Assembly: GCA_001643675.2 (NCBI GenBank)
Contig: LSRY02000003.1
Location: 1,922,001 to 1,986,000, forward strand
DNA length: 64,000 nt
Source of the DNA: Monocercomonoides exilis PA203
Lineage: Eukaryota > Protista > Preaxostyla
Direction: 5' to 3'
Below, one piece after another: positions 1 to 64,000 of this stretch (positions within the stretch are counted from its first letter, which is position 1; each line of letters opens with the position of its first letter). The notes beneath the pieces were generated by a model. That model was not told the origin of the DNA and did no database searches. It worked only from the letters and a program-made list of their open reading frames with translations. The position numbers were made by a program, and so were the translations under genes.

Positions 1-1062
1 AGCGATGGAAGAATCATTTGCATGAAGTCGACATATGTCCAACCTCCGGAGCTTTTCATTCTATCTTTCAAACAAAATGCAGATTCCAAGGAAAATAGCT
101 TCTTTTCCTCACAATTTAATCATTTCGCCTCAAAAGACCAAATCATTGAGACAGCAGAGCAGCTTACGTTCTTTTCTCAGCCAACACTGGCTGAAGTTTA
201 TCCTCTTATTCAGCCCTTGGACATCTATTACACAGGCGCCAATGGTGATAAAATACACGGATTCTACTTCTCTCCTCTAAAGACATCGGCGACGAATGCT
301 GAGGATGGCCTGACTCGTTCGGGGAAAGCATCTACGCGCTACCCGTTGATGATGTACATACACGGAGGACCCGAAAACTCGTGGCTTGATGAGTGGAGCG
401 AGCGATGGAACCCGCAGATCATTGCGCATCAAGGCATTGCTGTGTTTGCTCCTAATGTTCATGGCGGAGACACATATGGGCAGTGGTTTACAGACTCAGT
501 GATTGGAAACTGGGGCACGCTTCCGTACGACGATGTGTTGATGGGGATGGCACATGTTTTGTGTGATGGTGCTACTCCTGATGAATTGGATGGCTCGCGC
601 GTTGGGGCGATGGGTGCTTCGTTTGGAGGATACATGATTAATTGGATCCAGAGTCAAACATCAGTGTTCAATGTGCTGTTTTCTCATGATGGCATTTTTG
701 ATCTGGAGTCAACGTATGAAGATGCTGATGAATTGTATTCGCTGGAGACGCCATTTCTTGGAATGCCATGGGACGATCTGAAGAACGCCAACAAGCCAAA
801 GACCATCTACAAGACGCAATCTCCATCTACGTATGCAACTCCAGACTCACCTCATTTTAATACCCCTCAGCTGACTTCTCATGGAGGCAGAGACTACAGA
901 TGCACCTCTTCACAAGGAATTGCTATTTATCACACCCTTCAAACTAAAGGAACGCCTGCTCGGTTTGTTTACTTCCCTTCAGAAAATCATTGGGTTTTAA
1001 ATCCACTGAATTCAATAAGATGGCATCATGAGGTTGTTAGCTGGATTAAAATGTATCTATAA
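1..1062 (+). CDS. S9 family (prolyl oligopeptidase / dipeptidyl-peptidase 5-like) serine peptidase, 5'-partial
   Basis: Contains IHGGP, nucleophile motif GASFGGYM, catalytic Asp region (GGRDYRC) and His (PSENHW). The frame is open back to base 1, so the true start lies upstream. Confidence 0.92.
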   Translation, partial: SDGRIICMKSTYVQPPELFILSFKQNADSKENSFFSSQFNHFASKDQIIETAEQLTFFSQPTLAEVYPLIQPLDIYYTGANGDKIHGFYFSPLKTSATNAEDGLTRSGKASTRYPLMMYIHGGPENSWLDEWSERWNPQIIAHQGIAVFAPNVHGGDTYGQWFTDSVIGNWGTLPYDDVLMGMAHVLCDGATPDELDGSRVGAMGASFGGYMINWIQSQTSVFNVLFSHDGIFDLESTYEDADELYSLETPFLGMPWDDLKNANKPKTIYKTQSPSTYATPDSPHFNTPQLTSHGGRDYRCTSSQGIAIYHTLQTKGTPARFVYFPSENHWVLNPLNSIRWHHEVVSWIKMYL

Positions 1063-1297
1063 AGAAGTCCTGAAACATAGAAAAGTATTTTGTCAGAGAT
1101 TTGTTTTGCGTGGAAATTGTGATTTCAAATGTTTTGGTTGATATGATATTTCCTTTTTAAAAAAAAGAGTGTTTTCAATTTTTCTTAATTTCCCCGCACT
1201 GTTTAGCAAATTTTTTAACTTTTTCCAAATCTTAATCCTTTCAAATCAATTCACGACTGGCTTTATAAGCTGGGGAAAAAGCATGAGTGTTAAACTT

Positions 1298-1825
1298 GGT
1301 AAGATGTAACATATTGGGTCCCGATTTTAACTGTGAAATAAAACCAATATTTCACCAAATTTGACACACTTAAATATTATCATTTTTCTTGTGATGTTTT
1401 TTGTTTTGGAAAATTGAGATTTTTGTTGAAAAATCCTATCAGTTAATTATTTGTAAATCAAAATCACTCAATTGGTGGAACAGATCTTTTCAAAAATTTT
1501 TATGGATAATAAAAAGAAAACTTCAAAGATGAAGAAATATTTACAGATTCTGTTAATAACAACAATTTTTTTGAGGATTTTTTAATTAAAGAAAAATTTT
1601 GTGGAAAATCCGTTGGTTTTTGAATAAAAATTTTTATGTTTCCATAAATATTTGTAAATTCTGGTTTAATTTTTGGTAATGAAACTGAAATTCACAACTA
1701 TATTGTTAATTATTAAAACTTAATTCCACATTTATTAATCGAATTTTCAACAATGAAGTGAATTTAAGAAATAATTCTAGATAATTTCTATGAAAATTTT
1801 CGGACCCAATAAGTTACACTTTTCC
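1298..1825. mobile_element. Non-autonomous Merlin-type MITE (528 bp)
   Basis: Imperfect ~30-bp TIRs starting GG (GGTAAGATGTAACATATTGGGTCC / GGAAAAGTGTAACTTATTGGGTCC). 8-bp TSD TTAAACTT (1290-1297) vs TAAAACTT (1826-1833). No ORF. Confidence 0.75.
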
Positions 1826-2369
1826 TAAAACTTTTGATGAATATTATTTTCATAATTCATTTTCAATTTTGCTTGTTTTAGTGGTTTCGTTTTCGCTGGG
1901 ATGTATTGATGAAAATTATATTAAACAAATACTGAATGAACTTTAAAATCACAAAGCGTTTACAGAGAGAACAACATATTATTATTTGTTGTCATATATT
2001 TTCATATTAGATGAAATGTGAAGAAAAAGTTTTTGTTCGAATGATCTGACTTTATTCGAATAAACCCCCTTATAATTGAATGAGAGGCAGTTTATTCAAA
2101 TAAACGGCTGCTTTCTCGAATCAACCATGAAAGATTCGAATTAAAAACAAAAGGATGTTATAATGGAAATATTGCACATGTTTTTGATGTTTTTCATTCT
2201 TTATTCGCAATTTATAAATAATTAAAAACAATTGATCAAACATTTTTTTCGTGAAAATTATAGAAAAACTTTTTTATGAAGATATTAAATGAAAATTTTC
2301 ATGATTCATATATTTATTATCATAACTTATCACATATTTTTGTGGGTTTTTATTGAATAATCATTTTTA

Positions 2370-3400
2370 TCAACTTTGATCACAATATAAGTTGGAAATT
2401 AAAATCCAAATCATTGATTTTTCCTTTTTTTCGTGATAACAAGCTTCAAATGAAAAATGATGTGATATCGCGAGCAGAATGAAGAGGCTTGCCAGATGCT
2501 TCATTACCGAAAATGTCATGTCTTTTATGGAACGAACAATGAACAGTTTTGAATCGAAATCACTAAATTTCCTCATTCTCATTGTTCCTGCAGTTGTTCC
2601 ACAAAAAGACACTCACAGTTGCTGGGCGTCCACCAACAGAGGCTGGCGCATGAGCAGCTTCACGGAATCTTTCCAATTTGTATTTTGCATGAAAGGAGGG
2701 GAAACAACAAGAAACGAGATGTTTTCATGAACACTCAAGATTGTGTGCGATTGTTCGAAATACTTGTTGTACATCGCCAAGCATAAATTCTGCCACATGA
2801 ATTTCATGCACTTGTTTTTTGGACAACAACCGATGCTGAATTTGAATTTATTTTTTTTTTTACAAAACATTGCAGAACTGAATCCCTCACAAATCACGTG
2901 GAGTGAGAATACTCGGAGCATTGTTACACGGCCTCGCATATATCCGATATTTTCTCTTCGATGTCTTTGCCGACTTGTGCCAATGACGATTTTTTGGTTG
3001 CTTGCCACAATTTCTCCATTGACTTGAACAGAGCGATTTGTTTGTCTCCAAAAATAAGCGAAATGCAATAATTCGTATCATGGATTGAGCTGATGAAGCT
3101 TTTCGCAAGCATTTTTGCATATTGAGTCTTGATGATATTTTATTGATCCTTTTGAGTTATTCTCCGTTCCCTCCAAAGAAGCCTTGTTGGAGCCTCAGAA
3201 CATGATTTTCGACCAAGCATGTTATTGCACTTCTACAAAGAAATTCTGCATATTTCTCCAATATATTTATTGTTCTTCCACATATTTCAGCCTCAAGGGA
3301 GAAGCTATGCCATATAAACGATTTGAAAAAACAACGAGAATGTCATTTGCCATTCAATCAATGACAAATATCCTTCCCCTACCATCATTGGTTCCATTTG
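2370..3400 (-). pseudogene. Degenerate tyrosine recombinase relic (DIRS/Ngaro-like)
   Basis: Frameshifted fragments resemble, by eye, DIRS-type YR segments: ISLIFG..KKSS..KDIEEKISDI (cf. KY..IWDI) and FDSKLFIVRSIKDMTFS (cf. GID...FT.HSIR/K). Many stops. No database confirmation. Confidence 0.4.
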
Positions 3401-4780
3401 ATTGCTTCATTTTGGAATATGAGGCCATTTTCAACATCAACTTTATCTTTCTTCTCTGATTCACTCAAAAAATTGATGATAATGATGAAAATGAAATAAT
3501 TTCTTCATTGTTTGTTTCAATCTCATTTCAATGACAGATCAGAAGAAGGCGATTGAGGCAGAGAGATGAATGAAGAGTGTTATTCGCCAATTGTTTTCTT
3601 TGTTGAGGAAGAAGCAGCCAAGCAATTTGGTTGAAGAAATGAAGATGGGATCAAATGAATATTTGATATTTGCAAAGGAAAGGGGAAAATGGCTGAAGAG
3701 ATATTCAAATTAATGTTGTTAAAAGGTTTGATTTATTTATTTATTTTATAATTTATCTTTTTTTTTTGATCAATTGATTTTCATCAGAAAAGAAGAAGGA
3801 AAGCACAATTTACACGATATTTCTTTTCAACATGGCCATCTTTTATTACAAAGGCAAGAACTGAATTCTTTAAGGAAATGACAGGATTTGGTGACTGAGG
3901 TGCCATGGAGAATGAACAGATTGAGAGGCATTGAAGAAAGGAAACGGATTTTTCGAAGGGCAGCAAGGTAATGAATGAATGAATGAAGAACAATGAGAGA
4001 AATTCGATTGCAAAAATGAAGAACCAGAAAGGCAGATGGAAATGAGGGATTTTATCGTTCAGTGCAATTTATTCGATGCAACTTCATCCACACTCCCTTT
4101 CACACAGCGCTGGTTGAATGTGCGCTATGGGAGAGAACTGGATGAATGGAGGATGAGGTGAAGAGAGAAGAGAGAAGAGAGAAGAGGAAAGAGGGAAAAG
4201 GGAAAGGGGAAAAGGGAAAAGGGGAAGAGGGAAGAGGAAAGAGGGAATGAACGAGATACATTTTGCTGAAGGAACAGAGGAACGACTGCTGAATGGAAAG
4301 AGGGCATTACTGATTCGATGGGAAAGGAAACCATTTTGAAGCGATTTTTGCTTCTGACACGGGATTATTGATGATGAGCGAAATGTGTTTGATGATGCTG
4401 ATCTTGGGAAATGCAGCAGTGATATTCAATTCAGCACTTCAATTATTATTGTTTCCATTTCTGTTTTGCATTATTCATTTTTGTCGAATCTATTTTTGTT
4501 CTTTATGTTCGCACATGCACTTTTGAATACAAATTTAAACCAGTCGTTCGTCATATGTTTTGATCTATCAATGAGAAATATTTTATTCAGAATAACTTTA
4601 TTGATAATCTTAAACTCTTTTTCACAATCCAATAAATTTTATTTTTCCGTTCAAACTCCTTTTTTCAAAGAATTTTTCAAAATTTAACATGAAATGAATA
4701 CAAGTTGTTATTATAAGGTTCAACCCACATTTACCTCTGTGACCTGATAAATCACTTGAAGCCTATTCTGTCACAAAAAG

Positions 4781-5462
<682 letters not shown>

Positions 5463-5548
5463 TTTCAAATATAGAATTAATATTAAATAAACAATTGATA
5501 AAACTTAAAAAAAACTTTAGATATCTTTGGATAAAACTTGTTGATAAA

Positions 5549-6934
5549 GGCAAATGTCACCTTATGTGGACCTAATTATTTTTGTTTGAAATGCGTAATA
5601 AATTAATAAAAAGTGTTTATATGTGACATTTAAGGTGAATTGAAGTGCGGAAATGTGTTTATAAATAAAAAAATAATGGAAATTTTTTTGAATTTATGGG
5701 ATGTGATCATAATTTCTTCTGTTTGATCGAAACTTCAAATGAATCGAAAAGAAGTTCATAAGCTATTTAAGACATTTCTGAACGAAAATAAAGCTTGGCA
5801 ATGGATGTTTGGAACTATACTGAAAGGAAAAGTCCCTAAATGCAGGAGACACAGAACTCCAATGAATTTAATCAGAGAGAATACAGGGAAGAAGTATTGG
5901 AGATGCCAAAAATGTAGGGTGAAACGTTCATTATTTCATGGAAGTCAGTTTCACAAAATGCACATCAAAGTTGGAAAAGTGCTGACGATCATTCTCTTTT
6001 TCTGGATTGGAATGGCCATCAAACATGGAAGTCTTTTACTCAATATTCACATGCACTCAGTTGGTTTCTGGTACAGTGCATGCAGATATGCTTGCACACA
6101 ATACCTTATTTACAAACCTATTCAACTTGAAGGTGAAGGCAAGACAGTCGAAATAGATGAATGCTTATTACGTCGAAGAAAATATCGAAGATGAAGGAAC
6201 AAGAAGCAACAATGGATTTTTGGAGAAATTGAAAGAAGAGAGGGTCAGCAAATTGGAAAAATAATGTTATGGATCCTCAAAGATCGTTCAAAATACTCTA
6301 TATTTCCGATTAAAAAACAGCACATATTGCCTGCAACTACTGTTGTTAGCGATTCTTGGAGGGCATATGCAACAGTGGCAAAAGAAAAATATGTTCATAT
6401 TTATTGTTAACACAACCCACATTATGTTGATCCTGCAACAGGAGCATACACAAACACTGTCAGAGGGATATGTCATCATTTCAGAGAGTTTCTACAAGTA
6501 TCTGGAATGAGAGACGCATTTATTCAAGACTATATATCTTCATTTATTGTCAAAAACTGCTTCAACTTGACCTTTTCTGAATTTGTTGAGTTAGTATACA
6601 AAAAACATGAAGAAATTGATGAAGACGATGATAATGAGGAAAATAACGAGGAACCAAATTTGCCAGATATTGATGACATTATTGAGAACAACTCTGAAAA
6701 CTACTCCCTTTCGAGTTCTGATGAAATTGGAGCTGGTGATGGTGCATCAGCTTCAAAATATACAGAATAATTAATTTTATAATATTTTTTTAAAAAAATT
6801 TTTATTTTAATTTTTTTGATTTTAACAACTTTCCGCACACATTTAACACGTTTTAATAATATATAAATTGCTTATTTTTAATAATCATTAATAATATGCA
6901 AAAAATAGTAGGTCCCCTAAAGGTGACATCAACC
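5549..6934 (+). mobile_element. Merlin (IS1016/IS1595-like) DNA transposon, copy 1
   Basis: TIRs GGCAAATGTCACCTTATGTGGACCTA / GGTTGATGTCACCTTTAGGGGACCTA. Perfect 8-bp TSD TTGATAAA (5541-5548 and 6935-6942). Internal transposase remnant. Confidence 0.92.
5739..6770 (+). pseudogene. Merlin/ISXO2-like DDE transposase, disrupted
   Basis: CRRH..CQKC zinc ribbon, VEIDE..RRKY, WIFG.IER, SDSWRAY, VDPATGAYTNTV. In-frame TGA at 6192 and later frameshifts. Confidence 0.9.
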
Positions 6935-8275
6935 TTGATAAAATTTAAAATAACTGTCTTTTTCTCTTTTGTCAGTGACGGTCAATGACAAATTGTGACA
7001 AAAATATTTCTCAACTGACATATCGTGTCAAAATATAATTTTGGGAACTTGATCACCTAAATTAAAAATTTAATTTTTTTCAAAATTATAAGAATTGTAA
7101 TATGTGAATTTTAAAATTAATTATTATTGTTATTAAAAATTGTGAAATCGTTATTAATAACTTTTTTTGACAAATTATAAATATCTAGTCAGTCATTTTG
7201 TCATTTTTTCAGTTTTCTCTTGTCATGTCACAGAGGTATAAACCTACATTTAAAAACATCTGTGAAACATCATTATACTTGAAATTTTTTTTCTTTTTGA
7301 TCGAAATTCCCACAATAATATATAACTCAAATGAAGGACTCAGTTCTCAAATAAACCTTGTTAATTCGAATAAACTGCTTGTATTTGAAGAAAAGTCTAT
7401 TTTTTCAAATAAGCTTTCTTTATTTAAATTTATATGTTTCATTTAATTTTCATCCAACAAAAAGATATTTATTGTTAAAGGAAATACTTGTAACAAAACA
7501 ATATACAACTTCAGAAATTACAGTTCCATATCCAAATTTTAAAATATAAAGATGAAAGTTGAAATTTCAAAAACTATCGTTCATTAACATTTTTTTCGAT
7601 AATTCAAAAATACGTGGGTGATAATTATTGAAATTATATTTTTTCCTTTCAAAAATTCGGTTATAATTTTTTTGAAGAATTCTAAAAAAAAAAAAAATAA
7701 ATAAATAAATAAAAAATAAAATAAAAATAAAAATAAAAAATAAAAACTGAGAAGTGAATTTATAAATTGAAAATATCTTCATCTTTATTTCAGCTTAAAC
7801 ATTAGTTTTCGAAATGGTTTTGATAAAAATTTTCATAAAAATCCAAAATCTCTGTTGAAAGGCAAACAACCTTTGAAAAAAAAACACCCCGAAAAAAGTT
7901 ATGATATTAAAATTAATCACCCACGTTCGAATTACTCATTATAATATGAATAGTCAATAAATATTGTGCTCGAAGAAACCGTGATTGACGTTCTGACTTC
8001 TGACGAGTATTTCTTGATAATTGTTTGAAGTGACAATGTGATCCACTTAATAAAAGAGAGCTAGAATATTTCAATTTTAATTTCATTATAATGCTATTCA
8101 CCACAAATATTATTCAAATTCAAAAAAGAATAATTCATTTTTGTAATTCATTTTTTTCTGAAATTTTTAATTTATCTCAAGAATAAATTTCAGTAAGTGT
8201 CTAATTATTTATCAAATAAATCAAATATTATCACTCAAATAACTGTTTTTTTTTAATTGTAACTATTTATTTAAT

Positions 8276-11200
8276 AATTTTTTGAATTTTTTTTTCATTT
8301 TCCAATTCGAATTATATATTTTCGATTTTGAATTATTAATTCCGAAATTGAATTAATTTCTTTCGAAATTGAATAATATTATGTGTATTTGATTTCATAA
8401 TATCACTCAAATGAAAAAAGATAATAGATTGTCGTTTTTAAGAAATAATGTGTGTGTGTTCCAGCACTTGAACAATAACAAGAACACTTGACATTTTATT
8501 TTTGAAATGCTCATCCACATTCAATGAAGAAAAAGCTTTTTTAATCTGAAAGCTTTAAGCAATATTTATTCTTCCATGTTTTTGTATTTCGATTGAAAAA
8601 CCTTAAACAAAAAATATTGATAAAAAGATTTAAAAGGATAATGTTTTCGTTTTTGATGTTTCAATCAAAATACTAAATGTTGAACAAAAAGAAGTTTCTG
8701 TTCCTTTCAAGATGGTTATAATAACAAATAATTGAGTGAAATGGATTTTGATTATTTCAGAGTTTCAATGAATTCATCTATAACGTTCGCTTTTTTTGCA
8801 ATTGTGATAAAATGTTATTATGATAATGATTTTTTGGAAAAAAAAAATATTTCTGAAATATCAAAAAACAAAAAACAGAAAAAAAAGGATTTTTTTATAA
8901 ATTACCCTTTTAAGAAAAAATAGTTGAACAAAAGTTATCAAATTTGTAATTTGCACAAAATGAAGAGACATTCTTTAATCAAATACAAAATCTATTCAAA
9001 AAGCAATTATTCATTTTCCTTGAATGGTGATTGTTATACACTGATAGTATAATATCTTTTTTTGATAAACTCAAAAATCACTGTACAATTTTTTTTTCCT
9101 CCAAACGAACACAATGATGGCTATGTGGCAAATGTTAAACACAAAAGTCTAAGATGAGATTTCAGATATTTTTAACTGAAACATTATCTTTCTTACTTTT
9201 TCAGATCCAATTAACGCTGTTGAAATAACTGGTTCTTCGACTTCACAAATGTTCATTATGTGAAAATGAAAAATATCGATTTTCAAGCTGTTTTTGAACA
9301 ATGAATTAACACCTCACTTCTCAAAAAAATTATTTAATTAAAATGAAAAATCATGATTTTATCATCCATCCAATTCTGCTTATTGAAATTATTGTGAATT
9401 AAATTGTTGCTTGACAACGTTCAAAATACTTCAAAAGAAATAAAACCATAAAGAATTATGGTTATTTGCGAGGAGATATGAAATTGCACTGCAGTTTGAA
9501 AATGATTAGGATCACAGCATTAGCTCAAATACTCGCTGCATTCCTCACCATAAATCTCGTTCATGGAGAAGACATCGCAAACAGCATCATCAGAGGCGCT
9601 CACCCAGACAAGGTGGAATATGCGTCGGGAAATCACATCTGTGGTGCTCAGACAAGCCTCGCCCTCATCAACACCTCCTTGTGTGTGACCCATCTCAACC
9701 TCATCCCCCTCGCTGGTTGTCCACTCCTCACTGCCCAACACCACTCCGCTGCCTCCATCTCCTCCTCCACTTGCACCATCCACCCACCTTCCCTCACCAA
9801 CAACCACCACCACCACCACTGCCCCCTCTTCCTCTCTGCCCATGCCTCCATCGCCCTCACAAACTTCTCCCTCATCACCCACCAACCTGCCATCTTCTCC
9901 TTCCCTCTCTTCTCCACCCCAAACAATCTCCTCCCAGATCCCCACTCCCCAATCCCTGCCTCCTTCTCCATCTCCCACTCCTCATTCTCCTCATTCGTCT
10001 CCCTCGTCCAGCCCTTCCTTTTTTCTCCTTCTTCCCTCTCTTCCCCATCCCCTTCTCCATCTCCTTCCCTTTCCCCTTCTCCTTCATCTTTCTCATCCTC
10101 ATCATCTTCTTTTTCTTCCCCTTCCCCTTCCCTTTCCCCTTCCATTTCCTCTTTCTCTTCCCCTTCCCCTCTCCATAACCATCACCAATCCCATCCCCAC
10201 CTCCAAATCCATCTCAATCTCCATCTCTCAAACACCCTCTTCTCCAACATCTCATCTCCCCAATCCCCTCTATCACTTCCATCCCTTCATTCACACTCAT
10301 TCAATCCTTTCATCTCAACCACCTCTTCCTCTTCTTCCACTTCCACCTCCACCAACACCAACTCCAATTCAATCCCCTCCTTCTCCCTTCACTCATCTCT
10401 CTCCATCCACTCAACCATCTTCAAACACACCCACAACCCCATCGATGGAGTCATTCTCCCCAACCTCAACAGCCCATCCACTTCTCTCTCTGCCTTCAAT
10501 GCCTCTTTCCTTCACCAAACACGTTCTTCATCAAATGCTGCTGTTGTACATGTTGGAACTGAATCTCAAAGAGTGAAACTTGGAAGATTGATTTCATTCG
10601 ATCAAAACAGTCATCGCTTCGAGTGGTGCGAATGGAATAATTCAAACAGTGGAAATGAATATGGCGGTGCACTTTATGTTAATTGTGTGGATGCAAATCT
10701 CACAATCACTTCTTGTTCTTTCAACAAATGCTCGACAACGAAGGAAGGATCAGCGTTGTTTTGTAATGCTTTGTTAAAAATTGATATTTCAAAATCTAAT
10801 TTCACAAGTTGTTCGGCTTTGCATGGAGGTGCTGTGGAAATATGGAACCCTCAATCATCTTCTGCTTATTCATTCTCGGAAAACAGAGTGGAAAGTTGTT
10901 CAATAACAAATTGGTGTGGAACTGGTTGGTATTTTCAAGTGTATAACATGACCTCAACTTGTCAATTCCAATTTACCAAATGTAAGTGTATTTCAAATTC
11001 TGGTGGTAATTCTGCTGGTTCTCTAACATTCAATGATCCTCCAACCAATAAGCCAAACCAATTTTTAGTTAATGAGTGCCAATTTATAAACAACAAATTG
11101 ACAAGTTCAACTTCAACTCTTGGTGGTGCAGGTATTTATTTGGATGTCACTTATTCCTGGATGAATAGTATGAAATTCATAACTTTCTGCTTCTTCGATG

Positions 11201-13620
11201 GCAACACTGCCACTAATGGCAGAGGAAATGATGTATTCTTCAGTGGTAATGCCATCACTCAATCTCCGTTTGAAAATTGTGGTTCAACAACTCCATCAAA
11301 AAGAGTGCATAATAACGGAACTGCTTACAACATTGAGAAAAATGACAGGTTTTGACTTTTCTTTTCATATTCTTCCAATGGAATTCCTTTCTCACTATCT
11401 TCTCTTTTCCATCCATTTTTTGCTTCTTCTATTTTCTTCTCTTTCGTTAATATATTTTTTGATTTCTTTTGTACCTCATCGTCTTCCCTTGTTTCTTGTT
11501 TTGAATCTCGAACGTCTTCCACTGCTCATCCAAATCCATTTCTTCATATTTCTTTCTCTTTCGCCTCGTCTTTCATTCTTCTTTTTCTCATTTTAATTTA
11601 CGAAAATTTCCTTTAGATGAATAATTTCTTCTTTATCTTCATTTCATTCATTATCTCTGACGATGAAACAGATCATGAAGAAATTCGATCAGATGAAGTG
11701 AATGACGATAAAGAAGAAGAAGCGTGTGAAATGTTGTTGATATATTTGAAGAAGAAGAAGAAGGTGATGAATGCGTTGAATGAGATGATTAATTGTTGAA
11801 AATTGAGAAGATGAGTGACAATTTACATCAACGGAGAAATTCAATCGAATTTTCTTCTTCAGGTTTTTGTCTTCTTCTTGCAAACAATAGCCTCTGAACA
11901 TTTTTCACTTTCAGCTCAATCTCTTTCTCTCTTTCCAACAAAAAATATGAAAAATTGAGCGTTCCCTTTTTCATTCCATGCCTTCTTCTTTCACTTCCCT
12001 TATTTCACTCAAATTATCTTTCCTCAAAAATAATTATTTGTCAAAGCCCAATGCCAAGCATCTTCGAAATATCTCGCATTTCATCTGTCCGTCTTTATTT
12101 TTCCTTCCCCACATTTCTCTTTCTTCTTCAAAGCCACCTAATCCTTCTTTCTTTCAGCATTCTTAAAACAAAATAATAATTACTTCAAAAAATAACAATA
12201 TCAAACCTTCAGAACCAATGCTCAAGTCAATAACTCTATTTTATCCAATTGGCAACTGTTTCCCCTCAATAAAAATTCATAATTCCTTCCTTTTTCGAAT
12301 GTTTCATCATCTGATTCGCAAATCGTCCTTTCCATCAGTTGTTTCTCCATCAAGTGCATCGATTTCTGGTCCTTCTGAAAATGTGAAATTTATATATTTG
12401 GCTCAAATTCCACTCTCATCATTGAAAAATGTCCTGTTTTTCGTCTGAAAATATCATCTCCAATTCCCTCCCCAATCCCTTCACCCTGGGCACTTTCCAT
12501 ATGAATTCGCTCTCCCAACTCGATGTTCACCCTGCATAACGAGATATAAACATTTCGTTCATTTTCATTCATTTCCACCTCCCGCCCTGAAAGAAACACA
12601 AAAACATTCAACAGATAAATATTCATATAAATAAAAATAAATAAAGACCAAACTGCTCTTCGACTGTATTTTGCCAAACAGCTTCATTTCCACAGCCATC
12701 ATCATTCAAAAAATCAATCTCTTCATTTCAGTCTCAGAATGGTTGAATACAGCATTGCATCCTTCTCCACAAAATACATTGAATATCTCACTGGAGGGCC
12801 TTTTCAGCCCGTACACATTGTGGTGGATGTGCAGAGGTGTTTTTTTCTGTTTTTGGCATGATCATCTCCTTTAATAATATTCTCAACCACCAAAAGAAAT
12901 ATATCTCGTTTATCTTGTCAATAACATGAACATGAGGGATATGGGGCAGAGAAGAGATGGAAGAGGATTATTTGTGGCAGGGGGTGGGAGTTGAATGTTT
13001 TTTTGGAATGTTAATATTTCGAGAGAGATTTTTGAAAGGAAGAAATTCTGAGACAAAAAGGTGGAGAAGAGCAAGTGGAGATTTGGAGAAGAAAATGTAG
13101 TAAATATATAGAGAAGTGACTGGGGATGATGAAAGAGGACGGATTGTTGATGGGAGAAATGGATTTTGAAAAGAAAGAAAAAAGGGCAAAAGCGAAACAG
13201 AGAAGATGACAATTGTGAAATATTCGATTAGAAGAGGGATATTTTTTGAGAGGAGAAGATTTTATGGAAGAGGATGGGAAAGATGAAGAAAAGGAAGGGA
13301 TTGATATTTTTCAATGATTTTGTGAGCTGAATGGAAGAGGAAAAACGGAAAGGAATGGAAATTGAGAAAAATCAACATTTTCTATTTTTGAGGGGAAAAG
13401 AGGGGAAATCGCAAAAAGAAATTCAACTGATTTTGAAAAAATACAGCAAGATTGATTTCCACAATCTGTTAGTCACGCATTTTGTGATTGAATTTTTCAA
13501 ACCAATCTGAAGTTAATACATCAAATGAGACATTTTGGCCAATCAACAACATCACGCAAATTATTCTCAACTTCATAAATATCGTTCGACTGTTTTCGCA
13601 TTTCTCAACTGCATCTTCTT
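8276..13620 (+). repeat. Left arm of a large inverted duplication (partner ~26000-31529)
   Basis: 8276-~10310 is nearly identical to the reverse complement of ~29490-31529. ~12160-13310 is nearly identical to the reverse complement of ~26310-27470. The variable domain and short tail between these blocks differ. Confidence 0.93.
9478..11355 (+). CDS. Cassette A: secreted/surface beta-helix (GGA-repeat, Pmp/pectin-lyase-like) protein with signal peptide and Ser/Pro/His-rich linker; no TM anchor
   Basis: Signal-like MIRITALAQILAAFLTINLVHG (ATG at 9478 or 9502). GGAL/FxxC/FxxN repeats. KFITFCFF motif shared with the 45133 gene. Stops soon after the domain. Confidence 0.8.
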   Translation: MKLHCSLKMIRITALAQILAAFLTINLVHGEDIANSIIRGAHPDKVEYASGNHICGAQTSLALINTSLCVTHLNLIPLAGCPLLTAQHHSAASISSSTCTIHPPSLTNNHHHHHCPLFLSAHASIALTNFSLITHQPAIFSFPLFSTPNNLLPDPHSPIPASFSISHSSFSSFVSLVQPFLFSPSSLSSPSPSPSPSLSPSPSSFSSSSSSFSSPSPSLSPSISSFSSPSPLHNHHQSHPHLQIHLNLHLSNTLFSNISSPQSPLSLPSLHSHSFNPFISTTSSSSSTSTSTNTNSNSIPSFSLHSSLSIHSTIFKHTHNPIDGVILPNLNSPSTSLSAFNASFLHQTRSSSNAAVVHVGTESQRVKLGRLISFDQNSHRFEWCEWNNSNSGNEYGGALYVNCVDANLTITSCSFNKCSTTKEGSALFCNALLKIDISKSNFTSCSALHGGAVEIWNPQSSSAYSFSENRVESCSITNWCGTGWYFQVYNMTSTCQFQFTKCKCISNSGGNSAGSLTFNDPPTNKPNQFLVNECQFINNKLTSSTSTLGGAGIYLDVTYSWMNSMKFITFCFFDGNTATNGRGNDVFFSGNAITQSPFENCGSTTPSKRVHNNGTAYNIEKNDRF

Positions 13621-14670
13621 TTTCGTCTTCTTCGTCTTCTTCTTTTTCGTCTTCTTCAGATAATCCCCTTTCATTCAATCAACCGTCTTCCTCATTTTTC
13701 AGTTTGCAAACACAAAATTCGCCTTCTCACAATTCACTTGCTTATTCAGCGACAAGCACGCCTGTTATGAACCGCATAGCCAAAAACACACAAAATCTTC
13801 TTCAGTCAAATTTTGCTTCTTCTTCTTTTACTTCAACATCTTCCTCTTCTTCATCTCTTTCGTCTCCTTCTTCAATTTCAACTTCATTCTTCCTCATTCA
13901 TGCACACATTTGTACGGCATCGATCTTCATTTCAACAATTGTGTTCATCCTTTTCTTCTTCAACGCCTTCTTCGATGAACGAAATAAAAATATTCTTATT
14001 TCCATTTCATTCAACTCCCATCGAATTCAGGGCCAAGCCTTGTCTTTCATTCTTTCTCAGAAAGACGAAAGAAATATTTATTTTGACATAGAATTTCAAC
14101 CAACCTAACACAGCAACGGAAATGATTCTAAATCCTATCGAGAAAAGCCGACCACAAAGCGCACAATAAAAAATAGAAATTGAATCTGAATTATTAATTT
14201 GGAAGTTGAAAGAATTCTCAGAAAACAGAAAGAACAGGACAGGATAGGATGTTTGGGGCGAATGATTATGAGGATGACCTTCGACAAATTTCACAACGTC
14301 ATGTGCCTTCGATGGAATGAGAGGATGATTAAACGATGAGAACATAATTTATTAGAAAACAAATAATCGAAGGATAATTCTGTGAAATAAGTGCATCTGC
14401 AGCGGACAAAAAAGGTGAAGTGAAAATAGCAAAAGAAATTGAAAGCTTTGAAGAGCTTGCTGATATTATCGAAAGATATCTTTTTGAAGAAAGAAAAACG
14501 AAAGATTCCATTTAGCGATGTGCTTTATTTTCATACGATGAAGAAGACAAATTAGATGAGGAAATTTCAAAGAAATAAAGAAGAAATAATATAGCCTGTG
14601 CTGATTTTGGGCTCAATGAAAGATATGTGATGATATGTGCTTCAGTTGAAAAAAGAAATTCATTATTCTC
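11640..14670 (-). pseudogene. Degenerate 3' module shared between convergent cassettes (continuation of cassette B)
   Basis: Recurs at ~25000-27980 (inverted) and ~56700-59900. Fragments such as HNVY...IFNVFCG...NDDGC resemble the RRNVVC...WILDLGC C-terminal part of the 45133 protein. Contains GT..AG intron-like segments and many stops. Confidence 0.55.
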
Positions 14671-16056
14671 TTAAAATGGAAAGAATAATAAAGAAATTAT
14701 AAAAAGGTTATTGTTATCAATGATTTTTGCATCAGCTGCGCTGAAGGTGAGTGTTTGAAGAGGAACAAATGTTGAGGAAAGAAGAGTGAGGGAGGCGTCT
14801 TGGGTATCTGTCATGCGAACAAGAGCATGTTCTATTGTTTTGCATGGACCGAGTTGCGTGATTCCGCAGAGATCGGTGTTTGTCCCATTATTTGACACGA
14901 TTTTGAATGTTGTTATGAGAGGAAGCCATCTGTTGAACTCAACATCATCAGCTGTTCCTGCATTCCACACTCTATTTGATTCTGTTGTTGACCCGCACTG
15001 ATTGAATGGGGATTTCGTTATGGCATTGCCATTGAAGAACACGTCATTTCCTCTTCCATTTTTGGCAGAGTTTCCATCGAAAAAACAGAATGTGATGAAT
15101 CTTATTTCATTCATCCAGGAATAAGTTGAATAGAAAAAAATGGCAGCGCCTCCATATGTAGAAGAAGCAGTTAATTTATTGTTTATAAATTGGCAATCAT
15201 CAACCAAAAACTGAGTTGATTTATTGCCTGGGGGATTTGAAAATGTGAGAGAGCCAGCAGAATCGCCACCAGAATTTGAGATGCACTTGCATTTGGAAAA
15301 CAGGAATTGAGCATCTGAGGGCATGTAATAGAGGGAAAAGTACCAACCAGTTCCACACCAATCTGTTATTGAGCAACTTTCCACTCTGTTTTCTGAGAAT
15401 GTCCAAACAGAATTAGGTTGATTGCAATACAAATAAGCAGCTCCTCCATGAGCAGCTGAACAACTCGTGAAATTGGATTTTGTGATATCAATTTTTAACA
15501 AACTATCGCAATATAACGCTCCACCATGATTTGTATTTGAACAATTATCGAATGAGCAAGAAGTGATTGTGAGATTTGCATTAGTGCAGTTAACTTTAAG
15601 TGCACCTCCATGATCACTACCACCAGTTGAATCATTCCATTCACACCACTCAAAGCGATGACTGTTCACATCAAACGAAGTTAATCTTCCAGGTTTCGCT
15701 CTTTGAGATTCAGTTCCAACATGTACAACAGCAGCATTTGATGAAGAACGTGTTTGGTGAAGGAAAGAGGCATTGAAGGCAGAGAGAGAAGTGGATGGGC
15801 TGTTGAGGTTTGGGAGAATGGCTCCATCGATGGGGTTGTGGGTGTGGAGGAAGAGGGATGAGTGGATGGAAAGGGATGAGTGAAGGGAGAATGAGGGAAT
15901 TGAATTGATGTTGGTGTTGGTGGAAGTGGAAGAAGTGGATAAGGTGGTTGAGATAAAAGGATTGAGTGAATGTGAAGAAAGAGATGGAAGTGATAGAGGG
16001 GATTGGGGAGAGGAGCTGTTTGAGAAGAGGGTGTTTGATGAATGAAAAAAGCCATA
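14671..16056 (-). pseudogene. Cassette B: leaderless beta-helix variable domain plus start of stalk
   Basis: Open frame from an upstream in-frame TAA (~16058) with no in-frame ATG or signal peptide before the domain. Same framework as A. Continues WLPLITTFKIVSNNG..CKTIEHAL. Confidence 0.78.
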
Positions 16057-16919
16057 TTAAAAGAGCTTTTGTGCTTGTTTATGTTTGAAGCCAAGTTATT
16101 GTTCATGATATAAAAATCATATTTGAAGCGTATTCATTCAATTTTCATGCAAATCTATTTTGTTTTCTGTGATGAAAGCTCAAAAATTCAATTGAATGAT
16201 TGTTCATTTACCGTTTCAAATTATTTATTTTGCTTCATTTTCATAAATATTTTTTCATTTATGCATTTGAAAAACAAAAAACAATGATTTTTTTTAAAAA
16301 AAATGTGCAAATCAAACGTTTGATTATCAAAACAAAACATTTTCATTATTTTATGGAATTTATTATCATTCATGAGAAGAACATCAAAAAAAGATTTCAT
16401 TGTTTGCTGAATAAACATTTTGCATTTTCTTTGTATTTTCCAATAAAACTTAACAAATCTGATTCACCTTTGATAGAATTGAACATTTGAGTTTTTCAAA
16501 GATGAAATCAATGATTTTTCAAAAAAAAGAATATTCATAATGAATTGGGTTGTTGATTTTCTGAGGTTTTTATTTCATTCAAAATTGTTTCTGAAAAAAC
16601 ACATTTATGAATATTATTTTTGAAGAAGGAAAAAAAAAAAGGAAAATTGATTCTTTGTATAATAACAGTCGAGCAATTTATTCTGTCTTTCCTTTTCATT
16701 TGTTTTGTTCTTCAACTTCAAAATCCATTCAACAACAAAAACATTTCCTCGTCAATTCTTTTATGAAAAAATCACAAATGTTCGTCTCTTTCACTGAACA
16801 TAAACTTATTTTTTTTTTCCTTCAATTTTTTTCATTTTTTCTCATTTTTCATTTTCAACTCCTAACAATTTTGGTTCATCTTTATTTTACCACTTTTTTT
16901 TCATTTTGGTACTTTTATT

Positions 16920-18397
16920 GGCAAATTCGCGTTATATCGGACATTGAGAAATTGATTTTAATGCAAATAGAAATGTTTATTATTCATATGTATTAATGTT
17001 TTGGATATTAAAAAAGCGCGGAAGTTTGTCAAAATCGAGTTTTTAATTTTTCCTTTTTCAAAAAAAAAATGATTGTGGGTCAATGTAAAAAATCGAAAAA
17101 TAGAAAAATTATCAATTGTTATTATTCATCCACCCATTCCGATGCATCAGCACCATCAGATAATCCCAAGCTGTCTGTTGATTCATCTTTTTTCTCATTG
17201 GAAGATTCTGAAGAATCAAAATCATCAATATCTGGAATATTTTCATCTGTTAATTCGTCGTCTTCTTCTTTATCCTGTTCTTCCAAAATTTGTTCTTCGA
17301 TTTCCTCTTCCTTTCTGTAAACGATCATGTGTACAACATCTTGAAAAGCGAGTTGTTTTGTATTTTTCACCATCCAAAATGCTAGATAATCCCACAAAAA
17401 CCGTTCTCTAACACCATGTTTTGGGAAAAACCCCCGCAAATGCGACCACATACCCTCTATCGTGTTTGTACAAGCTCCGCTCAGAGGATCAACAAAATTT
17501 CTCTTATGACAGACTGTTTTATGAATGTATCCGAATGCTTCCAGTGATGAATAGGCTTTCCATTCATCACTCATGATAGTTGTGCCTGGCAAAATGTGCT
17601 GTCTGATTATCGGAAGAAGAGTTTTTGCAGATCTGTCAGGAACTATATTGATGAATTTCTTCTTGATTTCATTTTCATTTTCTGTCCTTTCTATCGCACC
17701 GAAAATCCAAATTTGCTTTTTCTTTCTCCCCCTTTTATATTTTCTTCGTCTCCATACGCACTCATCAATCTCTACAATAACCCCCTCACCTCCCAGTTTG
17801 ATTGGATTGTTGTTGATAAAATCCATGCAAGCACATCTTAACACACAGCTCCAATAGCCAACAACTGAATCATGCAAATCAAGCATTTTTTGGATGTTTG
17901 ATTGCGAAATCCCAAGCCAAAGAAACAAGATGATGAGTAAAAACTTATTAATTCCACACTTTGAATTCTCCAAATTAGTTCCTTTGTACACTGATTTTTT
18001 TGTTGCACATTTTCTACATGTCCAATACCTATAATTTGCTCCTTCTTTCACTAAAACCTTCTTTTTCTTATGAATTCTGCAATCTGGACTTTTATCTTCC
18101 AGAATGTGATGAAAAAACCAATCCCATGCAGTTTCTTCTTTTATAAATGTACAAATTTTACTGAATACAGAATATTTCTTTTCCCTTGGATATGCCATTT
18201 TTGATCATTGTTTGTTTTTCAATAACCCTAAATAGGAACATACCCATAAATTGTGATATTTTCGAAACATTTTTTTATTTTTGACAAAACGTTTTCCGCG
18301 CTTTAAAACTATTTTTAAAATGAATTAGATACATATTTAAGTAAATCAGACACAAAAAAACTGAAATTTTCGTTGTCCGATATAACGCGATTATGCC
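16920..18397 (-). mobile_element. Merlin DNA transposon, copy 2, apparently intact
   Basis: 24-bp TIRs matching 22/24 (GGCAAATTCGCGTTATATCGGACA / GGCATAATCGCGTTATATCGGACA). Perfect TSD CTTTTATT (16912-16919 and 18398-18405). Confidence 0.95.
17122..18198 (-). CDS. Merlin/ISXO2-like (DDE_Tnp_IS1595) transposase, 358 aa
   Basis: Uninterrupted ORF. CRIH..CRKC, VEIDE, RRKYKRGR, WIFGAIER, SDEWKAY, HKTVCHKRNFVDP, TNTIEGMW. Confidence 0.95.
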   Translation of the reverse strand: MAYPREKKYSVFSKICTFIKEETAWDWFFHHILEDKSPDCRIHKKKKVLVKEGANYRYWTCRKCATKKSVYKGTNLENSKCGINKFLLIILFLWLGISQSNIQKMLDLHDSVVGYWSCVLRCACMDFINNNPIKLGGEGVIVEIDECVWRRRKYKRGRKKKQIWIFGAIERTENENEIKKKFINIVPDRSAKTLLPIIRQHILPGTTIMSDEWKAYSSLEAFGYIHKTVCHKRNFVDPLSGACTNTIEGMWSHLRGFFPKHGVRERFLWDYLAFWMVKNTKQLAFQDVVHMIVYRKEEEIEEQILEEQDKEEDDELTDENIPDIDDFDSSESSNEKKDESTDSLGLSDGADASEWVDE

Positions 18398-18504
18398 CTT
18401 TTATTTAAAAATAAAATTCATCTGATCTACAAATGATAATTTTTAAAATATTTATAGCATATGAACAAATGTTAAGTATTCTCATATTTGAATTTTGAAA
18501 GAAA

Positions 18505-18570
18505 TCCAATTTCTCATGGGGGGGTAGTTGGGGTTCAAGTCCTTCCATTGTGCTTTCATGAGAAATTGGA
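18505..18570. repeat. 14-bp perfect inverted repeat enclosing a G-rich spacer
   Basis: TCCAATTTCTCATG (18505-18518) and CATGAGAAATTGGA (18557-18570). Confidence 0.8.
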
Positions 18571-18686
18571 CTGCACAAAGGTTTGTTAATCTTTTTTATT
18601 CATTCAAAAATTAAAAAATAAAAAAAATCTCTAATGAGAATAAATAAAAAAAAATTAATAAATGATCATTTCCATAATATATAAAT

Positions 18687-20230
18687 ATGAAATTTTCAGT
18701 GAAAAAGAAAGCTGAAGCTACGCAGAAGCGGCCGAAGGAAGCAATGTCTTCATTTCATTGCAGAAAATTTAGTTCAAGATTGGAAAGGATTGCACATATT
18801 GTTAATGACAATGTCGTCATGCCTGTCGATGGGGTTTAATACGGTGCAATCAGCAAAAATTCTTTGGAGCACGCTGTCAAAGCAAAAAAAAAAAAAGGCA
18901 GACCTGTTGCAAAAGTTGGTCATCCACCTATTATTAGCCGCGAAAAAGAAAAGTTATTCTTTGAAGAAGTCACAATTGAATCTCGATCTGGGACAAGCCT
19001 CACATTACGAAAAGCTAGCGATCTGGTTTGCAAATAATATTTGATTTGAATACTTATTTGCATATAGATGGAAAATATGTTTGATGATAGTGAAGAAGAA
19101 GGAGAAAAAGAAGAAAAGAAGAAAAAGACAGTCACTTTGAAGGCAGTTCACGCCTTCATAAAGCGCCATCCGGAATTGAAGTCATCGTTTCCAAAGCAAG
19201 TTGATATAAACAGACTTGGAGCATCTTGCTAGAAAGTCCTAAAGCCGTGGTACACCGAATTACAAGCATTACACAATGCAAATAAATATCCCGAGGAATT
19301 AATCTTCAACATCGATAAATCTTCGCTTCACGTTCCAACTTCTACAAGTGGTGTTGTTGTTCATCAAGCAGATGAACAAAGTTGGTTCAAAAAAGAGTAC
19401 CGAATGGATGCTGAATGCCACTCTCGTTGCTAGAAAAGCTGCTGATGGTTTCTCGCTTCCGTCTGTCGTGCTGTGCCCGAGCGCAAATCTTCCGAAAGAA
19501 CAGACAACACTGTTGACGCCGTCGCTTGACATTTGGCCAAACACAAATGGCTAGAGGCTGAAAGCATCATTCAAAAAATATTTTATTACAGTTCTTTCAC
19601 CAGTTATCATTGACAGAAGAAAGCGAATACTGAAAGAATCTCATCGTTGCCTTTTTCTCCTATATTCATACTCATCGCGCGCAGATCCAACTGTATGGAG
19701 ACATTTAAAGGAAATGGAAATTGATATCATCACCTTCGTTCCACACACAACACACATATCGCAACCGCTGGACAGAGGCGTATTTGCAGTGTTGAAGTCG
19801 GAGCTTTCAAACAGTTACAGCTCCCCTTCATCCACCTCCTCATTTTCAAAAAGAACAGCAGTTACAGATGTATTACAACAAGCCCTTCACACCGCATTCT
19901 CCCCTTCAGTCATCAAAAAATCCTTCATCAACAGCGGAGTCCTCAGCAATGGATCTGGATCTGTGCTAATGAAATTTCCTCAGTCTTCTCAATACTCCTT
20001 TCCATCTCATTCACATTGTTTCGACTTTTTTGGAAAAGAAATAAAAAAAGAAAAACCGTTTGATGAACGGGATGAATGAAATGAAAAACACAAGATGATA
20101 ATTTAAGAAATTGAAGAAAAAAAAAGGAAATAGAAAAAGAAGAATTGCATTTGGAGAAAAAAGTGAAAAGGATATTCAGAAAAATTAAGAATGATGACGA
20201 TGAAACAAGTGATGAATTTGACACCTTTGA
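18687..20230 (+). pseudogene. pogo/CENP-B-like (DDE_1) transposase pseudogene 1, with intron 19026-19067
   Basis: AFIKRHPELK (CENP-B-type HTH end), LIFNID, FVPHTTHISQPLDRGVFAVLK. Stops and frameshifts. Confidence 0.85.
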
Positions 20231-20373
20231 ACGTGAAAATGGAAAAAGAAAAGTGAGAAGAGTTATTGATTTGAGTTTTGTTTTTTTTTTTTGATGTGTT
20301 TTTTACTTTTTTTCATTTCAAAAAAATTTTTATTAGCAAATAAAAATAAGATTATAATCAATATTTTATTTGA

Positions 20374-21950
20374 ATGAGCGTAGTGAAACAAAAAAGGGAA
20401 ATTGGATTTACAAAATTGAGAGATTTGATGAAATCTTTCCAGTATCATCAAATCAAAAATCGATTAGTTCGCATTGTTACAATTTTTGCTGATGGAAAAT
20501 GCCATGTTTCCTACGATGTTAATCGAAATGAATTCTCTCGTTCATCGATAAACCGAGCCGTTCCTATTGTTGAAAAGTGCAGAACCGTGGGAAAAGTTGG
20601 TCAACCAGAGCTTTTCACAAAAGAAGAAATAGAAGTGATAACCGGAGTGATCAGAATTGAATGCATGACAGGAGTGAGTTATTCTGTTCATCAAACGAAA
20701 CAACTGGTTTGCATAAATTTTTTTTTATCAAAATATTTTTTTCTAATAGCAATTGAAGATAGAGTCATTTCTATCTGATAGAAAAATTCGAAGTGGAGAG
20801 GAAGAAGATCAAAAAGTTAATATTTCAAAATCAACTCCGTATTCCTTTATCAAACGCAATCCAGATCTCAAAACATCCATTCCTCATAACGTTGACATTC
20901 AACGTTTATCAGTGTCTCACAAACAGTCTCTTCAACCTTTCTTCTCTCAACTTCAATCACTTCATAACCCTCACAAATACTCTCCTTCTCTCATCTTCAA
21001 CACCTACGAATCCTCTTTTCGTCTCTTCGACTCCACAAAACAACTAGCCATTCATCTTTCAAACGTTTGAGTTGGGTTTTCAAAAGCTTTAATCAACATG
21101 CCAAACTTCACTTTTGTGGTTGCAGCTGCTGCAGACAGTTATTCTTTGATAAGTATCGTTTTATAGCCTTCAAAGAAAATTCTAGCCGAAATGCGTATGA
21201 TGCTCAGCTCAACAATAAATATTTTGGTAGATAACGATGGATGAATGACCGAACAATATAAAGAAGATATGCATAAGAAGTTCTCCTTCCGGGAATCGTG
21301 GAAAGACGAACTTTTTTGAACAAAGATGAAGAAAAATGCCTTTTTCTGCTGGACTCTTATTCATCGAGAGCTCAGCCCGACATTTGGTGGAAATTCGCTG
21401 ATGCTTCCACAGACGTGGTAACTTTCATCCCTCACAGCACACGCCTCACTCAGCCTCTCGACAGGGGAGTATTTACCGTCTTCAAAAAATGTTATAACAC
21501 AAAATACGTCGTTACTTCTTCTTTATCTGTCTCTCTTCGAAGAAAAGCAATTGCAGATGCACTTTCTCAGGCTCTACAAACAGCATTATTGCCTGGAGCA
21601 ATTGTTTCATCGTTTATTAAAAGTGGTGTGTTATCAAATCAATAGAATGCTATTCTTTCCACATTGCATGATGAGCCTTCTGTCACACTTAAGAAAAAGA
21701 ACCACAGATTTGATTTTCATGGGAAAATTACAACCGACAAAGATTTTTGGACAAATGGAGAAATCAGAAGAAAATGAAAGAAGAGAAGATAATAAATGAT
21801 GATTATGAAAAAATTGTGGAAAAAAAATAGTTTGAGGATGAAAAACCAATGAAAAGGAAAATTCCACAAAAAATAGTGTTTAATGATGATAATTCTGGAG
21901 ATGAAAGAAAACAAGAAAATTTCAGAAAAATCATCAAGAGAGAGTTGATT
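20374..21950 (+). pseudogene. pogo/CENP-B-like (DDE_1) transposase pseudogene 2, with intron 20707-20749
   Basis: SFIKRNPDLK, LIFNTYES, LFLLDSYSSR, FIPHSTRLTQPLDRGVFTVFK. Stops. Confidence 0.85.
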
Positions 21951-22419
21951 GACAATATTTATTACTAGTGTCCTTTTTCTGAAAAATAGCAAACATGCTT
22001 TCATGAATGAAGAATTTTTTATTTTACCATTCCCATAAAAAAAAATATCGGGATAAAAAAACTACCCTATCATATTGATTTCTGTTTCTAATGATTGATA
22101 TTTCAGTTTCTTTTCATCAAATGATACTAATCATAATAGGTCTGAAGTATCATAACAAAAGAAGCCCATTCTGTAATATTAAAGGAAATTTTCGTTTGAA
22201 CAAATGATTTTTTAGAAGATAAAACTGAAGATTGTTTGACAACAAAATTGGAAAAAATAAATGATTTTCCAATTCTTTGCAGGAATAGAAAGGATGATAA
22301 TTCTAAAAAATTTGAAAAAAAAAGAGAAATAAATATTGATGAATACTTGTGAACAAAGAAATTTCTTTGAAAACTGTTTGGTTTAAATATCTGATAATCT
22401 CAACATAATATTCAAATAA

Positions 22420-24753
22420 ATGTTGAAAATCCTCTTCTCAAATAATTTTCATATTTTGAAGCAAATTTCTGAAATATTTCAATTGCAAGATTCATTCTCT
22501 TTCTCTCCATTCACTCATCTCTCTTTCTTCTCTACCCCCAACAACCTATCCACTTCTCTCTTTGCCTTCAACACATCTTTTCTTCACCAAACACGCTCTT
22601 CCTCAAATGATCCTGTGAAGGAAATTGGAAATGAAACTCACAGAAAATCACCTGGAAGGTTGACTTCTTTTGACATGAACAGCCATCGCTTTGAATGGTG
22701 CGAATGGAATGATTCAAATGGTGGAAGTGATTTTGGTGGAGCACTTAAAGTGAATCGCACAAATGCCAATCTCACAATCACTTCTTGTTCTTTCAACAAA
22801 TGCTCGACAACGAAGGAAGGATCAGCGTTGTTTTGTAATGCTTTGTTAAAAATTGATATTTCAAAATCTAATTTCACAAGCTGCTCAGCTGCTCATGGAG
22901 GAGCTGCGAGATTAGATAATCCACAATCATCTTCTGTTTGGACTTTCTCAGAAAACAGAGTTGAAAGTTGTTCAATAACTGATTGGTGTGGAACTGGTTG
23001 GTATTTTGCTCTAAATTATAATCAGTTAAATTTTCAATTCCTGTTCACCAAATGCAAGTGCATCGCAAATTCTGGTGGCGATTCTGCTGGTTCTTTAACA
23101 TTCAATGATCCTCCAACCAATAAGCCAAACCAATTTTTAGTTAATGAGTGCCAATTTATAAACAACAAATTGACAAGTTCAACTTCAACTCTTGGTGGTG
23201 CAGGTATTTATTTGGATGTCACTTATTCCTGGATGAATAGTATGAAATTCATAACTTTCTGCTTCTTCGATGGCAACACTGCCACTAATGGCAGAGGAAA
23301 TGATGTATTCTTCAGTGGTAATGCCATCACTCAATCTCCGTTTGAAAATTGTGGTTCAACAACTCCATCAAAAAGAGTGTGGAATCAAGGAACAGCTGAT
23401 AACCCTGCGTATAATGGCTGGCTCCCTCTCGTTGCCCAGAACAAAATCGTTTCTAACAGCGGAACTGATGTCGATGTCTGTGGCAGGCCCCAGCAGACCC
23501 CATGTGCCACCATCGAGTATGCCCTCACTGGCTTCATTTCCCTCCTCCAAGACGCCTCCCTCACCCTCCTCTCCTCAACATTTGTTCCAACTCAAACACT
23601 CACTTTCAGCGCTGTCGACACTAAAATCACAGGAAATGGCACAACTACCACCACCATCGCCTCCAGTGGCATTCCTCAACCACCAAACTCACATTCCCAG
23701 TCATCACAATCAACATCATCATTTTCATCATTTTCATCATTTTCATCTGCATCTTCTTCGCCAGATCCATCTGCCTCGTCTGCCCTCTTCCAACAGACCC
23801 AGGGCTCCCTCACAGTCTCTGCCCTTGCCATCGCCCACAACTCCTCAAACCAAATCACCCCCATCCTCTTCCACCTCTCCCAAAACTCCCCTTCCCTCAA
23901 CCTCAACACAACCACCATCACCGGAACAACCTCCACACCAATCAAAACACCCCTCTTCTTCCTCACTGCTGGCTCCCTCTCCCTCAACCACACAGCAATC
24001 ACCAGTCTCACCCTCAACAGCCAAAGCATCTTCCACCTCACCTCCCTCACAAATCCCCTCACCCTCAATTCCTCCAACATCACTCACATCACCTCCACAG
24101 CCACCCCTACCAGCTGTGTCCTCTCCTCTGCTTCCTCCCCTGCCCTCTCCCTCTCCCTCGCCAACTGCACCATCACCAGTATCAACTCAGAACAGTTGAG
24201 CCAACAAACTGCCACCAATGGCGGGTGCATCTCATTCGCCTCATCTTCCACTGCCAACACATTTTCTGCGAGGAACTCCACCTTCTCCAGCTGCTCTGTG
24301 AGCGAGGATACAAGTTCTGGAGGAAGAGGCGGCGCTCTCATGATCGAGTACAAGGATGATTCAGAAGTGTCATCCACAACCTTTTCCATCACCAATATCG
24401 TGTTTTCAGCCAACAAGGCCAGTGTCGGAAGAGATGTGTATTTTGTGTGTGAATCTCTTGTCGCTTCTGTGAAAGAGCCCTTGTTTGCCTTCATGAGAAG
24501 CATCGATCAACAAGACAACTCGGTTGTTGGACACGACAGAACAGAAGCATTCGGAGATTGGAATGTCAATTTGTTTATATTTCTCAACGGGCATACAGCT
24601 GACAATGAATATGCGAATGATCATCTTGGTATCAAAGCAATGAATTGCTGGCTATCAAAGATGCCCTGCAAGAGGACACAAAATGCGATGTGTCTTCTGG
24701 AGAAGGTGCAGATCATAAGGCAGAAATCATTTCATCAGCTGACTTGTCGGTGA
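22420..24753 (+). CDS. Cassette C: leaderless beta-helix variable domain with long stalk (777-aa ORF; probably a partial gene or pseudogene)
   Basis: No signal peptide. Variable domain is followed by ~450 aa with further NGGCI/GRGGAL repeats, then decays into the shared 3' module. Confidence 0.78.
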   Translation: MLKILFSNNFHILKQISEIFQLQDSFSFSPFTHLSFFSTPNNLSTSLFAFNTSFLHQTRSSSNDPVKEIGNETHRKSPGRLTSFDMNSHRFEWCEWNDSNGGSDFGGALKVNRTNANLTITSCSFNKCSTTKEGSALFCNALLKIDISKSNFTSCSAAHGGAARLDNPQSSSVWTFSENRVESCSITDWCGTGWYFALNYNQLNFQFLFTKCKCIANSGGDSAGSLTFNDPPTNKPNQFLVNECQFINNKLTSSTSTLGGAGIYLDVTYSWMNSMKFITFCFFDGNTATNGRGNDVFFSGNAITQSPFENCGSTTPSKRVWNQGTADNPAYNGWLPLVAQNKIVSNSGTDVDVCGRPQQTPCATIEYALTGFISLLQDASLTLLSSTFVPTQTLTFSAVDTKITGNGTTTTTIASSGIPQPPNSHSQSSQSTSSFSSFSSFSSASSSPDPSASSALFQQTQGSLTVSALAIAHNSSNQITPILFHLSQNSPSLNLNTTTITGTTSTPIKTPLFFLTAGSLSLNHTAITSLTLNSQSIFHLTSLTNPLTLNSSNITHITSTATPTSCVLSSASSPALSLSLANCTITSINSEQLSQQTATNGGCISFASSSTANTFSARNSTFSSCSVSEDTSSGGRGGALMIEYKDDSEVSSTTFSITNIVFSANKASVGRDVYFVCESLVASVKEPLFAFMRSIDQQDNSVVGHDRTEAFGDWNVNLFIFLNGHTADNEYANDHLGIKAMNCWLSKMPCKRTQNAMCLLEKVQIIRQKSFHQLTCR

Positions 24754-25852
24754 ATTTATGTGCAAATGAGGACAAAGTCGAAGAAATTTGAAGAGAAGGC
24801 ACAAACACAAAAAATAAGAAATTGCCTCTAAAACACTTTTGATGGATTAATCATCACATGGCTGCTGTAAATTCTGTTATTTCATAGAAATTTTCTTTGA
24901 ACATGTCTTTCCTTGAAATCGCTTTCCTTCATCGTCTCATCTTTGATTGTTTGTAGAAGGCTCGCAACAATGTTAAAATCTGAAGAAGAACATCCAACAT
25001 GGTCAAAAGGCCTCCTTTTTTATTGAACGCCATCTGATAGACTTTTCTAGGCTAAATATTGAATCATTTCGTTGCTGTGTTAGGTCTGGCTGAAATTCTA
25101 CACAAGAATGAATTTTCATTTTGCGATTATGAATAGAAAATTGATGGCAATGTTTGACTTCGAATTCCACGGGAGTTGCATCAGAAGAAAATTGTAACAT
25201 TTTTGTTGTTCCTTGAAGAAGGCGTTGAAGATGAACAGAACAAGAATGAAAAGACTGATTTTGGCCCAAATAGACTTTTTATCACAAATAACTTGAATGG
25301 AAATATAAATTATACAGTTTTTGATATGTTGAAAGGAAGAAATGCAAATGAAACAATTTTTGGCTCATGTGGTATTTCTGCTCACGGAAAATACATAAAT
25401 ATTTCCGAATGAGGATGCTCTGCCAAAATGTCAAGCGAGAGGGAGCGGCAAAATAGTCAAAGATCGATGAATAAGACGAAGAAGATGAATAAGACGAAGA
25501 AGGCGAAGAAGAAAGTACAGAAAGGAAAATAAAAATGGAAACAGAGAAATCTTTGAATGATCAGATGATTTTTTTGAAGAAGAATATGAGAAGGCTCCAT
25601 ATGACATTGTCGACTGAATATAATATCTTATTTAACAAGTTGACTTCACAAGGAGATAATAATCCAAATTGCAATATTTATGATTGATACTTTCAAGTCA
25701 ACAAACTTAATAATATTCCCTCAAAGCCAATTGACTCCCTTTTTGTGATATTCCTGCCTTTCCCTTCGCAAACTGAAAATGATGCTGTTCTGTCAACGCT
25801 AAAAGTTCAAATGAATCAAAATCCTAATGATGATGTCAGCAAAGAAGAAGGT

Positions 25853-25995
25853 GAAGAAGAAGAAGAAGAAGAAGAAGAAGAAGAAGAAGAAGAAGAAGAA
25901 GAAGAAGAAGAAGAAGAAGAAGAAGAAGCAGGAGGAGGAGGAGAAGGAGAAGAAGGAGAAGGTGAAGAAGAAGGAGAAGAAGAAGAAGAAGAAGA
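25853..25995 (+). repeat. (GAA)n microsatellite / purine tract
   Basis: About 25 perfect GAA units, then a GGA/GAA mix. Confidence 0.95.
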
Positions 25996-25999
25996 CGAA

Positions 26000-28900
26000 A
26001 AAGAAGATGCAGTTGAGAAATGCGAAAACAGTCGAACGATATTTATGATGTTGAGAATAATTTGTATGAAGTCGTTGATTGGCCAAAACGGCTCGCTTGC
26101 TGTATAAATTTCAGATTGGTTCGAAAAACTCAATCACAATATTTGTGACAAACAGATTGTGGAAATCAATCTTGCTGTATTTCTTCAAAGGCAATAAACT
26201 TTCTTTTTGCGATTTCCTCTCCTTTCCCCTCAAAAATAGAAAATGAAGATATATCTCAATTTCCATTCCTTTCCAATTTTCCTCTTCCATTCAGCTCGCA
26301 AAATCATCAAAAAATATCAATCCCTTCCTTTTCTTCATCTTTCCCATCCTCTTCCATAAAATCTTCTCCTCTCAAAAAATATCCCTCTTCTAATCGAATA
26401 TTTCACAATTGTCATCTTCTCTGTTTCGCTTTTGCCCTTTTTTCTTTCTTTTCAAAATCCATTTCTCCCATCAACAATAAACACCTTCCTCATCATCCTC
26501 AACCACTTCTCTATATATTTACTACATTTTCTTCTCCAAATCTCCACTTGCTCTTCTCCACCTTTTTGTCTCAGAATTTCTTCCTTTCAAAAATCTCTCT
26601 CGAAATATTAACATTCCAAAAAAACATTCAACTCCCACCCCCTGCCACAAATAATCCTCTTCCATCTCTTCTCTGCCCCATATCCCTCATGTTCATGTTA
26701 TTGACAAGATAAACGAGATATATTTCTTTTGGTGGTTGAGAATATTATTAAAGGAGATGATCATGCCAAAAACAGAAAAAAACACCTCTGCACATCCACC
26801 ACAATGTGTACGGGCTGAAAAGGCCCTCCAGTGAGATATTCAATGTATTTTGTGGAGAAGGATGCAATGCTGTATTCAACCATTCTGAGACTGAAATGAA
26901 GAGATTGATTTTTTGAATGATGATGGCTGTGGAAATGAAGCTGTTTGGCAAAATACAGTCGAAGAGCAGTTTGGTCTTTATTTATTTTTATTTATATGAA
27001 TATTTATCTGTTGAATGTTTTTGTGTTTCTTTCAGGGCGGGAGGTGGAAATGAATGAAAATGAACGAAATGTTTATATCTCGTTATGCAGGGTGAACATC
27101 GAGTTGGGAGAGCGAATTCATATGGAAAGTGCCCAGGGTGAAGGGATTGGGGAGGGAATTGGAGATGATATTTTCAGACGAAAAACAGGACATTTTTCAA
27201 TGATGAGAGTGGAATTTGAGCCAAATATATAAATTTCACATTTTCAGAAGGACCAGAAATCGATGCACTTGATGGAGAAACAACTGATGGAAAGGACGAT
27301 TTGCGAATCAGATGATGAAACATTCGAAAAAGGAAGGAATTATGAATTTTTATTGGAGGGAAACAGTTGCCAATTGGATAAAATAGAGTTATTGACTTGA
27401 GCATTGGTTCTGAAGGTTTGATATTGTTATTTTTTGAAGTAATTATTATTTTGTTTTAAGAATGCTGAAAGAATGAAGGATTGCATGACCTTGAAGAAGA
27501 AGAAAAGTTGGGAAGAAAAATGAAATGAAGATTGATGAAATTAAAGATTAATAGAAGATGCCTGACATTGGGCTTTGGCGAAGAATTATTTTTGAGGAAA
27601 GAAGATTTTTTTGAGAAAGAGGGGAAGTGAAAGAAGAAAAGATGGAATGAAAAAGAGATTGACCTATGTTTCCAATTTTTTGTTGGAAAGAGAGAAAGAA
27701 TCAAATTGAAATTGTTATGAATTCAAAGGATATAAAACGCCAGAAGAAGACAAAAACCTGAAGAAGAGAATTTCAATGAATTTCTCCGTTGACATTAATT
27801 GGCTCTCATCTTCTCAATTTTCAACAATTAATAATCTCATTCAATTCATTCATCATCATTACCATCTTCTTCTTCTTCTTCTTCAAACACATCAACAACA
27901 TATAATACAACAAATTCCTCAACATGTACTTCATCTGATTGGATTTCTTCACGATCTGTTTCATCATCAGGGATCATGAATGAAATGAAGAAGAAGAAAG
28001 AAATATATTGATGAAGGAAAACATAACAAATAAAAATGAGAAAAAGAAGAATGAAAGAAGAGGAGAAAGAGAAAGAGAAAGCGAGTGAAGAGATTATTTT
28101 GAGAGGGGATTCAGAAAGAAAATGGAATTGAGAAAATGAAAGAGGGTTTTTTGAATGAAAGGAAGAAGATGAATGAATTTCAAATATGAGTTGGAAATTA
28201 AATTTGAGAAGAGAAGGAAGGTTGAACAGCACAAAAGAGATTATTTTAATCAGAAAAGGAAGATGCTTGAGAAGCGGGAAAAATTGAAAATCAGAACAAC
28301 AAAGAAGACAATACGATGAATTAAAGGAGAAATCAAAAGTTATGAAAAAAGAGAGAAAAGAAGGAAAGAGATGAGAGGAGATGATAGAGAAAGAAAAAAA
28401 TAAGAGATGGAAGAATGAAAAACATTTAATTGAAAAAATTAGGAGAGAAAAGCCAAAACCTGTAGTTTTTATCAGTGTCATCATCCGTGTTTTTATTTCA
28501 CACTCTTTTTGCTGGTGTTGTTGAACCGCAATTCTCAAACGGAGATTGAGCGATTGCATTGCCACTGAAGAACACGTCGTTTCCCCTTCCATTTGTTGCG
28601 GAATTACCATCGAAGAAACAATAAGTGATGAATTTCATACTATTCATCCATGAATATGGTGGAAGGAAGCAAATTGCAGCTCCTCCATAATTGGCAGAGG
28701 CAGTCAGATTGTTGTTAATAAACTGACAATCATTGATTAAAAATTGACTTGGCTTGTTTCCTGGAGGATTATAAAATGTTAAAGAACCAGCAGAATCGTT
28801 ACCAGAATTTGAGATGCACTTGCATTTGGAAAACAGAAATTGAAAATTTAACTGATTATAATTTAGAGCAAAATACCAACCAGTTCCACACCAATCAGTT

Positions 28901-31529
28901 ATTGAACAACTTTCCACTCTATTTTCTGAGAATGAATAAACAGAATTTGTTTGAGGATACCATATTGCAGCTGCTCCTCCATGAAGCGCAGAACAATTTG
29001 TGAAATTGGATTTTGTGATATCTATATTTAGCAAATATGCACATAATAACGCTCCGCCTTGGCCATTCCCTGTGCATGAACATTTATTGAATGAACAGGA
29101 AATGATTGAGAGATTTGCATTTGTGCAAATAACTTTAAGTGCGCCTCCGTCACTTGATCCACTGCTTGAATCTTTCCATTCGCACCATTCAAATTTATGG
29201 CTGTTTAGATCAAAAGAAGCCTGTCTTCCAGGTGATTTTCTGTGAGTTTCATTTCCAACATGTACAACAGCATCATTTGGTGAAGAGCGTGTTTGGTGGA
29301 GAAAAGAAGTGTTGAAGGCAGAGAGAGAAGTGGCAGGGCTGTTGAGGTTGGGGAGAATGACTCCATCGATGGGGTTGTGGGTGTGTTTGAAGATGGTTGA
29401 GTGGATGGAGAGAGATGAGTGAAGGGAGAAGGAGGGGATTGAATTGATGTTGGTGTTGGTGGAAGTGGAAGAAGTGGATAAGGTGGTTGAGATAAAAGGA
29501 TTGAGTGAGTGTGAATGAAGGGATGGAAGTGATAGAGGGGATTGGGGAGATGAGATGTTGGAGAAGAGGGTGTTTGAGAGATGGAGATTGAGGTGGATTT
29601 GGAGGTGGGGATGGGATTGGTGATGGATATGGAGAGGGGAAGGGGAAGAGAAAGAGGAAATGGAAGGGGAAAGGGAAGGGGAAGGGGAAGAAAAAGAAGA
29701 TGATGAGGATGAGAAAGATGAAGGAGAAGGGGAAAGGGAAGGAGATGGAGAAGGGGATGGGGAAGAGAGGGAAGAAGGAGAAAAAAGGAAGGGCTGGACG
29801 AGGGAGACGAATGAGGAGAATGAGGAGTGGGAGATGGAGAAGGAGGCAGGGATTGGGGAGTGGGGATCTGGGAGGAGATTGTTTGGGGTGGAGAAGAGAG
29901 GGAAGGAGAAGATGGCAGGTTGGTGGGTGATGAGGGAGAAGTTTGTGAGGGCGATGGAGGCATGGGCAGAGAGGAAGAGGGGGCAGTGGTGGTGGTGGTT
30001 GTTGTTGGTGAGGGAAGGTGGGTGGATGGTGCAAGTGGAGGAGGAGATGGAGGCAGCGGAGTGGTGTTGGGCAGTGAGGAGTGGACAACCAGCGAGGGGG
30101 ATGAGGTTGAGATGGGTCACACACAAGGAGGTGTTGATGAGGGCGAGGCTTGTCTGAGCACCACAGATGTGATTTCCCGACGCATATTCCACCTTGTCTG
30201 GGTGAGCGCCTCTGATGATGCTGTTTGCGATGTCTTCTCCATGAACGAGATTTATGGTGAGGAATGCAGCGAGTATTTGAGCTAATGCTGTGATCCTAAT
30301 CATTTTCAAACTGCAGTGCAATTTCATATCTCCTCGCAAATAACCATAATTCTTTATGGTTTTATTTCTTTTGAAGTATTTTGAACGTTGTCAAGCAACA
30401 ATTTAATTCACAATAATTTCAATAAGCAGAATTGGATGGATGATAAAATCATGATTTTTCATTTTAATTAAATAATTTTTTTGAGAAGTGAGGTGTTAAT
30501 TCATTGTTCAAAAACAGCTTGAAAATCGATATTTTTCATTTTCACATAATGAACATTTGTGAAGTCGAAGAACCAGTTATTTCAACAGCGTTAATTGGAT
30601 CTGAAAAAGTAAGAAAGATAATGTTTCAGTTAAAAATATCTGAAATCTCATCTTAGACTTTTGTGTTTAACATTTGCCACATAGCCATCATTGTGTTCGT
30701 TTGGAGGAAAAAAAAATTGTACAGTGATTTTTGAGTTTATCAAAAAAGATATTATACTATCAGTGTATAACAATCACCATTCAAGGAAAATGAATAATTG
30801 CTTTTTGAATAGATTTTGTATTTGATTAAAGAATGTCTCTTCATTTTGTGCAAATTACAAATTTGATAACTTTTGTTCAACTATTTTTTCTTAAAAGGGT
30901 AATTTATAAAAAAATCCTTTTTTTTCTGTTTTTTGTTTTTTGATATTTCAGAAATATTTTTTTTTTCCAAAAAATCATTATCATAATAACATTTTATCAC
31001 AATTGCAAAAAAAGCGAACGTTATAGATGAATTCATTGAAACTCTGAAATAATCAAAATCCATTTCACTCAATTATTTGTTATTATAACCATCTTGAAAG
31101 GAACAGAAACTTCTTTTTGTTCAACATTTAGTATTTTGATTGAAACATCAAAAACGAAAACATTATCCTTTTAAATCTTTTTATCAATATTTTTTGTTTA
31201 AGGTTTTTCAATCGAAATACAAAAACATGGAAGAATAAATATTGCTTAAAGCTTTCAGATTAAAAAAGCTTTTTCTTCATTGAATGTGGATGAGCATTTC
31301 AAAAATAAAATGTCAAGTGTTCTTGTTATTGTTCAAGTGCTGGAACACACACACATTATTTCTTAAAAACGACAATCTATTATCTTTTTTCATTTGAGTG
31401 ATATTATGAAATCAAATACACATAATATTATTCAATTTCGAAAGAAATTAATTCAATTTCGGAATTAATAATTCAAAATCGAAAATATATAATTCGAATT
31501 GGAAAATGAAAAAAAAAATACAAAAAATT
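26000..31529 (-). repeat. Right arm of the large inverted duplication
   Basis: Reverse complement of 8276-13620, except in the variable domain and short tail. Confidence 0.93.
28498..30327 (-). CDS. Cassette D: same upstream region, signal peptide and linker as A, with a different variable domain
   Basis: First ~280 aa almost identical to A, domain diverged. Ends at TGA where paralogues have TGG (KRVW). Confidence 0.8.
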   Translation of the reverse strand: MKLHCSLKMIRITALAQILAAFLTINLVHGEDIANSIIRGAHPDKVEYASGNHICGAQTSLALINTSLCVTHLNLIPLAGCPLLTAQHHSAASISSSTCTIHPPSLTNNNHHHHCPLFLSAHASIALTNFSLITHQPAIFSFPLFSTPNNLLPDPHSPIPASFSISHSSFSSFVSLVQPFLFSPSSLSSPSPSPSPSLSPSPSSFSSSSSSFSSPSPSLSPSISSFSSPSPLHIHHQSHPHLQIHLNLHLSNTLFSNISSPQSPLSLPSLHSHSLNPFISTTLSTSSTSTNTNINSIPSFSLHSSLSIHSTIFKHTHNPIDGVILPNLNSPATSLSAFNTSFLHQTRSSPNDAVVHVGNETHRKSPGRQASFDLNSHKFEWCEWKDSSSGSSDGGALKVICTNANLSIISCSFNKCSCTGNGQGGALLCAYLLNIDITKSNFTNCSALHGGAAAIWYPQTNSVYSFSENRVESCSITDWCGTGWYFALNYNQLNFQFLFSKCKCISNSGNDSAGSLTFYNPPGNKPSQFLINDCQFINNNLTASANYGGAAICFLPPYSWMNSMKFITYCFFDGNSATNGRGNDVFFSGNAIAQSPFENCGSTTPAKRV

Positions 31530-32120
31530 GATTTATTGATTGTTTCAATTTAAAAAAAAACAGTTTTCTTTGAGTTATAATACTTGAAAAAGAAGAAAAT
31601 AACATGAAATTTTCTGAAATCCATTCTCGAGATAAATTAAAAAATTCCGTCAAAAATGAAATTCGAAATTGAAATGTTATTTTTCGAAATCGAATTAATA
31701 AATTGAGAAATTGATTTATTAATTTTCGATTTTGAAATATTAATTCCGAAATTGAATTTTCAAATTTCGAAAATGAATTATTTTTTTCAAATAAGAATTA
31801 TTTTTGGTGTTTATGGTTCGTATATTATTTTTGCATTCTCGATAATGGACATCGAGAAGTGATTGCACTTTTTGTTAAATAAAATTACATAAATGCATCT
31901 TTAACGTTCATTTTCATGTAAATTGCAAAACATAAAATATGGAAATGAAAATATTCCATGTATTAACAAAAGATAATTATGAATTTAACACTCCGGAAAA
32001 TGTGATGATTTTAATAATTATCATACACATTTGGCTAATTTTTGTTTTGAAAAGTTCCTTTTGATTAATATTCAGATAAAAAAATTTTTAACATTTTCAT
32101 CAATTTTCTGTTCCTGCTTA

Positions 32121-32498
32121 CAGATATCGCACAAAGTACTGGACTAGATCGATTTCACAATAACTACAAGAGGAATAATTCTGACAATTTTCCTCAAAAT
32201 ACATCTCATGAATGCAAAGTAAATTGATAATCAGACTTTTATTGACTTATCGATTGAATGCAATTAATAAGAATTTTTTAAATCTCGGAGAAATAGGATT
32301 TTGAGTTTCTCCGAGATTTTAATTATCATTTTTTTCTGAGCATAAATGAAGCTTCTTCGAAGGTTTTGTATATCAGATGAGTTTGTATTGTTGAGATGTA
32401 TTTTGAGGAAAATTGTCAGAATTTTACCTCTTGTGGTTATTGTGAAATCGATCTTGTCCGGTATTTTGTGCGATGTCAGGTATTTTATGCGATATCTG
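32121..32498. mobile_element. Diverged foldback MITE (family of 50238-50633)
   Basis: Ends CAGATATCGCA...TGCGATATCTG. Central ATCTCGGAGAAA-12-nt loop-TTTCTCCGAGAT. Imperfect arms. Confidence 0.85.
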
Positions 32499-33439
32499 TT
32501 CGTTACTTTTCTGAAATGGAAAAAGTGGCATTGTCAAGTTTTTATTTTCATGATAGCGAAATTTGGTGAGCAGGAACAAAAATTTGATCAAAATATGAAA
32601 TCTTTATTCTATTTGAGAATTGAACAAAATGAATTTTTCAAAAAAATTTTGAAACATGCAATTAACATTTGGTGGAAAATACCGTCTATCAAGCTATTTA
32701 GCTCAACGAATGAAAGAAAAGTTTCACTCATATCTTTGTTTGACTTTTTCTGATTTCAATATATTTTGGATTTATATCTTTGAAACACATATTATTGATA
32801 TTCTTCAAAAATGCTTATTTTCCTCACATGCATATAAAAAAAAACACATTTTTCACATTTTTCTAATCATAGTGAGTTTATCGAAAGCACATTATATTTC
32901 AATGAAAATGCTTGAAGTCACAAAAATTTCACATTCACAAAAAAGGAAATTGTTCTTTTTTCTTTTCTTATCATTTCTTTCCTTATCATTTCTTTTTTTT
33001 TTTCTTTTCTTTTTCTTTTCTTTTCTTTTCTTTTCTTTCGTTTTTTTAACTTCTGAATTTATCTCATTATTATTTTTAAATGTTTATTTTTCATTTTCAT
33101 TTCATTAATTTTTTCACATGTCATTCTTCTGTGATTCTGCTTTGCTCATCTTTTCTCTCTTTCTCTTTCTCTTTCTCTTTCTCTCTCTCCCTCTCTCCCT
33201 CCTTTTTTTTTTTTTTTTTTTTTTTTGTCATTGTTGAATCTTTGTCCAAATTCAACTAGCACTGCAAATTACATGGATGATCTTTTTAAATAATAGAATT
33301 CATTCAAAGTTTTTAATAATTACTTTTTTCTTTATTAGACTTATAAAAAATTGAGCTGCAACGGTTGATGCAAACTGTTTATGATGCTGAAATAAAAGAG
33401 ATACATTTTTATAATAATTAACTTTGAGACGAAAACCAA

Positions 33440-33530
33440 TGATCAGAATTTGAATGAAAGAGTGATTTCAAAAAGGATCAGCCAGTTACTGATCCTTTTT
33501 GAAATCAGACTTTCGTTCGAGTTTTAATCA
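33440..33530. repeat. ~90-bp palindrome, with a partial second copy at ~34167-34221
   Basis: Perfect core TGATTTCAAAAAGGATCAG-7 nt-CTGATCCTTTTTGAAATCA (33463-33507) with imperfect extension. Confidence 0.75.
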
Positions 33531-33615
33531 AAAAATCTTTCTTTAAAGGGATTTTGAAAAAAATGAGTTGAAATTGATAACACTTATTGTTTATGAAGTT
33601 GTTATTGCAATAACA

Positions 33616-34124
33616 GGTAAATGCAGAAAATAGGGGTACCTAAATTTTTTCATTGTTTTGTTATATATAGAAATAAAAATCTAATTCACATTCATTCATG
33701 TGCTGCATATAAGTGACACATCAAATAAGAAAATTATGAAGGAAAAATGAAACAAACAATATCATATTCAAATTTATTTTCTAGTTTTTTTTATGTTATG
33801 TTCCAAAAAATAAATTTTTAAAAAAGGAAAATTTGAATTATTACCGTCAAATACCTAGAAACAGGACGTTCTATCATGCTTTTCAGTGGTGTGACATTTT
33901 AAGAATATTTTGAAGTTGTGGATAACCGTGATGCTTCAAAATTATTTTTTTGTTAATATTCTGGGTTTCTTTTTTTCATGATTTATTCATTGATGCACAC
34001 TAATTTTTCTCCAAACCTAAAAAATCGTTATTATTTATCTTTTAAATAGCATGTGGCTCGATTATTATGCAGGATGAATGATTAGCTTTAAGATTTTTAG
34101 GTACCCCTATCTTCTGCTCTTACA
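33616..34124. mobile_element. Non-autonomous Merlin-type MITE (509 bp)
   Basis: TIR GGTAAATGCAGAAAATAGGGGTACCTAAA vs TGTAAGAGCAGAAGATAGGGGTACCTAAA. Perfect 8-bp TSD CAATAACA (33608-33615 and 34125-34132). Confidence 0.82.
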
Positions 34125-34417
34125 CAATAACAAATTTTTCCACAAATCCCATTGAGTTTATATTTTTGATCAAAACTCGAACGAAAGTATGATTTCAAAA
34201 AGTATCAGCCAACTTTTTGAATTATTGTTCCTAAATAGTTTCCCAAATGCAACTTTTTTCTTTTTAAATTTTCTTTACAGTTTTCCCCCGTATTGTGTTA
34301 TTGAAAAGTATTCTTCCACAAATTTTAATTTCAAGAATTTTTTTTAGCTAAATTTTTAAAAAGAAAATATATACATGACTAAATTTCCTTTAACAGTCGT
34401 TGTAAAACAAATAATAA

Positions 34418-36287
34418 TTAGCCATGCTTCCACAAGACCCATACTGACATTGAATCTATTCCATCCAATTCGCTGATTCTATTCTCAAGAGGGAAAAAAG
34501 GGCTGATTTGTTTTTCTTGATCAGACGTAAATTTTGAAATATTCTTTGACTTGGAGCAATTTTCAGTATGCGAAAGTCTCTGTCCTTTTTCACCAAAAAC
34601 AAAAATTTCATCTTGCAATGAAGTTGATATTGGTGTTTGCCATCTTTCCTTTGCGGCTGGCTCTGAGTCAATTTTCAGGCATATCAGCTTTTCCAGCAAA
34701 GGAGGAATGACAATATGATACTGCTCTAAAGAGCTCAAGTTAACTTCACAATCCAGCTGAAAGCCACAAAATGGAATAACTTTTAGCAACTCGTCTATTC
34801 CTTCATCGCACCCTGTATTTTCAATTAGTTTTTTTTCTTTTCCCCTTTTGAAGCTTTCAGATGATTCATGCTCTTCGATTGACTTAGCAGATTTTAACTC
34901 TCTTTCTTCTCCTGACGAATCGCTTAGATCATCTTCAGCAGCTTCTCTTGTTCCTGTTTTCTCTTCCTTTTCGCTGTCATTGAAGTCCTTTTGCTTCTTT
35001 TGTTTGCCTTCTGCATTTCCTTCTTTTTCGCACAAGATTCCTCCAACGTCCACAAAATGCTCTCTGAAATAGTTGAAAGCAGGATCAGTGGCAGAAAGAG
35101 AAGCAAAATCAAAGCAGATTCTCTTCTCCAGCGATAATACGAGGATGTCCGTGTTAACTTTCATCGATGAACTTAAAATTGAAACGTATTCAATTTTGGA
35201 GTTGTTCAAGAAAAAGATAACAAGGAATAAAGAAATAAAAACAGGCAAAGAAATTTGAAAATCATTTTCATTTTCTCACTTTTCAGTTTTTATTAATTTA
35301 ACTTTTGCAAACTTCAAAAACTGGAATAATTGATCAGTCAAAGCATTGTCGTACACCACATCGCATGCAACATACAAAACTGGATTATTGTGGAGATAAT
35401 CAACATCATTCTGATTCCAGTTTAAAGAATTAATGTCGCCTTCCGGATGCTCACATAAATTTACTGAATAATTCATTTGTCAAAAAAGGTTTTAATAAAA
35501 ATTAAATTTACGTTATATTATCAAAACTATAAACATTCAAACTTCCTTTGTTCCAATCCAACTCTTTCACAAAAATATGATCCTTCTTCACAAATGGTTT
35601 ACCTGAATTATGCCGGACATTTTCCACAATTATTGGCAAGCACTCTTCAACAACTTCTATAATACGATGCAAATGAACAAAAGTAATTATATTTCAAAAT
35701 TATTTATCCACAAACCAGTTGCATAGACACGGTTACAAAAAGATGATAGAAATAACGATGGAATTCCAACTCCACATCCAAGTTCAACTGCACACGGAAT
35801 GCTAAAACAAGGATTGTTTTTTTGTATTGAGTTTATAATGCAAAAAATCCAATCAACGCAATAAAGGCTGCCTCTCCAAATCTGAAGTCCAACTTTTGAA
35901 AGTGGAGTAGATCCGCAATGGAGAATTATATATCTCTCATTTCCAGTAAAAGTTTTTTGTTCTTTTCCTTTTCTATTTCTTCTTGATGTTATTATATCTT
36001 TTTACAAAAAATAAAAGTTTAATATTTTGACAATGAAAATCATACCCCCATCCTCATCTACAAGAAGATTTTCACCATCTTGATGCTCACGCAAAGGAAT
36101 TTTGATATTTATTTCTGTTGATAAAATATCAAAACCTTTTGATTCGTGCTTTTGAAAAGCAATTGGAGCAATATCACGATGAACCTCTAAAAAAATAAAA
36201 CATCAAGTTATTAAACAATGAAAAGTTAACATCCATACCAGATAGTACATATTCTGCTTTGATATTAGAGCTAGGAAGCGTACACAT
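34418..36287 (-). CDS. METTL22-like protein lysine methyltransferase (Methyltransf_16), multi-exon
   Basis: Exon fragments YVLS.VH, LVDEDG, HCGSTPLSKVGLQIWRGS, VELGCGVG (SAM motif I), LNW, ACDVVYDNALTD, LSLEKRICF. Exact exon boundaries not all resolved. Confidence 0.8.
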
Positions 36288-36378
36288 GTTATCAATTCAC
36301 ATATTTCAATTCATTGATCTTTCAATTAATTAATTTTTTGTTGGGCGAAGATTATTTGATCCTGCTATTGCAATTTGA

Positions 36379-39300
36379 ATGGCTGAGTTTGACCACACTA
36401 CCGCACTAGCGATGCTGCGGCAATCAATATCAGACCTGGCAACTAATTATAAACCTCCAGAAGAATGGAAAACAACACTTTCTTTGTTAAGTCAATTAAA
36501 TAAACTCATTATTGATTCACTGTTTGTTTACATTTCTTAACAACATAGAGTTGCTAATTTCGTAATTTAATTCCAGTTCGATCAAACAATTAGACGATCT
36601 CACGCTTAATATTTGGATTGATTTTTTACATAATTTGAATAGCCTTGTTTCTTTGGTAAACATTCAAACATTTTCGCAATCATTCACTTACCATTTGTTT
36701 ATTTATTTATAGATTACTGCACAGGAGAATTGTGGAGTCATTGGCTCACTCGTTTTAACAACAGAAATTACACTCAAACTTTTATATCATGCAGCTCGCT
36801 TTGTATGCTATTATTCTAACTATATCCTTCGTAATCTTAAAATACTATGTGCATGATCTATTATATGTTGCTTTTTAGATGGGGCAAAGTTCCATGAACA
36901 TGGTTAAACACAGTCGAGAAATTGCAAATTTGGTCACGTTTCTCGATTCGCTGAAAGAAACTTCAGGGCGTTGCACAAACATTCTTGTTGAAAAATCTGA
37001 AGATCCAAGGTCTGAAAATTGTTATTATATTTAACTTCACGCTTTTTAAAATAAATGTTTAAAAATTCAATTCTTTCAAATTCTTCACACCTGAAAGGGT
37101 TCCTCCATCTGTAGCTGGAATGATCATAACATCTATTTCAAATGTCATCCGATCGAATCCGAAAATGACTATTTCTGTTATGATGCTTCCTCTACTCCAG
37201 ACTCTGGTTTGCAAACACAATAACTTAATTTAATATTTCATTCAAATTTTGATATAACTTTTTTAATATTTTTTTTTTAATATTTTTTTTCTGAAATTTA
37301 TCAAAAATAAATAAATAAATCTTCTGTTAATTGCACATCACATTCAATTTTGCATTGAAATGCTAATTTTTTATTTTTTTCATTTCTAAAGGTTAAACGA
37401 CATCCTTCAAGAGAGCCTGATTCTGCCTCCTATTTTTTTGATCTTCGCCTGTGCTTTTATCATTTTTCAAAGTATGTTAATTTATTTCATAGAAAACAAC
37501 GTATTTTTTTTCAAATTTGTTTTTGCTTATCTTTTTTACAAAATGAAAAATAATATTTTTATTTTTTAAAACGTAATTTATTTTTTCCTTTTTGATCAAT
37601 CCTATATATATTTATTTACATCCTCCCCACACCCTCCTTCTCCAATCCTTCTTCTCCTCTCTCCCTCTTTTTCTCTAACCTTCTCTATTCTTCTTCTCTC
37701 TCTCTCTCTCTCTCTTTCTCTTTCTCTCTTCCTCTCTTCCTCTCCCTCTCTCTTATTTATTTATTTATTTATTTAATTTTTCTCTTTCTCTTTAACTTTC
37801 TTTCTCTCTCCCTTCTTTCTTTCTTTCTTTCTTTCTCATTCAACCAGACTCGAAGAAACCAAGCAGATAGCACACCAGTCCCAGCCGTATTATCAGGCAG
37901 TGATGGCAGCCAAAGTGATGGCAGGAGACAAAATGGCTCAGTCAATCCCGCTCATTCAGCCTGTCCATACGAATCAAGCGCAATTGCCAGCTTCTCAACA
38001 ATCACAGCAACAACAAGAGAAGGAGAAAGAGGAGAAAGAGGAGAAAGAGAAAGAAAAGGAGAAAGAGAAAGAGAAACAAGAGAAACAAGAACAAATGAAT
38101 TCAAATTCTTCTTCTTCTTCTTCTTCTTCAATCAGAATGGAAGTAGAACCAACATCAACAATCGATGATTCGATGAAGCAGTCATCATCTGAATATCCAC
38201 AAAGGGAGAATATGAAGGGAAATGCGATGGAAATAGAAGAAGGAGGAGGAAGAGAAGGAGAAAGAGAAGAAGAAACAGCAATCTCTAAAAAGAAAGCAGA
38301 CATTGAGGCGAAAGTACTGCTGAAGAGGATTTTGAGGGAAGTGAGTGCAAACACAGTGGCTGAGATCTTGGCAAGGGAAGAAGAAGAAGAAGAAGGTGAA
38401 GAAGGAGAAGGAGAAAAGGAAGAAAAGGAAGGAAAAGAAGGAAGAAGGAGAAGCAGAAGAAGAAAAGATAAACCATCATCATCATCTTCTTCTTCTTCAA
38501 CAGCAGAGCAAAAAGAGAATTTTGTGTATTTGATGAAGCTTCTGATGAAAAGAGAAGAAAACAAAGGAAGTGGTAATTCAATGCGAAATGATGATTTTTC
38601 AATGAAAGATGGGGCGAACGAAGAGAAAACAGGGTTTGATGAAGAAGTCGTGAAACAAGCTATTTCTGCATTGAAAGATTGCTCTCTTTCTTCTTCTTCT
38701 TCTTCTCTTTCTTCTTCTCTTTCTTCATTAAATTCTTCTTCTTCTGTTTCTTCTTCTATTTCTTCATCTTCAACAAATCTAAGGAAGATGTTATTGTCTC
38801 AATATACATCATCATCATCTTCTTCTTCTTCACCTTCTTCTTCAATTTCATCTTCAGCTTTATCTTCAGAAGAAGAGAAAGAAAAAGGAGAAAAAGAAAA
38901 AACCGAAAAAGAAGAGCAAAAAGCACAAATGCTTCGAATTTGGGGTGTTTTGATGAAATTGAAAGGGATTCTCAATGAAAATGCAGAAGAAGCAGAGAAA
39001 GTGAGGAAGAAGAGAGAGAGGTGGAAGAGGCAGCTGAAAGAGAGGAAACAAACAATGAGAAGGAAAGAAGAAACTTTTGGGTTGTTTTTGGAGGAAGAAG
39101 GAGAAGAGGGAGAAGGAGAAGGAGAAGGAGAGGAAGGAGAAGGAAAGGAGAAAGAAGAGAAGGAGAAGAAGATAGGAAGAGAAGAAGAAGAAGAAGAAGA
39201 AGAAGGGAAGAAGAGAAAGAGAGAAAGAAAAGAGGAGGAGGAGGAAGAAGAAGAAGAGGAAGAGGAAGAAGAAGATGATGATGAAGCAGATGATGAAGAT

Positions 39301-42300
39301 CTTTCGTTGGATGAGGCAGAGAATGAGCTGGTGGAAGAATTAGAGAGAGAAATGACAGGAGAAGTTAAAGCAACATTCAAAAGGAGAAAAATAGATGAGA
39401 TGGAGAAAGAAGAAGAAGAGGAGGAAGAAGAAGAAGAAGAAAAGAAGAAAAAGAAGAGGAAAATGGAAGAAGAAGAAGAAGAAGAAGAAGAAGAAGAAGA
39501 AGAAGAAGAAGAAGAAGAAGAAGAAGAAGGAAGAAGAAAAGAGAAGGAAGAGAAAAGACTTGTTGATATGCAGGAGAGAGAGAAAGAGAAAGAGAAAGAG
39601 AAAGAGAAAGAAGAAGAAGAAGAAGAAGAAGAAGAGAAAGTGAAGAAACAAGAAGCAGCGTTGAAGGCAATTGAAGAAGAGAAAGAGAAAATAAAAGAAA
39701 AAGAAAAAGAAAAAGAGAAAGAAAAAACAAGTTATGAAGAGAAGCTGAAGAGAGAAGAAATAAAAAGAGAGAGAAAGAAGCTAAAAGAGAACGAGATGGA
39801 GACGCACATTTTGCTTCGGATGGTTTATTCTTACTTCAACATCAAATACATTTATGAACCTTTTTCTCAACCTCATCCTCTTCCTCTTCCTCATTCTCTT
39901 TCTCTTTCTCTCCAAAACGACTTCACTTTCTTGTCTACATTTTCGTTTGCTTCTTCTTCTCCTGCTTTTCCTCATCCCGTTGTTGCTTTACCTCCTCTTC
40001 CTCCTCCGCCTTCTTCTTCTTTTTCTTCTTCCTCTTCCTCTTCTTCTGCTCCTCCTTCTCTCTTCCCTATCATCTCTTCCCTCTCTTCTTCTTCTTCTTC
40101 TTCTTCCTCACTTAATTCTTTCTCCAACCTCACCACCTCCCCGTTTCTCTCTGCTTCTGATGCTTCTTCTCTCCCTTCCTCCTCCCTCACTCACGCCTCC
40201 TTCCCTTCTTCTTCTTCCTCTTCTTCCTCTTCTTCCTCTTCTTCCTCTTCTTCCTCTTCTTCCTCTTCTTCCTCTTCCTCCTCTCCTTTCTCCTTCTTCT
40301 TCCCCTTCTCCTTCACCGAGCCCTCTGACCGCCTCCTCCTCCTCAATGAGCGTGTCAGCTCTGCCATCGTCCGCAGCGCCGTCTCTCTCCCACTCGATTC
40401 TCCATTCAACATGGAGCTCCTTTCCCTCATCATTTGTGGGTTTTCTCATCCGCTTCTGGGGATAGATGAAGAGAAAGAGAGGCAGAAAGAGAGAGAAAGA
40501 GAGAAAGAGAGGGAGAGGGAGAAGATGAGGAAGATGTTGGAGTTGGCGCAGATGAAGAGAGGAGGAGGAGGAGGAGGGAGTGAAGGATCAAATATGTTTA
40601 TTCCTTCTTTTTCTTCTTCTCTTTCTTCTTCTTCGTCTTCTTCTTCCTCCTCCTCCTCTTCTTCTTCTTCTTCTCTTTCCACCCTCAAGCTTCCACCCGA
40701 AGTTGAAGCAAAAGTGGCGTATGAAGCAGAGCAAAGAAGAAGCCTTGCTTTGAAATGGCTGTTTGCCGAGTTTGTGAAAGCAGCCGAAGAGAAAGAGAGA
40801 GAAGAAGAGGAAGAGGAAGAGGAAGAAGAGAAGGAGGTGATGATGGTGATGAGGGAGGTGGAGAGGAGGAGGAGGAGGAGGGAGAGGAGGGAGGAGAGGA
40901 GAGCTGCTGGAGATGATGATGAGGAGGAGGAGGAGGAAGAAGAAGAGGAAGAAGAAGAAAGTGAAGAAGAAGAAGAAGAAGAAAAGAAGAAGAAGAAGAA
41001 GAATAGCTCCAGTGTGAATGAAACAGAAGCAGAGGGAGAAGCGAGAGAAGAGAAGAGAAGAGAAGAAGAAGACGAGCTGGTGAAGGAAATGATGCCGAAG
41101 ATGCATAAAGACTCTTCTTCTTCTTCAATGAATTCTTCGATTAACCGATTTTTGTCTATGTTTGACAGGAAAAGAGAGGAAGAGGCAGCGAGGGAGACAG
41201 TTAGAGAGCTGAAGAGGATGATGGAGGAGAGGAAGAGGAAGAGGGAGGTGAGGAGAAGGAGAAGAGAAAAGATGGTGAGGAAGATGGCAGAGAAGGAGGG
41301 AAGAAGTGAAATGGATGAGAAGGAGGAAGAAGAAGAGAAAGAGAAAGAGAAAGAGAAGGAAGAGGAGGAAGAAGATGATGATGATGAAGATTGTTCAATA
41401 GATCATGTGTTATATACAGCAAATCTGATGTTAAAAACTCCACTTTCAACAACTCCTTTATCTTCTTCCACTTCATCATCATCTTCTTCTTCTTCTTCTT
41501 CTTCTTCTTCATTGACAACTTCTTCACCTTCCTCCTCTCCTTCTTCTCCCTCATCTCTCCCCCCCTCCTCTCTCCGCATCCTCTCCACCGCGCTCTCCCC
41601 CTCCCCCTCCTCTTCTTCTCTCACCCGCCACTTCCTCTCCACCCGATTCACCCCTCTCCTCTCCCTCATCCTCCACGGCTGGTCTGTGCAACTTCCTCTT
41701 CTGCTCAATGGGAAGATGCAGCAGCCGCACCGAATCTTCCTCTCTCTGCTGACGATGCTGCCGTCTTTGCCCCGGCCAGCGGTGTGTGTGGTGAGGAGGA
41801 TGCTGATTGGAAGCTATGGGCATGTGGACGATGGGTGTGTGTGTGGGGTGGTGGAAGGGTGGGAGGAGGGGAAGAGGTGGAGAGAGAAGAAGAGGAGGGA
41901 GAGGAGGAGGAGGAGGAGGGAGAGGAGGGAGAAGATGAGGAGGTTGGGGATAAGGGGGAGGAATAATGTATATAGATACGGAAGATATAGAGATGAAGAG
42001 GAAGAAGAGGAAGAAGAAGAAAATGAAGAAGAAGACAAAGATTTTGACTTGATTCGCAACATCACGTGGTTCAATACGATGCAAGTACACATCCACAACA
42101 TTCTTTCTGCTTCTCTCCGTTCGCATGGAAATCTCTTCTCTTCCATCCACAAGCACTTCTTCCTCAACAAACCACACAAAAATCTTCTTTCTTCGCTTAT
42201 GCTTCCTCATTCTTTTTCATCATCATCATCTTCTTCTTCTTCTCTTTCTCCTTCTCTTTCTTCCTCCTCTTCCTCCTCTTCTTCCTCTTCTTCCTCTCTC

Positions 42301-43551
42301 TCCTCCCACACCACCCTCCTCCTCTCCAACCAGCCCGTCCCTTCACTCGAAGTCTACGGCCTCTTCCTCCTCCGCAGCTTGGTTGAATCACACCCCCTCC
42401 ACCGCTTCTCCTTCTTCTCGCTCCTCCTCCACTTCGCTTGCCATTCCCCTCTTTCTTTCTCTTTTCTCTTCCATCCGAATTCTTCATTTTACACAGCGCA
42501 GCCACTCACACACGAATTCTTTCTGTCTGCTCCTACTGCTGCTACTGCAGTTGTTATGTCTTCTTCTTCTTCTTCTAATTCTTCTTCTTTAAATAATAAT
42601 AATAATGCTAATGAAGCACAAGGAGCATTAGGATTATCAAAAACATCTTCTTCTTCTTCTTCTTCTCTTTCTTCTCTTTCTTCTTCTTCTTCTTCTCAAT
42701 CACTTGGCAGAGAAGCAGCACTCAAGGCGATGATGCACAAATTCCTTCCATTGGAGAATTGGAAGGAGCTTGTGGTGAATTTTGTGGTGAACGTGATGGA
42801 AGAGATATGTGTGAGGTATGAGGAGGAGAGGAAGGAGAGGGAGAGGAGGAAGGGGGAGAAGGAGAAGGAGAAAGAAAGAGAAAGAGAGAAAGAAAAAGAA
42901 ATTATCAATGAAAATGAAGGCAATAAGGAAGAAGAACAAGGAGAAGAAGAGGTTGATAATCAAGAAAACAAACAAAGTTTGAATGAAACCGAAATAACTA
43001 ACGAAAATGGAATGGAAAAAGATACAGTTCAAAAACAAGAATCGGAAAATATCAATTCATCATCATCATCATCATCATCATCACTTCATCCTCATTCATC
43101 TTATTCACTTCCTCCTCTTTCTTCTTCTTCTTCTTCTTCTTCTTCTTCTTCTTCTTCTTCTTCTTCTTCTTCTCTCCCTCCTCTCCCTCCTCTCCCTCCT
43201 CTCCCCCCCATCTCCGACATCTTCGATGCTCCATTCCACGCCTTCCTCTCTCTCATCGTGGCCGACCCGCCCCGCCTCCCCCTCCTCATCCGCCTCTACC
43301 TCCTCTCCTCCCCCCCTCTCCGCTCTGCCATCCTCCTCCATCCTTCCATCAAAGAACTCGCTATTGTCGTTCAGCAGCACATGGAATTCTTCAAAGACAC
43401 CGTTTCCCGCTCACAGCCCTTGGCTTACCCGCTGCTTCTTCGCTTGACTTCGCTGGTGTACCCGCATCAGAGCGTTCCGTATCTGCTGAGAGAGGCGCTG
43501 GAGAAGCTGAGGAAACAGCTGGAGGAGTCGGGAACGGTTATAGATGCATAG
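36379..43551 (+). CDS. Symplekin/Pta1-like 3'-end-processing scaffold with large poly-Ser/poly-Glu insertions; short 5' exons plus one long exon (~37849-43551)
   Basis: Motifs in the expected order: SLALKWLFAEF; IFLSLLTMLPSLP; GLFLLRSLVESHPLHR..LLLHFACH; REAALK; FLSLIVADP..LIRLY..LRSAIL. GT-AG exons upstream from ATG 36379. Recognised by eye. Confidence 0.65.
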
Positions 43552-44251
43552 AAATGAAGATATAAATAATAAACATTTTGTGATAGATCAAAAAGAACGA
43601 AAACTTCAAGTGTCAATAGATATTTTTGAAGCTTCATTGTTTTAAATGAGCATGTTATATGAAGTATTGAAGTCGTAGCGATTCTTCTTTCTTATTTATA
43701 CGGAACTAATTGCATTTAAAGTATTTATGACAAAAATTTTTAAATTTTGTCATGTTTTAATAATTTTTATTTTTGATCATTTCGCAAAGGGCACTTCAAT
43801 GTTATTTTCAAATATTACATGAAACTCCGTTAAAAGGATATATGTTTGAATGAAATGTTTTTATGACTTGAAAGTTGTGGACCAAAAATAACAGAATAAA
43901 ACAGCAAAAATTGAAAAAAACTTGACAAAAGCTAAACATTGCTTTTTTAAATGTAATTAAAATATAGAAAGTCTATGCATTAATAATGAAGTTTAAAAAA
44001 CGAAATAATTCTAAGTTCATTGAAATATTCGATTAATAGCATTTTGTTAATATCTTATATAATACGCGCTAAATACTTATAAAATTATAAAAATAATAAT
44101 AGAAAAAATTTGTTTAGTTAAAGAAACATTAATATTTCACATATATAATGATATTTATTAAGAATTTTTAACATGAATTTGTTCAAATATTATAATATAT
44201 GGGTTAAATAAATTACCGTCTGCGACCATTGATCAGTATCATTCTACAAAA

Positions 44252-44932
44252 ATGGTATACTCCTTCGATAATAAGTTTTTGTTTCTGTAAAATTGTTTGG
44301 TTTTATTTTGATGCATGAATTGTAGGCAATTGATTTAGTTGCTGGAGGAAGATCCAAGGTCACAAAGAAGACCCGCACAAACTCAAAAAACCCATACATG
44401 GCCATGCTCATTAAGGTTGGAGTTAATATTACAACAATATTTAATATAATTTTAATTTTAATATTTTGCAATTATTCAGTTGTACACATTTCTCGCAAGA
44501 CGTACTAGATCTAAGTTCAACAAACTTATTCTTCATCGTCTGATTAAATCAAGAACAGTTCGTGCTCCAATGACCGTGAGCAAAATTGCTCGTTTGATGA
44601 AGAGACAAAAGAGAAAGACCGCTGTTGTTGTTGCAACTGTCACTGATGATATTCGTCTTCTTGATCTCCCAAGATTGCGTATTGCTGCTCTTCGCTTCAC
44701 GCAAACAGCACGTGCACGCATCATCAGAGCTGGAGGTATTTGCATGACCATTGACCAACTTGCCATGAAATACCCAACAGGCAAAAACACTGTCCTTCTT
44801 CGTGGACCACTCAAGGCACGTAAATCATACAGATACTTCGGACAAGCAGCTGGTCTTCCACACTCACACACAAGACCAAGAACACTCTCGAAGATTTCAG
44901 AGAGACAAAGAGGTTTCAAGGGAAGCAAGTAA
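44252..44932 (+). CDS. RPL18: 60S ribosomal protein eL18; exons 44252-44254, 44326-44415, 44480-44932
   Basis: Spliced product MAIDLVAGGRSK..SKNPYMAMLIKLYTFLARRTRSKFN..VTDDIRL..AALRFT..PTGKNTVLLRG. Two phase-0 GT-AG introns. Confidence 0.97.
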
Positions 44933-45132
44933 ATGCCTTTATCTTGTCAAACTTTTGCATTTTTTCATCTTTATGGCATTTCATTATGGATCATCCTCGT
45001 CATTTAATGTTTCTCAAATAACAGAATAAGCTCTTCAAAATTTTTCTCTATTCTTTGTTGAGGCCATATATAAAAAATAAAATTTAAAAATCAACATATT
45101 GTGGGTGTTGATCAATGTGTTCTTGAAAAGCT

Positions 45133-48100
45133 ATGAGTTCGTTTTTATTATTTTGTTTGTCAGGCTTATTGATCGAATATTATTGCGAAAGTTATGATAG
45201 ATTTCGAGAAAGCGAAATGAACATGAACAATTGTCTCGCAGATAGTGCAGAATTTTCTATTTTGCTGAATTCTTTTATCAACGATGAAAAAGATTTCGTG
45301 CAAAGTGAGAAACTGCTTAACAATTCTGCATTATTATGCTTTAAGAAAAACAATGTTTCCTTTTCAAAAAACGAAAAGAAGAGTTCTTCATTTCTTTTTC
45401 AATTAGCAAATACGTCTTTCTGTCTTTCTTTATTTACTGTTGAACAACCAAAAAATGGAGCGATTTGTTATGCACACGATGCTTCTTCTTGTTATTTAGA
45501 TTCGTGTCGTATTATTCTTACTTCAAAAAATCCACCATTAACATCAGCATGCGGAAAAGTTTTGTTATCGAATGTTTCATTGGCAAACGAAATTCTAAAA
45601 AATTCACCAAGTGTTTATCCATCTATGGTAAAGGAAATGTTGGTTGCAAATTATTATGAAACGGGTTCTGTGACTATTGAAAAGTCTCAATTTTCCAATT
45701 TTGTTGCAAGCTTTTCATCTGCTTTTGCAGCTACTTCACTTTCTTCTGAAGTATCTATTTTATCGTCTCAATTTTCGAACATTTCTGTTGCAAATAAAGC
45801 GAGTACAGATGGCTTTGTAGACATTTATCGGGGATGTTACTCGAATCAGGAGGTTGTTCTCGCACATAACACTTTTAATGGAGTAACCAATCCATTTTAT
45901 GGTACAATTGTCACTGGAATTAAAAAACATCCGTTCTATTTTGAATCGAAGAATAATACGTATTTTTCTTGCGTTCATGCAGATACAAATAATACAATGA
46001 ATGCTAAATCTGGGATTACGTCTTCAGTTACAACGTTGGGACTACCCGTTATGAATGCATTTGAAATACATTACATAATGACAAGGGCGACCGTCAACAC
46101 GCGAAATGAGACGCGCGGGCAGGTGCTATTTCAAGATGACGAGTTTGACAATTGCAGAGGCATCGACAAGCATGGTGGTGCCATTTATGTGGATGACTCT
46201 GAAACCGTGTTCACAGTTCTGCGCTCAAAGTTTTCCGGGTGCTCCACAAACAAGAGAGGAGGAGGTATTTATTCTATCCTTGTGGCTGAGATGATGATCA
46301 TGGAATGCCAATTTGCCAACTGTGAAAGCGGAAAAGAAACCAATTCTGTACATACAAGCTCAGGCGGAGGGGTGTATTGCTATTCGCACCAGTCGTCTGC
46401 TGTGCTGGAAAGCTGCGTGGTCAGCCAATGCACAGGCAAGTTCGGTGGCGGCTTTGACATTCAGGGAATGGAGGATACGCTGAATGGAGTTACAATAAAT
46501 AACTGCGAGTTTCTTGGCTGTTCAGCGTCTCCATACAGTTCAGGTGGAGTCGAAGTCGGAAACACGAAGAAAGGAACAAAAATCACGGAATGCACATTTC
46601 GGGGTAACACTGCGTATACAAACGGGGGAGGACTGTATGTAAAGACGAGCACGTGGATGAAAGAGGCAACTGATGGACAAACTCCAAAGTTTATTACGTT
46701 TTGTTTCTTCCATGAAAATAAAGCCGATGAGAAGGGACACGATATTTTTATCAGAGGAGAGGATGTTACAGCAACGCCTTGCTACTCTTCGTTCTCGACA
46801 ACAGTCGATGGAACAGGAGAAGGACGTTTTTACATCTTCCGCAGCAAAGCTGACCAGGAGAAGAAAGACGAATGGCTATTGCTTGGCATTCTTTCGAGGT
46901 TTGTTGATCCTAATAACGGTGACGACGCTGATCCGATGTGCGGGATTGACAAAGAGACCGCCTGCCAATCCATTTCGGAAACGATTGCTAAGACACACCA
47001 AACAGAAGAGCAGAGACTGAAATTGGTGAGCACACAATTTGCACCAAGCGATACGATTGCAATTGGCTCAAAGGTGATAGTGATAAATGGAATGGACAGA
47101 GATAATACGATTTTATCTGACGATAACATAACTGCGACTTCTTCTGTGCAGTCAAATGCGGCATCTACTCATCTGCTGTTAACCGTTGATGAAGGATCGC
47201 TAACAATAGCAACGCTGAAGATTGAGCACGTGCAGCTTACGGCTTCCATTGTCGCAGTTACAAATGCGAATGGAAGATTGTCCTTTCGAAATGTTGAGAT
47301 TACTTCACAACAGCAATCGTCTTTATCACTGGAGCGGAACTCTGATGCTTTGCGTTTATCGACGGAGAAATTAATGAGGCATCGGGGAATTAATCCAAGA
47401 TCTTCGGATGTATTTACAGCACCTTTGTTGGAAGTTTCTGGTGGAAAAATTGTTGTTGAAGATTGTCTCATTCATTCTTTTAATTTGAGAGATACTTCAC
47501 TTTTCAGTTTTCTGAATCCAACAAATGTTGGAACCGATTTATCTGCTTCGAAGACAAAGGCAAATGCTGTTTCTTTGACTTCATTTACTGTTCAGGGAAC
47601 AACTTTTACTGATATTCACAGACTTTCTCCAACAACAGATGCAAACGCTGACTCTGCTTCATCTTCAGGCGAAGTTCCTGCAATCTTCCACCTCCAAAAC
47701 ATTAAAGTTCCTATCTCTTTGAAGGATGTCATCATAAAGGAATGCTCATCTTACGTAATTGTTGGCTCTTATGCACTGCTCTCAAATTGTGCATCCGTTA
47801 CAATAGATCGCTGTCTTTTCAATGGAACTTCGCAGAAATCTGGTGGCAAACTTACAACATCAGAAGAAAACTCAATTAAATCTTCTCATGTGGGAAGTCA
47901 AATGTTGCTTGATCCAAAAGAAGAACTTGCCAATGCCGAAGCTGAAGGAAGTGTGCGCGAGGTGTGCGGATGGGAAGGTTCTGTTGTCCTTCTTGTGTCG
48001 TGTACAGGGTCTGTCACAAACACAGAAATGACTTTGTGCAAAGACGGGGCTCTGAGCATCAAGGGCGGTTCAGTGGTGCTGAAAGGCAATGATTTCCACG

Positions 48101-49128
48101 ATAACGATCCGGGTGTCGCAAATTATCCGTCTGCCCGAAGGAACGTTGTGTGTTCGGGTGATGCTTCATTTGACCTGCAAAGCGTGGGCGGAGGCGACGG
48201 AGCTGGGGAAAGTGTGTCTCATTGGATTCTCGATTTGGGGTGCAATATGAAAGGGATAGCCTCTTCGTGTAATTCGACTCTGTTCGTTCCCGTTTTGAAA
48301 TCAGTTGAGCGAAAATACAAATCTTCCGGCGCGAATGAACAGAAGTTGAATGAGGAAAATAGGGGCAATGAACTTTTTTCAATGGCATCTACAGGCATCA
48401 AGCCTCCTGTTGCTGAAGCGTCACCACGATATGAGCTGACATTCAAGGGCAAAGACTTAGACCCGTGCAACTTGACCTTCAATGTGATTGTTGATGATTT
48501 CGAAGACAACGGAGCATCTGCTGTGTATGTGACTGAATTCCAGTTTTTGAAGTTTGTTGGCGAGGAAGAGGCGATCGGTACAATCGACCCTAATTTAATC
48601 GACAACAGGCCAGAGCGGGCTGAGATTCGGGCTGAAATTGTGTATGTGAATGCACTTGGTGTGAAGCACTTTACTGACCCGATTGTTCTGATTGCTCGTC
48701 CTCCGAAGAAGTCGAAGACGGGACTGATTGTTGGGCTGTCTGTGGGAATTCCTGTGCTTGTGATTGTTGTTGTTGTGTGCATAATAATAACAGTGTGTTG
48801 TGTTAAGAAGAAGAAAGCTAAGAAGCACGAAGAAGAAGAAAAGAAGAAGAAGCACCTCGAAATGGTTGCTGAAGCAGAAAGGCAGCCAGCGAATGAGAAT
48901 AAGCCAGATTCTTCAAGTGAAGGAAGCAGTAGTGCATATGAAAGGCCTGCTTACATGGTGTCAGATTCCATTCCGGCCTCAGAAAAAGTGGATGAAACAG
49001 AGAACATTTCTGTCCTTGCGCTTCCTGCTGAGACAGCGCTCCCAGAAGCATCTGCAAATGAGGTTGCAGTTCAGGAAGTGGTGGATTACCTTCCAGCAGA
49101 GCCACCGATAGATGTGGATGAACGTTAA
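45133..49128 (+). CDS. Intact type-I membrane beta-helix (Pmp/adhesin-like) surface protein, 1331 aa
   Basis: Hydrophobic N-terminus, HGGAIY/GGGIY repeats, KFITFCFF..N.A...G.D, TM segment LIVGLSVGIPVLVIVVVVCIIITV followed by KKKK, acidic tail. Confidence 0.88.
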   Translation: MSSFLLFCLSGLLIEYYCESYDRFRESEMNMNNCLADSAEFSILLNSFINDEKDFVQSEKLLNNSALLCFKKNNVSFSKNEKKSSSFLFQLANTSFCLSLFTVEQPKNGAICYAHDASSCYLDSCRIILTSKNPPLTSACGKVLLSNVSLANEILKNSPSVYPSMVKEMLVANYYETGSVTIEKSQFSNFVASFSSAFAATSLSSEVSILSSQFSNISVANKASTDGFVDIYRGCYSNQEVVLAHNTFNGVTNPFYGTIVTGIKKHPFYFESKNNTYFSCVHADTNNTMNAKSGITSSVTTLGLPVMNAFEIHYIMTRATVNTRNETRGQVLFQDDEFDNCRGIDKHGGAIYVDDSETVFTVLRSKFSGCSTNKRGGGIYSILVAEMMIMECQFANCESGKETNSVHTSSGGGVYCYSHQSSAVLESCVVSQCTGKFGGGFDIQGMEDTLNGVTINNCEFLGCSASPYSSGGVEVGNTKKGTKITECTFRGNTAYTNGGGLYVKTSTWMKEATDGQTPKFITFCFFHENKADEKGHDIFIRGEDVTATPCYSSFSTTVDGTGEGRFYIFRSKADQEKKDEWLLLGILSRFVDPNNGDDADPMCGIDKETACQSISETIAKTHQTEEQRLKLVSTQFAPSDTIAIGSKVIVINGMDRDNTILSDDNITATSSVQSNAASTHLLLTVDEGSLTIATLKIEHVQLTASIVAVTNANGRLSFRNVEITSQQQSSLSLERNSDALRLSTEKLMRHRGINPRSSDVFTAPLLEVSGGKIVVEDCLIHSFNLRDTSLFSFLNPTNVGTDLSASKTKANAVSLTSFTVQGTTFTDIHRLSPTTDANADSASSSGEVPAIFHLQNIKVPISLKDVIIKECSSYVIVGSYALLSNCASVTIDRCLFNGTSQKSGGKLTTSEENSIKSSHVGSQMLLDPKEELANAEAEGSVREVCGWEGSVVLLVSCTGSVTNTEMTLCKDGALSIKGGSVVLKGNDFHDNDPGVANYPSARRNVVCSGDASFDLQSVGGGDGAGESVSHWILDLGCNMKGIASSCNSTLFVPVLKSVERKYKSSGANEQKLNEENRGNELFSMASTGIKPPVAEASPRYELTFKGKDLDPCNLTFNVIVDDFEDNGASAVYVTEFQFLKFVGEEEAIGTIDPNLIDNRPERAEIRAEIVYVNALGVKHFTDPIVLIARPPKKSKTGLIVGLSVGIPVLVIVVVVCIIITVCCVKKKKAKKHEEEEKKKKHLEMVAEAERQPANENKPDSSSEGSSSAYERPAYMVSDSIPASEKVDETENISVLALPAETALPEASANEVAVQEVVDYLPAEPPIDVDER

Positions 49129-50237
49129 AAATAATTGTTAAAAAAAAAAAGAGTGAAAATTAAAGTCTCACTGCTATATTCAGTCCACTTGATTATTCGA
49201 ATGTTCCTGCTTAGGAATAGCAGGAAATTCTTGGCTGTTCTCATAAATATTGTTTGTTTGTTTGTTTGTTGAAACAACCGCAGTAACTGCTTTGTTTTTT
49301 GTGTTGGAAAAAACAGCATAATTTGTATTTCATGTTTTTGTTGTGGATAAAATAATAATTTCTCTTCTGACTTGAATTGCTGAGATTTTTGAGTTTTGAA
49401 CTTTGCTTTTGTTCTATTTTCTTTTATCAAACGTTTTGTTAATTTTTACAATTCTGCGAATAGTTAACGTTTTTTCCAACAATTTGCGATTGTTTTGTAT
49501 GTATTGAATGATTTGAGCGATTGACTCATCGTTTTACTTTATTGAACCTCCTTGTATCCGAGCTTGTTTATGCATGGATACTTCTTTGAAAATTTTTGAT
49601 AGGAAATACTTTCAAAATAATTTTTTCACAATTTTAAACTTTAAATGAAAATAATTCACATAATTATAATTTATCACTTGTGTTATTCTAGAAGAAATGT
49701 CCCAAATGACGAAATTTCAGTTTCATTGGAATCAAATATTTAATTTTTATAAATTTTTGCAGTTGATCTGTCAAAAATATCACACAATTTCATGTTTGTA
49801 TTTAAAAAAAAAATTTATTATGAATTAAAAAAATTGTATTACGGTCAAAATTGACAAATTTATAACGAAATACATGAATAAATGACAACATTCAATGAAA
49901 TTGAAAATTAAACATTTGCATCTTTTCAAAAAGAATGGTTCATTTGGTGAAAAAAGAAAGATAGAATATTTGTGGGGTGATTATTTTTGAAATCGTAACT
50001 TTTTTCTGGGTGTTTATAATCATGAGTATTCATTTGCATTTGTAAAATGATTTTCTTTCTTAAGAAGTCTGTTATCTCTAATTTCAAAAGTCATTGTTTG
50101 ACTAAAAAAAAAATAGCGCAGTCATTATAAAAAAGATCTTTCTCTTTTCAGAGTTCATATATGAATGCAATCCAAATCAGATATAATCACATCTGTTTTT
50201 GCATAACTTTTTGTGACTATATCCGATTGTGATTATA

Positions 50238-50633
50238 CAGATATCGCACAAAATACCGGACATCGCACAAAATACCGGACAAGATCGATATCACGATAAC
50301 TGCAGGAGGAATAATTCTGATAATTTTCCTCAAAACACATCTCGTCAATACAAACTCATTTGAATAACAAGACTTCACTTCAGCTTTATTTGTGCTCAGA
50401 AAAAATTAATTTTTGAAATCTCGGAGAAATAGAATTTTGAGTTTCTCCGAGATTTCAAAAATTAATTTTTTCTGAGCACAAATAAAGCTGAAGTGAAGTC
50501 TTGTTATTCAAATGAGTTTGTATTGACGAGATGTGTTTTGAGGAAAATTATCAGAATTATTCCTCCTGCAGTTATCGTGATATCGATCTTGTCCGGTATT
50601 TTGTGCGATGTCCGGTATTTTGTGCGATATCTG
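50238..50633. mobile_element. Perfect foldback MITE: 192-bp arms, 12-nt loop, TA(TA) flanks
   Basis: 50238-50429 is the reverse complement of 50442-50633, with no mismatch found by eye. TA|CAG ends are Tc1/mariner-like. ATCGCACAAAATACCGGAC occurs twice at each end. Confidence 0.92.
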
Positions 50634-51302
50634 TATATGATGATGCTCAACACAGAAAAAAATAAAAATTTATTAATTAATTAATAAAATTTGGTTCGTA
50701 TTTTTAATTTTTGAAAATTTATCATTAAAACGCATTTTTCACTTGCGAAATCAATTTTTTCATTAATACACATTATTTAGACTTTTTTTAACATAATTTT
50801 GAAAAATAAAAAATTGAAAATTTTGATCAAAAAATCGATATTACATTGAAAAAAGCACACATGATAATATAAAATGTGATTATTTATATTTAGCCCTGTG
50901 ATTATATGCGATTGAAAATGAATGAAAAAAAAAAAAACATCGGTGCATTGAAAATTTTGACTAAAACCGATGTTGATTTTATAAGATGAGAATATATCCC
51001 GTTAAGACTGTTTTCCACTTTTATATTGTTGATTTTTCTTTTTTGAAGAAAATAAAGTTGCAATTTTTTTATATTTTTCTTTCGAATATTGAAAGACAAA
51101 AGATTAGTGACATTGAATCGTAAAAGATAACGCTCTCAAGGCAAAAGTTAAATTTTGTTGTTTCAATAGAAATAATTGTTGATAAAAGAAAATTTTATTC
51201 ATATAAATTTCAAACAAAGAAAATCAAACACATTGTTGAAATGTTTGTGAAGCTTTTCCATTTCTATTCTTTTAATGCAATTCCAAAAAAACAAAATCAT
51301 TC

Positions 51303-51930
51303 ATTTCAAATGAATAATTTGTTTTGTTTGCAAGCATGGACATTCCGTTTTTATCAAAATGAAAACGACTTATTTAATTGGTCAGTGCAAACACAATTTC
51401 AAACATCAATCAATATTGCAGATGAAGTGTTTTTATGAATTTCAAAGATAATTTTGCAAAATGATAAACAGCAAAATTCTTTCATCAAAAGTCATAAATG
51501 AAATGATTTTTCTGGAAGAAATAATAAAGTCATTCTTCAATTCTCTTTCACCAGTTGTATTCTAATGAAGTTGTTCTTTCACAAATAAATGAAATTAAAA
51601 AAAAATTCAAAATTTGGAAATACTGAACAAAAAAGAGTCCAAACTGAAAAACGAATATTAATTATCATTTGAACATTTTTCGATTTCTTGTTGAATTTTG
51701 CGCTTTCAGTTTCCCCAGAAATATAAAATTTTTGTAAATATGATTTTTTCGCTTTTTGATGAAAACGCGAAAATGAAACAAAATGAAATTTTAATTATTG
51801 ATTCAAAAATTCATTTCTATAATTTTTTTTTATTTTCATTTTCATTGCAGATAACACAAGGCAATTTCTTTTCATCAAAAAGAATAATTTGAAGGAAAAA
51901 TGAAACAATTTGAGCAATTTCATTTTCTTA
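51303..51930 (+). repeat. Left arm of the second inverted cluster (upstream region of E; partner ~62980-63608)
   Basis: ~550 bp essentially identical to the reverse complement of 63060-63608, with diverged homology further out. Confidence 0.92.
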
Positions 51931-53339
51931 AATATTGCAAACTGCAAAAGCTCTTTCAACAAAATCAATCCATTTCAAAGCATCTTTTTCATTCTTCGAT
52001 TTCCTTCCGTTTCCATCTCCCACTTCTATTTCTTCCTTCTCACTCACTCAATTCATTCATCTCAACCACCTCTTCCTCTTCTTCCACTTCCACTTTCACC
52101 AACATCAACATCAATTTAATCCCCTCTTTCTCCTTTCATTCATCTCTTTCCATCCACTCAACCATCTTCATCCACACCCACAACCCCATCGATGGCGCCA
52201 TTCTCCCCAACCTCAACAGCCCATCCACTTCTCTCTCTGCCTTCAACACCTCTTTTCTCAGCCAAACACAATCTTCATCAAATGATCTTGAAAAATATAT
52301 TGGATCCGAAACTCAAAAATTGAAATTAGAAAGAATGTACTCATTCAACCTGAATAGCCATTGTTTTGAGTGGTGTGAATGGAAAGATTCAAATGGTGGA
52401 ACTGGCCATGGGGGTGCGCTTTATGTTGAATGCACAAATGCAAATCTCACAATCACTTCTTGTTCGTTCAATAATTGTTCAATAGATGGATATTATGGTG
52501 GAGCGTTATACAGTTGCGGTTTGCAAAATGAGAATATTGCAAAATCAAATTTCACAAACTGTTCGGCACAAAATGGAGGAGCAATTTGCATTGATGGAAG
52601 AGAATCATCTTCCATTTATTCATTTTCTGATAACAGAGTGGAAAGTTGTTCAATAACAAGTACAATTGGAACTGGATGGTATTTTTTTATTGGTGATTTT
52701 TCTTCAAACGGTCAATTTTTGTTCACCAAATGCAAGTGCATCTCAAATTCTGGTGGTGATTCTGCTGGTTCACTCACATTTAATGATCCACCAGCTAACA
52801 AACCAAACCAGTTTTCAATTAATGAATGTCAGTTCATCAATAATAAATTAACAAGTTCATCAACATCATGGGGAGGTGCTGCAATTTTCTTCTATTCAAC
52901 TTTTTCCTGGATGAATGGAATGAAATTCATCACATTCTGTTTCTTCGATGGCAACACTGCCACAAATGGCAGGGGAAACGATGTGTTCTTCAGTGGTAAT
53001 TCCATCACTCAATCTCCATTCCAGCAATGTGGCTCAACGACTCCATCAAAAAGAGTGTGGAATCAAGGAACAGCTGAAAACGCTGAATATAATGGCTGGC
53101 TTCCAATCATCAATCAGAACAAAATCGTTTCTAACAGCGGAACTGATGTCGATGCCTGTGGCAAAACACAGCAAAGCCCATGTGCCACTGTGGAGTATGC
53201 TCTCGGATGCGTTGCTCCCTTCAGCGATGCATCCCTCTCTCTTCTCGTCTCCACTTTCACTCCCACAAACACTCTCACTTTCAGCGCTGTCGATACTAAA
53301 TTCACTGTATGCTATACTATTTTTCCAATTCTCAAATAA
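51900..53339 (+). CDS. Cassette E: beta-helix variable domain, no signal peptide, long-type tail start
   Basis: Same framework as A-D. Continues WLPIINQNKIVSNSG..CATVEYAL, then decays. Confidence 0.75.
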   Translation: MKQFEQFHFLKYCKLQKLFQQNQSISKHLFHSSISFRFHLPLLFLPSHSLNSFISTTSSSSSTSTFTNININLIPSFSFHSSLSIHSTIFIHTHNPIDGAILPNLNSPSTSLSAFNTSFLSQTQSSSNDLEKYIGSETQKLKLERMYSFNLNSHCFEWCEWKDSNGGTGHGGALYVECTNANLTITSCSFNNCSIDGYYGGALYSCGLQNENIAKSNFTNCSAQNGGAICIDGRESSSIYSFSDNRVESCSITSTIGTGWYFFIGDFSSNGQFLFTKCKCISNSGGDSAGSLTFNDPPANKPNQFSINECQFINNKLTSSSTSWGGAAIFFYSTFSWMNGMKFITFCFFDGNTATNGRGNDVFFSGNSITQSPFQQCGSTTPSKRVWNQGTAENAEYNGWLPIINQNKIVSNSGTDVDACGKTQQSPCATVEYALGCVAPFSDASLSLLVSTFTPTNTLTFSAVDTKFTVCYTIFPILK

Positions 53340-55306
53340 AATTCTTCTAATTCTGATGGCTTTTCATTTCACTTTGCATTCATGAATTTTCATCTTCTTT
53401 TCAACAGGAGCACATATCACCACTTTTCTTTCATTGAGCAAAATCAGCACAGATTATATTATTTCTTCTTTATTTCTTCGACATTTTCCATTTGATTTGG
53501 TTTTTCTATCGAATAAAAATAAAGCTCGTTGCTAAATGGAATCATCCGTTTTCCTTTCTTCAAAAATAATTTCTTCAAGCACATTCGAAGGTTTTCCACA
53601 AATTATAATTTCCTCACATTTCCTATTCAATTGTCAATCTGTTATTCGTCCCATTTTTTAATAGAATTATCCTTCGATTATTGATTTTCCTAAAACAACT
53701 GCTTTCTCTCCTCATTTCATCTTCTGTGATATATTGAAGGGGCATGACGTTGTGAAATCTGCCGAAGACCATTTTGGAACCCATCCATTTCACAAAAGGA
53801 TTTCTTCAATTCTTTTTCTTTTTCATCTGTGTCTCCTTCATTCACTGAAAAAAGGGGAAAAGCATCCTCCTTTTCTGATTTCGCTCCGTCTGATCGGCTT
53901 TTCATGGAAAATTTAGTGCCTCTTCTATTATCATATAACTTCAGCTGATATTCTGTGTAAAATAGATATTTCTTTTTGTGCCTCTGAATTCACATCGATG
54001 ATGAGGTCTGGCGTTGAACTCGGGGGGAGTTGAATGAATTTGAATAAACATTATTTTTACCGATCATTGAAGAAGGCGTTGAAGAATACGATGAAAATGA
54101 AATGAATGAATTTGTTCAAATTGCCTTTTTTTCATCACGAAAATCATGAATGAAACATGAAATGAAGAAATATTTGGTGAACGGTCGTTGAGAGGAAGAA
54201 AAGTGAATGAAGCAATTTTCGGTGAAATTTTCTTGTGCTTCCAATTGAACAGTTTAAATGCATCATAAGGTCGATGATCTGATTCAACTCCAAGTGAGTT
54301 ATTATGGCATTAAAGAAGCAGAAGATAATGGTGAAGATGGCATAGCTGATGGGAAAGAATAAAACGTGGAAGATATTATAGAATTTGAAGAAGATGAAGA
54401 AGATGAGAAGATTGAGAGATGAGCAATCAGTCAAACAACTTTTCTGAAGAAGATGATGAAAATGACTTGTATGATGTTGTCAGTTGGTTAAACGTCACAT
54501 TTGATAAGTTGATTTCAGAAGGAATATAAAACCCCAATCACAAATTATATTGGCCAATTCGAATTTATTTGTCAATGAAAACTGATATCTTCAGTTCATT
54601 GGCAAACTTTGTGTGGTTTCATTGTCTTTCTCTCCAAAACCAAAAAATAATGATGTTCGTCCATTGGCTCTGAAAAAATATGAACGATATAAATATCTGT
54701 TGAAGATAATTGAAAGAAGAAGAAGAAGAAGGTGAAAAAGAAGAAGATAAAGAAGAAGAAGGTGAAGAAGGTGTAGAAGATGCTGAAGAAGAAGATTGTT
54801 TTGCTTGTTTTGATGTTGATGATGATGAATGAGATGACAAAGACGACGAAGACGAAGAAAATGAAAAAGAAGGAGAAGGAGTGTTGTGTGTTGAATATCT
54901 CTGTCGGAGAAATGGAAGCTTGGGGATTGCATTTCTCCGAATGAGAATGTTCTCATAAGCTTATTTTGGAATTCGTGGGAAGACGATGATGGGTTGAAGG
55001 AACTAAAAGGCAAGGAAAAGAGACAGACATTGAAGGAAGAACACGAAGTTGCAAAAGTAGTTGAAGGAGTCGAAGGAGTTGAAAAAGAAATGATAAGAAA
55101 AAGATGAGGAGGAGGAGGAAGAAGAAAATGAAAAAGAAGAAGAAGACGAAGAAGAAGACGAGGAAGAGGAAAAAGAAGAATTGGAAGAAGACGGTGATAA
55201 TGAATAAATTGATGAGTTGATTGAAGGTTGAGATACGCGAAAATGAACGATAACAAATAAAAACAAAATGTTTCTATGAAATCATTTTTTCTTCATCCAT
55301 TTTTGT

Positions 55307-56413
55307 GTGTTCTTCTTGCAAACAAAATCCTTCAACTCATCCCTCTTCATCCACTCATCCCTTTCCATCCATACTCAGAACCCTATCAATGGTGCCATTC
55401 TCCCTTCTCTCAACAACCCATTCACTTCTCTCTCTGCATTCAACACTTCCTTTCTCCACCAAACACGATCTTCACCAAATGCTGCTGTTGTTCATGTAGG
55501 AACTGAATCTCAAAGAAAAACACTAAAAAGACTGACTGCTTTTGATCTAAACAGCCATCGCTTTGAGTGGTGCGAATGGAATGATTCAACTGGTGGAGAA
55601 AGTTATGGTGGCGCGCTTTCTGTTTCTTGTGTAAATGCAAATCTCACAATCACTTCCTGTTCATTCAACAATTGTTCGATCACAGGCGATTATGCTGGTG
55701 GAGCGTTATACAGTTACTGTTTGCAAAATGAGAATATTTCAAAATCCAATTTTTCAAACTGTTCTGCTCCTCATGGAGGAGCAAATTGTATTGGTGGGTC
55801 ACAAACAAATTCTGTTTATTCATTCTCAGATAACAGAGTTGAAAGTTGTTCAATATCTGGCTGGTGTGGAACTGGTTGGTATTTCTATATTGGTGATTTT
55901 TCTTCAAACGGTCAATTCTTATTCACCAAATGCAAGTGCATCGCAAATTCAGGTGGCGATTCTGCTGGTTCACTCACATTTAATTATCCTCCAGGCAACA
56001 AACCAAGTCAGTTTTTGGTTAATGATTGCCAATTCATAAACAACAAATTGACAAGTTCGTCATCTTCATGGGGAGGAGCTGCTCTATGTTGCACAGCAAC
56101 TTATTCCTGGATGAATGGAGTAAAATTCATCACATTCTGTTTCTTCGATGGCAACACTGCCACAAATGGCAGAGGAAATGATGTGTTCTTCAATGGCAGC
56201 AGCATAACCCAATCTCCATTCGAGAATTGCGGTTCAACAACCTTAACGAAAAGAGTTTGGAATTGTGGAACAGTTGAAAACACAGAGTATGTTGGCAGGT
56301 TTTGGCTTTTCCTTCAAAATTCTCCAATGAAATGTCTTTCTAACTTCCGTCTCTTATTTTTCCTTTCTCTATTTTCTCCTCTCCTTGCATTCTTTCTTTT
56401 CTCTCAAATTTGA
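55307..56413 (+). pseudogene. Cassette F: leaderless variable domain, short-type tail
   Basis: Non-ATG start, framework conserved, tail like A and D. Confidence 0.75.
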
Positions 56414-56699
56414 TAGTTTATTTCTTGAATCTTGTCATTCACCCTTGTTTGTTATATCACTTCTCAAAATTACCCTCCATTTATCCAAATACTTTTCTTC
56501 CCAAATTCAACATTCAACTCGAATCTCCTCTTCGAAACATCTTCTCTCTTTAACCCAAAAATCTCTTCAACCCTCTCAATCTCATTTCCATCAAGCATGA
56601 ATCCGAGATCAAGAACTTCTTTCTCTTTCTTTTTCTTATTTTTATTTGTAATTTTTTCCTTCATTAATATATTTCCTTGTTTCCTTTTCATTTCTCTCT

Positions 56700-59600
56700 T
56701 AATCTCTGATGATGAAACAGATCATGAAGAAATTCAAAATAGATGATGTGAATGAAGAAGATGAAGAAGTAGCTGTGTGAAATGTTGTTGATGTTTTTGA
56801 AGAAGAGGAAGATGATGATAATGAATAAATGACATGAAATGTTTAATTGTTGAAAATTGAGAAGATGAGTGTCAATAAATATCAACGGAGAAATTCATTG
56901 AAATTCTCTTCTTCTGGATTTTGTCTTCTTCTGGCAAATAATATCCTTTGAATTCATAGCAATTTCAATTTGATTCTTTCTCTCTTTCCATCTGAAAATA
57001 GGAAAGATTGAGCGATCCCTTTTTCATTCCATCTTTTCTCCTTTAACTTCCCTTCTTTCACAAAAAATCATCTTTCCTTAAAAATAATTCTTCGCCAAAG
57101 GTTAATGCCAGGCATCTTCGAAATATCTTGAATTTCATCTGTCTGTCTGTATTTTTCCTTCCCAACTTTTCTTTTTCTTCAAAGCCACCTAATCCCTCAT
57201 CCTTTCAGCATTCTTAAAACAAAATAATAATCACTTCAAAAAAAGAAACAGCAAACCTTCAGAACCAATGCTCAAGTCAATAACTATATTTTATTCAGTT
57301 GGCAACTGTTTTCTTCGATTCAATTTCATTATTCCTTCCGTTTTCAAGTGTTTCATCATCTGATTCCCCAACCATCCTTTCCATCAGTTGTTTCTCCATC
57401 AAATGCAGCGATTTCTTGCTCTTCTGAAAAATGTGAAATTCATGCATTTTGCTCAAATTCCATTTTCATCATTGAAAAATGTCCTGTTTTTCGTCTGATA
57501 ATATCATCTCCAATTCCCTCCCCAATCCCTTCATCCTGGGCACTTTCCATATGAATTTGCTGGCTCAACTCCATAGCCACCCTGCACAACGAGATATAAA
57601 CATTTCATTCATTTTCATTCTTTTCCACTTCCTGCCCTGAAAGAAACACAAAAAACATTCAACAGATAAATATTCATATAAATAAAATAAATAAAGACCA
57701 AACTGCCCTTCGACTGTTTTTTGCCAAACAGCTTCATTTCCACAGCCATCATCATTCACAAAATCAATCTCTTCATTTCAGCCTCAGAATGGTCAAATTG
57801 CAGCACTGAATGCATCTCCACAAAATACATTGAATATCTCACTGGAGGGTCTTCTCAGCCAGTACACATTGTGTTGCCTGTCAGGATGTGTTTTTTCTGT
57901 TTTTGGCATGATCATCTCCTTTAATAATATTCTCAACCACCAAAAGAAGTATTTGATGTCTATCTCACCAACACAATGCATAGGAGAGATAAGGCGCATA
58001 CAAGTGATGGAAGAATATTTTTTGTGGCAGGAGGTGGGAGTTGGGTATTTTATGGAATGTTAACATTTCGAGAGGGGTTTTTGAATGAAAGAAAATCTGA
58101 GACAAAGGGGTGTGGAAGAGCAGGTGGAGATTCGGAGAAGATAATATAGTAAATACATAGAGAAGTGGTTGGAGATGATGAAGAAGGTGATTATTGTTGA
58201 TGGGAGAAATGGATTTTGAAAAAAAGGAAAAGAGGGCAAAAGCGGGAAAGAAGAGGGAAATTGAGAAATGTTCATATGAAAAGGGGGTAACTTTTATGAG
58301 AGGAGAATGTTTTATGGAAGAGGCCGAGAAAGATGAAGAAAAGGAGGGGATCGATATTTTCTGATGATTTTGGGGGTTGAATGGAAGAAGGGAATGGAAA
58401 GGAAAGGAAATTGAGAAATATTATCATTTTCTATTTTTGAGAGGAATGGAGAGGAAATTGCAAAAAGAAATTAAATTGCCTTTGGAAAAATACGCAATGT
58501 TGATTTCCATAATCTATTCTTCACAAATATTGTGATTGAATTTTTCAAACCAATCTGAAATTTATACAGCAAGCGAGCCATTTTGGCCAATCAACAACAT
58601 CACGCAAATTATTCTCAACATCATAAATATCGTTCGACTGATTTCACAATTCTCAACCCTTTTTTCTTTTTCCTCTTCTTCTTCTTCGCCTTCTTCCTCA
58701 TTAACAGACTTTTCAAACTGTGCAGCATCTTCTTCAACGGAATCAACGATTGATGAGCACACGCCAATCAACTTTTTCCCAGAGTCGTTTTTTTCAACTC
58801 CTTCGCATCTCAAAGAAACTCCTTTGTCTTCTTCCACTCCATCCACACCTCCTTCAATCATCAACTGAACAACTTTTGTTTCTCCTTCTCCTTCTCCTTC
58901 ACCTTCTCCTTCTTCTTCTTCACCTTCTTCTTCATCTTCATATTCCTCTCAAAATTTTCTGCTTCATCTTTGTCAATCTGTTTCTTCCTGCTGGGTCAGA
59001 GCATCGACTTTCTGATGCATTTCAGTTGTGCAATCAGCAGCTCTGCAAAATTGAACGAAAAATAGCTTCATTCACTTTTCTTCTTCTCAGCGTCCATTCA
59101 CCACATACTCCATCATTTCATGTTTCATTCATGATTCCTACGAAGAAAAAAAGGCAATTTGAACAAATTCATTCATTTCATTTAAATCAACTTTTTCTTC
59201 AACCTCTTCTTCGATGAACGAATTTAAAATATTCCTATTTCCATTTCATTCATATTCCTGTTGAATTCATCAAGAGGCATTAAAATCTGCTCAAATAGGA
59301 AACGCAAAAGAAATGTTCATTCTGACATAGAATTTCAGCCGGACATAACACGGTAGTGAAATGGGATATTTTGATGCAGAATAGTCTGTCATTATGCATG
59401 CAACAGAAAATAGAGATTGCCTCTGACTTTTTTTCATTTGGAAGTTGAAAGAATTCACCGAAAACTGAAAGAACAGGACAGGATAGGATGTTTGGAGCGA
59501 ATGATTATGAGGATGACCTTCGACAACTTTCACAACGTCATGTGCCTTCAATGGAACGAGAGGATGATTAAACGAGGAGAACATAATTTATTTGAAAACA

Positions 59601-59900
59601 AATAATTGAAGGACAAATCTATTAAAAACGTGGAACGAATAACAGATTGACAATTGAATCAGAAAGGTGAGGAAATTATAATTTGTGGAAAACCTTCGAA
59701 TGTGCTTGAAGAAATTATTTTTGAAGAAAGGAAAACGGATGATTCCATTTAGCAACGAGCTTTATTTTTATTCGATGAAGAAGAAAAATTAGATGAAGAA
59801 ATTTTGAAGAAATATTTATATTTGAGCCAATAACAGACTTCTCGAAACACAAGTGATGATATGTTCTCGTGTTGAAAAGAAGATGAAACCTCAAGGAGTT
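56700..59900 (-). pseudogene. Third copy of the shared degenerate 3' module (continuation of G)
   Basis: Colinear with 11640-14670 at lower identity. Confidence 0.7.
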
Positions 59901-59982
59901 TTCGATAACATGGATTATATTCAATATTAATAAATGGAAGAAATTTTAATGAAATTAGAAATAGTCCATAATTTCCTGTGAT

Positions 59983-61185
59983 TTATGTATTTGGGGCACG
60001 GAATGTGAGTGTTTGAAGAGGAACAAATATTGAGGTGAGGAGGGTGAGAGAGGCGTCTTGGAGGAGGGAAATGAATCCGGTGAGGGCATACTCGATGGTG
60101 GCACATGGGGTCTGTTGGGGCCTGCCACAGATATCAGCATCAGTTCCATTGCTGGCAACGATTTTGTTCTGGGCAACGAGGGGGAGCCAGCCATTATATT
60201 CAGCATTGTCAGCTGTGTTGCTGTTCCACACTCTTTGTGTTGGAGTTGTTGAGCCACATTGCTGGAATGGTGATAGGGTTATGCTACTTCCATTAAAGAA
60301 CACGTCATTTCCTCTGCCATTTGTTGCGGAATTGCCATCGAAGAAACAGAATGTGATGAATTTCATTCCATTCATCCAGGAATATGTGTCTCTGAAAAAT
60401 ATTGCAGCACCTCCCCATGATGTTGATGAACTTGTCAATTTGTTATTTATAAACTGACAATCATTAACCAAAAACTGACTTGGTTTGTTGCCTGGAGGAT
60501 AATTAAATGTTAGAGAGCCAGCAGAATCTTTTCCAGAATTTGAAATACACTTGCATTTGGAAAATAAGAATTGGCAAGTTGAAGTCATATTATTGAGCCA
60601 GAAATACCAACCCGTTCCACACCAATCAGTTATTGAACAATTTTCCACTCTGTTTTCTGAGAAGGACCAATCGGAAGTGGATTGTGGATAAGCAATGCAA
60701 GTTGCTCCTCCATGTGCAGCTGTGCAACTTGTGAAATTGGATTTTATAATGTCAATTTTCAGCAGGTTATCGCAACGTATTGCTCCACCACTGTATCCAC
60801 CTGTGGTTGAACAATTGTTGAAGGAACACGATGTGATTGTGAGATTGGCATTTGTGCAACTAACTTTAAGTGCGCCTCCATGATCACTTCCTCCATTTGA
60901 ATCATTCCATTCACACCATTCGAAGCGATGGCTATTAACATCAAAAGAAGTCAATCTTCCAGGTGATTTTCTATCAGTTTCATTTCCAATATACACCTTT
61001 GCAGCATTTGGTGAAGAGCGTGTTTGATGAAGGAAAGAAGCATTGAAGGCAGAGAGAGAAGTGGATGGGTTGTTGAGGTTGGGGAGGATGGCTCCATCAA
61101 TGGGGTTGTGGGTGTGGATGAAAATGATTGAGTTTGAGGATATTTTTTGCCGGAAGAACACGCAAAAATAAAAGAAGAAAACCAT
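59983..61185 (-). CDS. Cassette G: variable domain, long-type tail start, no true leader
   Basis: Framework conserved. WLPLVAQNKIV..CGRPQQTPCATIEYALTGFISLLQDASLTLL is shared with C. Confidence 0.75.
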   Translation of the reverse strand: MVFFFYFCVFFRQKISSNSIIFIHTHNPIDGAILPNLNNPSTSLSAFNASFLHQTRSSPNAAKVYIGNETDRKSPGRLTSFDVNSHRFEWCEWNDSNGGSDHGGALKVSCTNANLTITSCSFNNCSTTGGYSGGAIRCDNLLKIDIIKSNFTSCTAAHGGATCIAYPQSTSDWSFSENRVENCSITDWCGTGWYFWLNNMTSTCQFLFSKCKCISNSGKDSAGSLTFNYPPGNKPSQFLVNDCQFINNKLTSSSTSWGGAAIFFRDTYSWMNGMKFITFCFFDGNSATNGRGNDVFFNGSSITLSPFQQCGSTTPTQRVWNSNTADNAEYNGWLPLVAQNKIVASNGTDADICGRPQQTPCATIEYALTGFISLLQDASLTLLTSIFVPLQTLTFRAPNT

Positions 61186-61622
61186 AAAAAACGATTTTAG
61201 CGAAACTTTCTGTTCTTAATTGTTATCATTTGTCTTTATCATTTCCAGCGTGAAAATTTTCATCGATTCATTGCATGTTCTTCAAACTTCTCAAAAACAT
61301 ATCATCCAACTTCTTCATCATCCACTTCATCAGATAAATTTCTTCATGATCTGTTTCATCATCAGAGATCATGAAAGAAATGATGAAGAAACTAAGAAAT
61401 TTATTTATCAATGAAATATCCAGAAATAAGAATTAGATGAAAAAGTATGAAAGAAGAGCCGAAGTTGAGAGTAATTGAAGGGACTGCATTGAGAGGGGAT
61501 TCGGAAAGGAAATGGAATTGAGAAGATGGAAGAGATATTTTTGGAAGAAAGAGGAGATCTGGATGGAAGTTGAATTTGCGAAGAGAAGGAAACAGCAACT
61601 AATTCAGAGAAAAATATTTGGA

Positions 61623-62951
61623 TTAACAGAGGATAAATTTGAATAAAGAAACAACAACAAGCAAGTCAGGGTGATGCAATTCAGAAGAAATTATAAATAT
61701 GATTAACGAGAGAAAAGAAGGAATATGAGGAGAAGCGGGGGGAAAAAATAATTGGAAAAGAAAATATAGTGAGAAAAACTTTTTGTTAGAAGAATTAGTT
61801 AAGAAAAGATGAGAGAGCCAGCCATTGTACTCGGTATTATCAGCTGTTCCTTGATTCAACACTCTTTTTGTTGGAGTTGTTGAGCCACAATTCTCGAATG
61901 GAGATTGGGTGATGGAATTACCATTGAAGAACACATCGTTTCCTCTGCCATTTGTTGCGGTGTTGCCATCGAAAAAGCAGAATGCGATGAATTTATTTCC
62001 GCTCATCCAGGAATAAGTTGCTGTGCAACACAGCGCAGCACCACCATAGGAAGTTGAAGTTGATGTCAATTTGTTGTTTATGAACTGGCAATCATTAACC
62101 AAAAACTGGTTGGGCTTGGTTCCTGGAGGCCAATGAAATGTGAGAGAACCAGCAGAATCACCACCAGAATTTGAGATGCACTTGCATTTGGAAAACAGGA
62201 ATTGGCCAGATGCAGACAAGTCATTTAGCAAGAAATACCAGCCAGTTCCGCACCAGTTTGTTATTGAACAACTTTCCACTCTGTTTTCTGAGAATGAATA
62301 AACAGAATTTGATTGTGGTAAGCCAACGTAAGCAGCTCCTCCATGAGCAGCTGAACAACTTGTGAAATTGGATTTTGCGATATTCACATTTAACAAATAT
62401 ATACAATATAACGCTCCTCCATGATCGCTTGTTGAACAATTGTTGAATGAGCAAGAAGTGATTGTGAGATTTGCATTCGCGCAATTTACATAAAGTGCAC
62501 CACCACGACTTGACCCACCAGTTGAATCGTTCCATTCACACCATTCAAAGTGATAGCTATTCAAACTAGAAAAGGACAATCTACTTAAATTCTTTCTTTG
62601 AGATTCAGATCCAATATATTCACCAGGATCATTTGATGAAGAACGAGTTTGATGGAGGAAGGATGTGTTGAAGGCAGAGAGGGAAGTGAAGGGGCCATTG
62701 AGGTTGGGGAGGATGGTACCATCGATGGGGTTGTGGGTGTGTTTGAAGATGGTTGAGTGGATGGAGAGGGATGAGTGAAGGGAGAAGGAGGGGATTGTAT
62801 TGATGTTGATGTTGGTGGAAGAGGAAGAAGAGGAAGAAGTGGTTGAGATGAATGAATTGAGTGAGTGTGAGGGAAGAGATGGAAGAGATGGATGGGATTC
62901 GGATGAGGAGATGTTTGAAAAGAGAGTATAGGAAGAGTGAAAAGAGAAATT
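61623..62951 (-). pseudogene. Cassette H: variable domain, short-type tail, in-frame stop upstream
   Basis: Open from an in-frame TAA (~62953) with no ATG before the domain. Framework conserved. Upstream region shared with E. Confidence 0.75.
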
Positions 62952-64000
62952 TTAAAAATTCTTTTGTGTATGTTTGTGTTAAAGAAAATGAAATTGCTCA
63001 AATTGCTTCATTTTTCCTTTGAATTATTCTTTTTGATGAAATGAAATTGACTTGTGTTTTCTGCAATTAAAATGAAAATAAAAAAAAATTATAGAAATGA
63101 ATTTTTGAATCAATAATTAAAATTTCATTTTGTTTCATTTTCGCGTTTTCATCAAAAAGCGAAAAAATCATATTTACAAAAATTTTATATTTCTGGGGAA
63201 ACTGAAAGCGCAAAATTCAACAAGAAATCGAAAAATGTTCAAATGATAATTAATATTCGTTTTTCAGTTTGGACTCTTTTTTGTTCAGTATTTCCAAATT
63301 TTGAATTTTTTTTTAATTTCATTTATTTGTGAAAGAACAACTTCATTAGAATACAACTGGTGAAAGAGAATTGAAGAATGACTTTATTATTTCTTCCAGA
63401 AAAATCATTTCATTTATGACTTTTGATGAAAGAATTTTGCTGTTTATCATTTTGCAAAATTATCTTTGAAATTCATAAAAACACTTCATCTGCAATATTG
63501 ATTGATGTTTGAAATTGTGTTTGCACTGACCAATTAAATAAGTCGTTTTCATTTTGATAAAAACGGAATGTCCATGCTTGCAAACAAAACAAATTATTCA
63601 TTTGAAATTATTAATTTTGTTTTTAATTGATCGTTTATAAAAAGAAAGGAAATGGAAAAACAATGCAAATATTTCAACAATGTGTCAGGCTATTATTGTT
63701 TGAAACTCAAATAAAAAAAAATTTATTTATACTATTATTCATTGTTTCACATGAAATTATTCCTTTCCATTGAGAGGATAAATTTCATTTATATTGATAT
63801 CTCAAACATTTTGTCTTTCAATTTTTCAAAAGAAATATCAAAAGAGTATTTCAACTTTTTTTCCTTTCAAAAAAGAAGTTTAATTAATCTCAAAGAATAT
63901 TCCCATTCTTTGTTTATTCTTCAACTTTTTGTTTAAAATTTGTCACTTCAAACATTCACATTTCCAGAATCAATGTCTGAAAAACAATTGAAGGATAACA

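Follow-up and report, generated by a model that had tools for sequence, protein, structure and literature searches.

Head-only fragments of receptor kinases in Monocercomonoides exilis: a megabase array of mosaic beta-helix cassettes that may serve as a donor reservoir

Cassette archives and the M. exilis locus

Cassette archives are known for pathogen coat antigens and for vertebrate immune receptors. In the chicken Ig pseudo-V genes, Anaplasma msp2 and the agnathan VLRs, the donors are truncated and in frame and the variation is carried on a repeat or beta framework; all three have a defined recipient locus, and in Ig and VLR the process is a dedicated, deaminase-driven one. The VSG genes of Trypanosoma brucei form mosaics through segment exchange by homologous recombination. 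Plant receptor-kinase/NLR clusters and Plasmodium var comprise many full-length receptors that are diversified by distance-dependent ectopic exchange. The locus described here belongs to the gut commensal protist Monocercomonoides exilis, which lacks a mitochondrion. The window that we analysed is a 64,000-nucleotide stretch of contig 25 (G000:C25:1922001-1986000) in an assembly of 82.3 Mb and 101 contigs.

The locus has several features of the Borrelia vls system: a cassette array that holds the variable part only, variable segments set between invariant ones, segmental conversion, and inverted repeats (PMC11499132). In vls, sequence moves in one direction only, into a single expression site, at an identity of about 90%, and the cassettes do not vary within a strain (PMC11499132). 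In M. exilis, by contrast, full genes number in the dozens, the identity is about 78%, cassettes exchange sequence with one another, and the target is a receptor kinase. The T. brucei VSG archive (PMC3553974) likewise belongs to a protist and is a very large collection of incomplete surface-gene copies; however, it consists mostly of broken pseudogenes that feed monoallelic GPI-coat sites, whereas the M. exilis heads are stop-free. The truncated, donor-like segments of M. exilis stay in frame, as they do in chicken Ig pseudo-V, msp2 and VLR. Unlike M. exilis, the plant receptor-kinase/NLR clusters and Plasmodium var are not known to have a big separate array of intact head-only fragments. The array works like a silent-cassette archive, yet we do not file it with the vls/VSG kind because at least 24 full-length frames stand where those systems have a single expression site. 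Our literature search found no published description of a head-cassette system, and the available portions of PMC6759080 and PMC8767320 make no mention of a beta-helix head, of mosaics or of a head-only array.

The eight cassettes and their parent receptors

Self-comparison of the window recovered eight related cassettes, each containing one 267-residue head, and a translated search of the 64-kb window found no decayed ninth cassette. They are as follows.

Cassette A, 9478-11355, plus strand, head 10507-11307, 625 aa: signal-peptide-like start, Ser/Pro-rich leader, head and an immediate stop, with neither stalk nor membrane helix
Cassette B, 14671-16056, minus strand, head 14968-15765: leader end, head and about 80 stalk codons, with no Met upstream of the head
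Cassette C, 22420-24753, plus strand, head 22579-23379: no leader, head and about 460 stalk codons up to a truncation common to other copies
Cassette D, 28498-30327, minus strand, head 28501-29304: inverted partner of A with A's leader, head, then a TGA replacing a conserved Trp codon right after the head
Cassette E, 51888-53339, plus strand, head 52254-53057: partial leader, head and about 80 stalk codons, annotated as protein P0010 (479 aa)
Cassette F, 55280-56413, plus strand, head 55451-56257: head alone followed by the A/D-type tail, with no Met upstream of the head
Cassette G, 59983-61215, minus strand, head 60229-61035: head and about 80 stalk codons, in tandem behind H
Cassette H, 61623-62951, minus strand, head 61860-62660: inverted partner of E with leader end and head, and no Met upstream of the head

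Each cassette is a truncated copy of the beta-helix head found at the N-terminus of giant single-frame receptors. None of the eight encodes the membrane helix or the kinase; all end 0-460 codons past the head, at one of three recurrent points, namely directly after it (A, D, F, H), after about 80 stalk codons (B, E, G) or after about 460 (C), and the leader is complete in A and D only. As the first-pass annotation of this DNA had stated, all eight heads are open. Its further description of the flanks as full of stops applies to the non-coding sequence past the shared truncation points, but not to the A/D leaders or to the roughly 460 codons of C's stalk, which are open. Other arrangements of the coding sequence were considered and rejected: alternative exons or introns behind the flanking stops, as each full gene is one frame and cassettes occur on both strands; Dscam-like mutually exclusive exons, for the mixed strands and the uninterrupted single frames of the full genes; and an alternative genetic code, as reading through TAA/TAG extended no cassette into a full gene.

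The parent is the receptor tyrosine-kinase-like family of M. exilis, which PMC6759080 describes as the largest in the genome and which overlaps the 'unclassified repeats' (PMC6759080, PMC8767320). Full-length members are intronless frames of about 2,600-3,100 aa that run, in order, through a signal peptide, a Ser/Pro-rich leader, the head, a stalk, a membrane helix and a PF07714 kinase; MONOS_12160 is among those that have head, membrane helix and PF07714. Most of the 118 family kinases scored sit in long open frames, and in the genome profile list, which is ranked by score, at least 24 frames of at least 2,000 aa carry the head. An AlphaFold model of the head is an all-beta solenoid (pLDDT 75, with residues 223-267 of low confidence), and VIA-align comparisons with beta-helix tailspike and glycosidase chains gave Z scores of 16.2 (rmsd 4.0, 223 aligned) and 16.1 (rmsd 2.6, 194 aligned). 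The predicted fold is that of a right-handed parallel beta-helix (pectin-lyase-like), and a shared fold does not in itself show any function of the head. Foldseek returned no match to the head model at E<=0.001, and Pfam returned none for A or C. In a profile search of 1.8 billion proteins, the M. exilis proteins P0034, P0040, P0134 and P0136 were among the 13 strongest matches, and the weaker matches reflected only the generic repeat.

The window also holds other sequences. The end of a peptidase S9 gene (PF00326, 1-1062) and a ribosomal protein L18-like frame (about 44460-44932, judged by eye) are ordinary genes scattered through the array. A single-frame surface protein of 1,330 aa (45127-49128, plus strand) combines a signal peptide and a membrane helix with a beta-helix head that is only distantly similar to the cassettes (28%), and has no kinase. 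An open frame of about 1,920 codons at 37777-43551 (plus strand) is of very low complexity, with Ser/Glu/Leu runs, and an A-rich short tandem repeat of about 740 bp occupies 4775-5514. An intact ISXO2-like transposase of 359 aa (17122-18204, minus strand; PF12762, E 8e-21), presumably of Merlin type, is flanked by 17-bp inverted repeats at about 16927 and 18390; an apparent fragment related to it lies at 5727-6194 and has no Pfam match. A MITE-like perfect palindrome with 196-bp arms (50234-50637) has an end similar to the repeat of the ISXO2-like element and a relative at 32123-32499. At least two decayed pieces at 19180-21799 have, by eye, the look of a DDE (pogo-like) transposase.

Mosaic heads in a 1.02-Mb array

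Every identical tract named in the first-pass annotation is present in the sequence, against a background identity of 67-79% between aligned cassettes. These tracts, together with one that C shares with a full-length gene on another contig, are listed here.

A 10462-10573 (plus) = B 15810-15699 (minus), 112 bp, exact
A 10696-10808 (plus) = C 22768-22880 (plus), 113 bp, exact
A 11024-11307 (plus) = C 23096-23379 (plus), 284 bp, with a single mismatch at 11114
C 22963-23039 (plus) = D 28914-28838 (minus), 77 bp, exact
D 29508-29438 (minus) = B 15969-15899 (minus), 71 bp, exact
C about 22880-22950 (plus, approximate) = full-length gene L003 on contig 47 (2,695-aa frame), 71 bp

The peptide matches that had been read between E and F, F and H, and B and E were confirmed, as was that between C and G where the stalk starts. 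The pattern is layered: A equals C on both flanks of a stretch in which C equals the contig 47 gene and then D. Permutation of polymorphic sites gave global significance for 7 of the 28 cassette pairs (p=0.0005 each for A-B, A-C and C-D) and, by the same test, for 32 of 435 pairs among 30 distinct heads. A PHI-like test was also significant (p=0.001), with incompatibility increasing with distance, trees of the three thirds of the head conflict, and the nearest relative along the head switches every 80-160 bp. On the evidence of these alignments, the heads are mosaics of segments that appear to have been exchanged by conversion.

The sequence around the heads is organised in blocks.

8290-10300, plus strand: A/D arm block of upstream DNA and leader, about 100% identical to its D-arm counterpart
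11356-13658, plus strand (A), with 25963-28076 (D) and 56618-58699 (F): non-coding tail common to A, D and F
51300-51850, plus strand: E upstream block, 97-100% identical to the upstream DNA of H in the inverted pair E/H

The earlier statement that A and D are the same over some 2 kb thus holds for about 8290-10300, but merely about 820 bp of this block is coding. A second near-identical stretch of the two (99-100%) lies at about 12200-13000, while they are 71-78% alike in the head and 72-82% in the adjoining tail, the latter also being the range for the A/D/F tail close to the head. A and D are the arms of an inverted duplication, and the block of about 100% identity at 8290-10300 is arm-to-arm homogenisation. 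The non-coding tails past the shared breakpoints are just 54-92% alike, with many gaps, and the truncations are for this reason old. Because mosaicism extends to these tails and to upstream DNA, the head is not the specific target of the exchange.

A profile search of the genome scored 144 heads in a list ranked by score, and 96 of these lie at C25:1.48-2.51 Mb, in an array of 1.02 Mb. Frames below 1,000 aa contain 94 of the 96 array heads against 24 of the 48 heads elsewhere (p=5e-12); elsewhere, 22 of the 48 are in frames of at least 2,000 aa. Two array heads, at 1.79 and 1.90 Mb, belong to full-length frames whose leaders are 92-94% like that of A.

G000:C25:1790973, plus strand: full-length frame of 3,024 aa
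G000:C25:1902553, minus strand: full-length frame of 2,914 aa

The profile census thereby overturned a deep-stalk motif result according to which the array contained no full genes. In an independent motif count, the stalk motif follows the head motif at 5 of 44 array sites and at 34 of 56 sites elsewhere. The survey of the family across the genome thus yielded at least 94 head-only copies within 1.02 Mb, all of them without an internal stop, as compared with stops in 7 of the 24 short heads elsewhere (p=7e-6). Since this list was ordered by score and does not include 11 of the 44 array motif sites, as many as one quarter of the copies in the array could be broken or divergent. Inverted duplications make up the array, which is also rich in transposons; because many of its heads are in inverted pairs, three of them identical among the sampled heads, the number of independent heads is below 94. 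Outside the array, an inverted pair of dispersed heads on contig 16 (L015 and L030) has the same TGA, a stop that was spread by duplication or conversion.

Exchange partners were examined in 30 heads chosen for their similarity to C, three of which are full-length. Identical tracts of at least 60 bp occur in 24% of pairs less than 25 kb apart, 14% of those at 25-100 kb and 2-3% of those beyond; in counts, 10 of 57 pairs within 100 kb and 9 of 378 farther pairs (p=2.5e-5), a roughly sevenfold higher frequency of long shared tracts within 100 kb. The cassettes convert one another, and the exchange is mostly local. Only 1 of 57 pairs between an array head and one of the three full genes has such a tract, which is the background rate. 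When matched in exact 24-bp words to ten remote array heads, full-length heads are covered at 34-49% and array heads at 29-58%, and a variable segment of 9 residues is common to cassette F and the kinase gene MONOS_12160; on these two grounds, all belong to one pool. As judged from these patterns, the exchange looks like general, distance-dependent ectopic conversion and not like a targeted reaction.

Selection, alternative readings and significance

The heads are about 78% identical, with a dS of 0.68 and a framework dN/dS of 0.04. The 45 most variable codons have a dN/dS of 1.07, which is no proof of positive selection because this codon class was picked for its variability. Indels inside the heads are multiples of three, the stalks are 84-93% alike and the best leader matches 86-96%. 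In simulated neutral decay of 5-10%, the chance that 8 of 8 heads stay open was below 1e-5. Private changes, as synonymous to replacement, stood at 15:27 in array heads and 5:27 in dispersed short copies, a difference only at p=0.07. Together with the open frames, the other values point to heads that are not decaying despite the old truncations.

The explanation that we favour, at a probability of roughly 0.5, is that the head array is a donor reservoir maintained by selection and worked by ordinary ectopic gene conversion. Old truncations left head-centred fragments of receptor-kinase genes, and inverted and tandem duplication amplified these into the 1-Mb array on contig 25. Patches of about 50-300 bp would then be copied between heads, most often between neighbours, by a presumed homology-directed ectopic gene conversion; the mosaics and their distance dependence are observed directly. 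Such conversion would recombine variable segments in new ways while the beta-helix frame stays fixed, and the sharing described above suggests that array heads and dispersed full-length genes exchange patches as well. The array would be kept since patches donated to working receptors are selected, and back-flow from working genes may help to keep the cassette frames clean. Because most cassettes cannot make a surface protein, clean frames are explained most simply by selection on donated patches. The likely gain, suggested only by the fold, would be that receptor tips come to bind microbial ligands, for instance glycans, with new specificities. Neither a single expression site nor a dedicated recombinase would be needed. 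The probable role of the cassettes is to store variants of the receptors. Several observations weigh against this explanation: long tracts are concentrated among neighbours, sharing with the three full genes stays at background, exchange reaches non-coding tails and upstream DNA, array copies absent from the scored list may be broken, and the ratios of private changes differ only at p=0.07. Of the conversion-generated repertoire first proposed for this locus, the segmental conversion, the silent-looking cassettes and the surface-receptor target have stood, strengthened by the stop-free head-only copies and by the receptor-kinase nature of the full-length genes.

A possible, if doubtful, alternative is a passive graveyard of functionless fragments that stay open because conversion from some 100 working genes outpaces mutation. 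The local exchange that takes in non-coding DNA would be expected of it, as would a transposon-rich array of inverted duplications with some identical twins, and the low framework dN/dS could have been passed on by the working genes. However, the fragments are centred on the head and are not random portions of an 8-9 kb gene. Dispersed fragments, which have equal access to working genes, carry stops, whereas the 94 array copies are stop-free, and the long incoming tracts derive mostly from neighbours that would on this account be equally non-functional.

Two stronger forms of the archive idea fare less well. It is unlikely that the system is active, with a megabase archive of silent heads rewriting the ligand-binding tips of receptor kinases within clonal populations; if it were, a variable receptor repertoire would exist in a single-celled eukaryote. 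Programmed switching of the vls or VSG type, with a high somatic rate of transfer from the cassettes into one or a few expression-site genes, is in our judgement quite unlikely. The head-only array with its alternation of variable and invariant segments is consistent with it, and the two full-length frames within the array, with leaders so similar to A's, could be example recipients. In contrast, the family has the at least 24 full-length frames and the many kinases in long frames noted above, the cassettes convert each other, whereas silent vls cassettes are invariant within a strain (PMC11499132), and sharing with the three full genes in the sample is not above background. The first-pass annotation had suggested looking for new tract combinations behind the A/D leader. 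A and D are not an expression site, as both end directly after the head with neither stalk nor anchor, and in place of one recipient gene there are dozens of full-length genes.

That the cassettes are working short genes, directly selected for beta-helix heads that they would encode as secreted or decoy proteins, is improbable. A and D do have signal-peptide-like starts and open frames of 610-625 aa, and E is annotated as a protein. However, six of the eight have no signal peptide and three have no upstream Met, and the frames of cassettes that lack a signal peptide run into AT-rich tails. RNA runs contain 35-52% of A's sampled words, a signal that is not specific to A because at least 71% of its words occur in other copies. 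Assembly or polishing chimeras are very improbable: the assembly was made from nanopore reads, which are error-prone, and was polished ten times with Pilon (PMC8767320), but tracts of 70-284 bp are far below the read N50 of 8.9 kb, paralogs about 78% identical do not readily cross-map, the tracts are in frame, layered and common to several contigs, and DNA runs contain 58-79% of A's sampled words (with the same limit of at least 71% of words in other copies).

The array accounts for part of the 'unclassified repeats' of M. exilis. Its target sets it apart from the archives known so far, being the signalling receptor-kinase family of a gut commensal, and the archive is unusually clean and large. 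If the flow were merely passive, the array would be a striking yet ordinary instance of concerted evolution. As a donor reservoir, it would be a directly testable case of selection that keeps donor sequence which is not itself expressed.
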